Positions 1-64,000 of a stretch of DNA of 64,000 nucleotides are shown here, one piece after another. The position numbers and the translations under genes were made by a program. The stretch comes from Akkermansia sp. (GTDB lineage Bacteria; Verrucomicrobiota; Verrucomicrobiia; Limisphaerales; SIBH01): the NCBI GenBank assembly GCA_043757045.1, contig JAYVQC010000097.1:365-64364 (forward strand), in the 5' to 3' direction. The notes under the pieces are model-generated. The model worked only from the letters and a program-made list of their open reading frames with translations. It did not search any database and was not told the DNA's origin. Numbering within the stretch: position 1 is the first letter of the stretch; every line of letters begins with the position of its first letter.

Positions 1-323
1 CCTTGTGAATCTTTGAAGGGCGCGTCAATGGCGGTGCGCCAGAGTTCTTTTCCGTCGCGGGTGCTGACGGCGCGCAACGTCTCCTGCCCGTCCTGCGTGT
101 CGAAGAGGAACGCCTGGCCACCTGCAACCACGGGCGAGGCCAGACCGTCGCCCGCCTTGATGCGCCAGAGAACTTTCGGCTCGGCGGGAAGTTTCTCGAT
201 GAGCTTCGCATCGGGAGAGGCATGGCCATCGCGTGCCGGTCCGCGCCATTGCGGCCAGTCCGCAGCGGAGACGGTGACGACGGCGCAGAGCGGCAGCGTG
301 AGCAGGGCGCGGGTGAAATTCAT
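1..323 (-). CDS. PQQ-like beta-propeller repeat protein, N-terminal part (gene runs off the window start)
   Basis: Not in the ORF track because there is no stop in the window. Reverse-strand ATG at 323-321 opens MNFTRALLTLPLCAVVTVSAADWPQWRGPARDGHASP...LWRIKAGDGLASPVVAGG. This is a signal peptide plus the DWPQWRG motif, paralogous to the 5236-6387 product ([11 protein letters not shown]). Confidence 0.6.
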   Translation of the reverse strand, partial: MNFTRALLTLPLCAVVTVSAADWPQWRGPARDGHASPDAKLIEKLPAEPKVLWRIKAGDGLASPVVAGGQAFLFDTQDGQETLRAVSTRDGKELWRTAIDAPFKDSQ

Positions 324-400
324 GGGCGTGATTGACGTGTCACACCGCAGGAGCGTCAAGGAACAAGTCGGTGCAGGTGCTCAAGGGGCTAGTTCGGGGT

Positions 401-3400
401 CTAGGGCCGCTGGGTCGGCACCGTCTTGTGCCGCTCGGGAAATTCATCGTCTGCGTGCAACGGGTTGCCCGCCGGATCAATCAGCCGGGGCGTGATGAAG
501 TAGATGAGTTCCTTCTCCGTGTAGTTCGTGGTGAGGACGCCGTTCTCGGCGCGGTCACGCTGCATGGTTCGCGCGCTGCCCGCGCCGATCATCAACGTCT
601 GCCCGTCCCAGACCATCGCCGAGGTCGCGACCTGGCGCAGACGGAATTTCGGCAATGGTACGGGCGAGGTCACGCCATTCACCTGCGCGGCTCCGCCGAT
701 GGCGGGCTGCACGGTCTGAGGATCTTCGTAGCCCAGAAATTCTTTCAGAGAAGGAAGGACTGTCATCAGAATCGTGTAGCCGTCGGGCTGCACGTAAGGC
801 ACCACGTCAAGCACGGGTCCCAGTTCAAACGGTTCGGCAATGGGCAGGATTTCCGGCTGCCGCTTGGTGGCATTGGTCGCGCCGATGTCCAGCCCCGTGA
901 CGACGTATTGGATATCCACCACTTTGATCTGCGCCTGCCGTCCGCTCAGGGTCGTGATCGTCGGCGCGTCCAGCAACTCCGTCCCGCCCCGATGCTCCAG
1001 CGCGCGCACCACGTCGCGAAACTGCCAGTCGGTGAGAATGCCGGTGATGGTCGGAACCCGTGCGTTTGAATCCGCCCGGCTCCGTGGCGGCGGATTGGTC
1101 AACACCGTGCCAAGAAACCAGTCGAAGCCCTGCGCGGCATTCGTCTTGGCGATCTCGAACACTTTCACGCGGATGTTCAACTGCGGCGGAGTCATGTTCA
1201 GCAACTGCACCGCCTTCTCGATGGTATCCAGTTCCGATGCGGTGGCGCGCACCATGATCATGCTCACGCGATCCTTGTAGAACACGGCCCGCCCCGGCGC
1301 GCTCAAATCCACGCCGGCCAGCTCGAATAATTTCTGCACGCGCTGCATGACGGAATTGGTGTCGTAGGGATTAAAGACCGGCTTCTTCTCACCGGTCCGT
1401 TGGTTCAATCCTGAGATAGATTTTAATCCTTCCTCCAACGTGTTCGGGTCCACCTTGAAAAACCGCGTCTGGAGATTGGTGGAGCTCGTCTCCTGAACTT
1501 GATTCGTCCACGAGTCCATCGGCTCCATCTTCAACTTCAACTCCTTCAACCTTGCTCGGACCGCCAGTTCCCGCGCGTTCACCAAGTCCAGATAGTAGAG
1601 CGCGCCCTGATTCTTCGGACTGAGCAGCAGCGCGGCTTGCAGATTCGTGCGCGCGGCTTGCAACTGGCCGGTCTCGTAGAAAACCTTTCCCGTCTGAACC
1701 AACCCAGCCGCTTCGATCTGCATTTCTTCAGTGATATTGCCCAGCCCGCCCGCCACCGCTCCGCCCGCCCGGACTTCGGCGCCTGACTTAATGCCGAACG
1801 GTTGCAGCGCCTTCTCAATCACGTCCAAGTCTTCCAGTGTCGCGCGGATCATCAGCAGCCCGAGCTTGTCATTGTAGAAGACCGCCTTGCCTGGTTCGGT
1901 CAATTCCACTCCCAAGGACTTCAACCAGTTTCGCGTTCCGGGAGTCACCACTTCAGCCGGTGTGACTTCGGTCAGAAAACGAATGCCGTTGGTGACCTTG
2001 AAGTCAGCAGGCCGTCCAACGCCAACATCATCAGGCGTCTTCGCAGAAGCGTTGGTCAGTTCGCGTGGTATGGATTGGAGCGCGCGCTGAAAGTCGTTTG
2101 AGTTCATGCGAAAGAATCGCGTGTGCAGCGGTGTCGGTTCATTACCCGCAGGAGAGATGAGGACGCCGTAGTCTTCGACCGAATACTTGATTCGCCTTTC
2201 CGCGATTTTCATCACGATGTTCAGCACTTCCTCGGCGCTCAGGTTGTAGAGCTTCGTGCCCAGACGAACCGTGGTGGGGTTCAAATCGATCGGCTCATTT
2301 GTTGGCGCGATGGGCAGGCCGGAGGCACCAAGTCCGGTGGGCTGCGAAGCGGGGATCGGACTGCTGAGGATGAAATTCACGCCTTGGTGTTCAGGATCGA
2401 TCCGGCGGGTCTCTGCGGACAAACCACGGATCACTTCACTAAGCGGCAGGTTGTCGAGCGGTCCCCACTCGCTCAGGCGAATGCTGCGGAGCTTGTCGTA
2501 AATCTGCTGGCGCTTCGCGCTCGTCTGCAAGCGTGTTCCCGCGCGGCTTGGCTCCTGGTTGCTGAAGAACCTTCCGAAGAGAGGAATGTCGCTGAGGTTG
2601 GAAGCAGTCAGCGAGTTTGTCGTGGTGGCAGTGGGCGCAACCCGTTTCACCTCGGCAGATTCAGCAGCCGCCGCGAACGCGCTGCCGAGAATGGAACTGC
2701 GCCAGGCACCGCCGCGCGGCTCATCAGACTTCAGCACCGCCGCCATGCCCAGCCACAGCAGCGCGGCGCCAACCATCGGCACGATAAGCCGCAGATACCA
2801 AGGCACCGGACGGCTGAGGCGTGCGTGCGGTCCGAGTTGCAGCAAGCGCTCCACGCGCTGGCCCAGCGCGCTGCGGAAACCGCCGCCATCCATGCCGAGC
2901 CAGGTGGTGAGCGCGGGGCGGCGCAGTTCCTTCGCGCAGGCCACGAGACATTCCGCGAGGCGATCCGGTCCGTCCGCGAGGAGCAGGCTGGCTTCGTCCG
3001 CGACGAGTTCGCTGGCGTGATCCAGTTCGCGCTTGGCCAGCCACACGAGGGGATGCCACCACAGCACGGCGCAGGCAAATTGACTGAAGCAGCGCCACGC
3101 CGAATCAAACCCCGCGACGTGCGCCAACTCATGCGCCAACGCCGCGTCTTGTTGCGCGGGCGTGAAGGTTTCGGAGAAACGTGTGGGCAGCACAATCACC
3201 GGACGCCACACGCCGAACGTGAACGGCGCGAGTGCCCGCGCGTTGGTGAGCAGCGCGACCTTGCGGCGAATGCCGAGCGTCTGCGCGATGCGTTGGGCGC
3301 GTTGTGTCAAAGCATTGGAGCTGCGGACAGCCATGTCCGCAGTCCCTTCTATGGTGTTGGCGTCCAGCGGACATGGCTGTCCGCTGCTCCGATGGGAGGC

Positions 3401-3865
3401 GAGCCTCAGCGCGATGGCCATCGCTTGCGCGATTAGCAGGCGAAACAAAATCAGTGCGGCGACCCCGGCCCAAATCAACACCGGCCAGACGGCGTGTTGT
3501 TGCCAGCGTGAAGGACGCGGCGCGGGCCTTGGCACTGTCATGGTCAGCGGCGGGGCTTCGGTCATCAGTTGGTCGCGAAACCATTCCGAGTCCGGCTCCA
3601 CATCCTGCAAGGTCACGACCACCTTCTTCTCGACGAGCGGCGAAGATTTTTTCTCCGGCAGCCGCAGCCATCCGCGCACGCCGTTCAACTCCCCCACAAC
3701 AACCAGCAGCATCGCGAGCAGGGACATTTGCCAGAGCGCGCGTCGCCACACCGCCGAACGCAGTCGCAGGCTCACCAGTTTCGCGACAGCGAAGATGACT
3801 ACGAGTTCCAACGCCAGCGTGCCGCCGAACTGGAACCATTCCCGCAGAGTCGACCACGCGTTCAT
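401..3865 (-). CDS. BlaR1-type M56 peptidase signal transducer fused to a C-terminal secretin (GspD/PilQ-like) domain
   Basis: 1154-aa ORF with N-terminal TM helices and the zinc motif ALAHELAHVAGFD (HExxH) of the M56/BlaR1 family, followed by a later TM (LIVPMVGAALLWLGMAAVL). Then come two secretin-N-like modules (AVFYNDKLGLLMIRATLEDLDVIEKAL; AVFYKDRVSMIMVRATASELDTIEKAV). The secretin core follows (ITTLSGRQAQIKVVD...LDVVPYVQPDGYTILMTV...ELIYFITPRLIDP). It overlaps the upstream blaI-like gene by 4 nt. Confidence 0.85.
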   Translation of the reverse strand: MNAWSTLREWFQFGGTLALELVVIFAVAKLVSLRLRSAVWRRALWQMSLLAMLLVVVGELNGVRGWLRLPEKKSSPLVEKKVVVTLQDVEPDSEWFRDQLMTEAPPLTMTVPRPAPRPSRWQQHAVWPVLIWAGVAALILFRLLIAQAMAIALRLASHRSSGQPCPLDANTIEGTADMAVRSSNALTQRAQRIAQTLGIRRKVALLTNARALAPFTFGVWRPVIVLPTRFSETFTPAQQDAALAHELAHVAGFDSAWRCFSQFACAVLWWHPLVWLAKRELDHASELVADEASLLLADGPDRLAECLVACAKELRRPALTTWLGMDGGGFRSALGQRVERLLQLGPHARLSRPVPWYLRLIVPMVGAALLWLGMAAVLKSDEPRGGAWRSSILGSAFAAAAESAEVKRVAPTATTTNSLTASNLSDIPLFGRFFSNQEPSRAGTRLQTSAKRQQIYDKLRSIRLSEWGPLDNLPLSEVIRGLSAETRRIDPEHQGVNFILSSPIPASQPTGLGASGLPIAPTNEPIDLNPTTVRLGTKLYNLSAEEVLNIVMKIAERRIKYSVEDYGVLISPAGNEPTPLHTRFFRMNSNDFQRALQSIPRELTNASAKTPDDVGVGRPADFKVTNGIRFLTEVTPAEVVTPGTRNWLKSLGVELTEPGKAVFYNDKLGLLMIRATLEDLDVIEKALQPFGIKSGAEVRAGGAVAGGLGNITEEMQIEAAGLVQTGKVFYETGQLQAARTNLQAALLLSPKNQGALYYLDLVNARELAVRARLKELKLKMEPMDSWTNQVQETSSTNLQTRFFKVDPNTLEEGLKSISGLNQRTGEKKPVFNPYDTNSVMQRVQKLFELAGVDLSAPGRAVFYKDRVSMIMVRATASELDTIEKAVQLLNMTPPQLNIRVKVFEIAKTNAAQGFDWFLGTVLTNPPPRSRADSNARVPTITGILTDWQFRDVVRALEHRGGTELLDAPTITTLSGRQAQIKVVDIQYVVTGLDIGATNATKRQPEILPIAEPFELGPVLDVVPYVQPDGYTILMTVLPSLKEFLGYEDPQTVQPAIGGAAQVNGVTSPVPLPKFRLRQVATSAMVWDGQTLMIGAGSARTMQRDRAENGVLTTNYTEKELIYFITPRLIDPAGNPLHADDEFPERHKTVPTQRP
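3321..3388. repeat. Double-hairpin element (GCGGAC-N6-GTCCGC x2), copy inside the BlaR1-like ORF
   Basis: gcggacagccatgtccgc (3323-3340) and its reverse complement gcggacatggctgtccgc (3368-3385). Same organisation as 52018-52085. Confidence 0.8.
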
Positions 3866-4248
3866 TTGGATTTTTTCCTCTCGGCGATGAGCTTCTCGAT
3901 CTTCGCCAGTTCGGCGCGGCTCACTTCGCGCGTGTCGAGCAGGTGCGAGACGAGGTCGGCCAAGCTGCCCTCGAAGAAGCGGTTAATGAGGTGCTCGGAG
4001 TTGCTGCTGGTCACGGTGTGGGCATCAATGGCCGCGCGGTAGATGAAGGCGCGCCCGTCCACGCGATGCGCCACGAGTCCGCGCGCTTCCATCTTGCGCA
4101 GCATGGTGGCGATGGTGGTGTAGGCGAGGGCGCGTTCCTTGCTGATGTCGGTGAACACGTCGCTCACGCCGCATTCGCCGCGCTGCCAGAGCACTTGCAT
4201 GATCTGGAGCTGGAGATCGCCGAGTCGGTGGGTCTTTTGTTTGGGCAT
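3862..4248 (-). CDS. BlaI/MecI/CopY family transcriptional repressor
   Basis: 128 aa with a winged-helix N-terminus (LGDLQLQIMQVLWQRGECGVSDVF...YTTIATMLRKMEARGLV) and a C-terminal dimerisation helix. Translationally coupled to the BlaR1-like gene. Confidence 0.9.
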   Translation of the reverse strand: MPKQKTHRLGDLQLQIMQVLWQRGECGVSDVFTDISKERALAYTTIATMLRKMEARGLVAHRVDGRAFIYRAAIDAHTVTSSNSEHLINRFFEGSLADLVSHLLDTREVSRAELAKIEKLIAERKKSK

Positions 4249-4267
4249 AAAGGTTTCGACAACCGGG

Positions 4268-4290
4268 GTAATACTACCAGGGTAGTTATT
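4268..4290. promoter_or_regulatory. Candidate BlaI-family operator (imperfect inverted repeat) just upstream of the blaI-like start
   Basis: gtaatACTACCagGGTAGTtatt: 6-bp arms ACTACC/GGTAGT with a 2-nt spacer and AT-rich extensions, 20-40 nt upstream of the start codon at 4248. Position and symmetry fit an autoregulated operator. The sequence is not the classical TACA/TGTA box. Confidence 0.3.
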
Positions 4291-4483
4291 GCGTCAAGAA
4301 GGTTTTAATGAGGCCATGACTGCACGCGCTCCAGGTCTTGGTGAATTCCCATTCGATGGCACCATCCCATCCGGAAACCCGGTTGACACGGTGGATCGCG
4401 TGGCTAGCCTGCGAGAACGGTTCGTGCGCCGGAGACGTGGCATTTTGGAATTCCGCCGCCACCGCAACCCTAAGAAATCATTT

Positions 4484-5062
4484 ATGAAAAACATGACCAA
4501 ACGGAGTTTCATCCTCGCCCTGCTGCTGGGGATTGCCATTTTCACGATGCCCACCTCATCTGCGGCGGACAAGAAACTGTTGAACGAAGATGAGTTGATT
4601 GCTGAGCTTGCCGGACCCAACGAGGACCTGGTCGCTAACGCGATGGTGCAGTTGGAAAAACGCTTCCCGACCGGCACCAAGGCGCTGCCTGCGATCAAAA
4701 AGCTGTTGAGCGACCCGCGCGAGAAAGTCCGGCGCAAGGCAGTGCGCGTGCTGGGGGTGCTGCACGCCGAGGTTGACGCCACGGACTTGAAGAACATCAC
4801 GGCCATGTTCGCGGCCAAGAACCCGCTGGAAGTGATCGACGCCTTGAAGGGTCTGAGCGGGCTGAAGGCCGAGAGCACGATTCCAGAAATCCTGCCGTTG
4901 CTTCAAAACCCAACCCGTAACGTCGTGCGCGACGCCATCCGCGCCATCGCCGCGCTTGGCAACAAGAGCCACATCCCGTCCATCGAGCCGCTGCTGAAGC
5001 ATTCGGACGCGGCGGTGAAAAAGGACGCGGCAGACGCAATATTCGCGTTGCAAAAGAAGTAA
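4484..5062 (+). CDS. Secreted HEAT-repeat protein
   Basis: Start trimmed to the ATG at 4484 (MKNMTKRSFILALLLGIAIFTMPTSSAADKK, a signal peptide). HEAT-like repeats follow (LSDPREKVRRKAVRVLG, LQNPTRNVVRDAIRAIAALG, LKHSDAAVKKDAADAI). Confidence 0.7.
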   Translation: MKNMTKRSFILALLLGIAIFTMPTSSAADKKLLNEDELIAELAGPNEDLVANAMVQLEKRFPTGTKALPAIKKLLSDPREKVRRKAVRVLGVLHAEVDATDLKNITAMFAAKNPLEVIDALKGLSGLKAESTIPEILPLLQNPTRNVVRDAIRAIAALGNKSHIPSIEPLLKHSDAAVKKDAADAIFALQKK

Positions 5063-5085
5063 TCGGCCAGCACGGATTGTTTTCA

Positions 5086-5125
5086 GGCGCACCCCGCGAC
5101 CGCGGGACGCGCCTTTTTCTTTTTT
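5086..5125 (+). terminator. Rho-independent terminator after the HEAT-repeat gene
   Basis: GC-rich stem ggcgcaccccgcg-ac-cgcgggacgcgcc followed by tttttctttttt. Confidence 0.5.
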
Positions 5126-5235
5126 ACCATTCAGAGCAGTGAGGCCGCCGGATCCGTCAGGGCGAATGTCTGCCATCACCGCCTTTTGAGTTAATACGTG
5201 TAAGTACAATTCCATTGCGCTTGCACCGGGAGTGA

Positions 5236-6387
5236 TTGATAGTCCGGCCCATCGTGAAAAGAGGACGCCGCCATTTCCACCGTCCACTCGTGCGCGCCGC
5301 GAGCGGCCTGATGCTTTTACTCGCCACGGCGCTGCCGGCGGCGGACTGGCCGCAGTTCCGCGCGAACCCTTCGCTCACCGGCGTCTCCACGGAAAAACTC
5401 CCTGATAAACCCGCGCTGCTCTGGAGCATGAAGACGGGCGGCGAGGTGAAGTCTTCGCCCGCCATTGTCGGCGGCACGGTCTTCATCGGCTCGGCGGACA
5501 GCAATCTTTGGGCGTTCGCGCTGGCGGACGGGAAGAAGTTGTGGACGTACGCGGCGGGCGAACCCATCGAGTCTTCGCCGCTGGTCGTGGATGGAAAAGT
5601 TTTCGTCGGCGACATGTTCGGTGTGTTGCACGCGGTGAACGCCACGAACGGCAAGTCGCTTTGGAAGTACAAGACGGACGACAAGATCGTGGGCGGGGCG
5701 AATTTTTTTCGCGAGGGTGGCGCGTTGAAAATCATCGTGGGCAGCCACGATTACAAACTGCATTGCGTGGACGCGGCCACGGGGAAGAGCAACTGGGTCT
5801 TTGAGTCCGGCAACTACATCAACGGCTCGCCGGCGATTTACGAGGGCAAGACGGTCTTCGGCGGCTGCGACGCGATTCTCCACATCATTGACCTGAAGAC
5901 CGGCGCGAAGGTGAAGGAAGTGGACGGCGGCGCGTACATCGCCGGCTCGGTGGCCATCGCGGATCGCAAGGCGTATTACGGACACTACGAGAATGAGTTT
6001 CTGTGCGTGGATTTGGAGAAGGGCACGAACTCGTGGACGTTCCGCGACCGCGCGTTTCCCTATTTTTCCTCGGCGGCCGTGACGGGCGACCGCGTGGTCT
6101 TCGGTGGACGCGACAAGCGGTTGCACTGCGTCAATCGCGCGGATGGCAAAGAGCTTTGGGCGTTGCCCACGCGCGGCAAGGTGGACAGCTCGCCGGCCAT
6201 CGCCAGCGACAAGATCGTGGTCGGCTCGGACGACGGGCGCGTGTATCTGGTGCGCCTGAGCGACGGCCAGGAATTGTGGAACTACGAAATCGGCCAGCCC
6301 GTGGAAAGCTCGCCCGCTGTGTCTGGAGGCCGGTTCGTCGTCGGGTCGAATGACGGCAGCGTCTATTGTTTTGGAGCGAAGAAATGA
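5236..6387 (+). CDS. PQQ-like beta-propeller repeat protein (BamB-like fold)
   Basis: Signal peptide then [11 protein letters not shown], followed by repeated SSPA-VGG-V/F-GS-DG-L/Y motifs ([78 protein letters not shown]). The track start is TTG 5236; GTG 5254 (MKRGRRHF...) is an alternative. Confidence 0.8.
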
Positions 6388-6869
6388 AGCCGAAGGTCTA
6401 TCTCGAAACAACCGTCGTGAGCTACCTCACGGCGCGGCCTTCGCGTGAGGCGATCATGAACGGCATGATCGAGCAGACGAAGAGGTGGTGGGCGGACGAA
6501 CGGCCAGGCTTCGATCTGTTTGTTTCCGATGTGGTTGTGACCGAGGCCGCTGCCGGGGATGCAAATGCTGCGGCCCGTCGTCTGACGGTGCTTAAAGATT
6601 TGGAGACCATCGAGGCTGACGCCGAGGCGAAAGCTCTTGCCGCCGTTCTGTTGGAAAATATGGCGTTGCCTCCGAAAGCAGTGGACGACGCGGCGCACAT
6701 CGCCATCGCCGCTGTCAACGAGATGGATTATCTGCTGACCTGGAATTGTCGGCACATTGCCAACGCGGCGATGCGGCCCAAGCTCGAACACCTGTGCCTG
6801 TCGAAGGGCTATCGTTGTCCGATTATTTGCACGCCACATGAATTGAGGAGACCTGAACATGAAAACTGA
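6384..6869 (+). CDS. PIN-domain (VapC-like) toxin family protein
   Basis: Start trimmed to ATG 6384 (ATGA overlap with the upstream stop). [20 protein letters not shown]...[26 protein letters not shown]...ICTPHEL is the widespread PIN-like family that precedes a small partner ORF. Confidence 0.7.
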
Positions 6870-7041
6870 CCCGATTCTGGATGAGATTCGCCGCTTCCGC
6901 GACGAGCACGCGAAGAAGTTCAACTACGACCTCGACGCGATCTTTGCCGATCATCAGCGCCACGCCGCTGAACTGAAGAAGCAGGGCTGGAAGTTCGTGA
7001 AGCTGCCGCGCCGTCGCCGTCCCACGGCCAAGGCCGCCTGA
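6859..7041 (+). CDS. Small partner protein of the PIN-like gene (putative antitoxin)
   Basis: 60 aa ([34 protein letters not shown]...). It overlaps the PIN gene end by 11 nt. Gene order is toxin first. Confidence 0.5.
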   Translation: MKTDPILDEIRRFRDEHAKKFNYDLDAIFADHQRHAAELKKQGWKFVKLPRRRRPTAKAA

Positions 7042-7045
7042 AACC

Positions 7046-8395
7046 ATGAGCACCATCACCATCGCCCCCGCGCCGACGCCGACCGCGCCTCCGATGCAGA
7101 AGGAGACGACCGCCGGCAGCTACTTCATCTCGAACTATCCGCCGTTCTCGTTCTGGAAGCCGGAGATAATCCCGCAGTTTCGCGAGGCGTTGGAGCGCGC
7201 GCCGCGGCCGGGCAGCGACCTCGGCCTCTACACGCACATTCCGTTCTGCCGGAAGCGTTGCCACTTCTGCTACTTCAAGGTCTATACGGACAAGGACGCG
7301 GCGGCGATTCGCGGCTACCTCGACGCGGTGTTGAAGGAGCTTACGACCTACGCCAGCAAGCCGGTCATCGGTGGACGCAAGTTGCGCTTCCTTTACTTCG
7401 GCGGCGGCACACCGAGCTATCTCTCGCCCGACCAGTTGAAGTTCCTCACCGATCGGATGAAGCAACTGCTCCCGTGGGACGCGGCGGAGGAAATCACCTT
7501 TGAGGCCGAGCCGGGCACGCTCACCGATCACAAGCTGAGGGCGATTCGCGAGATGGGCGTGACGCGCCTGAGCCTCGGCATCGAGCACTTCGACGATCAC
7601 ATTCTGGAAATCAACGGCCGTGCGCATCGCTCGAAGGAAGTCATGCGCGCCTACAATTACGCGCGCGAGATTGGTTTCCCGCAGGTCAACATTGATCTCA
7701 TCGCGGGCATGGTCGAGGAGACGGAGGACAAGTGGAAGGAAACCGTCGCCAAGGCGCTCGCGCTCCAGCCCGACTCGGTGACGATTTACCAGATGGAAGT
7801 GCCTTACAACACCGGCATCTATCAGCAGATGAAGGCGCAGGGCAAACTCGTCGCGCCCGTGGCCGATTGGGACACGAAGCGCCGCTGGGTTCAGTACGCT
7901 TACGGCGAGTTCGAGAAGATCGGCTACACCGTGACCAGCGCCACGACGGTCGTGAAAGACCCGGCCAAGGTGAAATTCGTCTATCGCGAAGGACTGTTCT
8001 CCAGCGCGGATATTCTTTCCGTCGGCGTCGCGAGCTTCGGGCGGCTCGGTGGTGTGCATTACCAGAACCAGCACGAGTTCGATCCGTATCTCGCCGCCGT
8101 GAACCAAGGTGAGTTGCCCGTCCATCGTGCCTACGTGCCGACGGACGACGAGCATCTCCTCCGCGAGTTCATCCTGCACTTCAAGCTCGGCCAGAACAGC
8201 GTGAGCCATTTCCAGAAAAAGTTCGGCGTGAACGTCCTGGAGCGTTTCGCCGCCCCGCTGCAACGCCTCAAGGACTGGGGCTTCCTGACCATCGAAGGCG
8301 ACACGCTGCGTCTGAACCGCGAAGCGCTGCTCGAAGTGGACCGGCTGCTGCACGAGTTTTTCCTGCCGCAACACCTTACGAACCGGACGACGTAG
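7046..8395 (+). CDS. Radical SAM protein, coproporphyrinogen III oxidase (HemN-like) family
   Basis: CxxxCxxC cluster motif HIPFCRKRCHFCYF, followed by YFGGGTPSYL and HemN-type C-terminal domain features. 449 aa. Confidence 0.85.
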   Translation: MSTITIAPAPTPTAPPMQKETTAGSYFISNYPPFSFWKPEIIPQFREALERAPRPGSDLGLYTHIPFCRKRCHFCYFKVYTDKDAAAIRGYLDAVLKELTTYASKPVIGGRKLRFLYFGGGTPSYLSPDQLKFLTDRMKQLLPWDAAEEITFEAEPGTLTDHKLRAIREMGVTRLSLGIEHFDDHILEINGRAHRSKEVMRAYNYAREIGFPQVNIDLIAGMVEETEDKWKETVAKALALQPDSVTIYQMEVPYNTGIYQQMKAQGKLVAPVADWDTKRRWVQYAYGEFEKIGYTVTSATTVVKDPAKVKFVYREGLFSSADILSVGVASFGRLGGVHYQNQHEFDPYLAAVNQGELPVHRAYVPTDDEHLLREFILHFKLGQNSVSHFQKKFGVNVLERFAAPLQRLKDWGFLTIEGDTLRLNREALLEVDRLLHEFFLPQHLTNRTT

Positions 8396-8396
8396 A

Positions 8397-8900
8397 ATGC
8401 CTGAATCACCGACAACCAGGAAAAGAAAGTTTCCAATGGTCACGGGCGCTGGTGCTGTAGCTTTCGTCTTGTTGCTGATTCCAGGCAACTACATCGCGGC
8501 ACCCGCATGGGATGTTTTGCTTCTTGAGGCCAAGGATCGCCCCGCACCCAATGTCCAAGTGGAGCAGATATGGAGCTACTATTTTGGTGCATTCTCGGAG
8601 GAGCACAATGAGTTGATCAAAAGTGATGAGAATGGGGTTGTGCATCTTCCAAAGCGCATTGTTCGAGTCCCGCGGCTGTTTGCATGGGCTGGTAGTGCCA
8701 TTGGGATATTGAATGTTCACGCGAGTCGTGGCCCGAGTTCTACCGTTTATGTTTCGGAAGATGGCTACGGCAGGAATTCGATACCAGTTGGGCAGGTAAC
8801 TCCCGCGAGCAATGGAGTTCGACGCTCGATCATTGTCATCGGGAAAAGAAGCGGCCTGCAAAAACAAACTTCCGTTGCCTCAGCAACCAATTCGCCATGA
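8397..8900 (+). CDS. Hypothetical membrane-anchored protein (visibly AT-richer ORF)
   Basis: 167-aa ORF with one N-terminal TM (VTGAGAVAFVLLLIPG) and no recognisable motif. Tightly packed between neighbours (2-nt gap upstream, 4-nt overlap downstream). Confidence 0.45.
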   Translation: MPESPTTRKRKFPMVTGAGAVAFVLLLIPGNYIAAPAWDVLLLEAKDRPAPNVQVEQIWSYYFGAFSEEHNELIKSDENGVVHLPKRIVRVPRLFAWAGSAIGILNVHASRGPSSTVYVSEDGYGRNSIPVGQVTPASNGVRRSIIVIGKRSGLQKQTSVASATNSP

Positions 8901-10111
8901 AACCCAAGCGTGCAACCAAGCTGCCTCCGTCCGCCTACGGCTCGCTGCTGGCGGACTTGAAGCGGCGTGTGCGCTCGGCGCAGGTGCGGGCCGCGCTCTC
9001 GGTCAATCGCGAGCTGGTGCTGCTCTACTGGCACATCGGGCGCGAGATTCTGCGCAGCCAGCAGGCCGAGGGCTGGGGCGCGAAAGTCATCGAGCGGCTG
9101 GCGAGAGATTTGCGGCGCGAGTTCCCGGACATGGGCGGGCTGTCGCCGCGCAACTTGAAATACATGCGCGCGTTTGCCGAAGCGCATTCCAGCGGGGCGT
9201 TCGTCCAGCAGCTTGCCGGAGAATTTGTGCAGCAGCTTGTGGCACAATTGCCGAGGCCAAAGACGGGCAAACCAATTGTGCAGCAGGCTGCTGCACAATT
9301 GCCTGCGGCAAAAGTCCAACAGCCTGTTGGACAACTGGCGCTCACAAAAGTGCAGCAGCCTGCTGCACAATTGGAGTTCGACCTCCCGCCCGAACCGTTT
9401 GCCTCGCTGCCGTGGTTTCACAACTGCCTGCTGCTCGACCGCGTGAAGAATCCTGCTGACCGCCTCTGGTATGCGCGCCAGACTTTGCTGCACGGCTGGT
9501 CGCGCGCGGTGCTCGCCGTCCAGATCGACACCAAACTTCACAAGCGCGCCGGCAAGGCCCTGAACAATTTCGCCGCCACGCTGCCGCCCGCGCAGTCCGA
9601 CCTCGCGCAGCAGTTGCTCAAGGATCCTTACACGTTCAACTTTCTCTCGCTCGGACCGGATGCGCAGGAGCGCGATTTAGAAAACGCGCTGATTGATCAC
9701 ATCCAGAAATTCCTGCTCGAACTCGGCGTGGGCTTCGCCTTCGTCGGGCGGCAGGTGCGGCTGGAAGTGGACGGCACGGAGTATCCGATCGATTTGTTGT
9801 TCTACCATCTGCGGCTCCGCTGCTACTTCGTCATTGATCTCAAGATGGAGGCGTTCGAGCCGCGCGACGCGGGGCAGATGAATTTTTATCTCGCCGCCGT
9901 GGACGATCAGATGCACCACGCGGGCGACCAGCCGGCCATCGGGCTGCTGCTGTGCCGCGACCACAAACGGCTCACGGTGGAATACGCGCTGCGGAATTGC
10001 ACCACGCCCATCGGGGTGGCCAAGTGGCGGACCAAGCTGGTGAATTCCTTGCCGAAAAAACTGCGCGGCCTGCTGCCGTCCGTGGAGGAACTCGAACGCA
10101 AGCTGCGCTGA
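8897..10111 (+). CDS. YhcG/DUF1016 family PDDEXK nuclease
   Basis: N-terminal RELVLLYWHIGREIL...WGAKVIERLARDL...GLSPRNLKYMRAFA. The C-terminal PD-(D/E)xK core is IDLLFYHLRLRCYFVIDLKMEAFEPRDAGQMNFYL. It carries the family-typical VQQ..AAQL low-complexity insert. Confidence 0.85.
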   Translation: MKPKRATKLPPSAYGSLLADLKRRVRSAQVRAALSVNRELVLLYWHIGREILRSQQAEGWGAKVIERLARDLRREFPDMGGLSPRNLKYMRAFAEAHSSGAFVQQLAGEFVQQLVAQLPRPKTGKPIVQQAAAQLPAAKVQQPVGQLALTKVQQPAAQLEFDLPPEPFASLPWFHNCLLLDRVKNPADRLWYARQTLLHGWSRAVLAVQIDTKLHKRAGKALNNFAATLPPAQSDLAQQLLKDPYTFNFLSLGPDAQERDLENALIDHIQKFLLELGVGFAFVGRQVRLEVDGTEYPIDLLFYHLRLRCYFVIDLKMEAFEPRDAGQMNFYLAAVDDQMHHAGDQPAIGLLLCRDHKRLTVEYALRNCTTPIGVAKWRTKLVNSLPKKLRGLLPSVEELERKLR

Positions 10112-10117
10112 CTTTTC

Positions 10118-10705
10118 ATGAACTCTCCCACTTCCCATCAATCAAGCCCCGCGTCCATCGCGCTGCCGTTCGCGTATCCGCTCGACGAGTTCTACGCGCT
10201 GGCGAAGCGCGAGCTGCCGCCCATCGAGCAGGTGCCGGGGGAGTCCATGCCGGAGCCGTATCGCACGCTGCTCGTGCATCAGGACGACATGACGCCGACG
10301 CTGGAGAAATTTCACAGCGACCGCATCCACCTGAAAGTCATCAGCCGACAGACGCGCGGGGATTTTTATTTCCGGGAAGTGGTGCTCGTCACCGAGAGGA
10401 CGCGCGCGCCGGTGGAGTTCGGCGCGATCAAGATCAACCTCGCGCTGTTTCCGGCGGCCGCACGGCGGCACATTCTCGAAGAGAAGGAGCCGCTCGGCAC
10501 GATTCTCGGCCAGGACCACATCGGACATTCGAGCCGCCCCAAGGCGTACCTGCGCCTCCAGCCGGATGCCTTCATCCGCGAGGCGCTGCAACTCGGCGAG
10601 GGCAAGCTGGCCCTCTACGGGCGGCGCAACACGTTGTTCGACCCGCAGCAGCGGGCGTTGGCGGAGATCGTGGAGATTCTGCCGCCGGAGAAGGAGAAGA
10701 ATTGA
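10118..10705 (+). CDS. Chorismate lyase-like (UbiC/DUF98 fold) protein
   Basis: 195 aa with LLVHQDDMTPTLEKFH...L.VISRQ...FYFREVVLV...APVEFGAIKINL, resembling the UTRA/chorismate-lyase DUF98 family. Assignment is by resemblance only. Confidence 0.55.
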   Translation: MNSPTSHQSSPASIALPFAYPLDEFYALAKRELPPIEQVPGESMPEPYRTLLVHQDDMTPTLEKFHSDRIHLKVISRQTRGDFYFREVVLVTERTRAPVEFGAIKINLALFPAAARRHILEEKEPLGTILGQDHIGHSSRPKAYLRLQPDAFIREALQLGEGKLALYGRRNTLFDPQQRALAEIVEILPPEKEKN

Positions 10706-10814
10706 AGGAGCCACGGATGAAAAACGAATTGAACACGGAAGTAGATCGGGCGAACGCAAGTCCCGCCCGTGTTTCATCCGTGTTCAATCCGCGGCTCGCA
10801 ACCGGAGATGCATT

Positions 10815-12101
10815 ATGACCAAGACTGATTACGACGTTCTCATCATCGGCGGTGGTCCGTCCGGCAGTTCGTCCGCCGCAATTCTTGCCGAGCACGGCCA
10901 TCGCGTCCTGATTTTGGAGCGGGAGAAGTTCCCCCGTTATCATGTCGGTGAGTCGCTGATCCCCTTCAACTACGGGCCGATGGAGCGCCTAGGCCTGATT
11001 CCGATGATGAAGCAGTCGGCCTTCATGAAGAAATACAGCGTGCAGTTCGTGGCTCCGAACGGTCGCGCCAGCCAGCCGTTTTATTTCTTCAACCGCTACG
11101 ACAAGGACACCGTGGCGCAGACCTGGCAGGTGTTGCGCAGCGAGTTTGACGAAATTCTCCTCAACCATGCGCGCAGCAAAGGCGCGGAAGTCATTGAGGA
11201 AATCAGCGTAAAGGAACTATTGCGCGAGGGTGAACGTGTGGTCGGCGTGCGCGCGCAGAAGAAATCCGGCGAGGTCGTCGAGTTCCGCGCGCCCATGACC
11301 CTCGACTGTACGGGCAAGGAAGCCTTCACCGCCGTACGCAACGGCTGGCGGCAGCGCGATCCGTATCTGAACAAGATCGCCGTCTGGACCTACTACCAGG
11401 GTTCGAAGCGTGAGTCGGGGATAGACGAGGGGCAAACGACGGTGGCGATGATTCCCGAGAAGGGCTGGTTCTGGCACATCCCGCAGCACAACGACATGGT
11501 GAGCGTGGGCGTGGTGGCCGAGGGCAAATACCTGACGCGCGGCGGGGTGCGCGACCACAAGGCGATCTTCGACCGCGAGGTGAACGAAAATCTTTGGATC
11601 AAGGATCATCTCTCCGTGGGCGAACAGGTCGGCCCTTACTACATCACGAGTGAGTATTCGTATCACTCACAGCACTGCGGCAGCGAAGGGTTGCTGCTGG
11701 TCGGTGATGCTTTTGCGTTTCTCGATCCGGTTTTCTCCAGCGGCCTGATGCTCGCGCTCAAGAGCGGCGTGCTGGCGGGTGACGCGGTGCATGAAGCGCT
11801 GGTGGCCAACGATTTTTCCCCGGCGCGGTTCTCCGATTATGCGACCTACATGCGCCAGGGCGTGGAGAACATGCGCAAGCTGGTCTATGCCTTTTACGAT
11901 CCAGATTTCTCGTTCAAGCAAGTCATCGACAAATATCCCGAGGCCGCTGACGAAATCACCGACTGCCTGAGCGGCGACGTGAACAAGGACTTCACGTCGT
12001 TGTGGGACAAGATTCGCGAGTTCGTGCCGCTGCCGGAGGATTTGCCGCTGGGGCAGCCGCTGGTTGCGAAGACGGGCGAGCTTCAGCCCCTGATCGCGTG
12101 A
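10815..12101 (+). CDS. FAD-dependent oxidoreductase with flavin-dependent halogenase signature motifs
   Basis: Start trimmed to ATG 10815 (MTKTDYDVLIIGGGPSGSS, GxGxxG). It has the WxWxIP motif (GWFWHIP) and the Fx.Px.Sx.G motif (FAFLDPVFSSGL), plus FPRYHVGESL near the N-terminus. Confidence 0.8.
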   Translation: MTKTDYDVLIIGGGPSGSSSAAILAEHGHRVLILEREKFPRYHVGESLIPFNYGPMERLGLIPMMKQSAFMKKYSVQFVAPNGRASQPFYFFNRYDKDTVAQTWQVLRSEFDEILLNHARSKGAEVIEEISVKELLREGERVVGVRAQKKSGEVVEFRAPMTLDCTGKEAFTAVRNGWRQRDPYLNKIAVWTYYQGSKRESGIDEGQTTVAMIPEKGWFWHIPQHNDMVSVGVVAEGKYLTRGGVRDHKAIFDREVNENLWIKDHLSVGEQVGPYYITSEYSYHSQHCGSEGLLLVGDAFAFLDPVFSSGLMLALKSGVLAGDAVHEALVANDFSPARFSDYATYMRQGVENMRKLVYAFYDPDFSFKQVIDKYPEAADEITDCLSGDVNKDFTSLWDKIREFVPLPEDLPLGQPLVAKTGELQPLIA

Positions 12102-12159
12102 TGAGCGTCGGTGGTGGTGAGCGCCGCGCACGGCAAATCCGCACGCACCGCTTGGCATC

Positions 12160-13416
12160 TCACGCGCCGACCGTTTCTAAACGCAGGAAATCTTCGGCGA
12201 CGGAATCAGCGTAGCGCAGGCCGACGCTGTTCAGGCGGAAGCCGTGCTCGTCCATCTCGGCGCGGCCATTGGTGACGAGCGTTTTCATTTCGTGGCCCCA
12301 GCCTTCTCGCAGATCGAAGCCGGTGATGGATTTGAACTCCTCGAAATTCCAACCCGCCGGCATCCGCAACCCGAACGCCGCCGTCTCGCCCGCGCGGGCC
12401 TCGGGAGAAAGCTGCTCGCTCGACTCGATGGCGCGGCGGCCTTTCTCCAGTTGCTCGCAGTAGAGCTGCGTGTTCGACCAGTTCTTTGTCCGCACGCCGT
12501 GGACGTAGCCCGTCGCGCTCGGCCCGAGCGCGTGGAAGGAACCGCCGCGCCAGTAGTTCACGTTGTGCTGGCACGCCAAGCGTGGAATGACGAATGGCGA
12601 ATGAGGAATGACGATAGGTTCGACATTCGTCATTCTCACGTCGCGCGCGAAGTTCGCGATCTCGTACTGCCGCAGTCCGTGCTCGGCAGTCGTGGCGATC
12701 AACTCGTCATACATGTCGCAGGCGAGTTCTTCGTTCACGTCGAACGCACCGGCCTTGAGCTGCGCGTAGAGCGGCGTGTCTTCCTCGTAGATCACTTCGT
12801 AGCTGGAGAGATGTTCGCTGCCGAGCGCGATGGCTTCGCGGAGCGTTGCGCGCCAGGTGTCCATCGTCTGCGTGGGGATGGCGAACATGAGGTCCACGTT
12901 CACGTTGTCGAAACCGGCGGAGCGCAAGGTGTCGAAACTTTTGAAAACTTGTTCGCGCGAGTGGATGCGTCCGAGGCGTTCGAGCAGTGATTCGTCGAGC
13001 GATTGCACGCCCATCGAGACGCGGTTCACGCCGAAGTCGCGCCAGAGCTTCGCCTTGTCGAGCGAGACGGTGGCGGGATTGGATTCGATGGTCCACTCGG
13101 TCGCGCCGAGGAGATTCAGCCGCTCCATCGTGCGGAGAATGCTTTCCCACTGGCGCAGGTTTAGCATGGAGGGAGTGCCGCCGCCGAAGAAGACGGTGCG
13201 CGGTTTCAGATCGTGCGCGACCAGTTCCATCTCATGCACGAGCGCGGCGACGTAGCGGTTGATCTGTTCGCCGCTCGAAGCCTCGGAGAAGAAGGCGCAA
13301 TACTCGCATTTGTGCGCGCAGAACGGCACATGAACGTAGAGGCTGGTGACGGGTGAACTCGACACGCGCGCAGGATGCCAGCGTGCCGCAGGGCGACCAA
13401 TGAAAAGTTCCACCAT
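12160..13416 (-). CDS. hemW: Radical SAM heme chaperone HemW / oxygen-independent coproporphyrinogen oxidase-like protein
   Basis: LYVHVPFCAHKCEYCAFF (CxxxCxxC), FFGGGTPS and HNVNYW motifs. Start trimmed to ATG 13416, because the track's N-terminal extension (to 13524) is translated from an intergenic repeat element. Confidence 0.85.
   Translation of the reverse strand: MVELFIGRPAARWHPARVSSSPVTSLYVHVPFCAHKCEYCAFFSEASSGEQINRYVAALVHEMELVAHDLKPRTVFFGGGTPSMLNLRQWESILRTMERLNLLGATEWTIESNPATVSLDKAKLWRDFGVNRVSMGVQSLDESLLERLGRIHSREQVFKSFDTLRSAGFDNVNVDLMFAIPTQTMDTWRATLREAIALGSEHLSSYEVIYEEDTPLYAQLKAGAFDVNEELACDMYDELIATTAEHGLRQYEIANFARDVRMTNVEPIVIPHSPFVIPRLACQHNVNYWRGGSFHALGPSATGYVHGVRTKNWSNTQLYCEQLEKGRRAIESSEQLSPEARAGETAAFGLRMPAGWNFEEFKSITGFDLREGWGHEMKTLVTNGRAEMDEHGFRLNSVGLRYADSVAEDFLRLETVGA
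12584..12637. repeat. GAATGACG-type hairpin/short repeat inside hemW
   Basis: ggaatgacgaatggcgaatgaggaatgacga ... cattcgtcattc (inverted). It encodes ..PIVIPHSPFVIP.. between the conserved FARD and HNVNYW segments. Confidence 0.75.
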
Positions 13417-13460
13417 CGCTTCGGAACTTGGTCTGGGGCGTGCCCGGAGAAGGCTGTGCA

Positions 13461-13553
13461 CACGAGGCTGAAAGCCTCGGAACCTGCCGGCTGGAAAGCC
13501 GGCGTTACGACGCAGCGCCGACATTCGTGTCGGCAGGTTCAGAGGCTTTCAGC
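13461..13553. repeat. CTGCCGGCTGGAAAGCCGGCGTTAC-type structured element
   Basis: gctgaaagcctcggaacctgccg (13467-13489) pairs with cggcaggttcagaggctttcagc (13531-13553). The core ctgccggctggaaagccggcgttac is shared with 28303-28475. Confidence 0.75.
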
Positions 13554-13600
13554 GGCGTGTTCCTCCCGGCAAGTCATGGCGCACCGGCGAGATGCGCTCC

Positions 13601-14512
13601 TTACTTCACCTTCCCCACCAGCGCCGCCGTGTTCTTGCGTCCGGGCGTCGGGAGGGGCGGGGGAATCGCGCCCGCGTTGCGGAGGCGCGCGACCATCGTG
13701 CGCCAGTTCGCGCGGTCGGTCTCGCTCATGGCCTGCCAGCGTTCGGCGGTTTGCAAAAAGGCGGCGCGCTCAATGGAGGACAGTTCGGAGAATTTCCTAA
13801 ACCCAGCCAGCGCCTCTTTTCGTTGCTCCGAGGAAAGCTGGTTGAAACTGGTGAGCGTCTGCTGCATCTGCGCGATTTCCTGCGGCGTCAGTTTCCGCAG
13901 CGCCTGGCTCTGCTCCTGCGTGGGCATTCCGAAAAAGCGTTCGTAGTTTGCGATGATCTGCGCGCGGCGTGCTTCAGGCAGTTCGTTTAGCCGCTGCGAT
14001 TGCTCCTCCAGTTCTTTGCGCTTCGCGGCGGTGAGACCGACCAGTCCGGCGTCATTCGTGCCGCCTTGCTTCGCGGAAACAAACACGCTGATCGCGAGCT
14101 GGTTTTCCAGCAAGTCCTGGCGGATGGCCGGCGGCAGAATGGTCCAGGTCCGCAGCTTGCCTTCGAGCAGCGCGCGGTCAGGCTGGGGAATTTTCGCAAG
14201 CCGCAGGGTGCGGTCGGCGGGCGTCATCTTCATGAGTTGCGGGAGATACCAGCGCAGTTGCAACGCTTGGAGACGCGCGGTGCGTTCTTCAGTCGTGAGC
14301 GAGGAATACTCGGCAACTTTGCTTTCGAGATACTGGCGTTGCGCGGGCTTGTGCAAGGCCAGCCACTGGTTGCGCCCGGCCTCGTTCGTCTCGAGCAACA
14401 TGCGGAAAGTCGTGACGGGTGATGAGGGCAGCGGCGGCAAGGGCGCGGGCTGCGCGTGCGCGCCACCCAGGGTCAGGAGCAGTAAACCAAGTTGGATCCA
14501 GAGACGTTTCAT
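13601..14512 (-). CDS. Periplasmic helical-repeat protein (DUF3106-like), last gene of the ECF sigma operon
   Basis: Signal peptide MKRLWIQLGLLLLTLGGAHAQ. Repeated ..L(S/T)xEER / ..ERWQ.MSETDR.. units are typical of DUF3106-type proteins. 4-nt overlap with the upstream gene. Confidence 0.55.
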   Translation of the reverse strand: MKRLWIQLGLLLLTLGGAHAQPAPLPPLPSSPVTTFRMLLETNEAGRNQWLALHKPAQRQYLESKVAEYSSLTTEERTARLQALQLRWYLPQLMKMTPADRTLRLAKIPQPDRALLEGKLRTWTILPPAIRQDLLENQLAISVFVSAKQGGTNDAGLVGLTAAKRKELEEQSQRLNELPEARRAQIIANYERFFGMPTQEQSQALRKLTPQEIAQMQQTLTSFNQLSSEQRKEALAGFRKFSELSSIERAAFLQTAERWQAMSETDRANWRTMVARLRNAGAIPPPLPTPGRKNTAALVGKVK

Positions 14513-15000
14513 TGTAGTGCAAACAAAATGCCGTCGTCGCTTGCAGGCGTGATCTCGCGCAGCGAATCCACCACGTCGAAATCGCGGAAGGCGTCGGGCA
14601 GGCGCGCGATGTCTTTCGAGACAAGCGCGGCGTCGGCGGCAAGCTGCGTGCGCTGCGCGCTGCGAAATTGCTGCGTGCCAAAAACCGTGAGCGCCAGCGC
14701 CGCCACCGTAGCCCAGCCGAGGCGCGGCCAGAGCACGCGCCAGCCGCGCGATTTGGAAACGGCGCGGCTCGCGCGCGCCTCATCCAAGTCCAGTTCCTGC
14801 AGCACGCGCGCGGTGAAGTTGCTCGACACGGGAACGTCGGGCAGGGATTGCAGCGCGCGTCCCAGAGCGCGATCCGCCTCCCACGCGGCGCGTGCGCCGG
14901 GATGCGCAGTGAGCCACGCCTCGAGTTGGGATTCCTCCTCGGGCGACAACTCCGGCTGCAGACTCAGCCGGAACAAATCATCATCACGCACGTCTTTCAT
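14509..15000 (-). CDS. Putative membrane-spanning anti-sigma factor
   Basis: 163 aa, located downstream of the ECF sigma gene. Single TM (LGWATVAALALTVFG) separates a cytoplasmic N-terminus from a short periplasmic tail. No zinc-finger motif was seen. Confidence 0.5.
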   Translation of the reverse strand: MKDVRDDDLFRLSLQPELSPEEESQLEAWLTAHPGARAAWEADRALGRALQSLPDVPVSSNFTARVLQELDLDEARASRAVSKSRGWRVLWPRLGWATVAALALTVFGTQQFRSAQRTQLAADAALVSKDIARLPDAFRDFDVVDSLREITPASDDGILFALQ

Positions 15001-15070
15001 GATCTTCCTTTCAGTTCAAAACCAGTTCACAAACAAAGTTTCATTTCACCACGCGCTCACACACCAACGG

Positions 15071-15183
15071 CAGTGGGACCGGCGCCCTCGCCGGTCGCCA
15101 GTCCAACAGGCGCCCCCGCCTGTCGAACAGCGGGCGAGGGCGCCCGCGAGACGAACGACAGCCGGGGGCGGCTGTCCCACTAC
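15071..15183. repeat. About 113-bp structured element, intergenic copy (between ECF sigma and anti-sigma genes)
   Basis: cagtgggaccggcgccctcgccggtcgccagtcc...ggctgtcccactac. Termini gtgggac/gtcccac are inverted. Internal ggcgccctcgcc pairs with ggcgagggcgcc. Confidence 0.75.
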
Positions 15184-15206
15184 GGGCAACACTGCCAAGA
15201 TGCACC

Positions 15207-15827
15207 TCATGGCTCTTCACTCCACGCGCCGGAACGCAGATACGGCTTCAACCGCTGCTTCAAAGTTTCCCGCGCGCGGTGGATCAGCGACTTCGTCGCC
15301 GAGAGCGAGCAGTCCACGACCTTCGCGATTTCTTCGTAGGAAAATTCCTCGTGGCGGCACATGAGCAACGCGGTGCGTTGCTTCTCCGGCAGATCGGCGA
15401 TGGCTTCCTCAACCTTCTCTTCGAGTTCTCCTTGCAACAAACTTTCCGTCGGGCCAGCCGATTTCGTGTCGGGTGCCTGCCGCATGGGATGATCGTCATC
15501 GTCGGCAAAAGTTTGATCGAGGGAGTCGGCGCGATGACGCGAGCGGCGGCGGATTTCGTTGAGCGAAAGATTGCGCGCGATGGTGAACAGCCAGGTGGAA
15601 AATCTCGCCGTGACCTCATAGCGATGCGCCGATTTGAAAACCTGCACGAAGACGTGTTGTGCGATGTCCTCGGCCTCGGTCGGATCGCCGAGGGTGCGGG
15701 CGACGATGTTGATGACGGGCTGCTGGTATCTCTCGACCAAGGACTCGAAGGCCGCGCGATCGCCCTCACGCACCCGCAGCATGAGGGCGGCATCGGGATC
15801 CAGACCGGTGTCGGACATGACGCGCAA
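15207..15827 (-). CDS. ECF-type RNA polymerase sigma-70 family factor
   Basis: Region 2 (FESLVERYQQPVINIVARTLGDPTEAEDIAQHVFVQVF...FSTWLFTIARN) and region 4 (LPEKQRTALLMCRHEEFSYEEIAKVVDCSLSATKSLIHRARETL). Confidence 0.9.
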   Translation of the reverse strand: MRVMSDTGLDPDAALMLRVREGDRAAFESLVERYQQPVINIVARTLGDPTEAEDIAQHVFVQVFKSAHRYEVTARFSTWLFTIARNLSLNEIRRRSRHRADSLDQTFADDDDHPMRQAPDTKSAGPTESLLQGELEEKVEEAIADLPEKQRTALLMCRHEEFSYEEIAKVVDCSLSATKSLIHRARETLKQRLKPYLRSGAWSEEP

Positions 15828-15965
15828 CAGAGTAGGGAAAACCGGTGAGGCGACAAGGTTGCGGGAAAATCATCGGCGCGCGGACTTTCCTGCCACTTCG
15901 ACCTTCGCCTGAAGTCTGTTTGAGAGCTTACCCGTTGTCCCGGCCGTGCCGATAAACCGGGGACA

Positions 15966-17558
15966 ATGGCTGACTTTTTCAAACAACCCGCACGTCCGCC
16001 GGTTTCTCGCCGGCGACGCCTGGCACAACTTGTCTGCGTCCTTTTGCTCCTGACGTTGGCGACCTTGTTCATCGAGCATTGGCGGGGTGAACGGGCTTTG
16101 CGGGCGTGGAGAATCGCGATGACAGCCCGGGGAGAAATCTTCGATCCGAACCAGCTCTGGCCAGCAACGGTTTCTTCCAGTCGCGAATTCTCTGAGCAAC
16201 TGGCCTTGGCGGTGGAACGGCTGCCCCGGAGCCTGGACAAATTCTCCGGCATCTTGGATGGCTTGAGTCACGATGAGTTGGGTCGTCCCAGCCGTGGGAG
16301 CAAGCAAGGCCGGCCGCCCGGCTCGTTTGAGCAAAACAACGTCAGCACCTGGCAGGAGTTGGAAAGCGCGAGCCAAGCGGCACGTCCGGCCTTGAAAATC
16401 CTCCGTAAGCTGATGCAAGACCCGCCGGCCACCATCGGTGGGGAGATTGCGAAACGGCTGGACCATGATGTCATTCCCAACTTCATCCCCATCCGTCGCG
16501 CCAGCCAGGCCTTGCACGCGGCCACCATCAACGATCTGCACCGGGGAGACCTCGAGGCGGCGCTGGAAAATCTTGAGGCCATGCAGGGCGGTGTCCGCCT
16601 CTACGCCGATGAACCGACGCTCGTGAACTACATGATCCGGGTCGCGCTCCTCGGTCTGAGCAGCGACGCCTGTTGGGATGCCCTGCAAGAGAACGGCTGG
16701 ACCGAGCCGCAACTGGTCCGGCTCCAGAAGGCCTGTCAGTCCAACGTGCTCTTCTCACAGTTGCCCAACATCATGGCTGGAGAACGAGCGGGCCGACTTC
16801 ATGCCCTGAACTGGTTTGCCTCGCACCGCTACCAGGCTTGGATTGATCGTTACGCAGACATTCACAAATCATTCGGATCCAAGCCGGCGGAACTGGACAC
16901 CGCGAACTGGAAGGGCCGTTGGCGGAAGTGGATTTTTCACCCCACTTGGAGCTACGCGTGGCGGGCGCAGGAGGAACTGGATCACCTCAAGTATTCACAA
17001 CAGGACTTGAACAATCTGCGCGAAGCCGTCCAGCGAGGATCATGGGTTTACCTCCAGGAGAGGGACGCCAAGTTGCGTGCCAACTATCGGCGTCCGCCTG
17101 CGGCGTGGCGGTTCTACGGTTCTCTGCCCTTGCACGACAGCTTGAGTGAACTCATCCGCCCTCCGCGCGCGGAACAGCCCGAGTCTCCTTACCCGAATTT
17201 CTCCAAGGCGGGGTTCGTGACGGCCAAGAATCTGACCCGGCACGAGATGGTGAAGACGGTGATTGCGCTCAAGCGCCACCAACTGCGCGAAGGCCAGCTC
17301 CCGCGTGACCTCGCGGCTTTGGTTCCCGCTTGTTTGGACGCCGTGCCGCGTGACTTGGTGGACGGGCAGCCTTTGCGCTACCGGTTGAACCCGGACGGTT
17401 CGTTCGTGCTGTATTCCATCGGCGAGAACGCCCGAGACGAGGGTGGTAATTCGCACCCCTCAGAGTCGGGTGAGACTCAGCGAAGACCTGATGCATGGTC
17501 CGGTCGCGATTGGGTGTGGCCCCAAACTTTTGCCTCCGTAAAAAAGCCGGGAACATAA
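15966..17558 (+). CDS. Hypothetical N-terminally membrane-anchored protein
   Basis: 530-aa ORF divergent from the sigma operon. One TM (LVCVLLLLTLATLFI); the C-terminus ..FVLYSIGENARDEGGN.. is reminiscent of pseudopilin-like tails. No confident family. Confidence 0.5.
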   Translation: MADFFKQPARPPVSRRRRLAQLVCVLLLLTLATLFIEHWRGERALRAWRIAMTARGEIFDPNQLWPATVSSSREFSEQLALAVERLPRSLDKFSGILDGLSHDELGRPSRGSKQGRPPGSFEQNNVSTWQELESASQAARPALKILRKLMQDPPATIGGEIAKRLDHDVIPNFIPIRRASQALHAATINDLHRGDLEAALENLEAMQGGVRLYADEPTLVNYMIRVALLGLSSDACWDALQENGWTEPQLVRLQKACQSNVLFSQLPNIMAGERAGRLHALNWFASHRYQAWIDRYADIHKSFGSKPAELDTANWKGRWRKWIFHPTWSYAWRAQEELDHLKYSQQDLNNLREAVQRGSWVYLQERDAKLRANYRRPPAAWRFYGSLPLHDSLSELIRPPRAEQPESPYPNFSKAGFVTAKNLTRHEMVKTVIALKRHQLREGQLPRDLAALVPACLDAVPRDLVDGQPLRYRLNPDGSFVLYSIGENARDEGGNSHPSESGETQRRPDAWSGRDWVWPQTFASVKKPGT

Positions 17559-17623
17559 CGCTGGCCAGCGAGCGAACGTGGCTTTCCGCAGTCAATTTTT
17601 GCGAAGCAGAATAGCCCGCGCGG

Positions 17624-18790
17624 TTACGAGAGGTAACGCATGTCCCCGTCCAGCCACACGCCGCGCACGCGGAACTGCGAATCAAACCACACGAGGTCGG
17701 CGCGCTTTCCTTTTTCGAGCGAGCCGAATTCTTTCTCACGGCCTAGTTGCCGCGCGGGATTCAACGAAGCCATCCGCACCGCATCCACGAGCGAGGCACC
17801 GCCGAGTTGCACGGCGCGGCGCACGGCTTCGATCATCGTGAGCGTGCTGCCGGCGAGCGCGGAGCCGTCGGTGAGCAGGGCGGCGTCCTGCGTGACGCGC
17901 GCGGCCACGCCGCCGACTTGGAATGTTGTGCCCGGCTTCAGGCCCGCGCCGCCCGTGGCGTCCGTGATCAGACACACGCCGTCGCGGCCCTTGGCGTTGA
18001 ACAGCATCTTCATCAGCGTGGGCGCGACGTGGACGCCGTCGGCGATCAGCTCGCAGCAAATCTCCCGGTGCGCGAGCGCGAACTCCACCATGCCCGCGAT
18101 GCGATACGGCCCGCGCCGTATAGCCGTGCTCATCGCGTTGAAGGTGTGGGTGGAATGGTTCAGTCCCGCCGCGAGCGCGCGGCGCAGGTGCTCCTCCGTG
18201 GCGTTCGTGTGACCGCCGCTGGCGAGGGAGCCGTTCGCACGCAGCGCCCGGATGAGCGGCAGTGCGCCTTTTTCCTCCGGAGCCAGCGTCATCTCGGTGA
18301 CGAGCGGGCCGTAGCGTAGAAACTTTTTCCACTCCGCGGGGTGCGCCTGGCGGATTTGATTTGGATTTTGCGCGCCCGGTTTTTCCTTCGAGATGAACGG
18401 GCCTTCGATGTGGACACCCGCGAGGCGTGCGCCGCCGAGCGACCGGTTGTGAAATGGTTTCGCTGCTTCGAGCACGCGCAGGATTTCCTTCTCCGTCGCA
18501 GTCACGGTGGTGAGCGCGAGCGAAGTGGTGCCGCCGCGCAGATGAAATTCCGTGATGGCGCGAAAGGCGTCTGCGCTCGCCTCCATCGTGTCACGTCCGA
18601 CCGCGCCGTGGATGTGCAAATCAATGAAGCCGGGCGCGAGGTAGCCGCCGCGCAGGTCAAGCGAGCCGGGTCGGAGACCGGCGCTCCGCGAGACGCTGGC
18701 GATGTGGCCGGCGCGCACGGTGAGCGTGCCGCGCTGAATGGCCTCGGGGAGGATGAGTTGGGCGTTGGTGAATGTGGTCACGCGGATCAA
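17624..18790 (-). CDS. nagA: N-acetylglucosamine-6-phosphate deacetylase
   Basis: GFIDLHIHGAVGRD metal-binding motif, then ...HIEGPFIS..., SGGHTNAT and HTFNAM motifs. 388 aa with a TTG start. Confidence 0.9.
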   Translation of the reverse strand: MIRVTTFTNAQLILPEAIQRGTLTVRAGHIASVSRSAGLRPGSLDLRGGYLAPGFIDLHIHGAVGRDTMEASADAFRAITEFHLRGGTTSLALTTVTATEKEILRVLEAAKPFHNRSLGGARLAGVHIEGPFISKEKPGAQNPNQIRQAHPAEWKKFLRYGPLVTEMTLAPEEKGALPLIRALRANGSLASGGHTNATEEHLRRALAAGLNHSTHTFNAMSTAIRRGPYRIAGMVEFALAHREICCELIADGVHVAPTLMKMLFNAKGRDGVCLITDATGGAGLKPGTTFQVGGVAARVTQDAALLTDGSALAGSTLTMIEAVRRAVQLGGASLVDAVRMASLNPARQLGREKEFGSLEKGKRADLVWFDSQFRVRGVWLDGDMRYLS

Positions 18791-18890
18791 GTAATCAGTA
18801 AGTCAGTTATCAGTGAATCAGTATTTGCACTTCGACGCTGAATCGCCCGCACCGCGTCACTGATAACTGATAACTGATTACTGACCTACT
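18790..18890. repeat. ATCAGT-rich palindromic element, intergenic copy
   Basis: The left arm agtaatcagtaagtcagttatcagtgaatcagta is mirrored by the right arm tcactgataactgataactgattactgacctact. Confidence 0.75.
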
Positions 18891-18892
18891 GG

Positions 18893-20002
18893 TCACTGCT
18901 TCTTCAACGACGCGAGGTATTCCACCAAGTCCACCAGTTCCTGCTGCGTCATCGTCATCTGCAAACCCGCTGGCATCATCGAGGATTTCATCTGCCGCAG
19001 CGCGGCGATGGCGCTGCGCTGGTGGCGCGTGATGATGCCATTGGCGTCCTTGATCGCGACTTCGTCCGCCGTCTCGCTGGCCTTGATGCCGAAGGCTTCG
19101 TCACCGGACTTGAGTTCCACCTGCCACGCCTCGAAGCCAAACGAGATGCCCGCGCTCGGATCGAGGATGGCTTCGTAGAGCGCCTCCTTCGGCAGTTTCG
19201 TGCCGATCTCGGAGAGCGCGGGGCCGAGGTCGCGACCTTCGCCACGCACCTGATGGCATTTGGCGCAGCCCGTGGTGTCGCGCCGGAAAACTTCCGCGCC
19301 CTTGGCGATGTCGCCTGGGAGTTTGATCAAATCGGAGACGGGCGGAAGCGGCTGGGAATTTTGTCCGGCGGGCAGCGGAAGAATTTTCGCGGCTTCCGAT
19401 TGAACGGCCGGCCAGCGCGCCGCGTTGAGTTCTGATGCCGCGATGAATTTCAAATTCTCCGGCAGTTTCTCCTCGCGGGCCAGGGCGAGCAGGGACTTCG
19501 CGCCGTCCTGCGTTTGCGCGAGCGCACGCGTGGCGGCGCGGCGCGTGGCGGTGTCCCGCGTGTCGTCGGTGACGAGCGGGACGAGCCACGGCACGGCCTG
19601 TTTTTCCTGCGCGTGGCCGAGGGCTTCGGCGAGGCGGGCGGCGTTGGTGGATTGCAGCGCGCTCTGCACGGAGGCGGCATCGCCGCTCGCGAGCACGAGG
19701 CGGATGGCCTCCACGCCGCTTTCATCCGCAGGCTGGCGCGCGGCGAAGTCGAGTAGGCCGGCGTTCTGGTTGGTGAGCGCGAAGTGGCGGACCAGCTTGA
19801 CGAAGTTCGGCGTGCCGCGCGTTTTCTCCAGCACGCGCTGGATGGCGGCCTGCACAGCGGGCTTTTCCGCGACGGCAGCTTTGTCCAACCGCGTGAGCGC
19901 CTCGATGGCGGTGTTGATCTTCTGCTGTTCCTCGGTGTCGGCAGCCGGGGCGGGGCCACAGAGCAACGCCGCGCCGGCCAGGAAAAGAATGTGAAAGTTC
20001 AC
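18893..20002 (-). CDS. Secreted HEAT-repeat protein with C-terminal c-type cytochrome (heme-binding) domain
   Basis: CAKCH heme-binding motif (TGCAKCHQVRGEG) with ...MPAGL... downstream. Upstream HEAT-like repeats. Start set to GTG 20002, giving the signal peptide (M)NFHILFLAGAALLCGPAPAAD. The track's ATG 20128 would collide with the divergent kinase gene start. Confidence 0.7.
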   Translation of the reverse strand: MNFHILFLAGAALLCGPAPAADTEEQQKINTAIEALTRLDKAAVAEKPAVQAAIQRVLEKTRGTPNFVKLVRHFALTNQNAGLLDFAARQPADESGVEAIRLVLASGDAASVQSALQSTNAARLAEALGHAQEKQAVPWLVPLVTDDTRDTATRRAATRALAQTQDGAKSLLALAREEKLPENLKFIAASELNAARWPAVQSEAAKILPLPAGQNSQPLPPVSDLIKLPGDIAKGAEVFRRDTTGCAKCHQVRGEGRDLGPALSEIGTKLPKEALYEAILDPSAGISFGFEAWQVELKSGDEAFGIKASETADEVAIKDANGIITRHQRSAIAALRQMKSSMMPAGLQMTMTQQELVDLVEYLASLKKQ

Positions 20003-20127
20003 GGCGCACTTTTTCCAATGCGCGCCCGCAAGACAAGGCGGGAGAACAAGGGGCGGTGGCCCGCCTCTTGGCAACTTGGCATCTCCGCGCTTTACCGAAA
20101 GCGAGCTTCCCTTGCACACTCGCTCCA

Positions 20128-21228
20128 ATGCTCCCGCTGGAGTCGTGCAAACTGTTCAGTGCGCTCGCGCCCGATGACCTCGCGGCGCTGCTGCGCGTCA
20201 CGCGCGAGCAGACCTTCGCGGGCGGCACGGAAATTTTCAAAGAAGGCGACGCGGGCGACGCGCTCTACGCGGTGAAGAACGGCAGCGTGCTCATCACCGC
20301 CGTGATGGGCAATGGCGAGCGCCAGACGCTCTCACGCGTGCCGCCCGGCGAAGTGTTCGGCGAACTCGCCATCATTGATAATCAACCGCGCTCCGCCACG
20401 GCACTGGCTGAAATCGAGACGACGCTGTACGTCGTGCCGCGCGACGCGATGATCCAGTTGCTCACCAATTCGCCGCAATTTTCCTTCAGCATGATGCGCG
20501 AGATCACGAACCGCCTGCGCGAGTTCAACCGGCAATACATCCGCCAGGTCTTGCAGGCGGAGCGCATGGCGCTCGTGGGCCGCTTCGCCAGCTCCATCGT
20601 CCACGATTTGAAGAATCCGCTGACCATCATCGGCATCGCGGCCGACATGGCGTGCGGACCGGAGGTGCCGTTGAGCGCGCGGCAGATCGCCCAGAAGCGC
20701 ATCCAGAAACAGGTCGAGCGCATCAGCAACATGGTGTCGGACATTCTGGAATTCACGCGCGGCGGCGGCGCGGTCGCGCCCACGACCACGGTGCTCGAGT
20801 ACGCGGAATTCGCCCGGCCCATCATCGAGGAAATCAGCCGTGAGATCTTGCCGAAGGGCGTGGCCGTGGAGCTGATGACCTCCGTGCCGCTGGCGAAGGT
20901 GCCGGTCAATCCGCGCCGCCTGAGCCGCGTCTTCTACAATCTGATGTTCAACGCGGTGGATGAAATGCCCGAGGGCGGCAAAATCAAAATGCACTTCCGC
21001 GTCGAGGGCGCGGAACTCATCACCGAGATCGAGGACACGGGCGGCGGCATCGCGCCGGAGATGTTGAACAAATTGTTCGAGGCGTTCGAGACCTTCGGCA
21101 AGGCGCGCGGCACGGGTCTTGGATTGAGCATCGCGAAGCGCATCGTCGAGGAGCATCGCGGTCGCATCTACGCGCGCAACGTGCCGGGCGGCGGGGCGCT
21201 GTTTGGTTTCACGTTGCCGCTGGCGTGA
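20128..21228 (+). CDS. Cyclic-nucleotide-binding domain sensor histidine kinase
   Basis: The cNMP-binding domain has FKEGDAGDALYAV..G...GEVFGELA. H-box SSIVHDLKNPLT; HATPase G-boxes DTGGGI and GTGLGLSIAKRIVEEHRGRI. Start trimmed to ATG 20128. Confidence 0.85.
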   Translation: MLPLESCKLFSALAPDDLAALLRVTREQTFAGGTEIFKEGDAGDALYAVKNGSVLITAVMGNGERQTLSRVPPGEVFGELAIIDNQPRSATALAEIETTLYVVPRDAMIQLLTNSPQFSFSMMREITNRLREFNRQYIRQVLQAERMALVGRFASSIVHDLKNPLTIIGIAADMACGPEVPLSARQIAQKRIQKQVERISNMVSDILEFTRGGGAVAPTTTVLEYAEFARPIIEEISREILPKGVAVELMTSVPLAKVPVNPRRLSRVFYNLMFNAVDEMPEGGKIKMHFRVEGAELITEIEDTGGGIAPEMLNKLFEAFETFGKARGTGLGLSIAKRIVEEHRGRIYARNVPGGGALFGFTLPLA

Positions 21229-21260
21229 GGTGAAGCCGATGCAACCGCAGTCTTTTCTTT

Positions 21261-21336
21261 ATTCCCCTGACCACCATTCCCCTGACTTGGCGGGGCGGGG
21301 AAAAGCGGAAGTCAGGGGAATGTTGGTCAGGGGAAT
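21261..21336. repeat. Palindromic element 3' of the histidine kinase gene
   Basis: attcccctgaccaccattcccctgactt is mirrored by aagtcaggggaatgttggtcaggggaat (two mismatches). Confidence 0.8.
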
Positions 21337-21426
21337 GGGAACTGATGAGGGAGGATTTTCACAAGCCGTGGGCTGCGCACTCGATCCGGCTTTCTGCTTT
21401 CTGCTTTCCGCTTTCCACTTTTCAGC

Positions 21427-23385
21427 ATGAACCGCATCCGCCTGCTCCCCGAACACGTCGCGAACCAGATCGCCGCCGGCGAAGTCGTCGAGCGTCCGGC
21501 CAGCGTCGTGAAGGAACTCGTCGAGAACTCGCTCGACGCCGAGGCCCGCCGGCTCACCGTGGAAATCCAGTCCGGCGGCCGTTCGCTCATCCGCATCACC
21601 GACGACGGCTTCGGCATGAGCCGCGACGACGCATTGCTCTGCCTCGAACGTCACGCCACGAGCAAGATTCAGCGCGCGGAAGATTTGCACGGCATCAGCA
21701 CGATGGGTTTTCGCGGCGAGGCGCTGCCGAGCATCGCGAGCGTCAGCCGCTTCAGCCTGACGACGCGCGAGCGCGAGAGTGATTCACCGGAAGGCACGCA
21801 GGTCATCATCAACGGCGGAAAAATCGTGGAGGTGAAAGCCGCGGGTGCGGCCAGCGGCACGAGCATCGAAGTGCGTTCGCTGTTCTTCAACCTGCCCGCG
21901 CGAAGAAAGTTTTTGCGCGCGGAAGAAACCGAGGCCGCGCACATCCAGCACTACCTCACGCTCGCCGCGCTGGCGCATCCCGAGGTGGCGTTCACGTTCG
22001 TGAAGGACGGGCGCACGCTCTGGCAGTTGTCCGCAATTAAGAATGACGCCGCGCCCATCACTGCGCTGCGCGAACGGATGCGGCAGTTGTCCGGCACGTT
22101 GCCGCAACTCATCGAGTTGGAATCGAGCGAGAACCTGAACGAGCGCTTCACTGACGACGCGACCAACCAACTCGAAACCCAAACCCCGAAACTCTCCGTC
22201 CGCGTGTGGGGTTTGATCGGCGCACCCGGTGTGGCGCGCTCGACGCGCGAGGAGCAGCATCTCTTTGTGAACCGCCGTCCCGTGGAGAATCGCGGGCTGA
22301 ACCACGCGCTGCTCGAAGGCTATCACACCGCGCTGATGAAAGGCCGCTTCCCCGTCTGCTGCCTGTTCCTGGAAATTGATCCGGCGGCGGTGGACGTGAA
22401 CATTCATCCCGCCAAGCGCGAGGTGAAGTTCCGCGACGAGCGCGCCGTGCGCGGCTTCGTCACGCGCGCCATCCGCGACGCGCTGCTCGCCTTCCACAGC
22501 CCGCAGGCCGAGAGCGCCGTCACGCCCCACGCGCCACGCCCCACGCCGCTGATTGAATGGCTGCCCCCGCGCTCCATCGTTCCCGATCCCGCGCGCGAAC
22601 CGGCGTTGCCCGGCTTTCCTGCGCCCACCACCGAACCAATTAAAACGCAACCCGCGCCGCTGCCGCCCTCCTTTCGCCGCGACACCGCTGTAGAAACCAG
22701 CGCCCTAATCCAGTCGCCCGTTCAACCACCACGCGCCCTGTTCCCCAATCCCCAATCCCCAATCCTCAATCCTCAATCCTCAATTTCCCCCACGCCGCTC
22801 CTCTCCGTCCCGCTCCGCCTCGTCGGCGTGATTGGCCGGCTCTACGTCGTGCTGGAATCGGATCGCGGTCTCGTGCTGCTCGACCAGCACGCGGCACACG
22901 AACGGATTTTGTTCGAGCAAATGCTCACGCGCTTGGAGCGCAACGAAGTCACCGCGCAACGCTTGCTGTTGCCGGAGACCATTGAACTCGCGCCGCGCGA
23001 CGCCGCCTTCGTGCGCGGCGTGCTGCCGGTGCTGGCGCGCCTCGGCGTGGGCCTGAGCGAATTCGGCGAGCGCACCTTCCTGCTCGATGCGTTGCCGCCG
23101 ATGGTTAAGGCGCCCGACGCACGCGGCTTCGTCACCACGCTGATTGATGAATTGAAAGCCGCCGGCGAGGGCGTGAACGCGCTGCGCCTCGGCGAAGACG
23201 TGATTGCCAAAACCGTCTGCCGCCACGCGGTGAAGGCGAACGATCCGCTGACCGGTCCCGAACTGGAAAACCTTGTGCGCGACCTGCGCCACTGCGCCAT
23301 GCCCTACACCTGCCCGCACGGACGCCCCACGCTCATCGAGATGAACTTCCGCGAGCTGGAGAAAAAATTCGGGCGCACGCAGTAA
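21427..23385 (+). CDS. mutL: DNA mismatch repair protein MutL
   Basis: Classic N-terminus IRLLPEHVANQIAAGEVVERPASVVKELVENSLDA and a C-terminal dimerisation domain with CPHGRP. 652 aa. Confidence 0.95.
   Translation: MNRIRLLPEHVANQIAAGEVVERPASVVKELVENSLDAEARRLTVEIQSGGRSLIRITDDGFGMSRDDALLCLERHATSKIQRAEDLHGISTMGFRGEALPSIASVSRFSLTTRERESDSPEGTQVIINGGKIVEVKAAGAASGTSIEVRSLFFNLPARRKFLRAEETEAAHIQHYLTLAALAHPEVAFTFVKDGRTLWQLSAIKNDAAPITALRERMRQLSGTLPQLIELESSENLNERFTDDATNQLETQTPKLSVRVWGLIGAPGVARSTREEQHLFVNRRPVENRGLNHALLEGYHTALMKGRFPVCCLFLEIDPAAVDVNIHPAKREVKFRDERAVRGFVTRAIRDALLAFHSPQAESAVTPHAPRPTPLIEWLPPRSIVPDPAREPALPGFPAPTTEPIKTQPAPLPPSFRRDTAVETSALIQSPVQPPRALFPNPQSPILNPQSSISPTPLLSVPLRLVGVIGRLYVVLESDRGLVLLDQHAAHERILFEQMLTRLERNEVTAQRLLLPETIELAPRDAAFVRGVLPVLARLGVGLSEFGERTFLLDALPPMVKAPDARGFVTTLIDELKAAGEGVNALRLGEDVIAKTVCRHAVKANDPLTGPELENLVRDLRHCAMPYTCPHGRPTLIEMNFRELEKKFGRTQ
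22743..22784. repeat. Heptanucleotide tandem repeat (CCCCAAT)3(CCTCAAT)3 inside mutL
   Basis: Six contiguous 7-nt units read directly from the sequence. They encode ..PNPQSPILNPQSSI.. in the MutL interdomain linker. Confidence 0.9.
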
Positions 23386-23403
23386 AACCTGGCGGCGGGT
23401 TGG

Positions 23404-23790
23404 TCACACGGGCTTTTTCCAAATCGGGACCACGCGCTTCATTTCGTCAATGAGCCACTGGCACGCTGCGAACGCCTCGCCGCGATGCGGGGCGATGACT
23501 TCCACCCAGAGCGACGGTTCCTTCACCCGCACCACGCCAAGGCGATGCACGAGCCGCACGGACTCGATGGGCCAGCGTTTTTCCATTTCATCGAAGAGCA
23601 GTTGGAACTGCCGCTCGGCCATCGGGACGAAGGCTTCGTAATCAATCGCCGTGATGGCCGCGCCTTCTTCCTGACCGCGCACGACACCGGAGAAGCTGAC
23701 GACCGCGCCCATTCCGTGGGACATGACGCGCTGCGCGACGAGCGCGGCCTCGTCAATGGGCGCGGGCGAGATGGTGAGCGAACGTTTCAT
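23404..23790 (-). CDS. moaE: Molybdopterin synthase catalytic subunit MoaE
   Basis: 128 aa with GAVVSFSGVVRG...AIDYEAF...PIWKK motifs. Abuts a MoaD-like gene. Confidence 0.85.
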   Translation of the reverse strand: MKRSLTISPAPIDEAALVAQRVMSHGMGAVVSFSGVVRGQEEGAAITAIDYEAFVPMAERQFQLLFDEMEKRWPIESVRLVHRLGVVRVKEPSLWVEVIAPHRGEAFAACQWLIDEMKRVVPIWKKPV

Positions 23791-24036
23791 TCACCCTCCC
23801 TGCACCGGCGGGAACAGCGACACCTCATCGCCCGCCTGCAGCGCGTAAGTCTTCGGCTGGTAATCCACGCCCACGGCGAGGAGCGTGGAGTTTTGCATGG
23901 CGGCCAGCTTCGGGAAGCGCGTGCCGAGTTTCTGCTGCAACTCTTCGATGGTGCCGCCGGGCGCGATCTCTTCCACCACCTGCGTGCAGCCGGTGAGTTC
24001 CTTGAAGTAGGAGTAGAAGTGAACGGTGACGGTCAT
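23791..24036 (-). CDS. moaD: MoaD/ThiS family sulfur carrier protein
   Basis: 81 aa ending in the ...FPPVQGG C-terminal Gly-Gly. Immediately upstream of moaE. Confidence 0.75.
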   Translation of the reverse strand: MTVTVHFYSYFKELTGCTQVVEEIAPGGTIEELQQKLGTRFPKLAAMQNSTLLAVGVDYQPKTYALQAGDEVSLFPPVQGG

Positions 24037-24045
24037 GGCGGGAAA

Positions 24046-24333
24046 CTAATCGTAAGCGAGCCGGTCGAAAATATGGTTCAGGATGTTGATCGAGTCCTCG
24101 CGGTCCAGATGTCCGGCCAGCCTCGCGGACTCGGGCAAGCCCGGCACCGAGTGGATGAGCATGTAAAGCGCGAGATGGTTCTTCTCATTGAAGCGAACGC
24201 GAACGGTGTCCTTGGGCACCAGCGCGGCGGACGAGAAACGGGTCTCCGGCGTGAGCGGAACCAGCCAACGATGCGTGAGTTCCAACAGCCGTGGGGAGGA
24301 AACGTCGGATGCTTGAAAAACTCGCAGGTGCAT
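24046..24333 (-). CDS. Hypothetical protein
   Basis: 95-aa ORF co-directional and tightly spaced with moaD. No recognisable motif. Confidence 0.35.
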   Translation of the reverse strand: MHLRVFQASDVSSPRLLELTHRWLVPLTPETRFSSAALVPKDTVRVRFNEKNHLALYMLIHSVPGLPESARLAGHLDREDSINILNHIFDRLAYD

Positions 24334-24624
24334 GCGTGCTCAAGGACGGGCGGAAAGTCTCGTGATCAGAAGGCGCGTTGGAAGTCGCGATAAATTTCCT
24401 CGAGCACCCGCGTGCGGGCCGGGCTTTGCGTTCTGTTGATCAAGGCCAGCAGCCGCGCGCGGCGCCGACGGACGGCAGGAGAATTGAGCGCGGGCCGCGG
24501 GCTGGAGAGCGCCGACTTGGCCGCGCGTTTGAACGCCGTTTTCCGGCGTGAAACCGACGAGGTTTGGCCTGTCATCATGCGCGCAACGTAACATCGCGCC
24601 CTGGGACTTCGAGGAAAAATCCTG

Positions 24625-25227
24625 TCAGGCCGGCGGCGCATACGCCTCCGGCCGGAGCACGCCCACGAACGGCAGGTTGCGATAGCGCTCGGCAAAATCC
24701 AGCCCGTAGCCGATCACGAAGTAATCCGGAATGGAAAAGCCCACGTAGTCCGCGCGCACCTTCTCCGTGCGGCGCGCTTTCTTCTCCAGGAACACGCACA
24801 CTTTCATGCGGCGCGGCTTATGCCCTTTCAGAATCGCCAGCACGCGCTTGAGCGTGCGGCCCGTGTCGAGGATGTCATCCACCACCAGCACGTCGCGGCC
24901 CTTTACGTCGAGGCGGAGTTGCTTGGTGAAGACGAGTTCGCCCGCCTGCGTGCCCGCGCCATAGCTCGACACGCCGATGAAATCCAACCGCAACGGCAGC
25001 GACAGATGCCGCACTAAATCAGCGAGGAACATCACCGTGCCGTTCAGCAACGAAACGATGACGAGATCACGCCCCGCGTAATCGCGCTGCAACTGCCGGG
25101 TGAGTTGCTGGACGCGCTTGGCAATCTGCTCCTCGGTGATGAGCACGCTCTCGATCTCGGGAAACGCGGCGTGAATCTTACTCTTGGTTTTCTTTTTCGC
25201 CGGACGGCGGACGAGAGAGGTCTTCAT
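24625..25227 (-). CDS. hpt: Hypoxanthine phosphoribosyltransferase
   Basis: PRPP-binding motif DVLVVDDILDTGRTL and ...GFSIPDYFVIGYGLDF.. 200 aa. Confidence 0.9.
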   Translation of the reverse strand: MKTSLVRRPAKKKTKSKIHAAFPEIESVLITEEQIAKRVQQLTRQLQRDYAGRDLVIVSLLNGTVMFLADLVRHLSLPLRLDFIGVSSYGAGTQAGELVFTKQLRLDVKGRDVLVVDDILDTGRTLKRVLAILKGHKPRRMKVCVFLEKKARRTEKVRADYVGFSIPDYFVIGYGLDFAERYRNLPFVGVLRPEAYAPPA

Positions 25228-25233
25228 GAAAAA

Positions 25234-25614
25234 TCAAATGTGCTTCGAGTCGTCGTGGTCTTTCTGGCTGTAGCCGGATTCCTGGCGTTGGAAATTCACC
25301 TCGTTCTTCTTCACGTAAGCGGCGAAAATGTCATCCGCGCTCATGCCCAGCACCTGCGCCATGCTGATGAGAAAGTGGAACAGGTCCACGACCTCGACGC
25401 GCGCGTTCTGCTCGTCGAACTTCTGGTACTTGGCCCACCATTTCCAGGGGACGCTGTCGGTCAATTCGGCCATCTCCTGCGACATGGCGCGGCAGTAGTT
25501 GAGAATCCACTTCGTCTTTTCCTCCTCGCTCATGGCGTCGGTCTGCACGCCGATGCGCTCGTTGAGCGATTTTTGCATGCGGAAAAGTTCGCGAAGCTGA
25601 TCGGGTCGTTCCAT
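25234..25614 (-). CDS. Dimeric all-alpha dUTPase-like NTP pyrophosphohydrolase
   Basis: LFRMQKSLNERIG...EMAELTDSVPWKWWAKY...EVVDLFHFL resembles the dimeric dUTPase/MazG-like family. Start trimmed to ATG 25614 (MERPDQL). Confidence 0.65.
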   Translation of the reverse strand: MERPDQLRELFRMQKSLNERIGVQTDAMSEEEKTKWILNYCRAMSQEMAELTDSVPWKWWAKYQKFDEQNARVEVVDLFHFLISMAQVLGMSADDIFAAYVKKNEVNFQRQESGYSQKDHDDSKHI

Positions 25615-25666
25615 GAGCGCGAGGTTCAAAGGGCGAGGCGGAAAGTGCAAGGGGCAAAACTTTGTG

Positions 25667-25773
25667 GAGCGCGGACTTTACAGTCCGCAGCCAGCCGCCC
25701 AGTGGTGAGGGGTATGAACTTGCTGGGACGCGCGGTCGTTCGTTGCTTGCTGCGGACTGGAAAGTCCGCGCGC
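25667..25773. repeat. Intergenic palindromic element with GCGGAC-N6-GTCCGC terminal hairpins
   Basis: gagcgcggactttacagtccgcag (left) and ctgcggactggaaagtccgcgcgc (right) are inverted copies of each other. Confidence 0.7.
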
Positions 25774-25794
25774 CGGGGCGTCGGATTTTCTGCG

Positions 25795-26748
25795 CTACTT
25801 CTTCTCCGCCAGCACCTTCGCCAGACTCGCGGCCACGCGCTCGGAGCGTATGAGTTTCCCCTCCAAGTTCAGGTGATACTCCGTGTCGAACATTTGCTCG
25901 GTGGGGAAGACCATGTCCTCCACCGTGTCGAGGCGGGGAATGTTCAGCCGGGCGCGGAGCAAGTCATCAAGCTGATGGATGGCCACGCGATTTTTCTCGT
26001 AGCTGCGCCGCTCGTAAGGCGGGTGAGAGTAGAAGACGCGCGCACCCTTTTTTCGGGCCGCGTCGGCAAACCAGTTCACATGCTCGATGGCGATGTCCGT
26101 AGTGCCGGCGCCGGTGAATTTGAAACGGCCCGCTCCAAGTTCAGGTCCCTTGAGGCCATGATGGGTGACGATGTCGCCGTTTTGATCGAAGGCGTTGCGG
26201 TGGTTGTGGACGTACGAGCCGCCTTCCAGAATCCCCTCGGATTGGCCCAGCACATCGCGAATGACGCGCCCCAAATGCTGCTTGTAACCGTCGTCCAAGA
26301 GTTCCTTCAACTGCCGGAACGTCAGCGCGCGCAGCACGGTGGGGCGGCACTCGATGAGCCGGGCGACATACTCGGGCAGAGGCCGATAATACGTCTCGAA
26401 CGTGAGATATTCCGGCGCGAGCACCACCACGTCACCGCGTCGCAGGAACGGCTCGACTTCTTGCAGCATGAATTCCAGACCGACGGCGGCGTTCAAGCCC
26501 ATGTTGACCGGGTTCATGCCCAGCCGTTCGCCGACCAGTCCCGAATCCATGCCGAAGGCCATCGAAGAACCGGCGACGAAAATGATGCGGGGCGACGGCA
26601 GCGTCTCCAGCCGGCGATGCTTGTCCGCGCTGGCCATATAGAAGCTTTTCTCGGGCGGATACTTTTTAGTGTAAGCCGCGAAAACCACGCCCAGCGCGAC
26701 GGCGAGGACGCCGAAGAACACCGCGAGTTTGAGGAGAAAAGTTTTCAT
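25795..26748 (-). CDS. DltD/SGNH-like partner protein of the MBOAT acyltransferase
   Basis: Start trimmed to ATG 26748 (MKTFLLKLAVFFGVLAVALGVVF, an N-terminal anchor). IIFVAGSSMAFG resembles a GDS(L)-type motif. Sits directly downstream of the MBOAT gene. Confidence 0.6.
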   Translation of the reverse strand: MKTFLLKLAVFFGVLAVALGVVFAAYTKKYPPEKSFYMASADKHRRLETLPSPRIIFVAGSSMAFGMDSGLVGERLGMNPVNMGLNAAVGLEFMLQEVEPFLRRGDVVVLAPEYLTFETYYRPLPEYVARLIECRPTVLRALTFRQLKELLDDGYKQHLGRVIRDVLGQSEGILEGGSYVHNHRNAFDQNGDIVTHHGLKGPELGAGRFKFTGAGTTDIAIEHVNWFADAARKKGARVFYSHPPYERRSYEKNRVAIHQLDDLLRARLNIPRLDTVEDMVFPTEQMFDTEYHLNLEGKLIRSERVAASLAKVLAEKK

Positions 26749-26755
26749 CGGCGTT

Positions 26756-28219
26756 TCAAAACTGGAAGTAGATGAACTGCCCCGAGCCGTGGGTGCCGGC
26801 GTAAAGAATGGCGATGGCGATGGTGAAATACACCGCCCAGCGCGCCGCACGCGGCCAGTGCGCGAGACTCAGCGGATGCGGCTGGCGGCGTTGCAGCCAC
26901 TCGACCGCGAACAACGCGGCCACGGCGATGAAGATGAGATTCCCCGCCGGTTGCGCGGTCACGCGGGCCAGGCCGAGGAAGTACGTTTCCAGATTCGCCA
27001 CGTCCGCCGCGAGGCGTTGCAGAATCACCAGCGCGTCCGCGAACGAATGCGCGCGGAAGAAAATCCAGCCGAGGCAGACAATCGAAAAGGTGAGCAGCAT
27101 CCGTCCAAGGGTCTTGAGCGAAGGAAGGATTGATTCTCCACCCGCTACATCACCCACACCACGGGTGGCGCGGTTGGAGGACAAAGTTTCCGGCAAGACC
27201 GCCAGCCCGTTGATCGCGCCCCAAGCCACGAAGTTCCACGACGCGCCGTGCCAGATGCCGCTGAGGAGAAAGGTGACGAGCACATTGAACACACGCCGGG
27301 GCTTCGAGACACGGCTGCCGCCGAGCGGAAGATACACGTAGTCTTTGAACCAGGTGGTGAGCGAGATGTGCCAGCGCCGCCAGAACTCGCCGAGGCTTTG
27401 CGAGAAGTAGGGGTTGGCAAAGTTCCGCATCAGCTCGAAGCCGAAGAGTTTCGCGAGGCCGATGGCGATGTCTGAGTAGGCGCTGAAGTCACAGTAGATT
27501 TGCACCGCGAAGAGCACCGTCGCCACGGCCAGTTCGCCGCCGGTCACTTCGGCGGGTTTCAGGAACACGGCGTCCACGACCGGCGCGAGATTGTCGGCCA
27601 CGACCATTTTCTTGAAGAAGCCCCAGAGCATCTGGCGGCAGCCGTCCACGGCCTGCGCGTGGTTGAAAACGCGCGCGCGAAAAAACTGCGGCAGCAAATG
27701 CGTGGCGCGCTCGATGGGTCCGGCGACGAGCTGCGGGAAGAAGGAGACGTAGGCGAGATACTCGACGAGATGCGGCGTGGCGCGCAATTGACGGCGGTAG
27801 ATGTCAATCGAGTAGCTCATGGTCTGGAACGTGTAGAAGCTGATGCCCACGGGGAGCACGACCTTCAGCGTGGGCATGTCCATCGTCCAGCCGACCGAGG
27901 CGGCGGCGGCCTGCAAGCTCTCGGCGAAGAAGTTGAAGTATTTGAAGTAAGCGAGCAGGCCAATATTCGCGGTGAGTCCGAGAGCGAGCAGAATTTTTCT
28001 CCGGCGCGGCGCGGCCGTCTTTTCCAGGCCGAGTCCCACGCCGAAGTCGAGCAGGCTGGCCGCGAGCATCAGTCCGCAGAAACGCCAGTCCCACCAGCCG
28101 TAGAAAATGTAACTGGCGACGACGATGAGGACGTTTTGCGCGCGTCTTTGACGCAGCGCCCAGTAGAGCGGGAAAAAGAGCGCGAGGAAGATCAGGAAAG
28201 TGAGCGTGGTGAACGTCAT
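26756..28219 (-). CDS. MBOAT family O-acyltransferase (AlgI/DltB-like)
   Basis: 487 aa, multi-TM, with FWRRWHISLTTWFKDYVYLPLGGSR and the conserved His in SGIWHGASWNF. Confidence 0.9.
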   Translation of the reverse strand: MTFTTLTFLIFLALFFPLYWALRQRRAQNVLIVVASYIFYGWWDWRFCGLMLAASLLDFGVGLGLEKTAAPRRRKILLALGLTANIGLLAYFKYFNFFAESLQAAAASVGWTMDMPTLKVVLPVGISFYTFQTMSYSIDIYRRQLRATPHLVEYLAYVSFFPQLVAGPIERATHLLPQFFRARVFNHAQAVDGCRQMLWGFFKKMVVADNLAPVVDAVFLKPAEVTGGELAVATVLFAVQIYCDFSAYSDIAIGLAKLFGFELMRNFANPYFSQSLGEFWRRWHISLTTWFKDYVYLPLGGSRVSKPRRVFNVLVTFLLSGIWHGASWNFVAWGAINGLAVLPETLSSNRATRGVGDVAGGESILPSLKTLGRMLLTFSIVCLGWIFFRAHSFADALVILQRLAADVANLETYFLGLARVTAQPAGNLIFIAVAALFAVEWLQRRQPHPLSLAHWPRAARWAVYFTIAIAILYAGTHGSGQFIYFQF

Positions 28220-28302
28220 GCGCTGGCGTGAGGCTCAGGGAAAGCGCGGCGCGCAGGCAAGGAGCTTTCCCGAAACCCGAACGGCGGGGCACCGCCGCCG
28301 CC

Positions 28303-28475
28303 CTGTAACGCCGGCTTTCCAGCCGGCAACGTAATTAGGATTTCAGCCTCGTGGCCCTCCCTTTATTTTTACAGGGGCGGATTCTCGCGCGGCGGGCTTT
28401 GAACAGGAGGATCGAAAGCCTCCCGACCTGCCGGCTGGAAAGCCGGCGTTACGGGACGACGGCAACCTGCCGGGC
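28303..28475. repeat. Two inverted copies of the CTGCCGGCTGGAAAGCCGGCGTTAC element
   Basis: ctgtaacgccggctttccagccggcaacg (28303-28331) lies in inverted orientation to gacctgccggctggaaagccggcgttacggg (28425-28455). tttcagcctcgtg matches the flank of the 13461 copy. Confidence 0.75.
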
Positions 28476-28565
28476 GGGCTTCTGGATTTTCTGCCGAAAA
28501 AAAGAGTGCATCCAAAAAAGGTTTCGGCTCGTATGCATTACCAAACCAAACGCAGGTCTAACTCT

Positions 28566-31500
28566 ATGAAAACAAACAAAGTGCTTCTGGCTGCCCTAAT
28601 CGGAGGAATGGTATTCGGCTCGACCGCCCTCTCGCACGCCCAGTCCCTCATCTACGGTCTCACGTCCACCAACTCACTGGTGGCCTTCAGTAGCTCCGGC
28701 TCCGTCGCCAATGGCCCCATCATCACCGGCGTCGGCGTCGGCGAAGAGGTAGTGGGCATTGATTTCCGCCCCTTCACCGGCGAACTCTACGCGCTCACCG
28801 GCGACCTGGGCGGCACGGGCCGTCTCTACACCGTGAACCCTGTTTCCGGGGCGGCCTCGGCGCTCACCCTTGTCGGCACGCTCACTAACATCACGGCGCG
28901 GGCCGGCGTGGACTTCAATCCCGTGGCCGTGGCCGGCGTGAACGCGCTGCGCATCTTGACTCACGAGCGGGACAATTACCGCCTCACCTTTGCCGGCACG
29001 ACCGCCACGGTGAATTACGACGGCAAATTGAACACCACGAACGTCGTGGTCAGCACGAACGCCATCGCGTGCGCCTACCTCAACAACCGTGGCGGCCTGC
29101 CCGGCGCGGGCGGCGCGGGCGGTACCACGCTCTACGTCATTGATGCCGACACCGACTCGCTCTACGTCCAGAACCCGCCGAACAACGGCACGCTCGTGGA
29201 CGCCAAGCCCCTCGGCGTGAATGCGGGATCCGCGGGCGGCTTCGACATAGACACGCTGAACAACAAAGCCTACGCGGTGCTGGAAGTGGGCACGGTCGGT
29301 CTTTACGAAATCAGTCTCGCGACCGGCGCGGCCACGCTCGTGCGCGCGTTGCCGAACAACATTATTGACCTCGCCATCACGCTGCCGGTCTCGCTGCCAC
29401 CGACGCTGGTCTATGGACTCACGACCACGAACACGCTGCTGCCTTTCACCACGGACTCGACGAACGTGGGCGCGGTGCTGCCGGTCACGGGACTGGGCGG
29501 TGGCGAAACCATCGTGGGCATTGATTTCCGTCCCTTCAACGGCCTGCTCTACGCCGTGACGCGCGACGCGGCCAATGCGGGCCGTGTTTACACCGTGGAC
29601 CCCATCACTGGCGCGGCCACGGCGCTCACGCTCGCGGGCGTGCCGCTCACGCTCACGAACAGCGTGGGCCTGGACTTCAACCCCGTCGCGGTGTCCGGCG
29701 CGAACGCGTTGCGCATCGTGACCGGTGCGGATCAAAATTTCCGTCTCACGTTCAGCGGTTCGACCGCCACGGTGATCGCGGACCTTGCGATCAATCCCGG
29801 CAGCGCCGACTTGATGGCGGCGGGCTATGTGAACAACCGCGGCGGTCTTCCCGGCGCGGGCGGCGTGGGCGGCACCACGCTCTACGTCGTGGATTCCGTC
29901 TCCGACACCCTCTTCATCCAGAACCCGCCCAACAACGGCACGCTCGCCACGCCCAAGCCGCTCGTGCATGACGTGGATGCGTCCGGCGGTCTGGACATCC
30001 TCACCACCACGAACCGCGCGCTGGCCCTGTTCGGCATCAGTGGCACGAACGGTTTGTATGAAGTCGATCTCGCGAACGGCTTCGCGAACTTTATCCGCCC
30101 GCTGCCCTCATCGCTGGTAGATCTGGCGGTGCCGATTCCCGCGCGCATCACCACTCTGAGCAATTTCCCCGGCACGAACGTCTTGCTCGTCTTTGGCGGC
30201 GGCGTCGGTCCCTTCAACGTCCAGAAGGCGAACGTGGTCAATGATCCTTTCTGCTCCATCACGACCGTGGCCTCCGGCCCCGTGACCTTGGGCAAGGACG
30301 GCCCGCAAGGTTTCTACCGCGTGCGCGATCTGGCGAACGCGAGCATCACGCGCTTCACTTCCAGCCTGAGCGGCCTCGCGAACGGCAACGGTTCGACCGG
30401 CTTCGGCCTCGCCACCGTGGACTTGAACGGCGACGTGCTGACCTACGACTTGGCTTACAGCGGCCTGACCGGCACGCCCACGGCGGCGCACGTCCATCTC
30501 CCGGCCCCGACGACGGGCGCTTCCGGCGTGGCCTTCGCCCTTACGCCCGTCGGCGGACTCGGCACCACCGGACGTTACGCCGCGAGTGTGACGCTGACGC
30601 TGGCGCAAAAGACCGCCGTGCTCGCGGGCCTCGCGTACTTCAACCTCCATACGGCGGCGTTTGGCGGCGGAGAAATTCGCGGCCAGATCATGCCCGTGGC
30701 GCAGAAGGTCGTCCTGAGCGGCGTGGCGGAACGTCCGACCGGCAACACCTCGCCGGCCTTCGGCGTCGGCGCGCTGACCATCATCGGCAACGAACTCGCC
30801 TTCGACATCAACTATCAGGGCCTGACCGCCCCGGCCACGGCGGCGCACTTCCACGCGGCGTCGGACAGCGCGGGCACGGCGGGCGTGATCATTAACTTGA
30901 GCAGCGGCTTCGGCACGTTGGGCCGGTCCGGCACACTCGCGGGCCGCGTCACGCTCACCCCCGCGCAATACCTCGCGTTCGCGGACGGCCAGGTCTATGT
31001 GAACATCCACAACGGAAATTTCCCCGGCGGCGAAATTCGCGGCCAGGTTGCGCCTTACATCGGCGAGTTGCCCTTCTCGGCGGACCTCACGGGCGCGGCG
31101 GAGAAACCTTCGGCGGTGAGCACGTCCGGCTCGGGTTTCGTGGAAGCGGCGCTTGTGGGCAACACCCTCTCCTTCACCCTCGCGTATCGCAGCCTGACCA
31201 GCGCGATCACGGCGGCGCACCTTCACGGGCCGGCCACGTCGTCGGCCAGCGCGGCGGTGCTCATTGATCTGCTGCCTTACCATCGCGGCACTTACTCGAC
31301 GCAGGGCGTGTTCAGCGGCTCGGTCGCGCTGGCCCCGGCGATGGTCAATGCGCTGTTGAACGGCGACCTCTACCTGAACCTGCACACGGCGGTGAACCCC
31401 GGCGGCGAAATTCGCGGCCAGCTCGCGCCGATGGTTCTCCCCGTCACGATGAACGGGGCGAACGAACGCCCGACGCCCGTGGTCACTCCCGCCACCGCCT

Positions 31501-31796
31501 ACGGCTACGTGGGCGTGGTCGGCCGACAGGTTTCGCTCGGGCTGCACTATCGCGACCTGAGCGGCGCGGCGACGGCGGCGCATTACCACGCCCCGGCGGA
31601 TGCCAACGGCACGGCAGGGGTGATCATCAACCTCGGTGCCTACGCGGTCGGCGGCTTCAGCAGTTGGGGCTTCCTGCTTGGCAGCCAGGGCGTGACCGAC
31701 GCGCAGGTGGCAAATTTCGTGGACGGCCTCGTCTATGTGAACATCCACACGGCCGCGAATGGCGGCGGTGAAATTCGCGGCCAGGTGCTGCCGTAG
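28566..31796 (+). CDS. Large secreted protein: 2 x DUF4394-like beta-propeller modules + 4 x CHRD domains
   Basis: Start trimmed to ATG 28566 (signal peptide MKTNKVLLAALIGGMVFGSTALSHAQ). There are two homologous modules (SLIYGLTSTNSLVAF...GIDFRPFTGELYAL and TLVYGLTTTNTLLPF...GIDFRPFNGLLYAV). Four CHRD repeats are each marked by AAH(V/F/L/Y)H... and ...GGEIRGQ(I/V/L). Confidence 0.8.
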   Translation: MKTNKVLLAALIGGMVFGSTALSHAQSLIYGLTSTNSLVAFSSSGSVANGPIITGVGVGEEVVGIDFRPFTGELYALTGDLGGTGRLYTVNPVSGAASALTLVGTLTNITARAGVDFNPVAVAGVNALRILTHERDNYRLTFAGTTATVNYDGKLNTTNVVVSTNAIACAYLNNRGGLPGAGGAGGTTLYVIDADTDSLYVQNPPNNGTLVDAKPLGVNAGSAGGFDIDTLNNKAYAVLEVGTVGLYEISLATGAATLVRALPNNIIDLAITLPVSLPPTLVYGLTTTNTLLPFTTDSTNVGAVLPVTGLGGGETIVGIDFRPFNGLLYAVTRDAANAGRVYTVDPITGAATALTLAGVPLTLTNSVGLDFNPVAVSGANALRIVTGADQNFRLTFSGSTATVIADLAINPGSADLMAAGYVNNRGGLPGAGGVGGTTLYVVDSVSDTLFIQNPPNNGTLATPKPLVHDVDASGGLDILTTTNRALALFGISGTNGLYEVDLANGFANFIRPLPSSLVDLAVPIPARITTLSNFPGTNVLLVFGGGVGPFNVQKANVVNDPFCSITTVASGPVTLGKDGPQGFYRVRDLANASITRFTSSLSGLANGNGSTGFGLATVDLNGDVLTYDLAYSGLTGTPTAAHVHLPAPTTGASGVAFALTPVGGLGTTGRYAASVTLTLAQKTAVLAGLAYFNLHTAAFGGGEIRGQIMPVAQKVVLSGVAERPTGNTSPAFGVGALTIIGNELAFDINYQGLTAPATAAHFHAASDSAGTAGVIINLSSGFGTLGRSGTLAGRVTLTPAQYLAFADGQVYVNIHNGNFPGGEIRGQVAPYIGELPFSADLTGAAEKPSAVSTSGSGFVEAALVGNTLSFTLAYRSLTSAITAAHLHGPATSSASAAVLIDLLPYHRGTYSTQGVFSGSVALAPAMVNALLNGDLYLNLHTAVNPGGEIRGQLAPMVLPVTMNGANERPTPVVTPATAYGYVGVVGRQVSLGLHYRDLSGAATAAHYHAPADANGTAGVIINLGAYAVGGFSSWGFLLGSQGVTDAQVANFVDGLVYVNIHTAANGGGEIRGQVLP

Positions 31797-31827
31797 TTCG
31801 CGCGCAAGAATCAAGTGGAGAGAGCAA

Positions 31828-31859
31828 GGCGCCGGTCGGCAACGACCGGCGCTTTTTTT
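31828..31859 (+). terminator. Rho-independent terminator after the DUF4394/CHRD gene
   Basis: ggcgccggtcg-gcaa-cgaccggcgc followed by ttttttt. Confidence 0.6.
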
Positions 31860-32048
31860 GGCGGGGGCGCGGGCGTCCCGCCCGCCGGGCGGTACGGAGA
31901 TTCATTGCGGTCGCCACGCCGAATCGGCAGGGCCGCCGTCGGTTCCATTCGGGCGGGCGAGACGCCCGCGCTCCAATCGGATCGGCTTCGTTCGCCATGG
32001 CGGCACTTGGAAGATGTGTCCGCAGGCATCCTTGCCTGCCACAGAGGC

Positions 32049-33047
32049 TTAAAACTTCCGCCCCGGAAACTCACGCGTCAGCGGCTGACGTGTCGGCCCT
32101 TGGGGCTGGTTGCCATAGCCGGGCGAAGCCCCTCCGTTCGCGGGCGTCGCGTTGTAACGCTTGTTCACGTCCTCGATGATCGGGCCGCGCAGACGATCCT
32201 GCTGGCGGTTGAATAACGTCGTGGGATCGCTGGCGCGCGGATCGTAGCCGCTCCCGCCCACCGTCGGCGTGGCGAGGCTGGAGGCCTTGGCCGCGGCGGC
32301 GTTGACCACGGGCTGGAGGGAATTGGGCGCACGGCCCGCCGCGCCGGCGTTCGGATTCAGCAACTGCTCGAAGTCGGTGCGCCGCTGCAACTGCGCGGGC
32401 GTAAGTTTTTCGGACGCGCGGTTCGCGTTGAATTCAAAGGGCGTGCTGGCGCGCATGCCCGGAGGACTGAAGTCCTCATCCTCCCGCTGCGCGTAAGACT
32501 GGCCGCCGGAACCGCCACGTCGCGCCTCTTTTCTTCCGTTCGCCGCATCACCTGGTTTCCAGTCGAGGTCGGTGACCGGAGCCAGACTGCGCGCTGGGTC
32601 GGAACGAAACGGCGAGTTCAGATCCTTCATGGACGACGAGCCGGGCCGGGACTTTTCCGTCGCGGTCTTGAACGGATGCTTCTCCGCCTCGCGCAGCGCC
32701 TCCTTGCGCGCTTTCTCCTCGTCGGGGTCGGTGAACATGGCCGGCGTGCGGAGCAACGGGTGCGTCCGCTCGCGCTCCAGGTCGCGCGGCTCGCTGCGCA
32801 TCATGGGCGGCGGCGTCCGGGGCGGAGGGCTGGCGGCGGGAGCGTCAAAATTTGGGTTCGAGAAGTCCAGCCCGCGCTCCCGCACTTCGGGCAAATCGCT
32901 CTCAGGTTTTGGCGGCGCGGCGAAGGCCACGGCGGGCTTGGAAAAACGTATCGCATCACCCGCTAGCGCCGCGCAGGCGAGCCCGACGCTCGTCAGCGTC
33001 GCCAGGACGCGGGCGTGACCAAAGGACTGTCGGCAAAAATTCATCAA
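32049..33047 (-). CDS. Hypothetical secreted Pro/Arg-rich protein
   Basis: 332-aa ORF with a signal-like N-terminus (VLATLTSVGLACAALAGDA) and a low-complexity Pro-rich body. No family recognised. Confidence 0.45.
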   Translation of the reverse strand: MMNFCRQSFGHARVLATLTSVGLACAALAGDAIRFSKPAVAFAAPPKPESDLPEVRERGLDFSNPNFDAPAASPPPRTPPPMMRSEPRDLERERTHPLLRTPAMFTDPDEEKARKEALREAEKHPFKTATEKSRPGSSSMKDLNSPFRSDPARSLAPVTDLDWKPGDAANGRKEARRGGSGGQSYAQREDEDFSPPGMRASTPFEFNANRASEKLTPAQLQRRTDFEQLLNPNAGAAGRAPNSLQPVVNAAAAKASSLATPTVGGSGYDPRASDPTTLFNRQQDRLRGPIIEDVNKRYNATPANGGASPGYGNQPQGPTRQPLTREFPGRKF

Positions 33048-33134
33048 TGAAAGCGGCGCACTATAATCTTGGCGGTTGCCCGGTCAAACGTGCAGTGAGT
33101 TGACCGCGCGGCGCGGGTTTACGTTCAAGCATGG

Positions 33135-33338
33135 CTGAGAGCCTGTCTGAAAATTCGGGATGGGTAGCACAGGCCACTGGCCTGTGCCGCCGGGCTACCA
33201 GCCCGGTGGAAGGGTGAGGGCCGCGCGGGCAAGCCAGGGGTAATTCGGACTAAGGATGCTCACTCTCATTCCGCTGGGCAGGTTGCCCAGCGGAACGGGC
33301 TGGTAGCCCGTTCCACCCTTTTTCAGACAGGCTCTGAG
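33135..33338. other. About 200-bp highly structured intergenic element (candidate ncRNA or composite repeat)
   Basis: Outer stem gagcctgtctgaaaa (33139-33153) pairs with tttttcagacaggctc (33319-33334). Internal hairpins are gcacaggcc-act-ggcctgtgc and ccgctgggca-gg-ttgcccagcgg. gggctaccagccc (33192) and gggctggtagccc (33297) are complementary. Confidence 0.3.
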
Positions 33339-33465
33339 AGTTGATCCACGAAAGACACGGCCGGACGGTCGCTTTAGCGCCGCTTTTTGAACCGGCCAAT
33401 AAAATGTTAATGCCCGCCGACAACTAAGCTTTGAACGCGCCGTCGCTTTCCACTCTCCTACGCCC

Positions 33466-34932
33466 GTGCTTGATTCCGTGAACCCAGAGACCGGCTCGTC
33501 GTCGGCTGATTTGCGCAAGGGCCGTCGCAAGAAATCCGCCCACGAGGCGCGCGCCGTCTCGTCCGTGGACCGGCTGCCGCCGCATTCCGTCGAGGCCGAG
33601 CAGGGCGTGCTGGGCTGCGTGTTTCTCATGCCGCACGAGTGCCTCGGCCTGTGCGTCGAGAAGTTTAAGCAGGGGCCGGATGTGTTTTACGACCTGCGGC
33701 ACAAGACCATCTACGAGTTACTCATCGAGATGTATGACCGCAAGGAGGCCATTGACGTCATCACCGTGCAGCAGCGGTTGAAGGACCGGCAGCAGCTCGA
33801 AGCCGTCGGCGGCATCGCCTACCTCGCCACCTTGCCGGACACCGTGCCGAGCGCGGCGAACCTTTCTTTCTACGTCAACATCGTCCGCGAGAAATACACG
33901 CTGCGGAGAATGATCGCCACCTGCACCGACGTGGTGGCGCGCGTGTACGAACACGAGGGCGAGGTGGACGCGCTGGTGGATGAAATCGAGACGGACATCC
34001 TCCGCCTGAGCGAAGAGCGCGTGGAAGTGCAGACGTTGCTGATCAAGGACGTGGTTCACAAAGCCATCAACCGCCTCGAAGAATACCATGCCAACCAAGG
34101 GATGCTCACCGGCCTCAGCACCGGCTTCCCCGACCTGGACAAGATGACCACCGGGATGCACGGCGGGGAAATGATCGTCATCGCCGCGCGCCCCTCGATG
34201 GGTAAGACCTCGCTGGCCATGAACATCGCCGAGGCGGTGGCCATTGATCAGAAGATGCCGGTGGGCGTCTTCTCGCTGGAAATGAGTTCGGAGTCGCTGG
34301 TGTTGCGCATGCTCTGCTCGCGCGCGCGGGTCAACCTGCGGAACATCCGCGAGGGCTTTTTCTCCGAGCGCGACTTCCCGAAAATCACCAGCGCCGCCGG
34401 CAAACTTGCCGCCGCGCCGCTCTACATTGATGACACGGCGGGCCTCTCCATCCTGCAATTGCGGGCCAAGGCGCGGCGCATGTGGCAGCAGTATGGCTGC
34501 AAGCTTTTCGTCATTGACTACCTCCAACTGCTTCACTCTACTGCGCGCCGAGCCGAGAATCGTCAGCAGGAAATCGCGGATATTTCCAACGGTGTGAAGG
34601 CCCTGGCCAAGGAACTCAACGTGCCCGTCATCGTGCTGGCGCAGTTGAATCGCGAGATCGAAAAGGAAAAAAACCGCAAGCCCCGCATGTCGGATTTGCG
34701 CGAATCGGGCGCGATTGAACAGGATGCGGACTTGATTGGTCTGCTCTACAAGCCGTCCTCCGGGGACGACGATGAGGGGCCGGGCGCCGAGCAGGAATCG
34801 GTGGCGGTGAACCTCCTGATCGCAAAGCAGCGCAACGGACCGACAGGCGACGTGAACCTCACGTTCCTGAAAACGTACACCCGGTTCGAGAGCGCCGCGA
34901 AGATCAGTGCTGACGACAGTTCGGCTGAATAG
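33466..34932 (+). CDS. dnaB: Replicative DNA helicase DnaB
   Basis: PPHSVEAEQGVLGCVF N-terminal motif, Walker A AARPSMGKTSLAMNIA, ...FVIDYLQLL... and ...LAQLNRE... GTG start. Confidence 0.95.
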   Translation: MLDSVNPETGSSSADLRKGRRKKSAHEARAVSSVDRLPPHSVEAEQGVLGCVFLMPHECLGLCVEKFKQGPDVFYDLRHKTIYELLIEMYDRKEAIDVITVQQRLKDRQQLEAVGGIAYLATLPDTVPSAANLSFYVNIVREKYTLRRMIATCTDVVARVYEHEGEVDALVDEIETDILRLSEERVEVQTLLIKDVVHKAINRLEEYHANQGMLTGLSTGFPDLDKMTTGMHGGEMIVIAARPSMGKTSLAMNIAEAVAIDQKMPVGVFSLEMSSESLVLRMLCSRARVNLRNIREGFFSERDFPKITSAAGKLAAAPLYIDDTAGLSILQLRAKARRMWQQYGCKLFVIDYLQLLHSTARRAENRQQEIADISNGVKALAKELNVPVIVLAQLNREIEKEKNRKPRMSDLRESGAIEQDADLIGLLYKPSSGDDDEGPGAEQESVAVNLLIAKQRNGPTGDVNLTFLKTYTRFESAAKISADDSSAE

Positions 34933-34938
34933 CTGTAG

Positions 34939-37335
34939 ATGAACAAACTCTTTCGTTACGCGGCGCTCGCGCTTTGGCTCGGCACCGCTGCCATCCTTTC
35001 CGCCCAGACTCCTTCCCAGGTGAAGAAGGTCGAGCTGAAGCAAGTCGGCCCGCAGGAGGTCAGCGAACAGATGATCCGCGCGAACATCCGTGTGCGCCCC
35101 GGCGATCCCTACAGCAGTGTGGCGGTCATTGACGACATTCGAAACCTGTACGGCACCGGGCATTTCCTGAACATCCGCACCATCGAGGAGCCTTCGCCCG
35201 AAGGTCTCACGCTCACTTACGTACTCGTCGCCAAGCCACGCGTCACGGACATCCGTTTTGTGGGCAACGCGAAGTACGACAACAAGCAGTTGACCAAGAT
35301 CATCAAGTCCAAGGTTGGCCAGTTGCTCGACGAGCGGCAGCTCTTCGCCGACGTGCAGGAGATCAAGAAAAAGTACCAGAACGCCGGACTCCAGCGCACG
35401 GAGGTGAAATATATTCTCAATCCCGACGAGAACGCGGGCCGCGCGACCGTGACCTTCGAGATCGCCGAGACGCCGAAGGTCCGCATCGTGGACGTGGTCT
35501 TCGATGGCTCGAACCACTTCACGCAGAAGAAGCTCCGCAAGCAGATCAAGACCAAGCGCTGGTGGTGGCTCGGCGTCTTCAGCGGCGCGGGCAAGCTGAA
35601 GGACGATCAACTGGAAGACGACAAGGACGCGCTCATCGAGTTCTACCGCAACCAGGGCTACATTGATTTCGAGTTGAAAGAGGTGAAGCAGGAATACTTC
35701 ACGCCCACGCGGATGATTCTGCATTTCATCGTCAACGAGGGACGGCAGTACAAAGTCGGCGCGGTCGGCCTCAAGGGCGCGGCCATCTTCAGCACCAACA
35801 CCCTCGCCGAAACGTTGCGGATGAAAGTCGGCGACACTTTCACACCCGAAGGGCTCTCGAAGGATCGTGATGCGGTGGAGGATTACTACAGTTCGCGCGG
35901 TTACATCGAGACGCGCGTGGTGCCGCGCAAGAACCCGAACGTGGACACCGGCACGATGGACGTGATTTACGAGATCGCCGAGAGCGAGAAGGTGAAAATC
36001 GGGCGCATTGACATCAAGGGCAACGTCCGCACCAAGGACACCGTCATCCGCCGCGAACTCGCGGTCTCGCCCGGCGAGACCTTTGACATGGTGCGCGTGC
36101 GCCGCAGCAAAAACCGTTTGATGCAGACCGGCTTCTTCGAGCGCGTGGACACGCGGCCCGAGGACTCGGACGTGCCGAACGAGAAGAACCTCGTCGTGGG
36201 CGTCGAGGAGAAGAACACCGGGCAGTTCACCGTGGGCGCAGGCTTCAGTTCCGTCGAGTCGTTCGTCGGCTACGTCGAGGTCTATCAGGGCAACTTTGAT
36301 TTGTTCAAGTGGCCGACCTTCACGGGCGCGGGGCAGAAGTTTCGTGCGAAGGTCGCGCTGGGCACGTTGCGGCAGGATTACGAAGTGTCGTTCATCGAGC
36401 CGTGGTTCCTCGACCGCAAGCTCTCGCTCGGCGTGGATCTTTATTACAAGGAGATTGCCTTCTACAGCGACCTGTATGACCAGCGGCAGGCGGGCGGGAA
36501 AGTCAGCCTCACCCGCACGCTGGGCAGCGACTTCCTGATTGGCAGCATCAGCTACACGCCGGAAATCATCGGCATTCTGAAGGTGGACCGGGATTCGCCG
36601 AGTACGATCTTGAACACAGAGGGCAGCTTCTTCCTGAACCGTTTCGGCGCATCCATCGCCTATGACACGCGCAACAACTCGCTCTTGCCGAACAAGGGCC
36701 AGCGCACCGAACTCTCCACGGAACTGACCGGCGGCGACGCGAATTTCTACAAGCTGGAGGCGAAGACGGCCTGGTACTTCCCCGGCTTCTTTGAAGGTCA
36801 CGTTCTCGAAGTCGGACTGAAGGGCGGCGTGGTCGAGGCGTTGAATGATTTCGGCGACGATGCGGGGGCGTACACTTATTACAAAGAGACCGACCCGATT
36901 ACCGGAGCAGTGGTCACGAAGCGTGTCCCCAACCTCAAGCACAACGACGTGCCTTTCTTCGAGCGTTACTTCCTCGGTGGTGCCTACTCGCTGCGCGGCT
37001 TCAAGTATCGCGATGTTTCCCCCCAGGAACGCGGGCGCAACAGCGTGGGTTTCGAGCCGGTCGGCGGCAACAGCTTCTACTTCGCCTACGCGGAATACAG
37101 CGTGCCGATCATCGAGTTTCTGCGCGTCGCGACCTTCTACGACATGGGCAATGTGTTTTACGACTCCTACAAATTCAAAAGCACCTTCGCCTCGGACTTC
37201 GGCTTCGGCCTGCGTCTGAACATCCCGCGCCTGGGGCCGCTGCGATTTGACTACGGCATCCCGCTCCAGGACCCTGACAATCGCGGGGGCGGCGGACGGT
37301 TCAACTTCACCGTCGGTTACCAGCGTGAGTTTTAA
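34939..37335 (+). CDS. bamA: Outer membrane protein assembly factor BamA
   Basis: 798 aa: signal peptide, POTRA repeats (..I..I.F.GN...) and a C-terminal D15/Omp85 barrel ending ...FNFTVGYQREF. Confidence 0.95.
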   Translation: MNKLFRYAALALWLGTAAILSAQTPSQVKKVELKQVGPQEVSEQMIRANIRVRPGDPYSSVAVIDDIRNLYGTGHFLNIRTIEEPSPEGLTLTYVLVAKPRVTDIRFVGNAKYDNKQLTKIIKSKVGQLLDERQLFADVQEIKKKYQNAGLQRTEVKYILNPDENAGRATVTFEIAETPKVRIVDVVFDGSNHFTQKKLRKQIKTKRWWWLGVFSGAGKLKDDQLEDDKDALIEFYRNQGYIDFELKEVKQEYFTPTRMILHFIVNEGRQYKVGAVGLKGAAIFSTNTLAETLRMKVGDTFTPEGLSKDRDAVEDYYSSRGYIETRVVPRKNPNVDTGTMDVIYEIAESEKVKIGRIDIKGNVRTKDTVIRRELAVSPGETFDMVRVRRSKNRLMQTGFFERVDTRPEDSDVPNEKNLVVGVEEKNTGQFTVGAGFSSVESFVGYVEVYQGNFDLFKWPTFTGAGQKFRAKVALGTLRQDYEVSFIEPWFLDRKLSLGVDLYYKEIAFYSDLYDQRQAGGKVSLTRTLGSDFLIGSISYTPEIIGILKVDRDSPSTILNTEGSFFLNRFGASIAYDTRNNSLLPNKGQRTELSTELTGGDANFYKLEAKTAWYFPGFFEGHVLEVGLKGGVVEALNDFGDDAGAYTYYKETDPITGAVVTKRVPNLKHNDVPFFERYFLGGAYSLRGFKYRDVSPQERGRNSVGFEPVGGNSFYFAYAEYSVPIIEFLRVATFYDMGNVFYDSYKFKSTFASDFGFGLRLNIPRLGPLRFDYGIPLQDPDNRGGGGRFNFTVGYQREF

Positions 37336-37347
37336 TTTTTGCTGAAC

Positions 37348-37938
37348 ATGAAAAAGACATTGCTCGTATTGACCTCCTGTTTCCTCCTCGCGCTGGGCGC
37401 GTCCGCCGCCGAGGCGCAGAAAATCGCCACCATTGACCTCCGCAAAGTGTTCGATGGCTTTTGGAAAACCAAACAGGCCGACGCCAAGCTCAAGGAGGAC
37501 GCCGGTGAACTGGAGAAGGATCGCAAGATCATGGTGGACCAGTTCCAGAAGAGCGAGGAGCACTATAACAAGACCGTCGAAGGCGTGAAAGACCTCGCCC
37601 TCTCGGCCGCCGAGCGCGACAAGCGCAAGAAGGACGCGGAGAACGAGCTGCTCGGCCTGCGCGACATGGAGGGCCGCATCAAACAGTTCGACAACACCTC
37701 GCGCGCGCAGCTCGCCGAGAAGCAGCGCCGCATCCGCGACAACATCCTGACCGAAATTCGCGAGACCGTGAAGCTCAAGGTCAAGACCGCGAACTACACC
37801 ATGGTCCTCGACACCGCCGCCGAGACCCCGAACGGCACGCCCATTGTCCTCTACACCAACGGCTCCGACGATCTCACCGACGCGGTGTTGAAGGAGCTGA
37901 ACATCAACGCCCCGGTCACACCGGCGGCGGCGAAGTAG
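37348..37938 (+). CDS. OmpH/Skp family periplasmic chaperone
   Basis: Signal peptide MKKTLLVLTSCFLLALGASAAEAQKIATIDL, a coiled-coil Lys/Glu-rich body, and position immediately after bamA. Confidence 0.85.
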   Translation: MKKTLLVLTSCFLLALGASAAEAQKIATIDLRKVFDGFWKTKQADAKLKEDAGELEKDRKIMVDQFQKSEEHYNKTVEGVKDLALSAAERDKRKKDAENELLGLRDMEGRIKQFDNTSRAQLAEKQRRIRDNILTEIRETVKLKVKTANYTMVLDTAAETPNGTPIVLYTNGSDDLTDAVLKELNINAPVTPAAAK

Positions 37939-38212
37939 CCTCGCCCTCTGCCACGGGGTGTGATTGGAAGTGGCGGTCCGAGCGCGTGGCGTCAGGCATC
38001 CTGCCTGACGTAGAGGGCTGGCGTCCCGCCGCCCGGATCGAGCGTTGGAAGGTTCTCGCGCCTGGCAAATAGTCCCGCCCAGTTTCCGCCGGGCGGGACG
38101 CCTGCCGCCACCGGCCCTCCACTTCCCATCGCACCCGATGCCCAGCGGTCGCTGGAGCCGCGGCATTAGAAATCGGATTGGAAGCGCCGACGCGGGTCGG
38201 ACATAACACCCC

Positions 38213-40156
38213 ATGCGAATTCTCCTTCTGCTCGCTGGCGCGTTGGCGTTGCTCCCGCTGCGCGCCGTCGAGTTGACGCGCCTTCTGCAAAACAACCCCG
38301 GCCTCGTCGTTGACCTCGGCGTCGGACTCTACGCTTTTCCACTGCCGATGGACTGGGATGGCGATGGTGATCTCGACCTGCTCGTGGCCTGTCCCGACAA
38401 GCATTACCAAGGCGTTTATCTTTTCGAGAATCCGGCGGGGAAGGGCGTCGCCATGCCGGTGTTCAAAGCGGGGAAACGTCTCGGTCCGGCGGCGGAATAC
38501 ATGACGCTCTCGACGGTGGACGGGAAGCCGCGCCTGCTCGCGCGGAATCGCGAGTATCCCGATTTTACCAACGGCAATTTCACCACCACGCGAACCATTT
38601 ATCCGACGAGCCTCCTCGCGAATATCAAGCGCGTGCGCGGCAACACCTGGCGCTACGCGGACGTGGACGGCGACGGCGCGAGCGACCTGCTCGTGGGCCA
38701 TGATTCATGGGACGACTTCGGCTGGTTCGGCACGGACTGGGCGCGCCAATACAATTCTCGCGGCGCGTGGACCGGCGCGCTGCCGCACGGCTGGTTCTAC
38801 TGGGTGAAGAACGACGGCACCGACGCCGCGCCGAAGTTTGGCCGGCCGCAACAACTCCTCGCCGGCGGTCAACCGATGGAAGTCACCGGAGCACCCACGC
38901 CGAACCTCGCGGACTTCGACGGCGACGGCGACCTCGACCTCATCAGCGGCGAGTTCCTCGACGGCTTCACGTTTTTTGAGAACATCGGCACACGCACGAA
39001 ACCGGACTTCGCGATTGGTGTGAAGTTGACGCAACTCGGCCAACCGCTCGTGATGGACCTGCAAATGATTGTGCCGCACGCCGTGGACTGGAACGGCGAC
39101 CAGCGTGCGGACTTGCTCTGCGGCGACGAGGATGGGCGCGTCGCGTTCCTCGAAAACACCGGGCGGCGCGTGAACAGCGCGCCGAAATTTCTCCCGCCGC
39201 GCTACTTTCAGCAGGAGGCGGACGAGCTGAAGTGCGGCGCGCTCGCCACGCCCTGCGTCGTTGATTGGGACGGCGACGGCGACGAAGACATCATCAGCGG
39301 GAACTCGGCGGGCTGCCTGGAATTTATCGAGAACCTGAGCGGGCCGCGTGTGGCCGCGCCGAAGTGGGCTGCGCCGAAGAAACTTTTGGCGAACGGCAAA
39401 GTGATTCGCATTCAAGCCGGCCCGAACGGTTCGATTCAGGGACCGATTGAAGCGAAGTGGGGTTACACCGTGCCGTCCGTCGCGGACTGGGACGGCGACG
39501 GACTGCCGGACATCGTGATCAATTCCATCTGGGGCCGCATCGAGTGGTTCAAGAACGTCGGCACGCGCACCGCGCCGAAACTCGCCGCGGCCGAGCGCGT
39601 TGAAGTGGATTGGCCATCGGCGCTGCGGACGCCGCCCAAGCCCGAATGGAATTGGTGGAATCCCAAGGGCCGCGAACTGGTCACGCAATGGCGCACCTCG
39701 CCCGTCGCGGTGGACTGGAACGGCGATGGACTCACCGACCTCGTGATGATGGACCACCAAGGCTGGCTCTGCCTCTGGCCGCGTGAGAAGCGTGGGGACA
39801 AGCTCGCGCTGCTGCCCGGCCAGCGCGTCCTGTGTGATGAATCGGGCGCACCACTGCGCTTCAACGACAAACCACTCGGCGCGAGCGGACGGCGCAAATT
39901 CACCGTGGTGGATTGGGACGGCGACGGGAAACTCGACATTCTCGCGGACGGCAAAAACGCCGTCTTCTGGCGTCAGGTCGCGCAACGCGAGGGCAAATGG
40001 CTTTTCAAGAACGAAGGCGATCTCGCGAGCGGCGACACGTCCGGCCATTCACCCACGCCCGCGACTGCTGACTGGGACGGCGACGGCAAGCGCGACTTGG
40101 TGCTCGGCGCGCAGGAGGGGCATTTCTATTTCCTGAAGAATCCGCGCAGCCGGTGA
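38213..40156 (+). CDS. FG-GAP/VCBS repeat-containing secreted protein
   Basis: Signal peptide plus many D.DGDGD.D(L/I) calcium-binding repeats (DWDGDGDLDLLV, DVDGDGASDLLV, DFDGDGDLDLIS, DWDGDGDEDIIS, DWDGDGLPDIVI, DWDGDGKLDIL, DWDGDGKRDLVL). Confidence 0.8.
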   Translation: MRILLLLAGALALLPLRAVELTRLLQNNPGLVVDLGVGLYAFPLPMDWDGDGDLDLLVACPDKHYQGVYLFENPAGKGVAMPVFKAGKRLGPAAEYMTLSTVDGKPRLLARNREYPDFTNGNFTTTRTIYPTSLLANIKRVRGNTWRYADVDGDGASDLLVGHDSWDDFGWFGTDWARQYNSRGAWTGALPHGWFYWVKNDGTDAAPKFGRPQQLLAGGQPMEVTGAPTPNLADFDGDGDLDLISGEFLDGFTFFENIGTRTKPDFAIGVKLTQLGQPLVMDLQMIVPHAVDWNGDQRADLLCGDEDGRVAFLENTGRRVNSAPKFLPPRYFQQEADELKCGALATPCVVDWDGDGDEDIISGNSAGCLEFIENLSGPRVAAPKWAAPKKLLANGKVIRIQAGPNGSIQGPIEAKWGYTVPSVADWDGDGLPDIVINSIWGRIEWFKNVGTRTAPKLAAAERVEVDWPSALRTPPKPEWNWWNPKGRELVTQWRTSPVAVDWNGDGLTDLVMMDHQGWLCLWPREKRGDKLALLPGQRVLCDESGAPLRFNDKPLGASGRRKFTVVDWDGDGKLDILADGKNAVFWRQVAQREGKWLFKNEGDLASGDTSGHSPTPATADWDGDGKRDLVLGAQEGHFYFLKNPRSR

Positions 40157-40266
40157 AGGAGCGCGGGTTTTCAACCCGCAGCAACGTGCCAGAACAGGAG
40201 AGTTTCCTTCGTCAGCAAGCCGACTGGTCGCTGAACATTACTGTAGGTTGAACCCCCGCGCTCCCC

Positions 40267-40565
40267 TCACCGCCACTGCCCCGTGAGCGTGAAGGCCGCC
40301 CAGAAGTAGGGGTTGGAGAAATCTTCCTTCGCTCCTTTTGTGCGCAGCAGCGACAACTGCGCCGCGCGCCAGGCCTCCGCGCGCGGTTCGCCGGCCCGCC
40401 AGCGGCGCATGAACTCCGTCATCAAACGGCTCGTCGCCGCGTCGCTCACTTTCCAATGGCTCGCCAGCACCGTCTCTGCGCCGGCGATGCGGAAGGCGCG
40501 GCGCAGCGACATCACGCCCTCGCCGATCTTCACCCCGCCCGTGCCCGAATTGCACTGCTCCTTGG
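40267..40565 (-). pseudogene. Truncated C-terminal fragment of a CHAT-domain protease gene (paralogue of 41308-45021)
   Basis: It encodes only ..CNSGTGGVKIGEGVMSLRRAFRIAGAETVLASHWKVSDAATSRLMTEFMRRWRAGEPRAEAWRAAQLSLL...NPYFWAAFTLTGQWR. This is near-identical to the last ~95 aa of the intact CHAT protein. Upstream sequence is replaced by the vapBC cassette. Confidence 0.7.
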
Positions 40566-40613
40566 CCGGAATTTGGATTGGCAATTTAAGTTCCTGCGGG
40601 CAAATTTCTGGCC

Positions 40614-40847
40614 ATGAGCACGGTTGTGGAAATTGAGTCCGCCCTGAAGCAGTTGCCATTACAGGACGCCCAGTCCATCGCGCAGTGGTTGCAGAAATAT
40701 CTCGACCGCCACCACAGCCCGCCGCCCCCATCTGCCAGCCCAGCGTCAGTCAAGCTGCCGGACTACGCCGCGCGCCGACGAATGATTTTTGGCGAAAAGG
40801 TGCTGCCGAACATGGTCCTGCTGTCCCGTGAAGAGGAACGCTGGTGA
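40614..40847 (+). CDS. vapB: VapB-like antitoxin
   Basis: 77-aa ORF with a 4-nt overlap with the following PIN gene, in the usual antitoxin-first order. Confidence 0.55.
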   Translation: MSTVVEIESALKQLPLQDAQSIAQWLQKYLDRHHSPPPPSASPASVKLPDYAARRRMIFGEKVLPNMVLLSREEERW

Positions 40848-41275
40848 CTTACGTCGATACCAGCGTTCTCTTCTCGCTCTACGTCCCGGATGCGAATTCA
40901 TCCAGAGCCGATGCGTGGCGGCGGGCCAATCCGGTCCCGATTGATTTCACCGGCTTTCACCGTATTGAACTCCGAAACGCGTTGAGCCTGGCCGTGTTTC
41001 AGCAGCGGTTGACGCCCGATGAAACACAGGCGGCGTGGACACAGGTTCAGGAGGATTTGCAGGCCGGTGTTCTGGTGGCGAAACCGGACCTGTGGGCCAA
41101 GCTCGTTCCAGAAGCGGAAGCGTTGGCCGCGCATCACACACCGACGCTTGGCACCCGCAGTCTCGACGTTCTCCACGTCGCCGCCGCTTCAGTCATCGGG
41201 GCCACGGAGTTTTGCACCTTCGATGTGCGGCAAGGCAAACTGGCACAATTGGCCGGGATGCTTCTCCGGCCATAA
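40844..41275 (+). CDS. vapC: PIN-domain ribonuclease toxin VapC
   Basis: MTYVDTSVLFSLY (first acidic residue), ...SLDVLHVAAA... and ...FCTFDVRQ... motifs of PIN/VapC. 143 aa. Confidence 0.85.
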   Translation: MTYVDTSVLFSLYVPDANSSRADAWRRANPVPIDFTGFHRIELRNALSLAVFQQRLTPDETQAAWTQVQEDLQAGVLVAKPDLWAKLVPEAEALAAHHTPTLGTRSLDVLHVAAASVIGATEFCTFDVRQGKLAQLAGMLLRP

Positions 41276-41307
41276 ACCCAGGACAATGCCAACGAACTCG
41301 GCCCCAC

Positions 41308-44300
41308 TTACCGCCACTGCCCCGTCAGCGTGAACGCCGCCCAGAAGTAGGGATTGGATGGATTGTCCCGGTCGCTCTTGTCGTGCAGCAACGACAACTG
41401 CGCCGCGCGCCAGGCTTCCGCGCGCGGTTCGCCGGCCCGCCAGCGGCGCATGAACTCCGTCATCAAACGGCTCGTCGCCGCGTCGCTCACCTTCCAATGG
41501 CTCGCCAGCACCGTCTCCGCGCCGGCGATGCGGAAGGCGCGGCGCAACGACATCACGCCCTCGCCGATCTTCACCTCGCCCGTGCCCGAATCGCACGCGC
41601 TCAGGATCACCAGCTCCGTGCCTTGCAGGTTGAGCAGCGACGCTTCGAGTCCGGTCAGGAGGCCGTCTTCCACTTCGACATTCGGCATTCGTAATTCGGA
41701 CTTCGCCCGGTTCGCCCCCGCCAGCGCAATGCCGCAGCGCACCAGCGGATTCTCCCAGTCGTCCTGTGGTGGGGCGAGACTCCGTCGAGCCGTAACATCC
41801 CCCAGCCCATTCGTCCGCTTGAACTCCTGATCCGAAAGAAAAAATCCATGCGTGGCCAGGTGCAGCACGCGCGGCGATTGCACGGCTTTCAACTCTGCCT
41901 CCCGCGCCTCCGCGCCGAGACGCAGCACGCACTCCTCGCCCAGCAACTTCGCCACCCCGCGCGCCTCCTGTTCCGAACCCGGCAGCGGCGTGAACTTCAT
42001 CCCACGCGCGTCCAGTTCGCGCGAGCGAAAGGAGCGCGGGCTTCCAGCCCGCTGTTGGAAGCGTCCCGCTTCCAACCCGTTCGTTGCGGACGAGACGTCC
42101 GCCACAGCGCGCGGGACGCGCGCGCTCCCCAAATCCAAATCAAAATCCGGATTCCCCATGACCAGCGACTTGGAAACGGCCCCCGACTTCGGACCTTGGA
42201 CCTTGGACTTTGGACCCGCCGCAAGGCGAGCCACCTCCCGCCCGCTGCCGACGTAGCTGATGGTTTTCTCCTCGATGAGATATTTCACCCGCGCGGGCCT
42301 TGTTGCGCCGAAATCCGATGGAGGCGAAAGCATCTCGAACGGCAGCCGGCTCAACTGACCGTCCGGGCAGACGATGAGATGCGACACGTTCGTGAGGTGC
42401 GGCGCGAGCGGCGCATAGACCAACCGGCTCAACCGCTCCAGCGCCGCCGCCAAATCCGCCGCGCGAAACTGCCCCGCGCCCATGCGCCGGGCCACGAGTT
42501 CCACCGCGTCATCAATCGGCTGCGCCTCGCCCAAGTCCACGCGCCGCACGACCACGTTGGTCGAGTCCTTCGCCAGCGGGAAAGTGAGGTGGGCGGCGTA
42601 GCGCGTTTCGTTCCACTGGTTCGTCTTGGCAGCAAAATCAAATCGCCGATACTTCACAATATCCACAAGGGCCGCTTGCGATGGAAGGTGACGGCTCACG
42701 TCCACCAAAGTGAAACTTCGTTCCTGAATGGTTTGACCTACGAGTGCAACGCGCTCGGCCAGCTTTGCTTCGATCTGGCTCAATCCATCTTGCAGTTCGC
42801 GTCGCCGGTTGTCGATTTGGACCGGCTCAAGTTTGCTTTGCAAGACGTGCTCCAATTCAACTCTTGTCGCTTGGTGTTGGCGGAGAAATTCTTGAGTCGC
42901 AGTTTGTGGCGAAGACTCCAGCGCCGCTTGGACAACCTGCACCTCTTCAAACAAGCCTTTGTTGAGGGCCAATTCTTCGGCTCCGTGAGGAGCGGCTGAT
43001 GCGACATTCTTGTTTGCATCTTCAGCCCAAGCCGAATGGAACAAGCCGTCGCGAAAAGCCAGCGCATCCAAAGTTCGGAGAACGGCACCCATTGAAGCCA
43101 CGGAGAACTGGTTGTTCAGATAGTTCCGCAGCGAATGAGCGACGCGGGCAAATTCAAATTCGCTTTCCAGCAATTCCCCTTTTCTGCGACAGACTATAGC
43201 GACACATGTGAGCCAAAGACGGGTTTCGGGGTGTTCCAATCCGAGGGTCTTTTCACCGATCGCTGCCGCGCGCCGGTACAACCGTAGTGCTTCAACTTCG
43301 TCCCCAAGGCCGAGTTTTAATCCTGCGATTAAGCCCACCGATACCGCGACGTCGCGATGTTCTGTTCCAAAGATTTCTTCTCTCAATTCCAGACTTCGCC
43401 GGGCGAAAGGCAAAGCTATTTCGGGATTGCCACGCATCGAGTGTATCCCAGCCAGATTTGCAAGTGCGGTGGCTACTGCTGGATGGTCAGGGCCAAGAAT
43501 CTTTTCGTCTATAGCCAGGCTGCGGTTTTGAATTTTTAGAGCTTCATCATGCTTTCCTTCAGCGCCATAGAGTCCCGCGAGATTATTGAGAGTGATGGCA
43601 ACTTGGCGATGAATCGGACCGAATGCTTTTTCTGAAATGGCGAGACTGCGTTGATAAGCAGGTAACGCTTTCTCGTAGTCACCCTGGGATTCAAGCACAG
43701 ATGCTATCGCGTCCAAAGTCGGCGCGATTGCTGGGTGTTCAGGACCTGAATATCGTTCGCCGATGGCAAGACTGCGTTGGAGCAACGGCAAGGCTTGCGC
43801 ATACGCGCCTTGGTCTTTGTAGAGGAACGCAAGGTTGTTCAGCGAGTTGGCAACCTCTGGATGCTCGCCGCCAAACGCTCTTTCTCGAATCGACAGACTG
43901 CGGCGGATCAATTTTTCAGCCTCGCGAAAATCTCCTTGGTCGCGGTACACAGACGCGAGATTGACCAGGGCTGGCGCAACGCTTGGATGCTCTGGACCAG
44001 CAATCTGTTCGGTGATGGCAAGACTGCGGCGAAACGCCGCCATTGCGCGAGTGAACTCAGCTCGGTTTGCGTAAAGCAATCCCAAGTTGTTCAGGCTGAC
44101 AGCAACATCCGGGTGCGTTGGTCCAAATACCTTTTCCCGGATTTCGAGGGCACGCTGATGCAACCCCAAAGCCGCATCGTGCCGACCGATCTCTTCCTGG
44201 AGCACCGCTGCGTTGTTTACAGTTGTTGCGACGTTACCATCCAATGTTCCGAAAGCCTTGACCCGAATTTCCAAGCTCCGCAGAAGCGCATTGGAAGCCT

Positions 44301-45021
44301 CAAGGTAGTTCCCCTGCACCCGGTAAAGTTCGCCGAGGTTGTTCAGGCAGGTAGCCACATCGGGATGTTCAGGTCCGAGAAGTTTTTCTCGGATGGCGAG
44401 ACTGCGTTGAAGTGCGAGCGATGCCTTGGTGTAATCGCCCTGGGCGAAATAGACCGACGAGAAGCTGTTCAGAGTCGCCGCTGCCTTCGCACTTTCCTTG
44501 CCTGAAAGTTTTTCAACAATCGCCAAGCTCCGAGTGAACGCCGCAATAGCTTGGGCGAAATTCCCTTGTTCTTTCTGCATCATGCCCACGCCGACAAGCA
44601 GAGTGGCAATCTGGTCGTGCTCTGGCCCAAGCAACTTCTCCCCGAGATTCAAAGAGCGTTGGAAAAGAGGCAGCGCCTTGGCGAAAGCACCTTGCTGTTG
44701 GTAGGTCACGGCCAATCTGAACAGCGGCTCACCAACTTTTGAGTCTTCTGATCCGAACACCTTTTCCGTCAACGCGAGGGCACGCTCCAGTAGCGGAATT
44801 GATTCCTCGTAATGCTTTTGACGGTACAAGGACTCGGCGTTTGCGAGTAATTGTTCGATTTCACTTTTCACGAGTTCCCGATCCACTTCGGCACCTTTTG
44901 CTTGGAGCGCGCGTTGTGCCGGCGCTTCCATCGAGCCAACGAGCAGAACGACACACAGAAGTGTCCTCAAGAACCCGCATTGTTCGCGCACGTTGAGCAC
45001 GAGTGAGTGAAGGCATTTCAC
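41308..45021 (-). CDS. TPR-repeat / CHAT-domain (caspase-like) protease
   Basis: 1237 aa with a hydrophobic leader (FLRTLLCVVLLVGSMEAPAQ). There are more than 12 TPR units of the ..A..L.NLA.LY..QG.Y..A..L..RSLAI.EK..G..HP.VA type. The C-terminal CHAT domain has an intact His (VLHLATHGFF) and Cys (LVILSACDSGTG). The TPR-coding part is visibly AT-richer than flanking genes. Confidence 0.9.
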   Translation of the reverse strand: MKCLHSLVLNVREQCGFLRTLLCVVLLVGSMEAPAQRALQAKGAEVDRELVKSEIEQLLANAESLYRQKHYEESIPLLERALALTEKVFGSEDSKVGEPLFRLAVTYQQQGAFAKALPLFQRSLNLGEKLLGPEHDQIATLLVGVGMMQKEQGNFAQAIAAFTRSLAIVEKLSGKESAKAAATLNSFSSVYFAQGDYTKASLALQRSLAIREKLLGPEHPDVATCLNNLGELYRVQGNYLEASNALLRSLEIRVKAFGTLDGNVATTVNNAAVLQEEIGRHDAALGLHQRALEIREKVFGPTHPDVAVSLNNLGLLYANRAEFTRAMAAFRRSLAITEQIAGPEHPSVAPALVNLASVYRDQGDFREAEKLIRRSLSIRERAFGGEHPEVANSLNNLAFLYKDQGAYAQALPLLQRSLAIGERYSGPEHPAIAPTLDAIASVLESQGDYEKALPAYQRSLAISEKAFGPIHRQVAITLNNLAGLYGAEGKHDEALKIQNRSLAIDEKILGPDHPAVATALANLAGIHSMRGNPEIALPFARRSLELREEIFGTEHRDVAVSVGLIAGLKLGLGDEVEALRLYRRAAAIGEKTLGLEHPETRLWLTCVAIVCRRKGELLESEFEFARVAHSLRNYLNNQFSVASMGAVLRTLDALAFRDGLFHSAWAEDANKNVASAAPHGAEELALNKGLFEEVQVVQAALESSPQTATQEFLRQHQATRVELEHVLQSKLEPVQIDNRRRELQDGLSQIEAKLAERVALVGQTIQERSFTLVDVSRHLPSQAALVDIVKYRRFDFAAKTNQWNETRYAAHLTFPLAKDSTNVVVRRVDLGEAQPIDDAVELVARRMGAGQFRAADLAAALERLSRLVYAPLAPHLTNVSHLIVCPDGQLSRLPFEMLSPPSDFGATRPARVKYLIEEKTISYVGSGREVARLAAGPKSKVQGPKSGAVSKSLVMGNPDFDLDLGSARVPRAVADVSSATNGLEAGRFQQRAGSPRSFRSRELDARGMKFTPLPGSEQEARGVAKLLGEECVLRLGAEAREAELKAVQSPRVLHLATHGFFLSDQEFKRTNGLGDVTARRSLAPPQDDWENPLVRCGIALAGANRAKSELRMPNVEVEDGLLTGLEASLLNLQGTELVILSACDSGTGEVKIGEGVMSLRRAFRIAGAETVLASHWKVSDAATSRLMTEFMRRWRAGEPRAEAWRAAQLSLLHDKSDRDNPSNPYFWAAFTLTGQWR
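42191..42217. repeat. GGACCTT heptamer repeat inside the TPR-CHAT gene
   Basis: ggaccttggaccttggactttggaccc. It encodes ..GPKSKVQGPKS.. Same repeat as 53112-53146. Confidence 0.8.
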
Positions 45022-45154
45022 TGTTGGAAATCAACATTCACATCCGCCTTTTGTTACAACTTAAAGCCGTGGCCGCGATGAACGCGGTCACGGTAAATTG
45101 ACGAAATGTTCTCATGGCCTGCTACGAGTTTTCCGTCTCGTTGATCGTCGGCGA

Positions 45155-45532
45155 TCAATACCGCCGCACGCGAGCCGTGCCGTAGCCGCGATAGCTGAGA
45201 TTGTCGGTCACGGTCCGGTTGGCGGGGGTGCGGACGTGCGGGGCCACGTAGGTTCCGTTGCTCCGGGTGGAGCCGCGCACGCCCACCGAGGGTGTCGCCG
45301 CGTAGGGGTTGCGATAAACGTAGCCGGAACTGCCGCCGGTCGAGTAGCTGGGGTAGCTGGGCGTGGAGTTGTAGCGCGGCGTGGTGGAATAGGACGGGGC
45401 GGGCGTGTTGCGGTAGTAGCCGCTCACGTAGGTGCCGTTGGCGCGGGTGTGGCCGCTCACCCATTCGGCGCGGGCCGCGAGGGCGGTGGCGAACAGGACG
45501 AGGGCGAGGGCGATTTTGGTCAGTGTTTTCAT
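45155..45532 (-). CDS. Small secreted protein with a duplicated G-x-TR-x-NGTYV motif
   Basis: 125 aa with signal peptide MKTLTKIALALVLFATALAARA. Two copies of the motif (VSGHTRANGTYVSGYYR; VRGSTRSNGTYVAPHVR). Co-oriented and directly upstream of the TPR-CHAT gene. Confidence 0.55.
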   Translation of the reverse strand: MKTLTKIALALVLFATALAARAEWVSGHTRANGTYVSGYYRNTPAPSYSTTPRYNSTPSYPSYSTGGSSGYVYRNPYAATPSVGVRGSTRSNGTYVAPHVRTPANRTVTDNLSYRGYGTARVRRY

Positions 45533-45653
45533 GGTTCGTTTTTGAAGGCGGTGGCGTGGCGCGGTCCCGCACGGCGGGACTCTTGTTGTTCACCCGGAAC
45601 AGCCTTCACCCGCTACATCGCAATCGGCGCGGGGTTTCTTACAAAAAAGTTTT

Positions 45654-45909
45654 AACCACGGATGGCACGGATGAACACGGATGGGGGCGGGGAGGATTTG
45701 CCACAGAGAACGCAGAGAGCGCAGAGAGGGGAAGGGAACTTGGCAAACCGCTAATGGACGCTGATAAACGCTGATAAAACCCGTTCCGCCATCAGTCGCC
45801 CGATGAGCGTCCATCAGCGTTTATTAGCGGTTACCCCCCCCCTCCCCTCTCTCGCTCTCTGCGTTCTCTGTGGCTAAAAATTCCGTGTCCATCCTTGTCA
45901 TCCGTGGTT
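45654..45909. repeat. Composite nested palindrome (three concentric inverted-repeat modules)
   Basis: Outer pair: aaccacggatggcacggatgaacacggat and ttccgtgtccatccttgtcatccgtggtt. Middle pair: gccacagagaacgcagagagcgcagagagggga and tcccctctctcgctctctgcgttctctgtggc. Inner pair: aaccgctaatggacgctgataaacgctgat and atcagcgtttattagcggtt. Confidence 0.8.
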
Positions 45910-46009
45910 GTTCTTTTGATCAGAGCCTCGTGACCTCGGCTGCTCCGTGGGCAGGAGGGACGGCTTTTCTTGGCGTTGCGGGCGGCGGTCGGGTCGTTAC
46001 ACTCGGCGC

Positions 46010-46261
46010 ATGACAATCGAATTGCCGGACTTGGCACTCGGCGCGTTGCACCTGACCCCCGAACAGATGCGCGTGGAATTGGCCGTGGGCTTGTATGCTG
46101 GCCGGCATGTTTCGATGGGACGGGCGGCCAAGGTCGCCGGTGTTCCCTACGCCGAGTTCATGCGCGAGCTTGGTCGCCGCGGCCTTTGCCTCAACTACAC
46201 GGTCGAGGACGCGCAACACGACATGGCGATGGCGGATGAGTTGAACCGCAAAGCCGAATGA
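46010..46261 (+). CDS. UPF0175 family antitoxin-like protein
   Basis: Start trimmed to ATG 46010 (MTIELPDLALGALHLTPEQMRVELAVGLYAGRHVSMGRAAKVAGVPYAEFMRELGRRG), a typical UPF0175 sequence. ATGA overlap with the next gene. Confidence 0.7.
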   Translation: MTIELPDLALGALHLTPEQMRVELAVGLYAGRHVSMGRAAKVAGVPYAEFMRELGRRGLCLNYTVEDAQHDMAMADELNRKAE

Positions 46262-46719
46262 TCGTCGTCAGCGACACGTCGGCCATCACGGCCCTGCTGC
46301 AAATTGGCCGGGGCGATTTGTTGGAGAAACTTTACGGCCTGGTGCTGATTCCCGTGGCCGTCCGCGACGAACTGATTCAAACGCATCCCGCCCTGCCGTC
46401 CTTTCTCCGCTGCGAGCCGGTGCGGAACCCCGCTGAGGTGGCGCGGCTGTCCGCCGAGTTGGATCAGGGCGAAGCGGAAGCCATCGCTCTCGCCAAGGAA
46501 CTCGGAGCGGACGCCTTGCTGATGGATGAAGCGGAAGGCCGCCGCGTGGCGCGGCGCGAAGGGGTGCCGTTCATCGGATTGTTGGGCGTGCTGGTGCAGG
46601 CCAAGCACCGGCGGCACGTTTCGTCGGTGCGGGCGTTGACGGCTGAACTGGAGGCGGTCGCGAACTTCCGTCTCTCCGCAGAGGTGAAGCAGATCGCCTT
46701 TCGCGCGGCGGGCGAATGA
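46258..46719 (+). CDS. DUF3368 PIN-like nuclease (toxin partner of UPF0175)
   Basis: MIVVSDTSAITALLQIG...LDQGEAEAIALAKELGADALLMDEAEGRRVA..GVPFIGLLGVL is typical DUF3368. 4-nt overlaps on both sides. Confidence 0.75.
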   Translation: MIVVSDTSAITALLQIGRGDLLEKLYGLVLIPVAVRDELIQTHPALPSFLRCEPVRNPAEVARLSAELDQGEAEAIALAKELGADALLMDEAEGRRVARREGVPFIGLLGVLVQAKHRRHVSSVRALTAELEAVANFRLSAEVKQIAFRAAGE

Positions 46720-47294
46720 GCGCGCCCGAACTCCACGCCCTGCAACGCGGCGACTCCGCCGCGTGGGACGAGGCGTTCGCGTGGCTCTGGCCCACGGTCT
46801 TCGCGGTGGCGCGCTTGAAACTCCAACCTTTCCTGCCGGATGAAATCGAGGACGTGGCGATTGAATCATTGGAAGCACTGGTGGAAAAAGTGCGCGAGGT
46901 GAAGACGGTCGAGGAATTGAAGCCGCTGGCGGCGAGCATCGCGCATCATCGCGCGGTGAGTCTGCTGCGGGAGCGGTTCGCGCAGAAGCGCGGCGAGGGC
47001 AGGACGGAATCGCTGGACGCCACCACGGAGGACGGCGACGTGAAGCACGATCCAGCGTCACCGGATTCGCCGCTGGATGCGATGGCGGAAAAGGAACTGG
47101 CGGAGCGTTTGCAAAAATCCCTCGGCGCGCTCAAGCCGCCGCTGGGCGACGTGCTCTCAGATTTTTTCCTGCACGGATTGCGCTACGAGGAGATTGCCAC
47201 GAAACACGGAATCGCCGTCGGGTCGGTCGGCGTCTATCTGAAACGCGGGTTGGAAACCCTGCGGCGAATCTGGGGCGGACGGGAAGATAGTTGA
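46716..47294 (+). CDS. ECF-type RNA polymerase sigma factor
   Basis: Region 2-like AWDEAFAWLWPTVFAVA...EDVAIESL and region 4 LSDFFLHGLRYEEIATKHGIAVGSVGVYLKRGLETLRR. Confidence 0.85.
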   Translation: MSAPELHALQRGDSAAWDEAFAWLWPTVFAVARLKLQPFLPDEIEDVAIESLEALVEKVREVKTVEELKPLAASIAHHRAVSLLRERFAQKRGEGRTESLDATTEDGDVKHDPASPDSPLDAMAEKELAERLQKSLGALKPPLGDVLSDFFLHGLRYEEIATKHGIAVGSVGVYLKRGLETLRRIWGGREDS

Positions 47295-47316
47295 AAGAAA
47301 CGAGCGAGATTTTGCG

Positions 47317-48000
47317 ATGCACTCAATGAATGACGAACGCTTTTTCGACCTGGCCATGAAGGTCATCGCCCGGCAAGGCACGGACGCGGAGCGCGCGGAG
47401 TTCGAGGCGCTGCTGGCGGGCCAGCCGGGTTTGAAGGCTGAGTTTGAGGGCCTGCAGGCCGAAGTGGGCATGGCGAAGGTAGCTCTGCCTTTGGTGAACG
47501 CGACCGAAGCGACAGCGGGCGAGTTCCCGGCTTACGCGCGCGGGCGGCTGCAAACCAAAGTGCGGCAAACGCTCGGTAGCCCCGACATCGCCAAGCATCG
47601 CGGATGGAACTGGCGTTGGGCGTTCGGCCTGGCGGCGGCCACGTCGGTGATCGTGTTGGCCCTCTCGCTGTTGAATCCCAGCCGGCCAGTGATTGAGGTC
47701 GCCATGCTCGACACGGCGGGCGGAGTGCGCGGCGCGGAGACAAATCAGGTTTCGTTGCTGCAAGTGCGGTGGAAGGAGGTGCGGCAGTTCTCCAACGCCC
47801 AGGAGTCTGCGGCCTGGGAGCGGCAACCTTCGGCCAGCGGTGACTTTGCCAAGATCATTTACGACCCGGCGGCGGCGGAAATCCGGGTGTCAGGCCGCGC
47901 CGGCGGGAAGAATTTCACCACCGCCATCACCGTGGAAAAGAATCTGGCGGGCGCGCTGGATGAGGCGGCGCACTTCGTGCGCGATCAGTTCGGACGTTAG
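47317..48000 (+). CDS. Putative anti-sigma factor (single-pass membrane protein)
   Basis: Downstream of the ECF sigma gene. Helical N-terminus (DAERAEFEALLAGQPGLKAEFEGLQ) and a TM (WAFGLAAATSVIVLALSLL). No family motif recognised. Confidence 0.5.
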   Translation: MHSMNDERFFDLAMKVIARQGTDAERAEFEALLAGQPGLKAEFEGLQAEVGMAKVALPLVNATEATAGEFPAYARGRLQTKVRQTLGSPDIAKHRGWNWRWAFGLAAATSVIVLALSLLNPSRPVIEVAMLDTAGGVRGAETNQVSLLQVRWKEVRQFSNAQESAAWERQPSASGDFAKIIYDPAAAEIRVSGRAGGKNFTTAITVEKNLAGALDEAAHFVRDQFGR

Positions 48001-48087
48001 CGTCTTTTACCGGTGAAATGACTTCGTGAAGTCGTCATTCGCGATCTTCACGACTTTCTTTTCCAGTTTGGAGCGGGCGGCCTGACG

Positions 48088-48399
48088 TCAGGCGAGGTCG
48101 GCCAGCGCTTGTTCCATTTCCATCTGCGGGCCTTCGTGGTGCTGGGTGATGGCGAGTTGGAGCGCGTTTTGGAAAGCCGTCCTCGCCGCGGGCTTGTTGC
48201 CCAGCGCGAGCGCACATTTTCCAATCAGGATTTGCACGACCATCCAGTCCGGCTTCTTCGCCAGCGCCACGGTGAAATGATCCTGGGCGGGTGCAAACTG
48301 CTGGGCATCGAACAGCGCCTTGCCAAGGCTGAAGCGCGCGAGTTCGTTCTGCGGAAATTGCTCCACCATTTTCTGGTGGCGGGCGATGGCGTCGTTCAT
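48088..48399 (-). CDS. Small TPR-like protein
   Basis: 103 aa with two or three TPR-like helices (..ARFSLGKALFDAQQFAPAQDHFTVAL..., ..ILIGKCALALGNKPAARTAFQNAL..). Confidence 0.55.
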   Translation of the reverse strand: MNDAIARHQKMVEQFPQNELARFSLGKALFDAQQFAPAQDHFTVALAKKPDWMVVQILIGKCALALGNKPAARTAFQNALQLAITQHHEGPQMEMEQALADLA

Positions 48400-48410
48400 G
48401 GCAAATCGGG

Positions 48411-48510
48411 CGCGCGGACTTCAGGCCGCTTCAGTGTTGTTTCTTCGGGCGTCTGGAAAATTTACCGGCCTTCTCGCGAGCTTCCTGTTGAAGCGGCGTG
48501 AACGCCGCGC
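48411..48510. repeat. About 100-bp intergenic element with terminal inverted repeats (family shared with 54251-54349)
   Basis: cgcgcggacttcaggccgcttcag ... tgttgaagcggcgtgaacgccgcgc. The same termini occur at 54251-54349. Confidence 0.75.
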
Positions 48511-48514
48511 TCCA

Positions 48515-49225
48515 TCAGCGCGGGCGGACCAGAATCTCTTCCACGATGGCGCGCGGCGGCAGATTGATGGCGAGCAGCGCGCACTCGGCGATGTCGTCGG
48601 CGGTCATCATGCGGACGCGCGCGGCGGCGTCGGGCGGCGTGGGGCGTTTATCGAGCAGCGGCGTGTTGATGTCGCCTGGGAAAATCGCGCAGGCGCGCAC
48701 GCCGCGTCCGCGTTCCTCGGCGTTGATGGCCTGCGTCAGTCCCGCGAGGCCCCATTTGGAAATGACGTAGCCGGGGCCGGCCTTCGGGCTGGCCTGTTTG
48801 CCCGCATCCGAAACGATGTTCACGATGGTGCCCGTCTGGCGCTCGCGCATCTGCGGCAGGAAGGCCTGCGTGCAGTAGTAGGCGCCGTGCAGGTTCGTAT
48901 CAATCATCGCGTGGTAATCCTCGAGCGAAAGCACTTCGAGCGCACGCTTCGGGGCGTTCGTGCCGGCGGCGTTCACGAGCACGTCCACGGTCTTAAAAAT
49001 CTCCAGCACCGCGTTCGCCATCTGCTGCACCTGTTCCACGCGCCCGATGTCGCAAGGGATGACGAGCACCTCGTGCTTCTGCAGCCCGGTGAGCTGGGCG
49101 GTTTCGTCGAGCGAAGCTTGGGTGCGACCGAGGAGAGCGAGCCGCCAGCCTTGCTTGGCGAGCGCGATGGCGATGGCGCGACCGACGCCGCTGCCCGCGC
49201 CGGTGATGACAACAGTGCGATTCAT
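48515..49225 (-). CDS. SDR family oxidoreductase
   Basis: Start trimmed to ATG 49225 (MNRTVVITGAGSGVGRAIA = TGxxxGxG). NAAG motif and catalytic YVISK (YxxxK). The track's N-terminal extension reads through a palindromic repeat. Confidence 0.85.
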   Translation of the reverse strand: MNRTVVITGAGSGVGRAIAIALAKQGWRLALLGRTQASLDETAQLTGLQKHEVLVIPCDIGRVEQVQQMANAVLEIFKTVDVLVNAAGTNAPKRALEVLSLEDYHAMIDTNLHGAYYCTQAFLPQMRERQTGTIVNIVSDAGKQASPKAGPGYVISKWGLAGLTQAINAEERGRGVRACAIFPGDINTPLLDKRPTPPDAAARVRMMTADDIAECALLAINLPPRAIVEEILVRPR

Positions 49226-49288
49226 GCGCGGCGTTGTAGCGGGTGAAGCGGAACGGGAGAAGGGAGAAGTGCGGGACCGGCCAAGGTT

Positions 49289-49365
49289 GACCACGGAAGA
49301 CACGGAGAACACGGAATGGAAAACTTCCTTCGCTTCATTCCGTGTCTTCCGTGTCTTCCGTGGTT
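49289..49365. repeat. CCACGGA-type palindromic element directly 3' of queD
   Basis: gaccacggaagacacggagaacacggaatgga ... attccgtgtcttccgtgtcttccgtggtt. Related to the outer module of 45654-45909. Confidence 0.8.
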
Positions 49366-49368
49366 CAA

Positions 49369-49731
49369 TCATCCGCCCCGATAAACGCAGCGCGACAGGC
49401 AAGTCTCGGCCACGGCTATTTCCGCGAGCCACGGCAGTTGCGGCTGGAGCCGGTCCCAGATCCATTTCGCCAGCATCTCGCTCGTGGCGTTTTCGAGGCC
49501 CGGTATGTCGTTCAGGTAATAATGATCGAGCCGGTCGAGCAACGGCCTGAAGGCTTCGGAGATTTCCGAGTAGTCCATGAGCCAGCCCATGTGCGGATCG
49601 CATTCGCCGGCCACGACCACTTCCACGCGGAAGCTGTGGCCGTGGAGGCGCGCGCATTTGTGATCGGCGGGGACGTTCGGCAGCTTGTGTGCGGCTTCAA
49701 ACTGAAAGGTTTTTCTAAGTTCAATGTTCAT
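49369..49731 (-). CDS. queD: 6-carboxy-5,6,7,8-tetrahydropterin synthase (QueD / PTPS family)
   Basis: FQFEAAHKLP...HKCARLHGHSF (Cx3HGH zinc/catalytic motif). About 120 aa, with the start trimmed to MNIEL. Confidence 0.85.
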   Translation of the reverse strand: MNIELRKTFQFEAAHKLPNVPADHKCARLHGHSFRVEVVVAGECDPHMGWLMDYSEISEAFRPLLDRLDHYYLNDIPGLENATSEMLAKWIWDRLQPQLPWLAEIAVAETCLSRCVYRGG

Positions 49732-49803
49732 AAATTTAGTTCGTGATGCGTGGTGCGTGAGCAAGCCATTTCAGCTTTCTGCTTTTTGTTTTCAGCTTTG
49801 GTT

Positions 49804-51156
49804 TCAACTTTCCCAATCCGTCCATGTCACCAGGTCGCCAAGCGCGGGGCGACCGTCGTGCCGCCAGGTGAGCGGCGGTTGTTGCATTGCGCCGAGCGGG
49901 CACAAGCGCGTGACGCCCCGGCGGGCGAATTGCGTGGCCAGTTCACGCGCCCGGTCGCCGGTCGCGGCGAGGCCGACGGTGGAAACTTTTCCGCGCACGC
50001 TCTCGGCTTGGCGCATGGCTTCGGCGGCGTCAGAGACGGGCTTCACGTAGATGAAGCGGTTCAGGCACGAGAGTTGAAATTGCGGATCAGCTTCATACAC
50101 CACGGTCCATGCGGTGGAGCCTTCGCTGCGCCAGAGCTTGGTGTCGTTCGTGGCGGCGGCGCGCATTTCGTAGAAACTTCGGCGCGACGCGATGACGGCG
50201 GCGGCTTCCGTGGCGAGCGGACCGCGCGGCTCGATGGCTTCCTGCTTCGCCAGTTCCTCGGCGATCAATTCGGCAAATTTCTCCGCGCCCACCGCGCCGC
50301 CGTGCTCGACGTAGAACAAATGCGGCGAAAGACAGCCGAGTTGATTCCACGCCCCCAGGTCCGCCACGGCGCGCAACACCGTCTTCGGCAACTCGAAGCG
50401 CGTGAGCGCATCACCGGTCACGTAACCGAAACTCACGCGATGGCCGTAGCCGAGGAAACGCACGCGCGGCGGCAGTTTCTTCTGCACGATGGCGAGCGTT
50501 TCATCCGAGCCGGTGCAGGTCACGCAATCAGCCTCGGCGAAGAGCGCCTGCTCCAGCGGGTCGGTGCCGCCGGGCCACTCGGCAATTTCCAGGCACGACG
50601 CCATCTTCGGTTCCACTTCGTAAATCGAATGCGCGAACAGTCGCGGCAGCAACGACGTGCCGCGCGCGCACTTCACCATCTGCGCCGAGCGCGTGAGGAA
50701 TCCAAGCACGATGCTGAAGATCGCCGGATTCGGGATGTTCCCCGCCGTGATGTGGACGAGCAGTTCCGGCCCGCGGGCCAGCGCCTGCGTGTCACTCGCG
50801 CGGTCGGTGCTGAAACGATCCAATCGCTCGATGTGTCCGAGGTCTTGCGCGATGAGCGCGTGGAGATTTTCCGCCGTGAAGGTTTTGAAGAACGCGTCGA
50901 GTCCGCGTGCGAGGGTCGTCGTGTTGAATCCGGTTTCGGCCCCGCCGCGTTCGAGCGCGAGCTTGCGGAAGGGATTCTCCGGTTCGAGCCAGCTTTGCGC
51001 CGTGGCCGCGAGCACGCCCACGATGCTGCTCGTCGAGCGTGTGGCGAGATATTGCTCGCGATTGCGCTTCAACGTCTGGCACGCCTCGGTCACCAGGGTG
51101 GGCGTGATGGCGTGTTCAGGCGGCAAGTCGGCGATGAAATAGTGGGGCAGGTTCAT
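49804..51156 (-). CDS. LuxC-like acyl-CoA reductase family protein
   Basis: 450 aa. ..WNQLGCLSPHLFYVE.. resembles the catalytic-Cys region of the LuxC/acyl-CoA reductase family. Paired in the cluster with a LuxE-like gene. Confidence 0.7.
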   Translation of the reverse strand: MNLPHYFIADLPPEHAITPTLVTEACQTLKRNREQYLATRSTSSIVGVLAATAQSWLEPENPFRKLALERGGAETGFNTTTLARGLDAFFKTFTAENLHALIAQDLGHIERLDRFSTDRASDTQALARGPELLVHITAGNIPNPAIFSIVLGFLTRSAQMVKCARGTSLLPRLFAHSIYEVEPKMASCLEIAEWPGGTDPLEQALFAEADCVTCTGSDETLAIVQKKLPPRVRFLGYGHRVSFGYVTGDALTRFELPKTVLRAVADLGAWNQLGCLSPHLFYVEHGGAVGAEKFAELIAEELAKQEAIEPRGPLATEAAAVIASRRSFYEMRAAATNDTKLWRSEGSTAWTVVYEADPQFQLSCLNRFIYVKPVSDAAEAMRQAESVRGKVSTVGLAATGDRARELATQFARRGVTRLCPLGAMQQPPLTWRHDGRPALGDLVTWTDWES

Positions 51157-51171
51157 GAGAAAATGATCTGT

Positions 51172-51354
51172 GATGCCTCACGCCAAGGCCGCAAAGGTCG
51201 CAAAGAAGTTGTTCGGGAAATAGCCACAGAGAACCCAGAGAACACAAAGAGTGCCTCGTTCCTTCTGGGTGTTCTTTGTGGCCATTGTTTTTTCAAGCCG
51301 TGCCGCCACTTTTTTCCCCTTTGCGTCCTTCGCGCCCTTTGCGTGAGGCATTTC
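51172..51354. repeat. Composite nested palindrome between the MFS and LuxC-like genes
   Basis: Outer pair: gatgcctcacgccaaggccgcaaaggtcgcaaag and ctttgcgtccttcgcgccctttgcgtgaggcatttc. Inner pair: gccacagagaacccagagaacacaaagag and ctgggtgttctttgtggc (the same module type as the middle module of 45654-45909). Confidence 0.8.
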
Positions 51355-51355
51355 T

Positions 51356-52654
51356 TCATCGGGCCGGTCCTTCCTTGAAAGCTTGTTCGCGATTTCCGAG
51401 CGCGTGCAGGCACGGCAACCCCAGCAGTGACAGCAACAGAAACACCGCGAGCCAGCCGTAGAGCGGATAGTACGCCGCCACCTCCGTCTTGCGCGCGCCG
51501 AAGCTTTCGACCCATTTGCCCACGATGAAGTGCGAGAGATTGCCCAGCAGCCCGCCGATGGTGATGAACAATCCGAACACGCGCCCGCGCACCGCGTTCG
51601 GCACCGCCTCCATCAACGCCGCCTCCACGATGGGATAGCTCGCGAGGAAAAAGAATCCATAGACCAGCAACGTCGGCACCACCCACGCCGCTGGCACATG
51701 CGGAAACGCCGCGACGAATCCCGCCGAGATGACGATGAGCGTCGCCGCCCAACGCAGTCGCGCGCGGTCGCTGAAGTGGCCGAAGAGCGGATTGCTGATC
51801 GCCGAGGCCACGAACAGCACGCTGATGGTCAGTCCGGTTCGCCCCACGTCGAAGCCGCGCGCCTTTTGCAGAAACAACGAGCCGACCGTGCTCATGCTGC
51901 TGCCCGTGAAATCGCGCAGGAGGAACATGAACGCCGCCGCGAGGAACATCAGCCACAGCGCGGGCGTGGGGAACATCGGTTCGGGCTTGGCAAGTCGCGC
52001 GCCGGAGTTGCGGACCGCCATGTCCGCAGTCGCTTCATTCTTGGCGAGGTTCTGCGGACATGGCTGTCCGCTGCTCTGATGCGCCGCATGCTCATCCGCC
52101 AGCCACGCGAACAGCGCGGCCATCACCAGTCCCGCCACGCCGAGTTCCGCGACCGGCCAACGCCAGTCGCCCGTCATCTGTGCGCGCCAGCCGGCGTAAA
52201 GTGGCCCCAGGCAAAATCCCACGCTCGCCCCGATGCCGAGCGTTCCGAGCGCGCGTCCCGTTGTCCCCGGATACAATTGCGCCACCAGGGCCGTGGCCGC
52301 CGGATGAAAAAAACTTCCGCCCAAGCCCGCGACGATCACACACGCCAGCGCCAGCGGATAAGTGGGCGCGAAGGCCAGTCCCATGAAGCCCAGCGAGTTG
52401 ATCAGCAGCCCGACGGTCAGAAGTTTTTTCCGGCTGCACCGATCCGCGAGCACGCCCATCGCGTAGCTCGGCAGGAAATACGCGACCAACAACACGGTCA
52501 CGAGCAACGTCGCGTCCTCCACCGAATCGCGCCGATAGAACGCCTGCATCGGCAGGTAGAGCGGGATGAGCGCGATCTGGTAGATGTGCGTGAACGCGTG
52601 CAAGACCGTGGTCAATGTCAGCGTGCGGGAGCGGTGGGAAGGTGATGCGGTCAT
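51356..52654 (-). CDS. MFS transporter
   Basis: 432 aa with 12 predicted TM segments and the MFS loop motif GVLADRCSRKKLL. The central loop carries a repeat-derived insert. Confidence 0.85.
   Translation of the reverse strand: MTASPSHRSRTLTLTTVLHAFTHIYQIALIPLYLPMQAFYRRDSVEDATLLVTVLLVAYFLPSYAMGVLADRCSRKKLLTVGLLINSLGFMGLAFAPTYPLALACVIVAGLGGSFFHPAATALVAQLYPGTTGRALGTLGIGASVGFCLGPLYAGWRAQMTGDWRWPVAELGVAGLVMAALFAWLADEHAAHQSSGQPCPQNLAKNEATADMAVRNSGARLAKPEPMFPTPALWLMFLAAAFMFLLRDFTGSSMSTVGSLFLQKARGFDVGRTGLTISVLFVASAISNPLFGHFSDRARLRWAATLIVISAGFVAAFPHVPAAWVVPTLLVYGFFFLASYPIVEAALMEAVPNAVRGRVFGLFITIGGLLGNLSHFIVGKWVESFGARKTEVAAYYPLYGWLAVFLLLSLLGLPCLHALGNREQAFKEGPAR
52018..52085. repeat. Double-hairpin element (GCGGAC-N6-GTCCGC x2), copy inside the MFS ORF
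   Basis: gcggaccgccatgtccgc (52020-52037) and gcggacatggctgtccgc (52065-52082), in the same orientation as the copy at 3321-3388. Confidence 0.8.
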
Positions 52655-52688
52655 GTTTCGTTGCCCACTGGTTTTGCCGGGCGCTCTG

Positions 52689-52792
52689 GAAAAGCGGCGC
52701 TAAAGCGACCGCACTCCAAACGCTGGCGCGCAGCATCAGACGCCTCTTCACGCGCGAAGCGTTTGGAGTGCGGTCGCTTTAGCGCCGCTTTC
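52689..52792. repeat. Long perfect hairpin element (33-bp arms)
   Basis: aaagcggcgctaaagcgaccgcactccaaacgc (52691-52723) has its exact reverse complement ending at 52791. A half-site, ggtcgctttagcgccgcttt, also occurs at 33367-33386. Confidence 0.85.
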
Positions 52793-52823
52793 GGACCCGA
52801 GTGGAAGATCGAGAATGTTTGCC

Positions 52824-54167
52824 TCATCGCAACGCCCCGGGGTCGAGGCTCATCAACGAACAACCGCGCGGTTCAGCTTGCGTCGCGCGGCCGAGCAGCT
52901 CGAAGCCATCGCCTCGTTTCACGGTGAGGTCTTCCGTTTGAATCGCCAGCACGCTGCGGACATTCGCCAGATCGAAAAGGCGAAGCAACCCGGTTTCGCC
53001 CTCGGCGACCTCTAGGCCTGTTTCCGGTGAGATGACTCGCGCGCGACACCAAGGCGGGAAGTGGAAGGCGCGGGGACAGGGAGACAAGGTGACTTGGGGA
53101 CTGACGCTGGCCTGACCTTGGGCCTTGGACCTTGGACCTTGGACTTCCCCCGCCACTCTGTCGTACGCCTGCGAACTGAGTTCGCTCATGCCGTATTCGG
53201 TCACGATGTTTTCCGGCGCGATGCCGAGGTGCTTGGTGATGAGCGCGTGGAGTTCGGCCTTCGGCACTTCGCGCGACTGGCCTTTGTAGCCGCCGGTTTC
53301 CAAGACGCGTGAGCCGCGTGCGAGTTTGTAGCGCATGTTGTTTACGGCGAAGTGATCGAGCAGGTGAACGAAGTTGAACGCGGTGCCGAGCAGCATCAGC
53401 GGACGATTCGCGCACATGGATTTGCGGATGGCGAAGAGCGCGGAGTTGAGGTCGAGCGTCCATGCGCCGCCGGCACTCGCAGTAGTGGGACTGGCGCCCT
53501 CGCCAGTCGCCAGTCCGGCCAGCGCCCCCGCGGGCCGAACACCAAGCGGTGGCGCTTGGTGGACTATGACAGGCGGGGGCGCCTGTCCCACTACCACTAG
53601 CCCGGCGAACAGGGAATCACGCGCGCCGAATTCGCGGCGCACGGTGTCGAACATGTGGACGAGCGAGGAGTTCGGCGCGGCGGCGGGCGGAGGTGTGAGT
53701 GCGAGCATCGGCAGCTTGTCGAGCGGGCCGAGGAGTTGCTCGTCCATGAGATCGTTCAAGTCGGCAAGCAGATGACGCTCAAACCACGGGAGCAAGGAAG
53801 CCTCGTAAATCGCCAGCGACTCCGCCGAATGAAAATGCCGGCTGCGTCGCTGCTCGGTGGTGCCGCTGGAGAAGAAGCACGCCGTGCGCTCGTCCGGCGC
53901 GAGGCTGGTGAGTTCGAGTTCCTTGAATGCGCTCGTCGGCACGGCGGGGATTTCCTCCCAGCGCGAAATGTCCGCCGCGCTTTTCACGCCGCGAAATTCA
54001 CAGAGCCGTCGGTAAGGCGTGTTGTGCGTGAACTGAAGTTGGAAGAGTGCGAGGGCCAGTTCGTTGAAGGCGGCATCTGGCTGCGGGCAACCAGACGCAC
54101 TGAACGCACGCAGGCGCGCGGCGTAATCAGCGAAAGTCAGTTCGTTTGTCATGCGGTTTTGTTTCAA
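52824..54167 (-). CDS. LuxE-like acyl-protein synthetase (adenylate-forming) family protein
   Basis: FFSSGTT(E)QRRSRHFH and ETGGYKGQSRE motifs resemble LuxE (SSGTTG / TGGxK). 447 aa including two repeat-derived inserts. Confidence 0.7.
   Translation of the reverse strand: MKQNRMTNELTFADYAARLRAFSASGCPQPDAAFNELALALFQLQFTHNTPYRRLCEFRGVKSAADISRWEEIPAVPTSAFKELELTSLAPDERTACFFSSGTTEQRRSRHFHSAESLAIYEASLLPWFERHLLADLNDLMDEQLLGPLDKLPMLALTPPPAAAPNSSLVHMFDTVRREFGARDSLFAGLVVVGQAPPPVIVHQAPPLGVRPAGALAGLATGEGASPTTASAGGAWTLDLNSALFAIRKSMCANRPLMLLGTAFNFVHLLDHFAVNNMRYKLARGSRVLETGGYKGQSREVPKAELHALITKHLGIAPENIVTEYGMSELSSQAYDRVAGEVQGPRSKAQGQASVSPQVTLSPCPRAFHFPPWCRARVISPETGLEVAEGETGLLRLFDLANVRSVLAIQTEDLTVKRGDGFELLGRATQAEPRGCSLMSLDPGALR
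53112..53146. repeat. GGACCTT heptamer repeat inside the LuxE-like gene
   Basis: ctgaccttgggccttggaccttggaccttggacttc. It encodes ..VQGPRSKAQGQ.. Confidence 0.8.
53481..53594. repeat. About 114-bp structured element, copy inside the LuxE-like ORF
   Basis: agtagtgggactggcgccctcgccagtcgccagtcc...gcctgtcccactac. Same family and orientation as 15071-15183. Confidence 0.75.
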
Positions 54168-54250
54168 GCTCCGGCTGGTTTTCCGCGACAGCCGGACGCG
54201 CGGACTGTGCGGGATGGGGCACGGATTGGCAACCGGTGGATTGTCTTGGA

Positions 54251-54349
54251 GCGCGGCCTTCAGGCCGCTTCAGCGCGCGAGGGGCGGCGGTCTTGAAAAA
54301 CCCTCACGCCTCGAAACCTGTGAATGTTGAAGCGGCGTGAACGCCGCGG
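54251..54349. repeat. About 100-bp intergenic element with terminal inverted repeats (family shared with 48411-48510)
   Basis: gcgcggccttcaggccgcttcag ... tgttgaagcggcgtgaacgccgcgg. Confidence 0.75.
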
Positions 54350-54412
54350 TCCGGTGAGCTCCGTGGAACTGCCCGTTGCCAATCTTCGTCCCGCTCTCTA
54401 CGCTCGCGCCGC

Positions 54413-55228
54413 ATGAAGCCATCCGAACTCAAACGTGCTCTCGACGTGGCCGTGAAATCCGCCCGAGCCGCCGGCGCGTTGATGCAGCAGAATTTCCACC
54501 TCCCCAAAAAGGCCAACGAGATCGCGCAGTTCGACATCAAGCTGGAGCTGGACGTGAAGTGCCAGCAGCTCATCGAGAAAAAACTTGCCGCCGCATTCCC
54601 GAAAATTTCCGTGCTCGGCGAGGAGGGCAACAGCGGCGACGCCACCACGCCGCTGCGCTGGGTGCTTGATCCGATTGATGGCACGGTGAACTACGCCTAC
54701 GGCATTCCGCATGCGTGCGTGTCCATCGCGCTACAGGAGAAATCCGCCAAGGTTCATCGCCGCCATTCCCTCACGCCCGATGGCTACGCCACGCTGCTCG
54801 GCGTCGTGTACGATCCATTCACCGACGAGCTGTGGACGGCGACGCAGGGCGGCAAGGCGTTCTTGAACGGCAAAATCATTTCCGTGAGCCAGCGCGCGAC
54901 GCTCGGTGAATCCATCGTGGCGATGGGGTTCTCGAAACGTCAGGACGCGATGACGGAACTGCTTCCGGTGCTGAACCGCCTCATCCATCGCGTGCGCAAG
55001 ATTCGCATGATGGGCGCGGCGGCGCTCTCGCTCGTGTATGTCGCGAGCGGACGGCACGACGCGTATCTCGAATACGGTGTGCGTCTCTGGGACATCGCGG
55101 CGGGCGGCTTGATCGTGGAATGCGCGGGCGGGGAATTTTTTCATCAGGCGCTGCCGGGGGAAAATCACGCCTACCGGCTGGTCGTGAACAACGGTTTGCT
55201 TCGGAAGCATCTCAAGGCGTTGATGTGA
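54413..55228 (+). CDS. Inositol monophosphatase family protein
   Basis: ..GEEG.., WVLDPIDGTVNYAYGIPH and WDIAAGGLIVECAGG motifs. Confidence 0.9.
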   Translation: MKPSELKRALDVAVKSARAAGALMQQNFHLPKKANEIAQFDIKLELDVKCQQLIEKKLAAAFPKISVLGEEGNSGDATTPLRWVLDPIDGTVNYAYGIPHACVSIALQEKSAKVHRRHSLTPDGYATLLGVVYDPFTDELWTATQGGKAFLNGKIISVSQRATLGESIVAMGFSKRQDAMTELLPVLNRLIHRVRKIRMMGAAALSLVYVASGRHDAYLEYGVRLWDIAAGGLIVECAGGEFFHQALPGENHAYRLVVNNGLLRKHLKALM

Positions 55229-55510
55229 GGATTGCCGTCTCAGCGAAGCATTGACGGCTCGCCGGTGAGTGACGCCGAGAGCATTTTGCCAGGAGCAATT
55301 GTCCCACGCCTCCGTTGTTCAAGTTTGTCCAGCCCGCACAGAACTGAACGCGCCACTTTGCTCATCCGATCGGCGGTGCGTTTGCGCCCATGCCTATCCA
55401 GACACCGCCACCGCCCCTTCCTCGCGCTGAAAACGCCCGCTATGAATCCTTTTGATGCGTTCACCCGGAACCAATCAAGCGCACGAAAGGCGTGGCATCG
55501 TCGTTGCTAA

Positions 55511-57325
55511 ATGGGCCGGACGGAAATGAGTTCGACGACTGCTGTTCCTTATGTGCCAACGACCGCGCCTTTCACCGCCCAGCAACGGGCGTGGTTGAAC
55601 GGCTATTTTGCGGGCCTGACTTCCTTCGCCGATACGGCCACCGCTTCGACCGGCCCGGCTCCGGCGGTGGTCGCGAAGAAGCCAGTGTTAATTCTCTACG
55701 GCAGCCAGACCGGCTCGGCGGAAGGGCTGGCAAAAAAACTGGCGAAGGATTCCGCGCCGCACGGTCTCGAAGCGAAAATCTTGGAAGCCAACGCCTGCGG
55801 CCTCGACGTGCTCGCGAATGCGGAGCGCCTGCTGTTCGTGACCAGCACCTGGGGCGAGGGCGACGCGCCGGACAATGCGACCAATCTTCTCGCCGCCCTC
55901 AGCGCGGCAGACGCGCCCAAGCTAGAGAAGCTTTCCTTCTCCGTCCTCGCGCTGGGCGACAAGAACTACTCGGACTTTTGCGGCGCGGGGAAAAAGTTCG
56001 ACGCCGCGTTCGAGAAGCTCGGCGCGAAGCGGATTCATCCGCGTGTGGATTGCGATTTGGATTACGAAGCGGCGGCGAAGGAGTGGAGCGCGGCGGTGCT
56101 GGCGAAGCTTGCGGAAGTTATCAGTGACACAGTCATCAGTAATCAGTCACTCCCGGACGGGGCGGCGACTGCACTGATTACTGACTCACTGATTACTAAA
56201 CTCCGGTCCCGCACCAACCCCTTCCCCGCGCGCCTGCTCGTGAACCGCTCGCTGACCGCCGAAGGCTCGGGCAAGGAAGTGCGTCACTTCGCGATCTCGC
56301 TCGCGGACTCAGGCTTGAGCTACGACGCGGGCGATGCGCTCGGCGTCATTCCCACGAACTGCCCCGCGCTGGTCAGCGACGTTCTCGCCGCGCTCGGGTG
56401 CGATGGCGAAGAAGCGGTGAAGTCGCCGGATGGTTCTGAAACCTCCTTCCGCAATGCGCTGCTGCAGCACTACGGCGTCACGCAGCCGACGAGCGGATTG
56501 CTCGAAGCCATTGCTGAACGCGCCCAGAGCGCGGACCTGAAAAATTTCCTCGCGCCCGCGAATAAGGCTGCTCTTGAGAAGCACCTTCATGGGCGCGAGG
56601 TGATGGATTTCCTCCTCGCGCATCCGATGGCGCGCTTCACGCCGCCGGAGTTTGTCGCGCTGCTCCGCAAGCTCACGCCGCGCCTTTACTCCATCGCGTC
56701 GAGTCCCAAGGCGCATCCTGGCGAGGTCCATCTCTGCGTCGGCATCGTGCGCTACGAAGCGCACGGGCGCAGGCGCAAAGGCGTGTGCTCAACCTTCCTC
56801 GCGGATCGCGTCGAGGGCGAAGTGACGGTGCCGGTCTTCACGCAAGTCGCGCATGGATTCCGGCTGCCCGCGAATGGCGACGTGCCGGTGATCATGGTCG
56901 GTCCCGGCACCGGCATCGCGCCCTTCCGCGCGTTCCTCGAAGAGCGTCAGGCCACCTCGGCGCGCGGACGCAACTGGCTGTTCTTCGGCGACCAGAAGCG
57001 CAGCACCGATTTTCTCTACCGCGACGAATTGGAAACGATGTTCAAAGGCGGCGTGCTGACCAAGCTCGACCTCGCCTTCTCGCGCGATCAGGCGGAAAAG
57101 ATTTACGTGCAGCACCGCATGACCGAGCACGCGAAAGAACTGTGGTCATGGCTGGAGGACGGCGCGCACTTCTACGTCTGCGGCGATGCGAAGCGCATGG
57201 CGAAGGATGTGGATCTCTCGCTGCATGAGCTGATTCAAACCGCTGGCGGCAAAACCAAAGAGCAGGCCGTTGAATACGTCGCCGCGCTCAAGTCCGCGAA
57301 ACGCTACCAACGCGATGTCTATTGA
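55511..57325 (+). CDS. Sulfite reductase flavoprotein (CysJ-like: flavodoxin + FAD/NADPH domains)
   Basis: Flavodoxin motif ILYGSQTGSAEGLAKKLA. FAD-binding RLYSIASSP, NADPH-binding GPGTGIAPFRAF and YVCGDAKRMAKDV. C-terminal ..YQRDVY. Confidence 0.9.
   Translation: MGRTEMSSTTAVPYVPTTAPFTAQQRAWLNGYFAGLTSFADTATASTGPAPAVVAKKPVLILYGSQTGSAEGLAKKLAKDSAPHGLEAKILEANACGLDVLANAERLLFVTSTWGEGDAPDNATNLLAALSAADAPKLEKLSFSVLALGDKNYSDFCGAGKKFDAAFEKLGAKRIHPRVDCDLDYEAAAKEWSAAVLAKLAEVISDTVISNQSLPDGAATALITDSLITKLRSRTNPFPARLLVNRSLTAEGSGKEVRHFAISLADSGLSYDAGDALGVIPTNCPALVSDVLAALGCDGEEAVKSPDGSETSFRNALLQHYGVTQPTSGLLEAIAERAQSADLKNFLAPANKAALEKHLHGREVMDFLLAHPMARFTPPEFVALLRKLTPRLYSIASSPKAHPGEVHLCVGIVRYEAHGRRRKGVCSTFLADRVEGEVTVPVFTQVAHGFRLPANGDVPVIMVGPGTGIAPFRAFLEERQATSARGRNWLFFGDQKRSTDFLYRDELETMFKGGVLTKLDLAFSRDQAEKIYVQHRMTEHAKELWSWLEDGAHFYVCGDAKRMAKDVDLSLHELIQTAGGKTKEQAVEYVAALKSAKRYQRDVY
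56117..56199. repeat. ATCAGT-rich palindromic element, copy inside the CysJ-like ORF
   Basis: gttatcagtgacacagtcatcagtaatcagtcac ... gcactgattactgactcactgattactaa. Confidence 0.75.
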
Positions 57326-59165
57326 AACGCCGTCCCTCTTCGCGACGCTCGCGAAACAAACGATGAGTCCTCCCGCACCACTCGATTCCATCCAGGGAGA
57401 AAAGCTCACGCACGAGCAGAGCGCGTATCTCGACGGCTTTTTCTCCGGCCTGCGCGAGCGCGGACTGACCTTCGGGAACATCGCGCCGAACCCCGTCACG
57501 CAAGCGGCCGCGACGGCCGATTTAATTTTCGAGGAGCGCGTGAAACACGAGTTGCATCCGCTCGACTCCTATCCGCTGCTGCTCGAACACGCAGTCGCGA
57601 ACAAAGCGCCGGACAAGGAGAACATCTACCGCTTCAAGTGGCACGGGCTGTTCTACCTCACGCCGCACAAGGAAGCGTTCATGTGCCGGCTGAAAATTCC
57701 CGGCGGTGTGCTTAAGACGTTTCAACTCCGCGAAGTCGCGAAGGTGTCGCAGGACTTGACCAGCGGCTACGTCCAGATCACCACGCGGGCGAATCTCCAG
57801 TTGCGCCTCATCGAGCCGAGGAACGCGCCGGAATTTCTGCGCCGCATCCAGTCCGTGGGCCTGAGCAGCAAGGGCGCGGGCGCGGACAACATCCGCAACA
57901 TCACCGCGAATCCCACCGCGGGCATCGATCCTTACGAACTGATCGACACGCTGCCGATGTGCCTAGAACTGGCGCAACTGATCAACCACGACCGCGCGCT
58001 GCACGACCTGCCGCGCAAGTTCAACATCGCGCTGGACGGCGGCGGACTCATCGGCACGGTCGAGGACACGAACGACATAGGCTTGAAGGCGGTGAAGATC
58101 GACGCGCCGATCAAGAACGGTGACACGGAAATTCCCGCCGGAGTTTATTTCCGCATGAAGGCGGGTGGCGCGACCGGGCATCAGACTTTCGCCAGCGACA
58201 TGGGCGTGCTGGTGAAGCCGGAGCAGGCGGTGAAAGTGATTCTCGCCGCGACCCGCGTTTACGTCGCAAACGGAAATCGCGGCGACCGCAAGAAGGCGCG
58301 GCTCAAGCACCTGCTCGACCATTGGTCGCTGGAGCAATACCTCGCGGAGATTGAGAAGATGCTTGGCTACAAACTGCTGCGCGCGCCCGCCACAGGGCCG
58401 AACGGAGTGATGGAGTCTGGGAGTGCTGGAGTGCTGAACTCCATCCCTCCATCCCTCCATCCCTCCATCCCTCCCGCCCCGCCCCACTCCCACGTCGGCG
58501 TGTTCGCACAGAAGCAGCGCGGGCTGAACTACCTCGGCGTCATGATTCCCGTCGGGCAGTTCACGCCCAAGCAAATGATTCGCCTCGCTGAGATCGCCGA
58601 CCTTTACGGCTCCGGCGAAGTGCGGCTCACCGTCTGGCAGAATCTCATTATCCCGAACATTCCCGATGCTTATGTCGAGACGGTGAAAAAGGCCGTGAAG
58701 AAGGCGGGCTTCGACTGGAAGCAATCACACCTGCGCAGCGGACTGATCGCCTGCACGGGAAATTCCTACTGCAAGTTCGCCGCTTCCAACACCAAGGCGC
58801 ACGCGCTCGAACTGGCTGATTATCTGGAGAAGAAACTGGAACTCGATCAGCCGCTCAACATCCACCTGACCGGCTGCCCGAATTCCTGCGCGCAGCATTA
58901 CATGGGCGACATCGGGTTGCTCGGCACGAAGGTGAAAGTCTCCGGCGAAACGCTGGAGGGCTATCACGTCACGGTCGGCGGCGGCTTCGGCGATAATCAG
59001 GCGGTGGGCCGGCAGGTCTTCAGCGGCGTGTCCTTCGAGCAGTTGAAGCCGACGCTGGAAAAAATGCTGACGACCTATCTCAAGCGTCGGAGCGCGGGCG
59101 AAACTTTCCAGCAGTTCACCACGCGCCACGATCTGAACGCTTTGCAAATGATCTTCAGCGAGTAG
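57315..59165 (+). CDS. NirA/CysI-type sulfite/nitrite reductase hemoprotein
   Basis: Start trimmed to ATG 57315 (overlaps the CysJ-like stop). Two SiR/NiR repeats. The siroheme/4Fe-4S cysteine cluster is CTGNSYCKFA...TGCPNSCAQH. Confidence 0.9.
   Translation: MSIETPSLFATLAKQTMSPPAPLDSIQGEKLTHEQSAYLDGFFSGLRERGLTFGNIAPNPVTQAAATADLIFEERVKHELHPLDSYPLLLEHAVANKAPDKENIYRFKWHGLFYLTPHKEAFMCRLKIPGGVLKTFQLREVAKVSQDLTSGYVQITTRANLQLRLIEPRNAPEFLRRIQSVGLSSKGAGADNIRNITANPTAGIDPYELIDTLPMCLELAQLINHDRALHDLPRKFNIALDGGGLIGTVEDTNDIGLKAVKIDAPIKNGDTEIPAGVYFRMKAGGATGHQTFASDMGVLVKPEQAVKVILAATRVYVANGNRGDRKKARLKHLLDHWSLEQYLAEIEKMLGYKLLRAPATGPNGVMESGSAGVLNSIPPSLHPSIPPAPPHSHVGVFAQKQRGLNYLGVMIPVGQFTPKQMIRLAEIADLYGSGEVRLTVWQNLIIPNIPDAYVETVKKAVKKAGFDWKQSHLRSGLIACTGNSYCKFAASNTKAHALELADYLEKKLELDQPLNIHLTGCPNSCAQHYMGDIGLLGTKVKVSGETLEGYHVTVGGGFGDNQAVGRQVFSGVSFEQLKPTLEKMLTTYLKRRSAGETFQQFTTRHDLNALQMIFSE
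58438..58473. repeat. Octanucleotide tandem repeat (CTCCATCC x about 4.5) inside the NirA-like gene
   Basis: ctccatcc ctccatcc ctccatcc ctccatcc ctcc. It encodes ..NSIPPSLHPSIPP.. Confidence 0.9.
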
Positions 59166-59641
59166 TGAGCGTGACGGCGGCGTCTCGCCGACGGCACGTT
59201 GCTCACGGCTGCAAATCAAACTTGCCCACCTGTGGCCCGCCCGAGTTCTTCCTTCCAACCTAATTAAAATAAAAACACCGCCGGTAAGACCGACGATGTT
59301 TGCGGGGCGAAAACGTGGGGCGGCTCAGGCCGCCTCTTGGAGTTCCACAACGGAGCATTCGTACGCGGGCGTGGCGCGTTTCGCGGCCAGACCGAGCGCG
59401 ACCATGAGCAACGCCGAGCCGCCGAACCAGACTCCACCGATGATGAACAAGATTGTCATGCGCTCCCCTTCGCATCACTCGTGCCGTGCCCGGCGCCGCA
59501 TGATTCCGCCTTGGCCCGCGCCGTAGTTGTCCACAGATGGTGCATTCGGTGTCCTCGGTGTCTCATCCCCGTACAAATGCGGATTGCTTTCAAAGCCCGG
59601 ATTTCCAAAGCTAAACCGCCTTAAAAAAAGAAACGCAACGC

Positions 59642-62368
59642 ATGTCGCCACGGCACAAATCAGAAATCGGTCTGCCCGCCCCTCGTCGGAATGACGCCGG
59701 GCCGGAGGGCGATCTGCCGCCCGCGCCCGCCGCCCGGACCGTGCGTGCGCGGCGCCGCGCGTGGCCTTTACGCTGCGTGGTGCTGGCCACCGTGGGCGCG
59801 TTGGCCGGACTGGCCTGGGGATTTTTCACGCGGCCTCACACGGCCTCGGTCCGGCTGTTTGCGTTTGAGCGCCGCTTCGCCACCTCGGCGGAGGCGGCGG
59901 ATTTTTCCTCGTCCGTCACCGCGGGCGCGGCGTTGACGCGGTTCAAAGCCAAGTTGCCGCCGGGCCTGTCTGCACAAAATCTCGCGGAACGCTGTCAGGT
60001 CATCATCGAGCCGGGGCAGTCCGTGCTCACCGCGACGGTCACGGCTAACGACGACGCCTCGGCGCGGGTGCTGGCGGAAGATTTCGCCGCGCATGTCGCG
60101 CGTTGTGCGGATGAATGGGTCGCGAAACGTGCCGAGGAAAACGAGCGTCAAATTTCTGCCGCGCAACGTCGCCTGCAAGAGCTTCGGAACCAGCTCGGCG
60201 AAGCATCTCCCGCCGTGATCGCCGCCGTGACCAGCACGCCGGCGCTGGTGGAGGAACCGGCGGTCCGTGCGGAGATGATGGCCTTGCGCGCGGTGCAGCA
60301 GGAGTTGGCACAGGCGCTCACGCGTTTCACCGAGGAGCATCCGCGCGTGAAGGAACTGCGCGCGTCCATCGCGGCGTTGCAGGGCGAGATCGCCAAACAA
60401 AATCCTGCGGCCCTCGTCGTAAAAAACGATTCCGCATCGCTTTCGGCCAAAGCCACCACCGACAAATTCGCGCCGAAAACGTCCATCAACGAAATCGAAC
60501 TGGCGCGCCTCAAGGCCGAGTTTTCCGCCCTGACCGCTTATCGCGATCAGTTGATCCAGGAGCGCGTGAACAACCGCGGCAAGGATTCCGAGCCGTGGCG
60601 GCAGGCCGAGCAGGTTGCTGTCGTGCGCGTCACGGAGACCGGGCGTTTGCTCTCGTGCTACGCGCTCGGTGCGGGCACGGGACTGCTGGTCGTGGGCGCG
60701 AGCCTCGGCCTGGGCCGCCGTCGCCGTCGTGTGATTTGTGACCGCGATTCATTGGAGGAAGCCACGCAACTGCCGGTGCTGGCCGTGGTGCCGGAATTGA
60801 AAGGCATGACCGAGGCGCAGAAAGATTACTGGGCGGTCGAGACGTTGAATCTGATTCGCAGCACCGCGCGCGCGGACAAACGCGGCTGCTTCGTCTGCGG
60901 CGTTATTTCGGCTACGAATGGCGAGGGCCGCTCGACGGTGATTGATTTGCTGGCGAACGCCGGGCTGCGCAATGGCAACCGCGTGCTCGTCATTCCCACG
61001 CCCGATTTTTCCCAACCGGGCAACACCGTCATCGCGCCGCCGCCCATGAAAGACATCGTGGCCGTGGCGCGGCAGACGATCATGCTCGAGGCGGGCAACA
61101 ACGCTCTACCCGTCCACTGGGAACGCGCCTTCACCACCTGGCAGCACGAGGAAAACGCGCTCGTGCTCGTCGAGCTGCCGCCCGCCACCACGGCGGATGC
61201 GCTGGTCTATTCCAGCGGCGTGCCGAACGTGCTCTGGCTGGGCGCGGCGCGCGTGGCGGACGCGGTGACCACCGCGCGTTGCGTGAACAGTCTGCGAAAC
61301 TCTGGCTGCCATTTGATTGGGGCCGCTTTGAATATGTGTTCCACCCTGCAAAAACGCGCGGCCCTCTGGCTTGCGCTCGCGGCGTTCTCCGCCGCGCTCT
61401 TGCCCGCGACCGCGCAAGAGAACCCCACCGCCAGCGCCGCGCCGGCCAACGCCATCTCGGCCACCAAGTCGCCCACGCTCGCGCCCTGGCAGGAGCACCT
61501 GACGCTTGGTCCCGGCGACGCGCTCGAAATCAGCCTCTACGGCCAGAAAGATTCCACGCGCCAGGTCGCGGTCGGCCCGGACGGACGTTTTAGTTTTCTG
61601 CAAGCGATGGACGTGACGGCGACGGGGCTGACGGTGGATGAATTGCGCGCGCAGCTGGAGCAAACTTTGATGAAGTTTCATCTCGCGCCGCGCGTGGTGA
61701 TTTCGCCGCTGGCCTTCCGCAGTAAAAAATATTACCTGCTCGGCAACGTGCAGGGGCGCGGCTCGTTCCCGCTCGACAAGCCCACGACCATCGTCGAGGC
61801 CGTGGCGCGGGCGAATGGTTTTGTGGTTGCGTCGCCACAGCGCAGCAGCTTCACGCTCACGGATTTTTCGCAGGCGTTCCTGATGCGGCGGCAGGCCGAC
61901 GGATCGTTCGCGCGCGAGGCGGTGGACTTTGAAAGTTTGTTCCAGCGCGGCGAGTTGCAGCACAACAAACTGCTTGCGCCGGATGATTATCTCTACTTCC
62001 CGCCGACTGGCCTGGACGAAGTCTATGTCCTCGGCTCCGTGCCCGGCACCGGCCCAGTGGCCTATGCGAAAGATTTGACCGTGCTGGGCGCGATTGCGGC
62101 GCGGGGCGGTTTCACAGCCGCAGCCTTCCAGGAGCGCATCCTCGTGGTGCGCGGCAGCCTCAACAAGCCCGAGACCTTCGTGGTCAATATGAGCAAGGTG
62201 CTGCGCGCCGCCGGCAAAGACTTCCCCCTGCAACCCAAGGACATCATCTACGTCTCGCGCAAGCCGTGGGCGAAGGCGGAGGAATTGCTCGAAGCCGCCT
62301 CGTCCGACTTTATGCGCGCCATCGCCGTCAGTTGGACCGGCAAACAAATCGGCCCCCTCACCAAATGA
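59642..62368 (+). CDS. Fused polysaccharide co-polymerase/BY-kinase-like protein (Wzc/GumC-like) + Wza-like export module
   Basis: N-terminal TM plus Wzz/GumC-like coiled coil (..EEHPRVKELRASIAALQGEI..). A second TM, then a P-loop domain with GVISATNGEGRST. From in-frame Met 61334 there is a signal-peptide-like MCSTLQKRAALWLALAAFSAALLPATAQ. A Poly_export/SLBB-like sequence follows (LGPGDALEISLYGQ...VGPDGRFSFL...). Confidence 0.75.
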   Translation: MSPRHKSEIGLPAPRRNDAGPEGDLPPAPAARTVRARRRAWPLRCVVLATVGALAGLAWGFFTRPHTASVRLFAFERRFATSAEAADFSSSVTAGAALTRFKAKLPPGLSAQNLAERCQVIIEPGQSVLTATVTANDDASARVLAEDFAAHVARCADEWVAKRAEENERQISAAQRRLQELRNQLGEASPAVIAAVTSTPALVEEPAVRAEMMALRAVQQELAQALTRFTEEHPRVKELRASIAALQGEIAKQNPAALVVKNDSASLSAKATTDKFAPKTSINEIELARLKAEFSALTAYRDQLIQERVNNRGKDSEPWRQAEQVAVVRVTETGRLLSCYALGAGTGLLVVGASLGLGRRRRRVICDRDSLEEATQLPVLAVVPELKGMTEAQKDYWAVETLNLIRSTARADKRGCFVCGVISATNGEGRSTVIDLLANAGLRNGNRVLVIPTPDFSQPGNTVIAPPPMKDIVAVARQTIMLEAGNNALPVHWERAFTTWQHEENALVLVELPPATTADALVYSSGVPNVLWLGAARVADAVTTARCVNSLRNSGCHLIGAALNMCSTLQKRAALWLALAAFSAALLPATAQENPTASAAPANAISATKSPTLAPWQEHLTLGPGDALEISLYGQKDSTRQVAVGPDGRFSFLQAMDVTATGLTVDELRAQLEQTLMKFHLAPRVVISPLAFRSKKYYLLGNVQGRGSFPLDKPTTIVEAVARANGFVVASPQRSSFTLTDFSQAFLMRRQADGSFAREAVDFESLFQRGELQHNKLLAPDDYLYFPPTGLDEVYVLGSVPGTGPVAYAKDLTVLGAIAARGGFTAAAFQERILVVRGSLNKPETFVVNMSKVLRAAGKDFPLQPKDIIYVSRKPWAKAEELLEAASSDFMRAIAVSWTGKQIGPLTK

Positions 62369-63471
62369 AGCACCTCATCGTTCTCCTTTCGTTGTTGCTG
62401 GTCGTGACCGGCTGCCGCACGCGCGGGCCGAAGTTTGATCCGCTGGCTTCCGCCGCGCTCGAGGGCGACTTCGCCTCCACCGGGCTTTCCAACCACCTTG
62501 ACCCCGCGATGCTCAAGGCCTCGACCGAGCCGTTCCGCCTCGGCCCCGGCGACATCCTTGAAATCGAAACCCTTGGCGAGGCGAAGAGCACCGTCATCAC
62601 GCCCGTCGGCCCGGATGGGAAAATTTATTACAACCTCCTGCCCGCCCTCTCCGTGTGGGGACTCTCGCTCGCCGAGACCCGCGCGCTCGTGCAGCGGGAG
62701 ATGGCGAAATACACCCGTGCCATGCCCGAGCTCGTGCTCAATTTGCGCGGCGTGGCCAGCAAGCGCGTCTGGGTGCTCGGCCAGGTCAACAAGCCCGGCG
62801 TCTATTCCCTCGCCACGCCCACGACCTTGCTCGACGCGCTCGCCCAGTCCGGCAACAGCGAAGGTCCCCTGAGCAGCCAGAATCTCGGCGGCGTCGGCGT
62901 ACGCGGATCTCGCGGCGACGGCATTGATGATGGCACGGCGGACTTCTCGCGCAGCTTCGTGCTGCGGAACGGCAAGCGCCTGCCCGTGGATTTCAACCGA
63001 CTGCTCAAGGGCGGCGACCTCACGCAAAACATTTTCCTCGAGCCGGACGACTTCATCTTCGTGCGCCCGATAGAACTCGCGAACATCTATCTCCTCGGCG
63101 CGGTCGGCTCTCCGCAGATCTTCGCTTACCGCCGCGACCTGACCGTGAGCGACGTGCTCATCAGCGCCGGCGGCACCGTCAAATACGCGCAGAACGGCCG
63201 CGTCGTCATCGTGCGCGGCGGCCTGACCGATCCGAAAATCGCCAGCGTGGATTACCACGCCATCGTCACCGGTAAGCAGGTCAACGTGCGTCTCCAGCCC
63301 GGGGACATTGTCTATGTTCCCTTCACGCCGTTCCGACGGCTGGCGCAGCTTGCGGAAGAAGTGCTCGATCAATTTGTCCGTACCATCGCGGTCAACGAGG
63401 CGACCTTCATCATCACTGATCAAAACAAGCCAGTGGGCATCACCGCGCCTTATGGCGGCATCCGACCATAA
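62365..63471 (+). CDS. Polysaccharide export lipoprotein (Wza-like, Poly_export + SLBB)
   Basis: Start trimmed to ATG 62365 (ATGA overlap). Lipobox MKHLIVLLSLLLVVTGC. LGPGDILEIETLGE...VGPDGKIYYNLL and later ..PGDIVYVP.. motifs. Confidence 0.85.
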   Translation: MKHLIVLLSLLLVVTGCRTRGPKFDPLASAALEGDFASTGLSNHLDPAMLKASTEPFRLGPGDILEIETLGEAKSTVITPVGPDGKIYYNLLPALSVWGLSLAETRALVQREMAKYTRAMPELVLNLRGVASKRVWVLGQVNKPGVYSLATPTTLLDALAQSGNSEGPLSSQNLGGVGVRGSRGDGIDDGTADFSRSFVLRNGKRLPVDFNRLLKGGDLTQNIFLEPDDFIFVRPIELANIYLLGAVGSPQIFAYRRDLTVSDVLISAGGTVKYAQNGRVVIVRGGLTDPKIASVDYHAIVTGKQVNVRLQPGDIVYVPFTPFRRLAQLAEEVLDQFVRTIAVNEATFIITDQNKPVGITAPYGGIRP

Positions 63472-63503
63472 CCGGGCACGAGCTTTTCACAGACATTCTT
63501 CAG

Positions 63504-63533
63504 AGCGCCGGTTTCCCAACCGGCGCTTTTTTT
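63504..63533 (+). terminator. Rho-independent terminator after the export operon
   Basis: agcgccggtt-tccc-aaccggcgct followed by ttttttt. Lies between convergent genes. Confidence 0.6.
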
Positions 63534-64000
63534 ATGGCGCGATGCGGAAGAAGCTGCGCGGCGGCGTGAAGGGATTGGTGAAACTCGCCGCGCCATTCGT
63601 GAGCACGAACTGGCGGTCTGGCGTCCAGCTTTGCAAATCCACTGAGCTTTCCACGCGCGCGACCAGGCCGGTCGGACCGGTCATGTTCACAATCACATTC
63701 GTGCCAACGCGCCGCGCTGTGGTCACTCGCGCGGGCGATTCCACGCGCGCCTCGACCAGTTGCAGATCGAAGTTGAGCGACGAACCATTCGGATCCGCGC
63801 GATGAACTTCCACGGCGAGAATGTTCGTCCCCGCGCGCAGTAACGCCGCCGGGACCGGGTAGGAAAACCATGTGCGCGCCTGCGCCGTGTTCGGCGCGGT
63901 CGCGTAACTGCCGTAGGCCGCACCCGCGTTCAAGTTGCGCCGGAAAATCTCCGTGTTGTTCAGAGACACCGCCACGCCGTCGTTGAAACAGAGCCGCAGC
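63532..64000 (-). CDS. C-terminal part of a large secreted beta-sandwich protein (gene runs off the window end)
   Basis: The reading frame stays open to the window end (..LRLCFNDGVAVSLNNTEIFRRNLNAG..ILAVEVHRADPNGSSLNFDLQL..), with a C-terminal ..PRSFFRIAP tail. Family not identified. Confidence 0.5.
   Translation of the reverse strand, partial: LRLCFNDGVAVSLNNTEIFRRNLNAGAAYGSYATAPNTAQARTWFSYPVPAALLRAGTNILAVEVHRADPNGSSLNFDLQLVEARVESPARVTTARRVGTNVIVNMTGPTGLVARVESSVDLQSWTPDRQFVLTNGAASFTNPFTPPRSFFRIAP

Follow-up and report, generated by a model that had tools for sequence, protein, structure and literature searches.

In-frame hairpin repeats that add short extra loops to proteins are unusually dense in the 64-kb stretch of DNA analysed here (the window), which comes from a Pedosphaera-like soil bacterium of the Verrucomicrobiota with a Pedosphaera/Limisphaerales-type genome. 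About 12 small hairpin-forming repeats lie in frame inside intact genes, and 8-9 of the roughly 50 genes of the window bear them. The elements form two classes: REP doublets (REPIN-like), which carry GGAGC or GTAG end tags (class A), and hairpins or arrays of 7-9-nt tandem units with no recognisable tag (class B). The genome has probably been heavily colonised by these two classes of small non-coding palindromic repeats, with the in-gene copies persisting as tolerated passengers.

An earlier note on this DNA had listed nine in-frame repeat stretches. All nine exist, the peptides quoted for them are read in the frame of long ORFs, and Pfam matched every host name proposed: Peptidase_M56/BlaR1 plus secretin, radical SAM/HemW, MutL, TPR-CHAT, MFS, LuxE, flavodoxin-FAD-NAD (CysJ-like) and NIR_SIR. 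The GC3 of the host ORFs (0.72-0.82) fits coding sequence, except for the TPR-CHAT ORF, which failed the GC3 filter and whose gene call rests on Pfam. Three further in-frame elements had been missed (42031-42128 in TPR-CHAT, 22521-22547 in MutL and 9225-9374 in YhcG/DUF1016). The in-gene elements are as follows.

3313..3394, minus strand: REP doublet (REPIN-like) in the BlaR1/M56-secretin gene (401-3865), encoding SSGQPCPLDANTIEGTADMAVRS
9225..9374, plus strand: tandem palindromes of the CAATTGTGCAGCAG-GCTGCTGCACAATTG type in the YhcG/DUF1016 nuclease gene (8897-10111)
12585..12637, minus strand: hairpin of (GAATGAC)n and its complement in HemW (12160-13524), encoding RMTNVEPIVIPHSPFVIP
22521..22547, plus strand: tandem (CACGCCC)x3.9 array in the MutL linker
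22742..22784, plus strand: tandem heptamers (CCCCAAT)3(CCTCAAT)3 in the linker between the MutL domains, translated as FPNPQSPILNPQSS
42031..42128, minus strand: GGAGCGCGG...CCGCGCTCC REP doublet in the TPR-CHAT gene (41308-45021), in frame
42191..42217, minus strand: heptamer array (GGACCTT)x3.7 within TPR-CHAT, read as GPKSKVQGPKS
52004..52091, minus strand: REP doublet of the family of 3313-3394, in frame within the MFS transporter (51356-52654) at its central loop
53112..53146, minus strand: heptamer array (GACCTTG)x4.4 within the LuxE-like gene (52824-54167), read as EVQGPRSKAQGQ
53481..53594, minus strand: GTAG-tagged REP dimer GTAGTGGGAC...GTCCCACTAC in the LuxE-like gene, in frame, adding about 39 aa
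56116..56197, plus strand: hairpin of (CAGTNAT)n paired with its complement, within the CysJ-like gene (55511-57325) at the FMN/FAD linker
58404..58474, plus strand: imperfect hairpin made of (GGAGTGMTG)n and (CTCCATCC)x4.5, located where the two halves of the NirA/SiR-like gene (57270-59165) join

Some of the first ranges needed redrawing around real sites: for NirA only the right arm had been given, the MFS range was shifted by about 14 nt, and the BlaR1 element extends from 3313 to 3394. The nine sites had also been ascribed to a single repeat behaviour; all are indeed palindromic or tandem-repeat DNA, but REP doublets had been mixed with tandem-unit hairpins and arrays. The BlaR1 element consists of GGAGC(T)GCGGAC-AGCCAT-GTCCGC arms, inverted, with a 26-nt spacer between them. 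The CysJ-like hairpin encodes VISDTVISNQS...ALITDSLIT (RNA fold -43.7 kcal/mol). The YhcG palindromes encode four VQQxxAQL segments, and the DUF1016_N profile (137 positions) is stretched there across 197 residues. The true start of HemW probably lies downstream of 13524, inside the ORF.

The copies are dispersed and mostly extragenic, as in REP/REPIN families, with about 19 intergenic versus about 12 intragenic elements in the window, in a tally of hits from several repeat searches, merged by hand. The principal intergenic elements, for which no strand is assigned, are as follows.

15072..15181: GTAG-tagged REP dimer of the same family as in LuxE
18790..18884: hairpin of the (AGTAATC)n family, as in CysJ
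25666..25774: GGAGCGCGGAC REP doublet
31864-31974, 40158-40264, 48409-48513, 54248-54352: further doublets of the GGAGCGCGGAC architecture
45654..45909: triple-nested hairpin combining three distinct tandem families with 9-10-nt units (predicted to fold as DNA at -91.8 kcal/mol, z = -14.7)

The proposal that the in-gene families also occur as intergenic palindromes thus holds for the CysJ family (18790-18884), for the LuxE GTAG family (15072-15181) and for the GGAGC-tagged architecture (at 25666, 31864, 40158, 48409 and 54248), but not for the MutL, NirA, GGACCTT and GAATGAC arrays, which lack an intergenic copy in the window. Matches between sites are well above expectation. The 78-nt elements of BlaR1 and MFS are 82% identical, and LuxE 53484-53555 shares 81% identity with intergenic 15072-15143; the 18-mer arm has five matches in the window versus 0.14 expected, heptamer and octamer arrays give 4-6 hits versus 0.1-0.5 in shuffles, and GGAGCGCGG occurs 12 times versus 3.1 expected, eight of the 12 at palindrome ends. 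An inverted REP pair with a spacer is found at 3313-3394, 25666-25774, 40158-40264, 42031-42128, 48409-48513, 52004-52091 and 54248-54352. The spacers differ from copy to copy and drift faster than the arms across orthologues, so that, as in REPs and REPINs, inverted repeats surround a less conserved spacer. GTAG/CTAC ends are present at both 53481-53594 and 15072-15181, with one end degenerate to GCAG.

Orthologue alignments show six elements as discrete insertions: those of BlaR1, HemW, MFS and NirA, LuxE 53481-53594 and TPR-CHAT 42031-42128. For the first five the insertion reading had already been proposed, and orthologues free of the segment do exist; the sixth is a tenth insertion beyond the nine first listed, with about 21 residues missing from the L006 homologue. 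LuxE 53481-53594, whose ends are GTAG...CTAC, is missing from relatives L006 and L007 at about 87% DNA identity. The 23-aa BlaR1 block is carried by six close sequences, including L123 and P0361-P0364 (relatives with the same element have 73-78% protein identity), and is absent from the more distant representatives aligned (P0365-P0369, P0371-P0382), with only a remnant in P0370. Four orthologues (L001-L004) lack the NirA hairpin, and in L002 its place is taken by another heptamer array; 36 residues connect the domains in the window versus 16 in the solved structure 3b0h. The same element recurs in relatives at BlaR1, MFS, CysJ and LuxE 53112, with related arrays in MutL. A condition that the earlier note had named against its own reading, the same segment in orthologues, therefore applies in part. 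At those sites whose more distant orthologues lack the segment, such sharing among relatives marks an old insertion, which is still an insertion.

The same loops recur as sites of different repeats. In most of 120 orthologues the MFS loop measures about 15 aa; the window, P0123 and L006 (84% protein identity) have the element in common, the loop reading GQPCP...ADMAVR in the window and P0123, and elsewhere this position holds at least eight further peptides of repeat type. The HemW loop is empty in P0306, P0316, P0337 and L205 and holds at least three hairpin families in other orthologues; proteins diverged by only 2.4% outside the loop have different hairpins inside it. The CysJ linker is filled in all of 120 orthologues, and in close relatives by different repeat families.

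More than 116 stretches of DNA contain the 18-nt arm; among the matches listed, most are from Verrucomicrobiota MAGs. The arm has no stop in any of the six frames, and some of its copies lie inside long ORFs with coding-type GC3. At locus L037 of a Limisphaerales MAG, retrieved because it contains the REP, a protein scores 99.4 bits against NCBIfam REP_Tyr_transpos (cut-off 80) and also matches Pfam Y1_Tnp; its gene has REP doublets of the form GGAGCGCGGAC-N6-GTCCGC on either side, one arm of which matches that of the window exactly. A RAYT gene is thus tied to the REP family of the window, in a relative. There is no RAYT gene within the 64-kb window, so the transposase link rests on L037, and it suggests that RAYT-driven mobility may also operate in the window's own genome.

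Our preferred account is that class A elements, each a pair of inverted stem-loops that has a GGAGC or GTAG end tag and a spacer that varies, would be copied most likely by a transposase of the REP-associated tyrosine (Y1/HUH) type whose gene lies in another part of the genome, and that class B hairpins or plain arrays of 7-9-nt units may spread by MITE-like copying together with slippage. Copies would land genome-wide; those in genes would survive only where the net change in length is a multiple of three, the frame is free of stops and the site is tolerant, that is, a surface loop or interdomain linker accepting 10-40 extra residues. Because the repeats are GC-rich, many frames are open. The outcome would be intact genes with repeat-encoded peptides, and since each protein has few permissive loops and a hairpin is easily deleted, different families would hit, vacate and refill the same loops across lineages.

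A possible objection is that four of the segments (MutL, LuxE 53112, TPR-CHAT 42191 and possibly CysJ) are old low-complexity linkers expanded in place by replication slippage, which we consider possible but doubtful. No empty-site orthologue was found for MutL, for LuxE 53112 in a comparison with L006 and L007, or for TPR-CHAT 42191 in a comparison with L006, where the homologue has other sequence of similar length; these three are candidate insertions. In many MutL orthologues, at 65-79% identity, NPQS/IRNPQS arrays of related sequence share one end of the 100-150-aa linker, which is rich in Pro, Ala and Ser, as local expansion would have it; the LuxE array is likewise common to L006 and L007 (about 88% identity) with an equal unit count, and the units of these three arrays have no second copy in the intergenic DNA of the window. 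Against expansion in place, SKVQGPKS/WTLDLGPWT appears in HemW, MutL, TPR-CHAT and LuxE, and VISNQ/LITD both in CysJ and in intergenic DNA; because the heptamer families recur across unrelated proteins and lineages, copying is favoured over independent local origin. Cyanobacterial STRR heptanucleotides and small dispersed repeats reportedly include tandem heptamers such as CCCCAAT and peptides such as VISNQ/LITD; this possible likeness is to a different phylum, and the window's arrays differ in being usually paired with their complement as hairpins, inside ORFs.

That unit length is not divisible by three, and that arrays sit inside ORFs including the mismatch-repair gene mutL, could suggest phase-variation (contingency) switches in which gain or loss of one unit would shift the frame, giving for example a MutL-off mutator. 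We regard this as very improbable: the arrays are imperfect and have only 3-6 units, they are in frame in all relatives seen, none of 47 translated metagenomic MutL orthologues has an internal stop, and all 80 of the MutL loci listed match query residues 1 to 650-652. Frame-shifting polymorphism in unit number was not seen among close relatives, either in MutL orthologues or in the LuxE array of L006 and L007. Very improbable, too, is pseudogene decay of the host ORFs, or an origin of the insertions as artefacts in the assembly of a metagenome bin. We found no point in support of this; none of the ORFs is truncated, their domains are covered completely and their GC3 is of coding type (except TPR-CHAT), and independent JGI, ENA, NCBI and Logan assemblies show the same insertions in orthologues, so the idea is refuted as far as sequence data go.

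One observation that sits less well with tolerated passengers is the conservation of the hairpin arms, which exceeds that of the genes around them and would not be expected of purely neutral copies. MFS arms are conserved at 70 of 73 positions versus 82.9% gene-wide (P = 8e-4) and CysJ arms at 55 of 62 versus 75% (P = 0.006), in a comparison of few pairs, one of which (L123) was retrieved through an exact arm match. The in-gene hairpins might be kept for a role at the nucleic-acid level (putatively translation pausing at a domain boundary, mRNA stability or processing, or RAYT binding sites), which we think rather unlikely. Besides arm conservation above that of the host codons, next to drifting spacers and loops, such a role is suggested by the persistence of the CysJ-linker VIS.../...LITDSLIT hairpin down to about 60% protein identity, by several sites exactly at domain boundaries (CysJ FMN/FAD, MutL linker, NirA halves) and by strong predicted folds (-43.7 to -66.8 kcal/mol) in linkers with an intact hairpin. 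However, in many orthologues the loop is empty or holds an unrelated family and the protein still works, the arm comparison has the small and partly selected basis just given, and gene conversion with other genomic copies could homogenise the arms into the same pattern. For the passenger reading, we infer that the hairpins bring no benefit to the host. We tentatively suggest that a small number of loops in conserved proteins may be long-lived landing pads in Verrucomicrobiota of the Pedosphaerales type, where unrelated hairpin families swap over very short evolutionary distances and arms are constrained at the nucleotide level above host codons. If so, REPIN-like replicators and a so far undescribed tandem-unit hairpin class would be maintained inside coding sequence, and the elements would either target existing hairpins or act at the mRNA or DNA level.

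The verrucomicrobium Opitutus terrae has a G+C content of about 65%. In-gene repeats, which the earlier note did not know from GC-rich genomes, have already been listed there: about 70 intragenic GTAG REP entries in the whole genome, encoding 20-30 aa (Di Nocera et al. 2013, BMC Genomics 14:522, PMC3733652). Since intragenic REPs were thus already reported, the window is a dense case of a known phenomenon. The entries described there resemble ours in being short tagged palindromes, single or as inverted dimers, in Verrucomicrobiota, and in lying in frame in genes of known function with about 7-30 residues and several families per genome; the GTAG...CTAC ends of the LuxE element match the GTAG/CGTC-tagged REPs (PMC3733652). 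Most window doublets, in contrast, carry a GGAGC tag outside the GTAG variants described, half of the window cases are tandem-unit hairpins or arrays beyond the scope of that survey, and the local density (8-9 of about 50 genes) is far above about 70 entries in a whole genome (PMC3733652). Reuse of the same loops by different families, seen in the window's lineage, finds no mention in the parts of the survey consulted (PMC3733652); possibly only this turnover and the arm conservation are new.

Rickettsia palindromic elements likewise lie in frame in unrelated housekeeping genes whose proteins are apparently functional, according to the accounts available (Ogata et al. 2000, 2002, via PMC10969869, PMC3733652). 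The parallel drawn with them in the earlier note stands: here too repeat DNA is inserted in frame in loops and linkers of conserved proteins, at fold-compatible positions and with ORFs intact. The likeness is one of behaviour, and membership in RPE families 1-10 is not to be expected, the Rickettsia elements being about 100-150 bp long in AT-rich obligate intracellular alphaproteobacteria, whereas those of the window are 27-114 nt long and GC-rich in a free-living soil lineage. REPINs share with the doublets the architecture of two inverted REPs and a spacer in many dispersed copies, and the single RAYT gene flanked by the same REPs is matched in L037; in the published descriptions REPINs lie outside genes (Bertels and Rainey 2011, PMC3116915; PMC3337134), whereas several of the window copies are translated as part of coding sequence.

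An earlier note had claimed at least nine in-frame insertions of repeat DNA in conserved ORFs of the window, comparable to the Rickettsia palindromic elements (RPEs). All nine stretches that it named are present, the peptides that it quoted lie in the frame of long ORFs, and Pfam confirmed the host identities that it had given. Look-ups of records for exactly the window's MutL and CysJ proteins gave no hit. The gene map of the window is a rough one, based on GC3.

Host genes of the in-frame repeats, identified by Pfam (window coordinates)
401-3865, Peptidase_M56 (BlaR1) and secretin domain fusion
12160-13524, radical SAM/HemW protein
21427-23385, MutL
41308-45021, TPR-CHAT protein, outside the GC3 filter
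51356-52654, MFS transporter
52824-54167, LuxE-like acyl-protein synthetase
55511-57325, CysJ-like reductase with flavodoxin, FAD and NAD domains
57270-59165, NIR_SIR hemoprotein (NirA)

Domain coverage is complete in all eight host proteins, and the seven genes that passed the GC3 filter have a coding-type GC3 of 0.74-0.82; the TPR-CHAT gene failed the filter and is supported by Pfam. The host ORFs are not pseudogenes. The M56/BlaR1 sensor-protease with its C-terminal secretin (1154 aa), an unusual fusion, adjoins a BlaI-type repressor gene at 3862-4248 (the pair spans 401-4248). Genes for a LuxC-like reductase, the MFS transporter and the LuxE-like synthetase are neighbours (49804-54167); in L006, a locus from a relative, LuxE and MFS are separated by a YkuD gene, and at that position the window has just a perfect palindrome with 34-nt arms (52691-52791).

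The repeats belong to two classes. Those of class A are REPIN-like REP doublets, compound palindromes of two inverted stem-loops with a GGAGC or GTAG end tag facing outward and a variable spacer. The BlaR1 (3313-3394) and MFS (52004-52091) elements are 82% identical across 78 nt and share the arm GGAGC(T)GCGGAC-AGCCAT-GTCCGC. The architecture GGAGCGCGG-stem-loop ... stem-loop-CCGCGCTCC recurs in five intergenic elements (25666, 31864, 40158, 48409 and 54248) and also within the TPR-CHAT gene (42031-42128). Because stem and loop lengths vary, a fixed-spacing pattern was uninformative for this hairpin and we searched with the bare 9-mer GGAGCGCGG, which occurs 12 times in the window versus 3.1 expected. 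A second class A family, with ends GTAGTGGGAC...GTCCCACTAC, consists of the LuxE element at 53481-53594 and an intergenic element at 15072-15181.

Class B is built from tandem units of 7-9 nt. In its hairpins an array is followed by its complement, as in HemW (GAATGAC)n, CysJ (CAGTNAT)n and NirA (GGAGTGMTG/CTCCATCC)n; plain arrays occur in MutL (CCCCAAT/CCTCAAT) and, as (GGACCTT)n, in TPR-CHAT and LuxE. Intergenic relatives lie at 18790-18884 (CysJ family), 21261, 49290 and 51173. At 45654-45909 three hairpins of different 9-10-nt tandem families are nested (DNA fold −91.8 kcal/mol, z = −14.7), either as one composite element or through successive insertions into hairpin loops. The earlier interpretation, in-frame repeat insertion, was right in kind, and the set could be extended to about twelve in-frame elements, carried by 8-9 of about 50 window genes.

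Orthologue alignment supports insertion for six of these elements, each missing from some orthologues. The 23-residue BlaR1 block is shared by the window, L123 (a relative's locus retrieved by exact arm match) and four representatives with 73-78% identity. Of 18 more distant representatives in the alignment, 17 lack it and one (P0370) has only a remnant. The MFS central loop is ~15 residues long in most of 120 orthologues, and the window shares its GQPCP...ADMAVR block with the orthologue P0123 (84% identity). The MFS gene beside NirA in L004, from a Pedosphaera sp. MAG, was set aside as not orthologous to that of the window. LuxE 53481-53594 is missing from L006 and L007, at a gene-wide DNA identity of 86.8%. 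The NirA hairpin of ~54 nt is missing from four orthologues, and its two domains are joined by 36 residues here and by 16 in the nitrite reductase structure 3b0h. P0306, P0316 and P0337 have an empty HemW loop and P0256 a short one; the DNA of L205 reads GCGCGC-GCAGGACGT-GCCTGC there. The TPR-CHAT element at 42031-42128 is likewise missing from the L006 homologue. In the NirA orthologue of L002, another Pedosphaera MAG locus, a (GAAATCC)n heptamer array (EEKSKIQNLKSEI, L002 8010-8078) occupies the loop of the window's octamer hairpin.

Four other stretches are only possible insertions; relatives carry an array, sequence of similar length or an occupied linker there. In MutL orthologues at 65-79% identity, related arrays (NPQS/IRNPQS) occupy the corresponding end of the long Pro/Ala/Ser-rich linker, the LuxE 53112 array is common to the window, L006 and L007, L006 has a different sequence of similar length at TPR-CHAT 42191, and no empty CysJ linker was found among 120 orthologues. 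We dropped phase variation by the heptamers in mutL because no frameshifted alleles were found among the 47 orthologues translated.

In MFS, HemW and CysJ, the repeat family found in a given loop changes from lineage to lineage. Among the 120 MFS orthologues, eight or more recognisable repeat peptides besides that of the window occur in the loop, including SCPQP...RTGKSA, RRSPT...SETGAP, NRNLN...KIKIT, GEGRGEG..., GRAALS...RAEDS, DQSLLASAAT and HVGGYG. P0158 has the LuxE-type VGQAP...GACPT element there. The insertions lie a few residues apart, more in keeping with a permissive loop than with a single nucleotide target. In HemW, 25 orthologues have the window-type MTN.../...FVIRHS hairpin in the loop, 18 have SKVQSPKSKV.../...WTLDLGPWT (the GGACCTT family) and 5 have MECRSDG.../...HSITP. 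Window HemW and P0242 are at a Kimura distance of only 0.024 outside the loop, with flanking DNA 92-96% identical, yet the hairpins that they hold between the same junctions, one of 60 nt and one of 102 nt, are unrelated. CysJ linkers are of four kinds (VIS.../...LITDSLIT; ECGDSSPLS.../...GDKSPHS, a strong compound palindrome of −66.8 kcal/mol in the relative's locus L001; VVSGQ.../...PLTTD; and decayed forms), and these are intermixed on a tree from which the linker was left out. Such turnover could come about by deletion and re-insertion, by insertion into resident hairpins or by allele exchange among strains.

The elements differ less between orthologues than do their host genes, as judged from 2-3 DNA orthologues per hairpin; differences lie mainly in spacers, and indels in loops.

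Identity of elements between orthologues, with gene-wide DNA identity
MFS doublet: 70/73 identical; gene-wide 82.9%; P = 8e-4
CysJ hairpin arms: 55/62 identical; gene-wide 75%; P = 0.006
LuxE array: 34/35 identical; gene-wide 86.8%; P = 0.045
BlaR1 doublet: 70/74 identical, biased by the choice of L123 through exact arm match

This pattern is not what a purely neutral passenger model predicts. The hairpin may be under selection, other copies may homogenise the element, or the transposase may constrain it.

A scan of species-representative genomes found the 18-nt arm in at least 116 DNA stretches, and the majority of the matches listed are from MAGs of Verrucomicrobiota under the labels Pedosphaera sp., Limisphaerales or Verrucomicrobiia; L002 and L004, the loci with CysJ-NirA orthologues, belong to Pedosphaera sp. 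MAGs. The arm is stop-free in all six frames, and some copies lie inside long ORFs with coding-type GC3. No gene for a REP-associated tyrosine transposase (RAYT) was found within the 64-kb window. Our RAYT query, an approximate E. coli sequence, had putative matches in L112 and L065 and one confirmed by Pfam and NCBIfam in L037, a Limisphaerales MAG locus retrieved for its REP. Its ORF at 6898-7755 scores 99.4 bits to NCBIfam REP_Tyr_transpos (cut-off 80) and also hits Pfam Y1_Tnp. GGAGCGCGGAC-N6-GTCCGC REP doublets lie on both sides, one arm being identical to that of the window, and the annotated N-terminus extends into one doublet. This is the textbook layout of a RAYT gene and its REPs.

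The window has a G+C of ~62%, and Opitutus terrae is about as GC-rich. The earlier suggestion that such insertions are undescribed for GC-rich genomes does not hold. According to Di Nocera et al. 2013 (PMC3733652), REPs split into GTAG and CGTC superfamilies, intragenic REPs encode 20-30 residues, and these are most numerous in O. terrae (Verrucomicrobia) and Rickettsia conorii, with ~70 O. terrae entries in the supplement. Together with the RPEs, the classic in-frame palindromes (PMC10969869), and the REPIN-RAYT literature (PMC3116915, PMC3337134), this makes the phenomenon a known one, this phylum included. The distinctive features here are the local density, the tandem-unit hairpins inside ORFs, the reuse and turnover of loops and the conserved arms. 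In an incomplete coverage of the literature we found no paper on these four points, and nothing relevant on tandem-heptamer hairpins in coding regions or, beyond Di Nocera et al. 2013, on Verrucomicrobia REPINs.

The best explanation is that the repeats are probably selfish, of REPIN-like and tandem-hairpin types, with selection filtering the inserted copies into permissive loops. It is also possible that the hairpins themselves are maintained. As the window shows, ordinary housekeeping proteins can often contain repeat-derived peptides in a phylum that is abundant in soil. For annotation and MAG quality control, the repeats give rise to false small ORFs and to unusual stretches of low complexity; for protein evolution, the insertions come close to an experiment in showing which loops accept 10-40 extra residues. 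There is a consequence for REPIN-RAYT biology as well: those systems have so far been regarded as extragenic, whereas several of the elements here are in genes. If loop turnover and arm conservation are true, hairpin targeting and action in mRNA become testable with existing metagenomes.

Two further hairpins were rejected as intragenic. That at 10725-10791 is probably upstream of its gene, because the ORF 10566-12101 probably starts at the Met immediately before the FAD-binding motif; the HemW ORF is likewise over-long, and the hairpin at 13460-13560 is probably upstream of the true start.

Other internal repeats were seen in the window. The YhcG/DUF1016 PDDEXK nuclease gene (8897-10111) has four tandem palindrome-encoded xVQQxxAQLx segments (9225-9374), which lengthen its N-terminal domain by ~60 residues; the repeat may have come from within the gene and not from a dispersed family. 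A 1096-aa protein with DUF4394 and a four-fold CHRD domain (28506-31796) has internal DNA repeats of ~360 nt that are 62-76% identical. They are ordinary repeats of a domain, with no relation to the dispersed palindromes. A 296-nt direct repeat (40260-40555 versus 41301-41596, 90% identity) duplicates the final ~96 TPR-CHAT codons, and a small module with a PIN domain (40614-41275) lies between the copies. A toxin-antitoxin cassette seems to have entered the CHAT gene at its 3' end, bringing or leaving a replacement 3' end.

Follow-up and report, generated by a model that had tools for sequence, protein, structure and literature searches.

Two genes for unrelated membrane proteins in a 64-kb stretch of verrucomicrobial DNA (64,000 nucleotides of an Akkermansia sp. 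contig, hereafter the window) each carry, in frame, a doublet of repetitive extragenic palindrome (REP) units, and a related genome has inherited both insertions. Both copies are classed as REP doublets (REPINs); they have a conserved GGAGC head, fold into a long hairpin and belong to a many-copy family. The REP unit is a short imperfect palindrome with a 6-bp stem, GCGGAC/GTCCGC, and a loop of 6 nt, and each copy consists of two such GCGGAC-N6-GTCCGC hairpins that are inverted relative to each other. The first copy (74 nt, GGAG...CTCC) occupies positions 3317-3390 on the minus strand, with arms at 3323-3340 and 3367-3384, and encodes residues 160-181 of an M56/BlaR1-like protein. The second copy (74 nt) lies at 52004-52077, also on the minus strand, with arms at 52010-52027 (one loop mismatch) and 52054-52071, and encodes residues 194-215 in the central loop of a major facilitator superfamily (MFS) transporter. 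An earlier note on this DNA had given a 27-nt spacer between the hairpins and had located the second copy at 52018-52085; the spacer measures 26 nt in both copies, and the second copy falls at 52004-52081, where it shares 82% identity across 78 nt with 3317-3394 in direct orientation. The central observation of that note, a double-hairpin element in two unrelated membrane-protein genes, is borne out by this identity and by the exact hairpins, which comprise the four arms above and two further sites at 25671-25688 and 25752-25769. Seven exact hairpin matches were counted in the window against 0.16 expected, and 0 of 100 shuffles reached seven. The common orientation also holds: on the coding strand, GAGCAGCGGAC marks the 5′ end of each copy and GACTGCGGAC its 3′ arm.

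The arms of both copies are directed head-out, and the minimum-energy structure is a single long hairpin whose stem spans 24-28 bp, in preference to the two small hairpins that had been described previously. The fold energy is -30 to -34 kcal/mol, compared with -12 kcal/mol for shuffled sequences (z = -7.4 to -8.8). The element is bordered by CCCATC and AATGCT in the M56 gene and by GCATCA and GGCGCG in the MFS gene, and a search of these flanks for a target-site duplication revealed no direct repeat at either copy. The head-to-head length is 74 nt and the net insert is 72 nt; as 74 is not a multiple of three, the original event was not a clean insertion of the 74-nt unit alone. No Rfam match at the gathering score was obtained anywhere in the window. 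GC skew across the window, considered for relating the orientation to the direction of replication, was weak and its sign unclear.

The first host gene (401-3865, minus strand) encodes a protein of 1154 aa with a Peptidase_M56 (BlaR1-type) membrane domain and a C-terminal secretin domain (Secretin match); an HELAH motif lies at residue 245, and its relatives have a BlaI/Penicillinase_R-like gene upstream. The second (51356-52654, minus strand) encodes an MFS transporter of 432 aa with an MFS_1 match, which is termed Fsr-like in some sources and resides in a conserved LuxE-(YkuD)-MFS-LuxC neighborhood; an exact match to this protein was found on just two Logan contigs of 1.4 kb. Within these genes, the elements read HRSSGQPCPLDANTIEGTADMAVRSS (M56) and HQSSGQPCPQNLAKNEATADMAVRNS (MFS) in one common frame. 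Translation of both hosts thus confirmed the shared frame and the identical end peptides, SSGQPCP and ADMAVR, that had been noted before: both copies read SSGQPCP-9aa-TADMAVR, with nine middle residues that lack conservation between the hosts. AlphaFold2 models place both inserts in low-confidence loops, in agreement with the loop positions predicted earlier. Residues 194-215 of the MFS protein (pLDDT ~50) lie between helices 165-185 and 231-265, and residues 160-181 of the M56 protein (pLDDT ~52) lie between helices 126-160 and 184-196. Low pLDDT (~50) is confined to the inserts, and the rest of both models is confident. Judging from the topology of the two protein families, both loops probably face the cytoplasm. 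The host proteins carrying the inserts are presumably made and functional.

A GGAGC-headed family with the GCGGAC/GTCCGC stem is common in Verrucomicrobiota. The exact 18-mer GCGGACAGCCATGTCCGC occurs at at least 120 metagenome loci among the matches listed, and a scan for doubled hairpins recovered at least 119 loci from many phyla, in which the outer flank is nearly always GGAGC, GTAGGG or GTAGC. Of 130 arms, 96 have GGAGC immediately 5′ of the stem, with no conservation beyond the head, and sister families with the same stem have GTAGGG or GTAGC in the head position. In a census restricted to exact cores, 6 of 115 copies were intragenic, as opposed to 40.6% of 74-nt windows drawn at random from these loci, which corresponds to an approximately eight-fold depletion from coding sequence (p = 4e-18). 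The cross-phylum set gave a count of 4 intragenic doublets among the 121 that could be scored, 6 more being too near the locus end for scoring. Several single hairpins with one mismatch were discarded as intragenic copies because they are chance matches.

Comparison with homologues revealed the gain and inheritance of both inserts. Among 121 MFS orthologues, the central loop has a median length of 17 aa, and the insert is present only in the window protein and in one relative of 84% identity (P0003/L245). The M56 insert is present in the window, in L129 and in P0121/L250, while exactly 24 residues are missing from P0123/L242 and from all more distant M56 homologues. Both inserts are kept in relatives of 73-84% identity. 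The earlier note had considered that the peptides might be conserved in homologues lacking the DNA repeat; homologues without the repeat are also without the peptide, and both segments are therefore 24-codon insertions. No untouched empty site was found among the homologues. The closest M56 homologue without the insert (L242) keeps GGAGCAGCG at this place; it retains the REP head and has the appearance of a secondary deletion. On the MFS side, the loop of the nearest homologue lacking the insert (L243) is too diverged for base-by-base alignment. The MFS element in the window and in L245 is 95.8% identical, compared with 82.0% for the host gene, and the corresponding values at third codon positions are 91.7% and 68.2%; equal conservation is reached by only 3.9% of windows of this size, in this comparison of one 72-nt segment in one pair. 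This excess over the host gene provides a hint of constraint beyond neutrality. Across the orthologues, inserts of at least six peptide classes occupy the MFS central loop. Three of these inserts were checked as DNA; one (L247) belongs to a sister subfamily with the same stem, and the other two (L248 and L249) are unrelated inverted repeats, so that, with the window REPIN included, three of the four repeat families are distinct.

These features are very probably explained by mobile palindromic doublets that inserted into two genes and have been tolerated as loop residues. In a REPIN, two inverted REP units jointly form one long hairpin. Such an element would not be mobile by itself; its movement would depend on a RAYT acting in trans from a single-copy gene, a Y1 (HUH) transposase of the IS200/IS605 type that recognizes the hairpin in single-stranded DNA. 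The family is found almost entirely between genes, and two copies would have landed within genes in an ancestor of the window organism, at sites that tolerate 24 extra stop-free codons, namely the central loop between TM6 and TM7 of the MFS transporter and, in the BlaR1-like protein, the linker that joins a transmembrane helix to the M56 peptidase domain. The extra peptide would then be a by-product of the DNA sequence and no selected protein module. Regarding the transposase, a related locus (L155) contains a Y1_Tnp ORF at 773-1291 (33 bits; cut-off, 23 bits) between units at 744-810 and 1510-1527, and the flanking units on both sides read GGAGC-GCGGACAGCC(A/G)TGTCCGC. Three further loci (L022, L031 and L098) have a Y1 gene that is likewise flanked on both sides, by sister REPs. 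In the 64-kb window, tblastn with an E. coli RayT probe or with the two RAYT-like sequences recovered in this analysis gave no match to a RAYT gene. It is likely that a RAYT moved both window copies. A RAYT-like Y1 domain was also encountered within alaS, the alanyl-tRNA synthetase gene, where it is nested in frame. This arrangement extends over a broad clade and more than 100 protein clusters, with identities down to 56%, and the HUH motif and tyrosine region of the domain are intact.

The shared frame and orientation had been taken as a sign of one tolerated reading frame or of a directional insertion mechanism, a proposal that the results do not support. Five of the six frames are open in the BlaR copy and four of the six in the MFS copy, which rules out that stop codons forced the frame. 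Because the element comes close to a perfect inverted repeat, a single peptide can be read from either strand, and the plus strand of the first copy likewise reads GQPCP...ADMAVR; the end peptides alone are therefore no proof of orientation. Owing to this symmetry, the six frames yield just three peptide classes, and the chance that two copies share a class is 1/3, or 1/6 for class and orientation together. Moreover, both hosts are on the same strand, so that orientation relative to the gene and orientation relative to the chromosome are not separable. The stem also occurs in nine other independent in-frame intragenic events; together with the two window copies, these 11 events, drawn from 1.5 Mb of related loci (metagenomes and genomes other than that of the window), make use of all three frames. 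The 5′ arm reads G-x-x-C-P in 4 events, A-D-x-x-V-R in 5 and R-T-x-x-S-A in 2. Other intragenic copies sit in genes for the soluble enzymes PheRS beta, RtcB, GH92 and a methyltransferase.

A more far-reaching reading is that, in this verrucomicrobial lineage, REP/RAYT elements extend beyond intergenic space and are a regular and partly constrained source of protein-loop sequence, with a transposase placed inside an essential gene. This reading is motivated by the diversity of inserts in the MFS loop, by the conservation of the MFS copy and by the alaS-nested Y1 domain, and it is considered unlikely at present. Also improbable is the co-option of the hairpin for a role at the RNA or DNA level, in which it would slow translation at membrane insertion, stabilize the transcript or serve as a live transposase substrate. 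The excess conservation of the MFS element points in this direction, as do the location of both inserts in membrane proteins after a transmembrane helix and the state in L250, where both arms are altered together (AGCCTT/AAGGCT vs AGCCAT/ATGGCT) with the long hairpin preserved. However, the conservation signal comes from a single segment in a single pair, and for the M56 copy no clear excess of conservation over its flanks is seen. The paired change in L250 could be a swap for another family variant, because AGCCTT arms are common; one lineage appears to have lost the M56 insert cleanly, and other intragenic copies have soluble hosts. The possibility that the peptide is a selected module, for example, a Cys-Pro motif gained for a common function with the palindrome being incidental, has been largely refuted and is very improbable. 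The two unrelated proteins have identical ends, SSGQPCP and TADMAVR, in loops beside a transmembrane helix, and the insert has been retained in the relatives noted above, but more than 100 copies of this DNA lie outside genes, the remaining two frames are used by other genes, the peptide is predicted to be disordered, its middle nine residues differ between the hosts, and orthologues carry unrelated repeats in the same MFS loop. An origin of one copy through gene conversion or ectopic recombination with the other gene, without transposition, which would account for the spacer length, orientation, frame and some spacer-edge bases common to both copies, is hardly credible, as the similarity ends at the GGAG heads with unrelated flanks beyond, the spacers differ at most positions, and an abundant free-standing family has the same heads, including close variants such as L240.

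The insertion of mobile REPINs, as preferred here, can be compared with known classes of small repeats. [quoted passage not shown] Like the bacterial MITEs Correia, ERIC and Nezha, the present elements are small and non-coding, have terminal inverted repeats, fold as RNA and occasionally form in-frame fusions; unlike them, they have no duplication beside either copy, by which a classification as a MITE was rejected, and their associated enzyme belongs to the HUH/Y1 type. Rickettsia palindromic elements (PMC10969869) are similar in that palindromes are found in frame in unrelated genes, at fold-compatible sites, and encode a peptide without known function. In contrast, RPE-1 is ~150 bp long and AT-rich, and the short RPE types are described as CGTC-tagged in the text of PMC3733652, whereas the present element is GC-rich, 74 nt long, GGAG-headed and from a verrucomicrobium. 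No dedicated transposase is known for the Rickettsia elements, and nearly half of their copies are intragenic, compared with ~5% here. Head, composition, length and host therefore rule out assignment to the Rickettsia palindromic elements, with which only the trait of in-frame insertion is shared.

The closest resemblance is to the REPIN/GTAG-type REP and RAYT systems (PMC2817692, Nunvar 2010; PMC3116915, Bertels and Rainey 2011; PMC3733652, Di Nocera 2013). Common features are a short, GC-rich palindromic unit whose outer end bears a conserved head (four or five bases), an inverted pair folding into one long hairpin, a mostly extragenic distribution, Y1 genes flanked by the same units, and a minority of dimers that are intragenic and code for 20-30 residues. 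According to the text of PMC3733652, Opitutus terrae, a verrucomicrobium, has the largest number of REP dimers that lie within genes and encode 20-30 aa. The present family differs by its GGAG(C) head from the canonical GTAG and the variants named in that text, and its cognate RAYT is seen only in relatives. The GCGGAC/GTCCGC stem family is absent from the searchable text and the supplementary files examined of PMC3733652, a paper in which consensus sequences are given in the figures. In-frame REP insertion is thus already documented as a kind of event, to which the GGAG-headed, GCGGAC-stemmed family is an addition from uncultured Verrucomicrobiota.

For annotation, the shared peptide should be regarded as repeat-derived loop sequence, neither a domain nor a sign of relatedness between the hosts. 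For repeat biology, an intragenic copy with gain, inheritance and apparently clean loss is on record, and such copies provide a natural map of insertion-tolerant sites in membrane proteins. The repeated hits of different repeat families in the MFS loop and the alaS-nested RAYT-like domain bear on the long-term vertical persistence of REPIN-RAYT systems, and these side observations could outweigh the main finding in importance. If the alaS-nested enzyme does move these REPINs, this would represent a new persistence strategy, in which loss of the transposase breaks an essential gene.

In total, the 64-kb window contains two copies and one relative of the family. A hairpin at 42086-42102 was treated as unrelated, because its loop has 5 nt and a GGAGC head is missing. 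The relative is intergenic (25667-25773) and has the same GCGGAC/GTCCGC stems, as the earlier note had recognized, with loops TTTACA and TGGAAA, a 63-nt spacer and 30-nt arms of 90% complementarity. The MFS-loop insert of the orthologue L247 is a member of the same subfamily.

Exact GCGGAC-N(4-8)-GTCCGC hairpins occur seven times in the window against 0.16 expected by chance, and six of the seven are grouped into three pairs: 3323-3340 with 3367-3384 in the copy at 3317-3390 (M56 copy), 52010-52027 with 52054-52071 in the copy at 52004-52077 (MFS copy), and 25671-25688 with 25752-25769 in the intergenic copy at 25667-25773. The M56 copy lies in a minus-strand ORF (401..3865) encoding a 1154-aa protein with Peptidase_M56 and Secretin domains, and the MFS copy in a minus-strand ORF (51356..52654) encoding a 432-aa MFS transporter. 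These two copies share 82% identity across 78 nt when aligned in direct orientation, and their translated inserts, HRSSGQPCPLDANTIEGTADMAVRSS and HQSSGQPCPQNLAKNEATADMAVRNS, are read in the same frame. The earlier note had correctly described an element shared in frame by two unrelated ORFs, apart from small slips: the arms are separated by 26 nt instead of 27, and the second copy starts at 52004 instead of 52018. In both copies the arms are mutually reverse-complementary, as are the loops (AGCCAT/ATGGCT). As single strands they fold at -30 to -34 kcal/mol, compared with approximately -12 kcal/mol for shuffled sequences (z of -7.4 to -8.8), so that one long hairpin, rather than the double hairpin originally proposed, is the favoured fold.

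A doubled-hairpin scan of species-representative genomes, in which any loop was allowed and the flanks were unspecified, revealed at least 119 loci (L001-L119) in Verrucomicrobiota, Acidobacteriota, Planctomycetota, Hymenobacter, several Alphaproteobacteria and others. As the scan pattern required the GCGGAC/GTCCGC stem, the sole unbiased observation across phyla is the head pattern: the stems are almost always bordered on the outside by a short head, GGAGC, GTAGGG, GTAGC or GTGTGG, which is conserved and mirrored on both sides. Among these loci, GGAGC was found in Verrucomicrobiota and some Alphaproteobacteria, GTAGGG in Planctomycetota, Chloroflexota and others, GTAGC in Hymenobacter, and GTGTGG in Acidobacteriota. 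The exact 18-mer GCGGACAGCCATGTCCGC is present at no fewer than 120 metagenomic loci; 96 of 130 arms have GGAGC directly 5' of the stem, with no conservation further out. Repetitive extragenic palindromes (REPs) are defined by a conserved head and a small GC-rich palindrome, and two units placed head-out give a long hairpin, the REPIN (PMC2817692, PMC3116915, PMC3733652). The element was identified as a REP/REPIN from its palindrome, its head-out pairing and the presence of a conserved head. The published head is GTAG, whereas that of the window elements is GGAG, which is provisionally treated here as a variant.

RAYTs, the Y1 (HUH) transposases thought to move REPINs in trans, are described as being encoded by REP-flanked genes. 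No Y1 transposase gene was found in the 64-kb window, and the association of Y1 genes with this repeat or its sister REPs in relatives is clear, the described arrangement being seen at four loci. At L155, a Y1_Tnp ORF (33 bits versus a cut-off of 23) is situated between a GGAGC-GCGGACAGCCATGTCCGC doublet (744-810) and a further unit (1510-1527), and its 3' end runs through the repeat, which is read as ...ERGQPCP.... At L022, L031 and L098, sister REPs with the same stem flank Y1 genes.

The placement of the family was assessed with a codon-usage model, trained on long ORFs from both the window and the loci, which scored true frames at +0.25 to +0.46 per codon and the other five frames at 0 or below. 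An exact-core copy was counted as intragenic when it lay within coding sequence and either flank was also coding. By this rule, which required both flanks to be coding, 6 of 115 exact-core copies were intragenic, versus 40.6% of random 74-nt windows from the same loci (p = 4e-18). Of the scoreable cross-phylum doublets, 4 of 121 were intragenic, 6 more being too near a locus end for scoring. The repeat family is strongly extragenic; the hosts of its few in-frame copies include PheRS beta, RtcB, a GH92 glycosidase, a SAM methyltransferase, a dihydropyrimidine-dehydrogenase-like protein and a LuxE-like protein. According to a report by Di Nocera and colleagues, REPs are found inside genes in several species, more than half of the intragenic inserts are dimers encoding 20-30 residues, such dimers being commonest in the verrucomicrobium Opitutus terrae, and the inserts probably lie in flexible linkers or loops (PMC3733652). 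The window inserts correspond to the phenomenon described there, in a family with a GGAG head and a GCGGAC stem that was not found in the searchable text or supplements of that report. The classic example of palindromes inserted in frame is provided by the RPEs of Rickettsia (PMC10969869). The in-frame insertion phenomenon is already known, and the addition is this repeat family.

The earlier note took the frame and orientation shared by the two window copies to suggest selection for one tolerated reading frame or directional insertion. No frame of the arms is interrupted by a stop codon, and a check of the complete copies showed five of six frames to be open in the M56 copy and four of six in the MFS copy; the plus strand of the M56 copy likewise reads GQPCP...ADMAVR. 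As the element is almost a perfect inverted repeat, the arm-to-arm offset being 44 nt, both strands give the same three peptide classes, and therefore two independent copies would match in class with a probability of 1/3, and in class and orientation with a probability of 1/6. The proposed bias was not borne out among 11 independent intragenic events, in which the 5' arm is read in all three frames: as G-x-x-C-P in 4, A-D-x-x-V-R in 5 and R-T-x-x-S-A in 2. The 3' arm is read mostly as A-D-x-x-V-R. A frame preference, if any, would be for A-D-x-x-V-R, which differs from the frame used in the window and which, having G or C at each third position, fits host codon usage. Since the M56 and MFS hosts are on one strand, gene-relative and chromosome-relative orientation are inseparable, and GC skew in the window was of no help in relating copy orientation to the chromosome.

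AlphaFold2 models built from homologue alignments gave a mean pLDDT of 89 for the MFS transporter and 78 for the M56 domain, falling to approximately 50 exactly over the inserts. The MFS insert (residues 194-215) is modelled between helices 165-185 and 231-265, and the M56 insert (160-181) between helix 126-160 and the helix that opens the peptidase domain; this protein carries HELAH at residue 245. Judging by the topology known for MFS transporters and BlaR1-type sensors, both loops are probably cytoplasmic. The MFS TM6-TM7 loop is evidently permissive and an insertion hotspot: in this orthologue group (P0001-P0120), 30 of 121 proteins have loops of at least 28 residues (28-69 aa), in at least six peptide classes. 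Three of these classes were confirmed as inverted repeats in DNA, namely a doublet with the GCGGAC stem that shares its subfamily with the window's intergenic copy at 25667-25773 (L247:3050-3205), an unrelated element whose inverted repeats exceed 40 bp (L248:2707-2910), and a GTAGGG-headed doublet with a different stem (L249:3050-3214).

Between WLADEH and EPMFPTPALW, the MFS loop has a median of 17 residues in the 121 orthologues, among which only the window and P0003 (locus L245, metagenome contig Ga0163150_10000342; 84% identical to the window MFS) carry this insert. The site is identical and the spacer nearly the same in both, indicating inheritance from their common ancestor. The M56 insert is carried by the window, L129 (contig Ga0163150_10000045) and P0121 (L250), and P0123 (L242) and all more distant homologues have exactly 24 residues fewer. 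The repeat-free homologues lack the peptide; its conservation in such homologues, which the earlier note had named as a refutation, was not seen. P0121 and P0123 are approximately 80% identical to each other and 73% and 66% identical, respectively, to the window protein, which makes insert-free P0123 the sister of a protein with the insert and nests it among such proteins. The L242 site still reads CATCGGAGCAGCG, the REP head and first stem base; the bases retained there (L242:1029-1070, compared with L250 and window 3290-3420) are GGAGCAGCG, and the 72 nt absent from L242 have GCG at both boundaries. The simplest history is a single gain and then a clean secondary loss by deletion spanning the palindrome, and L242 appears to have cleanly lost an intragenic REPIN. 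No untouched empty site was found among the M56 and MFS homologues compared. The head-to-head length, 74 nt, is not divisible by three, whereas the net insert is 72 nt, so that clean insertion of this unit by itself cannot have been the original event. In the lineage of the window and L129, an extra 24-nt indel immediately adjoins the M56 element on its 3' side.

The MFS copies of the window and L245 share 95.8% identity, versus 82.0% for the rest of the gene, with 91.7% versus 68.2% at third codon positions, and only 3.9% of windows of equal size are as conserved. In L250, both loops have changed together and the hairpin is kept. These observations, from one segment in one pair, give a slight hint that the hairpin itself may be maintained.

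The window is unusually rich in paired-hairpin repeats. A third in-frame repeat insert (53484-53565), in a LuxE-like ORF (52824..54167, minus strand), adds approximately 39 residues (VVVGQAPPPV...TGEGASPTT) and belongs to a different palindromic family with another copy at 15072-15183. It is absent in the closest relative L245 (88% identical), L243, L248 and L249 and present at the same site in L247, and its peptide class recurs in P0038, within the MFS loop. In L243, L245 and L248, a YkuD (L,D-transpeptidase) gene stands between LuxE and MFS; at this position it is missing from the window, L247 and L249. The 170-nt gap in the window (52655-52823) contains a perfect 34-nt inverted repeat (52691-52724/52758-52791). 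In a 404-aa ORF (8897..10111, plus strand), four tandem palindromes of approximately 29 nt (CAATTGTGCAGCAGGCTGCTGCACAATTG) at 9222-9374 are read as VQQ..AQL repeats. Other paired-hairpin families (e.g., TGCCGGCTGGAAAGCCGGCGTTACG) occur at 13460-13560, 28293-28463, 21261-21336, 49290-49364 and 51173-51351, mostly in intergenic gaps by a crude gene map.

The REPIN-bearing locus L198 (contig Ga0163150_10000037) encodes an alanyl-tRNA synthetase (AlaRS) of 1242 aa (L198:5790-9518, minus strand) with an in-frame Y1_Tnp domain at residues 564-663 (coded at approximately 7338-7928), which is bordered by copies of an inverted-repeat element of 149 nt. Bacterial AlaRS usually has approximately 880 residues; the best 120 relatives (P0189-P0308, 56-100% identity) are 1061-1408 residues long. 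Most of these 120 clusters have Y1_Tnp (PF01797) at the same site, the PDHxH motif is conserved in 97 of them, and the aligned sample also shows conservation of the tyrosine-bearing FHYICRNPW region, showing that a nested RAYT-like Y1 domain is general in these enzymes and not confined to L198. A literature search found no paper discussing an AlaRS-nested RAYT-like domain, and many of the sequences carry the JGI automatic name 'alanyl-tRNA synthetase/REP element-mobilizing transposase RayT'.
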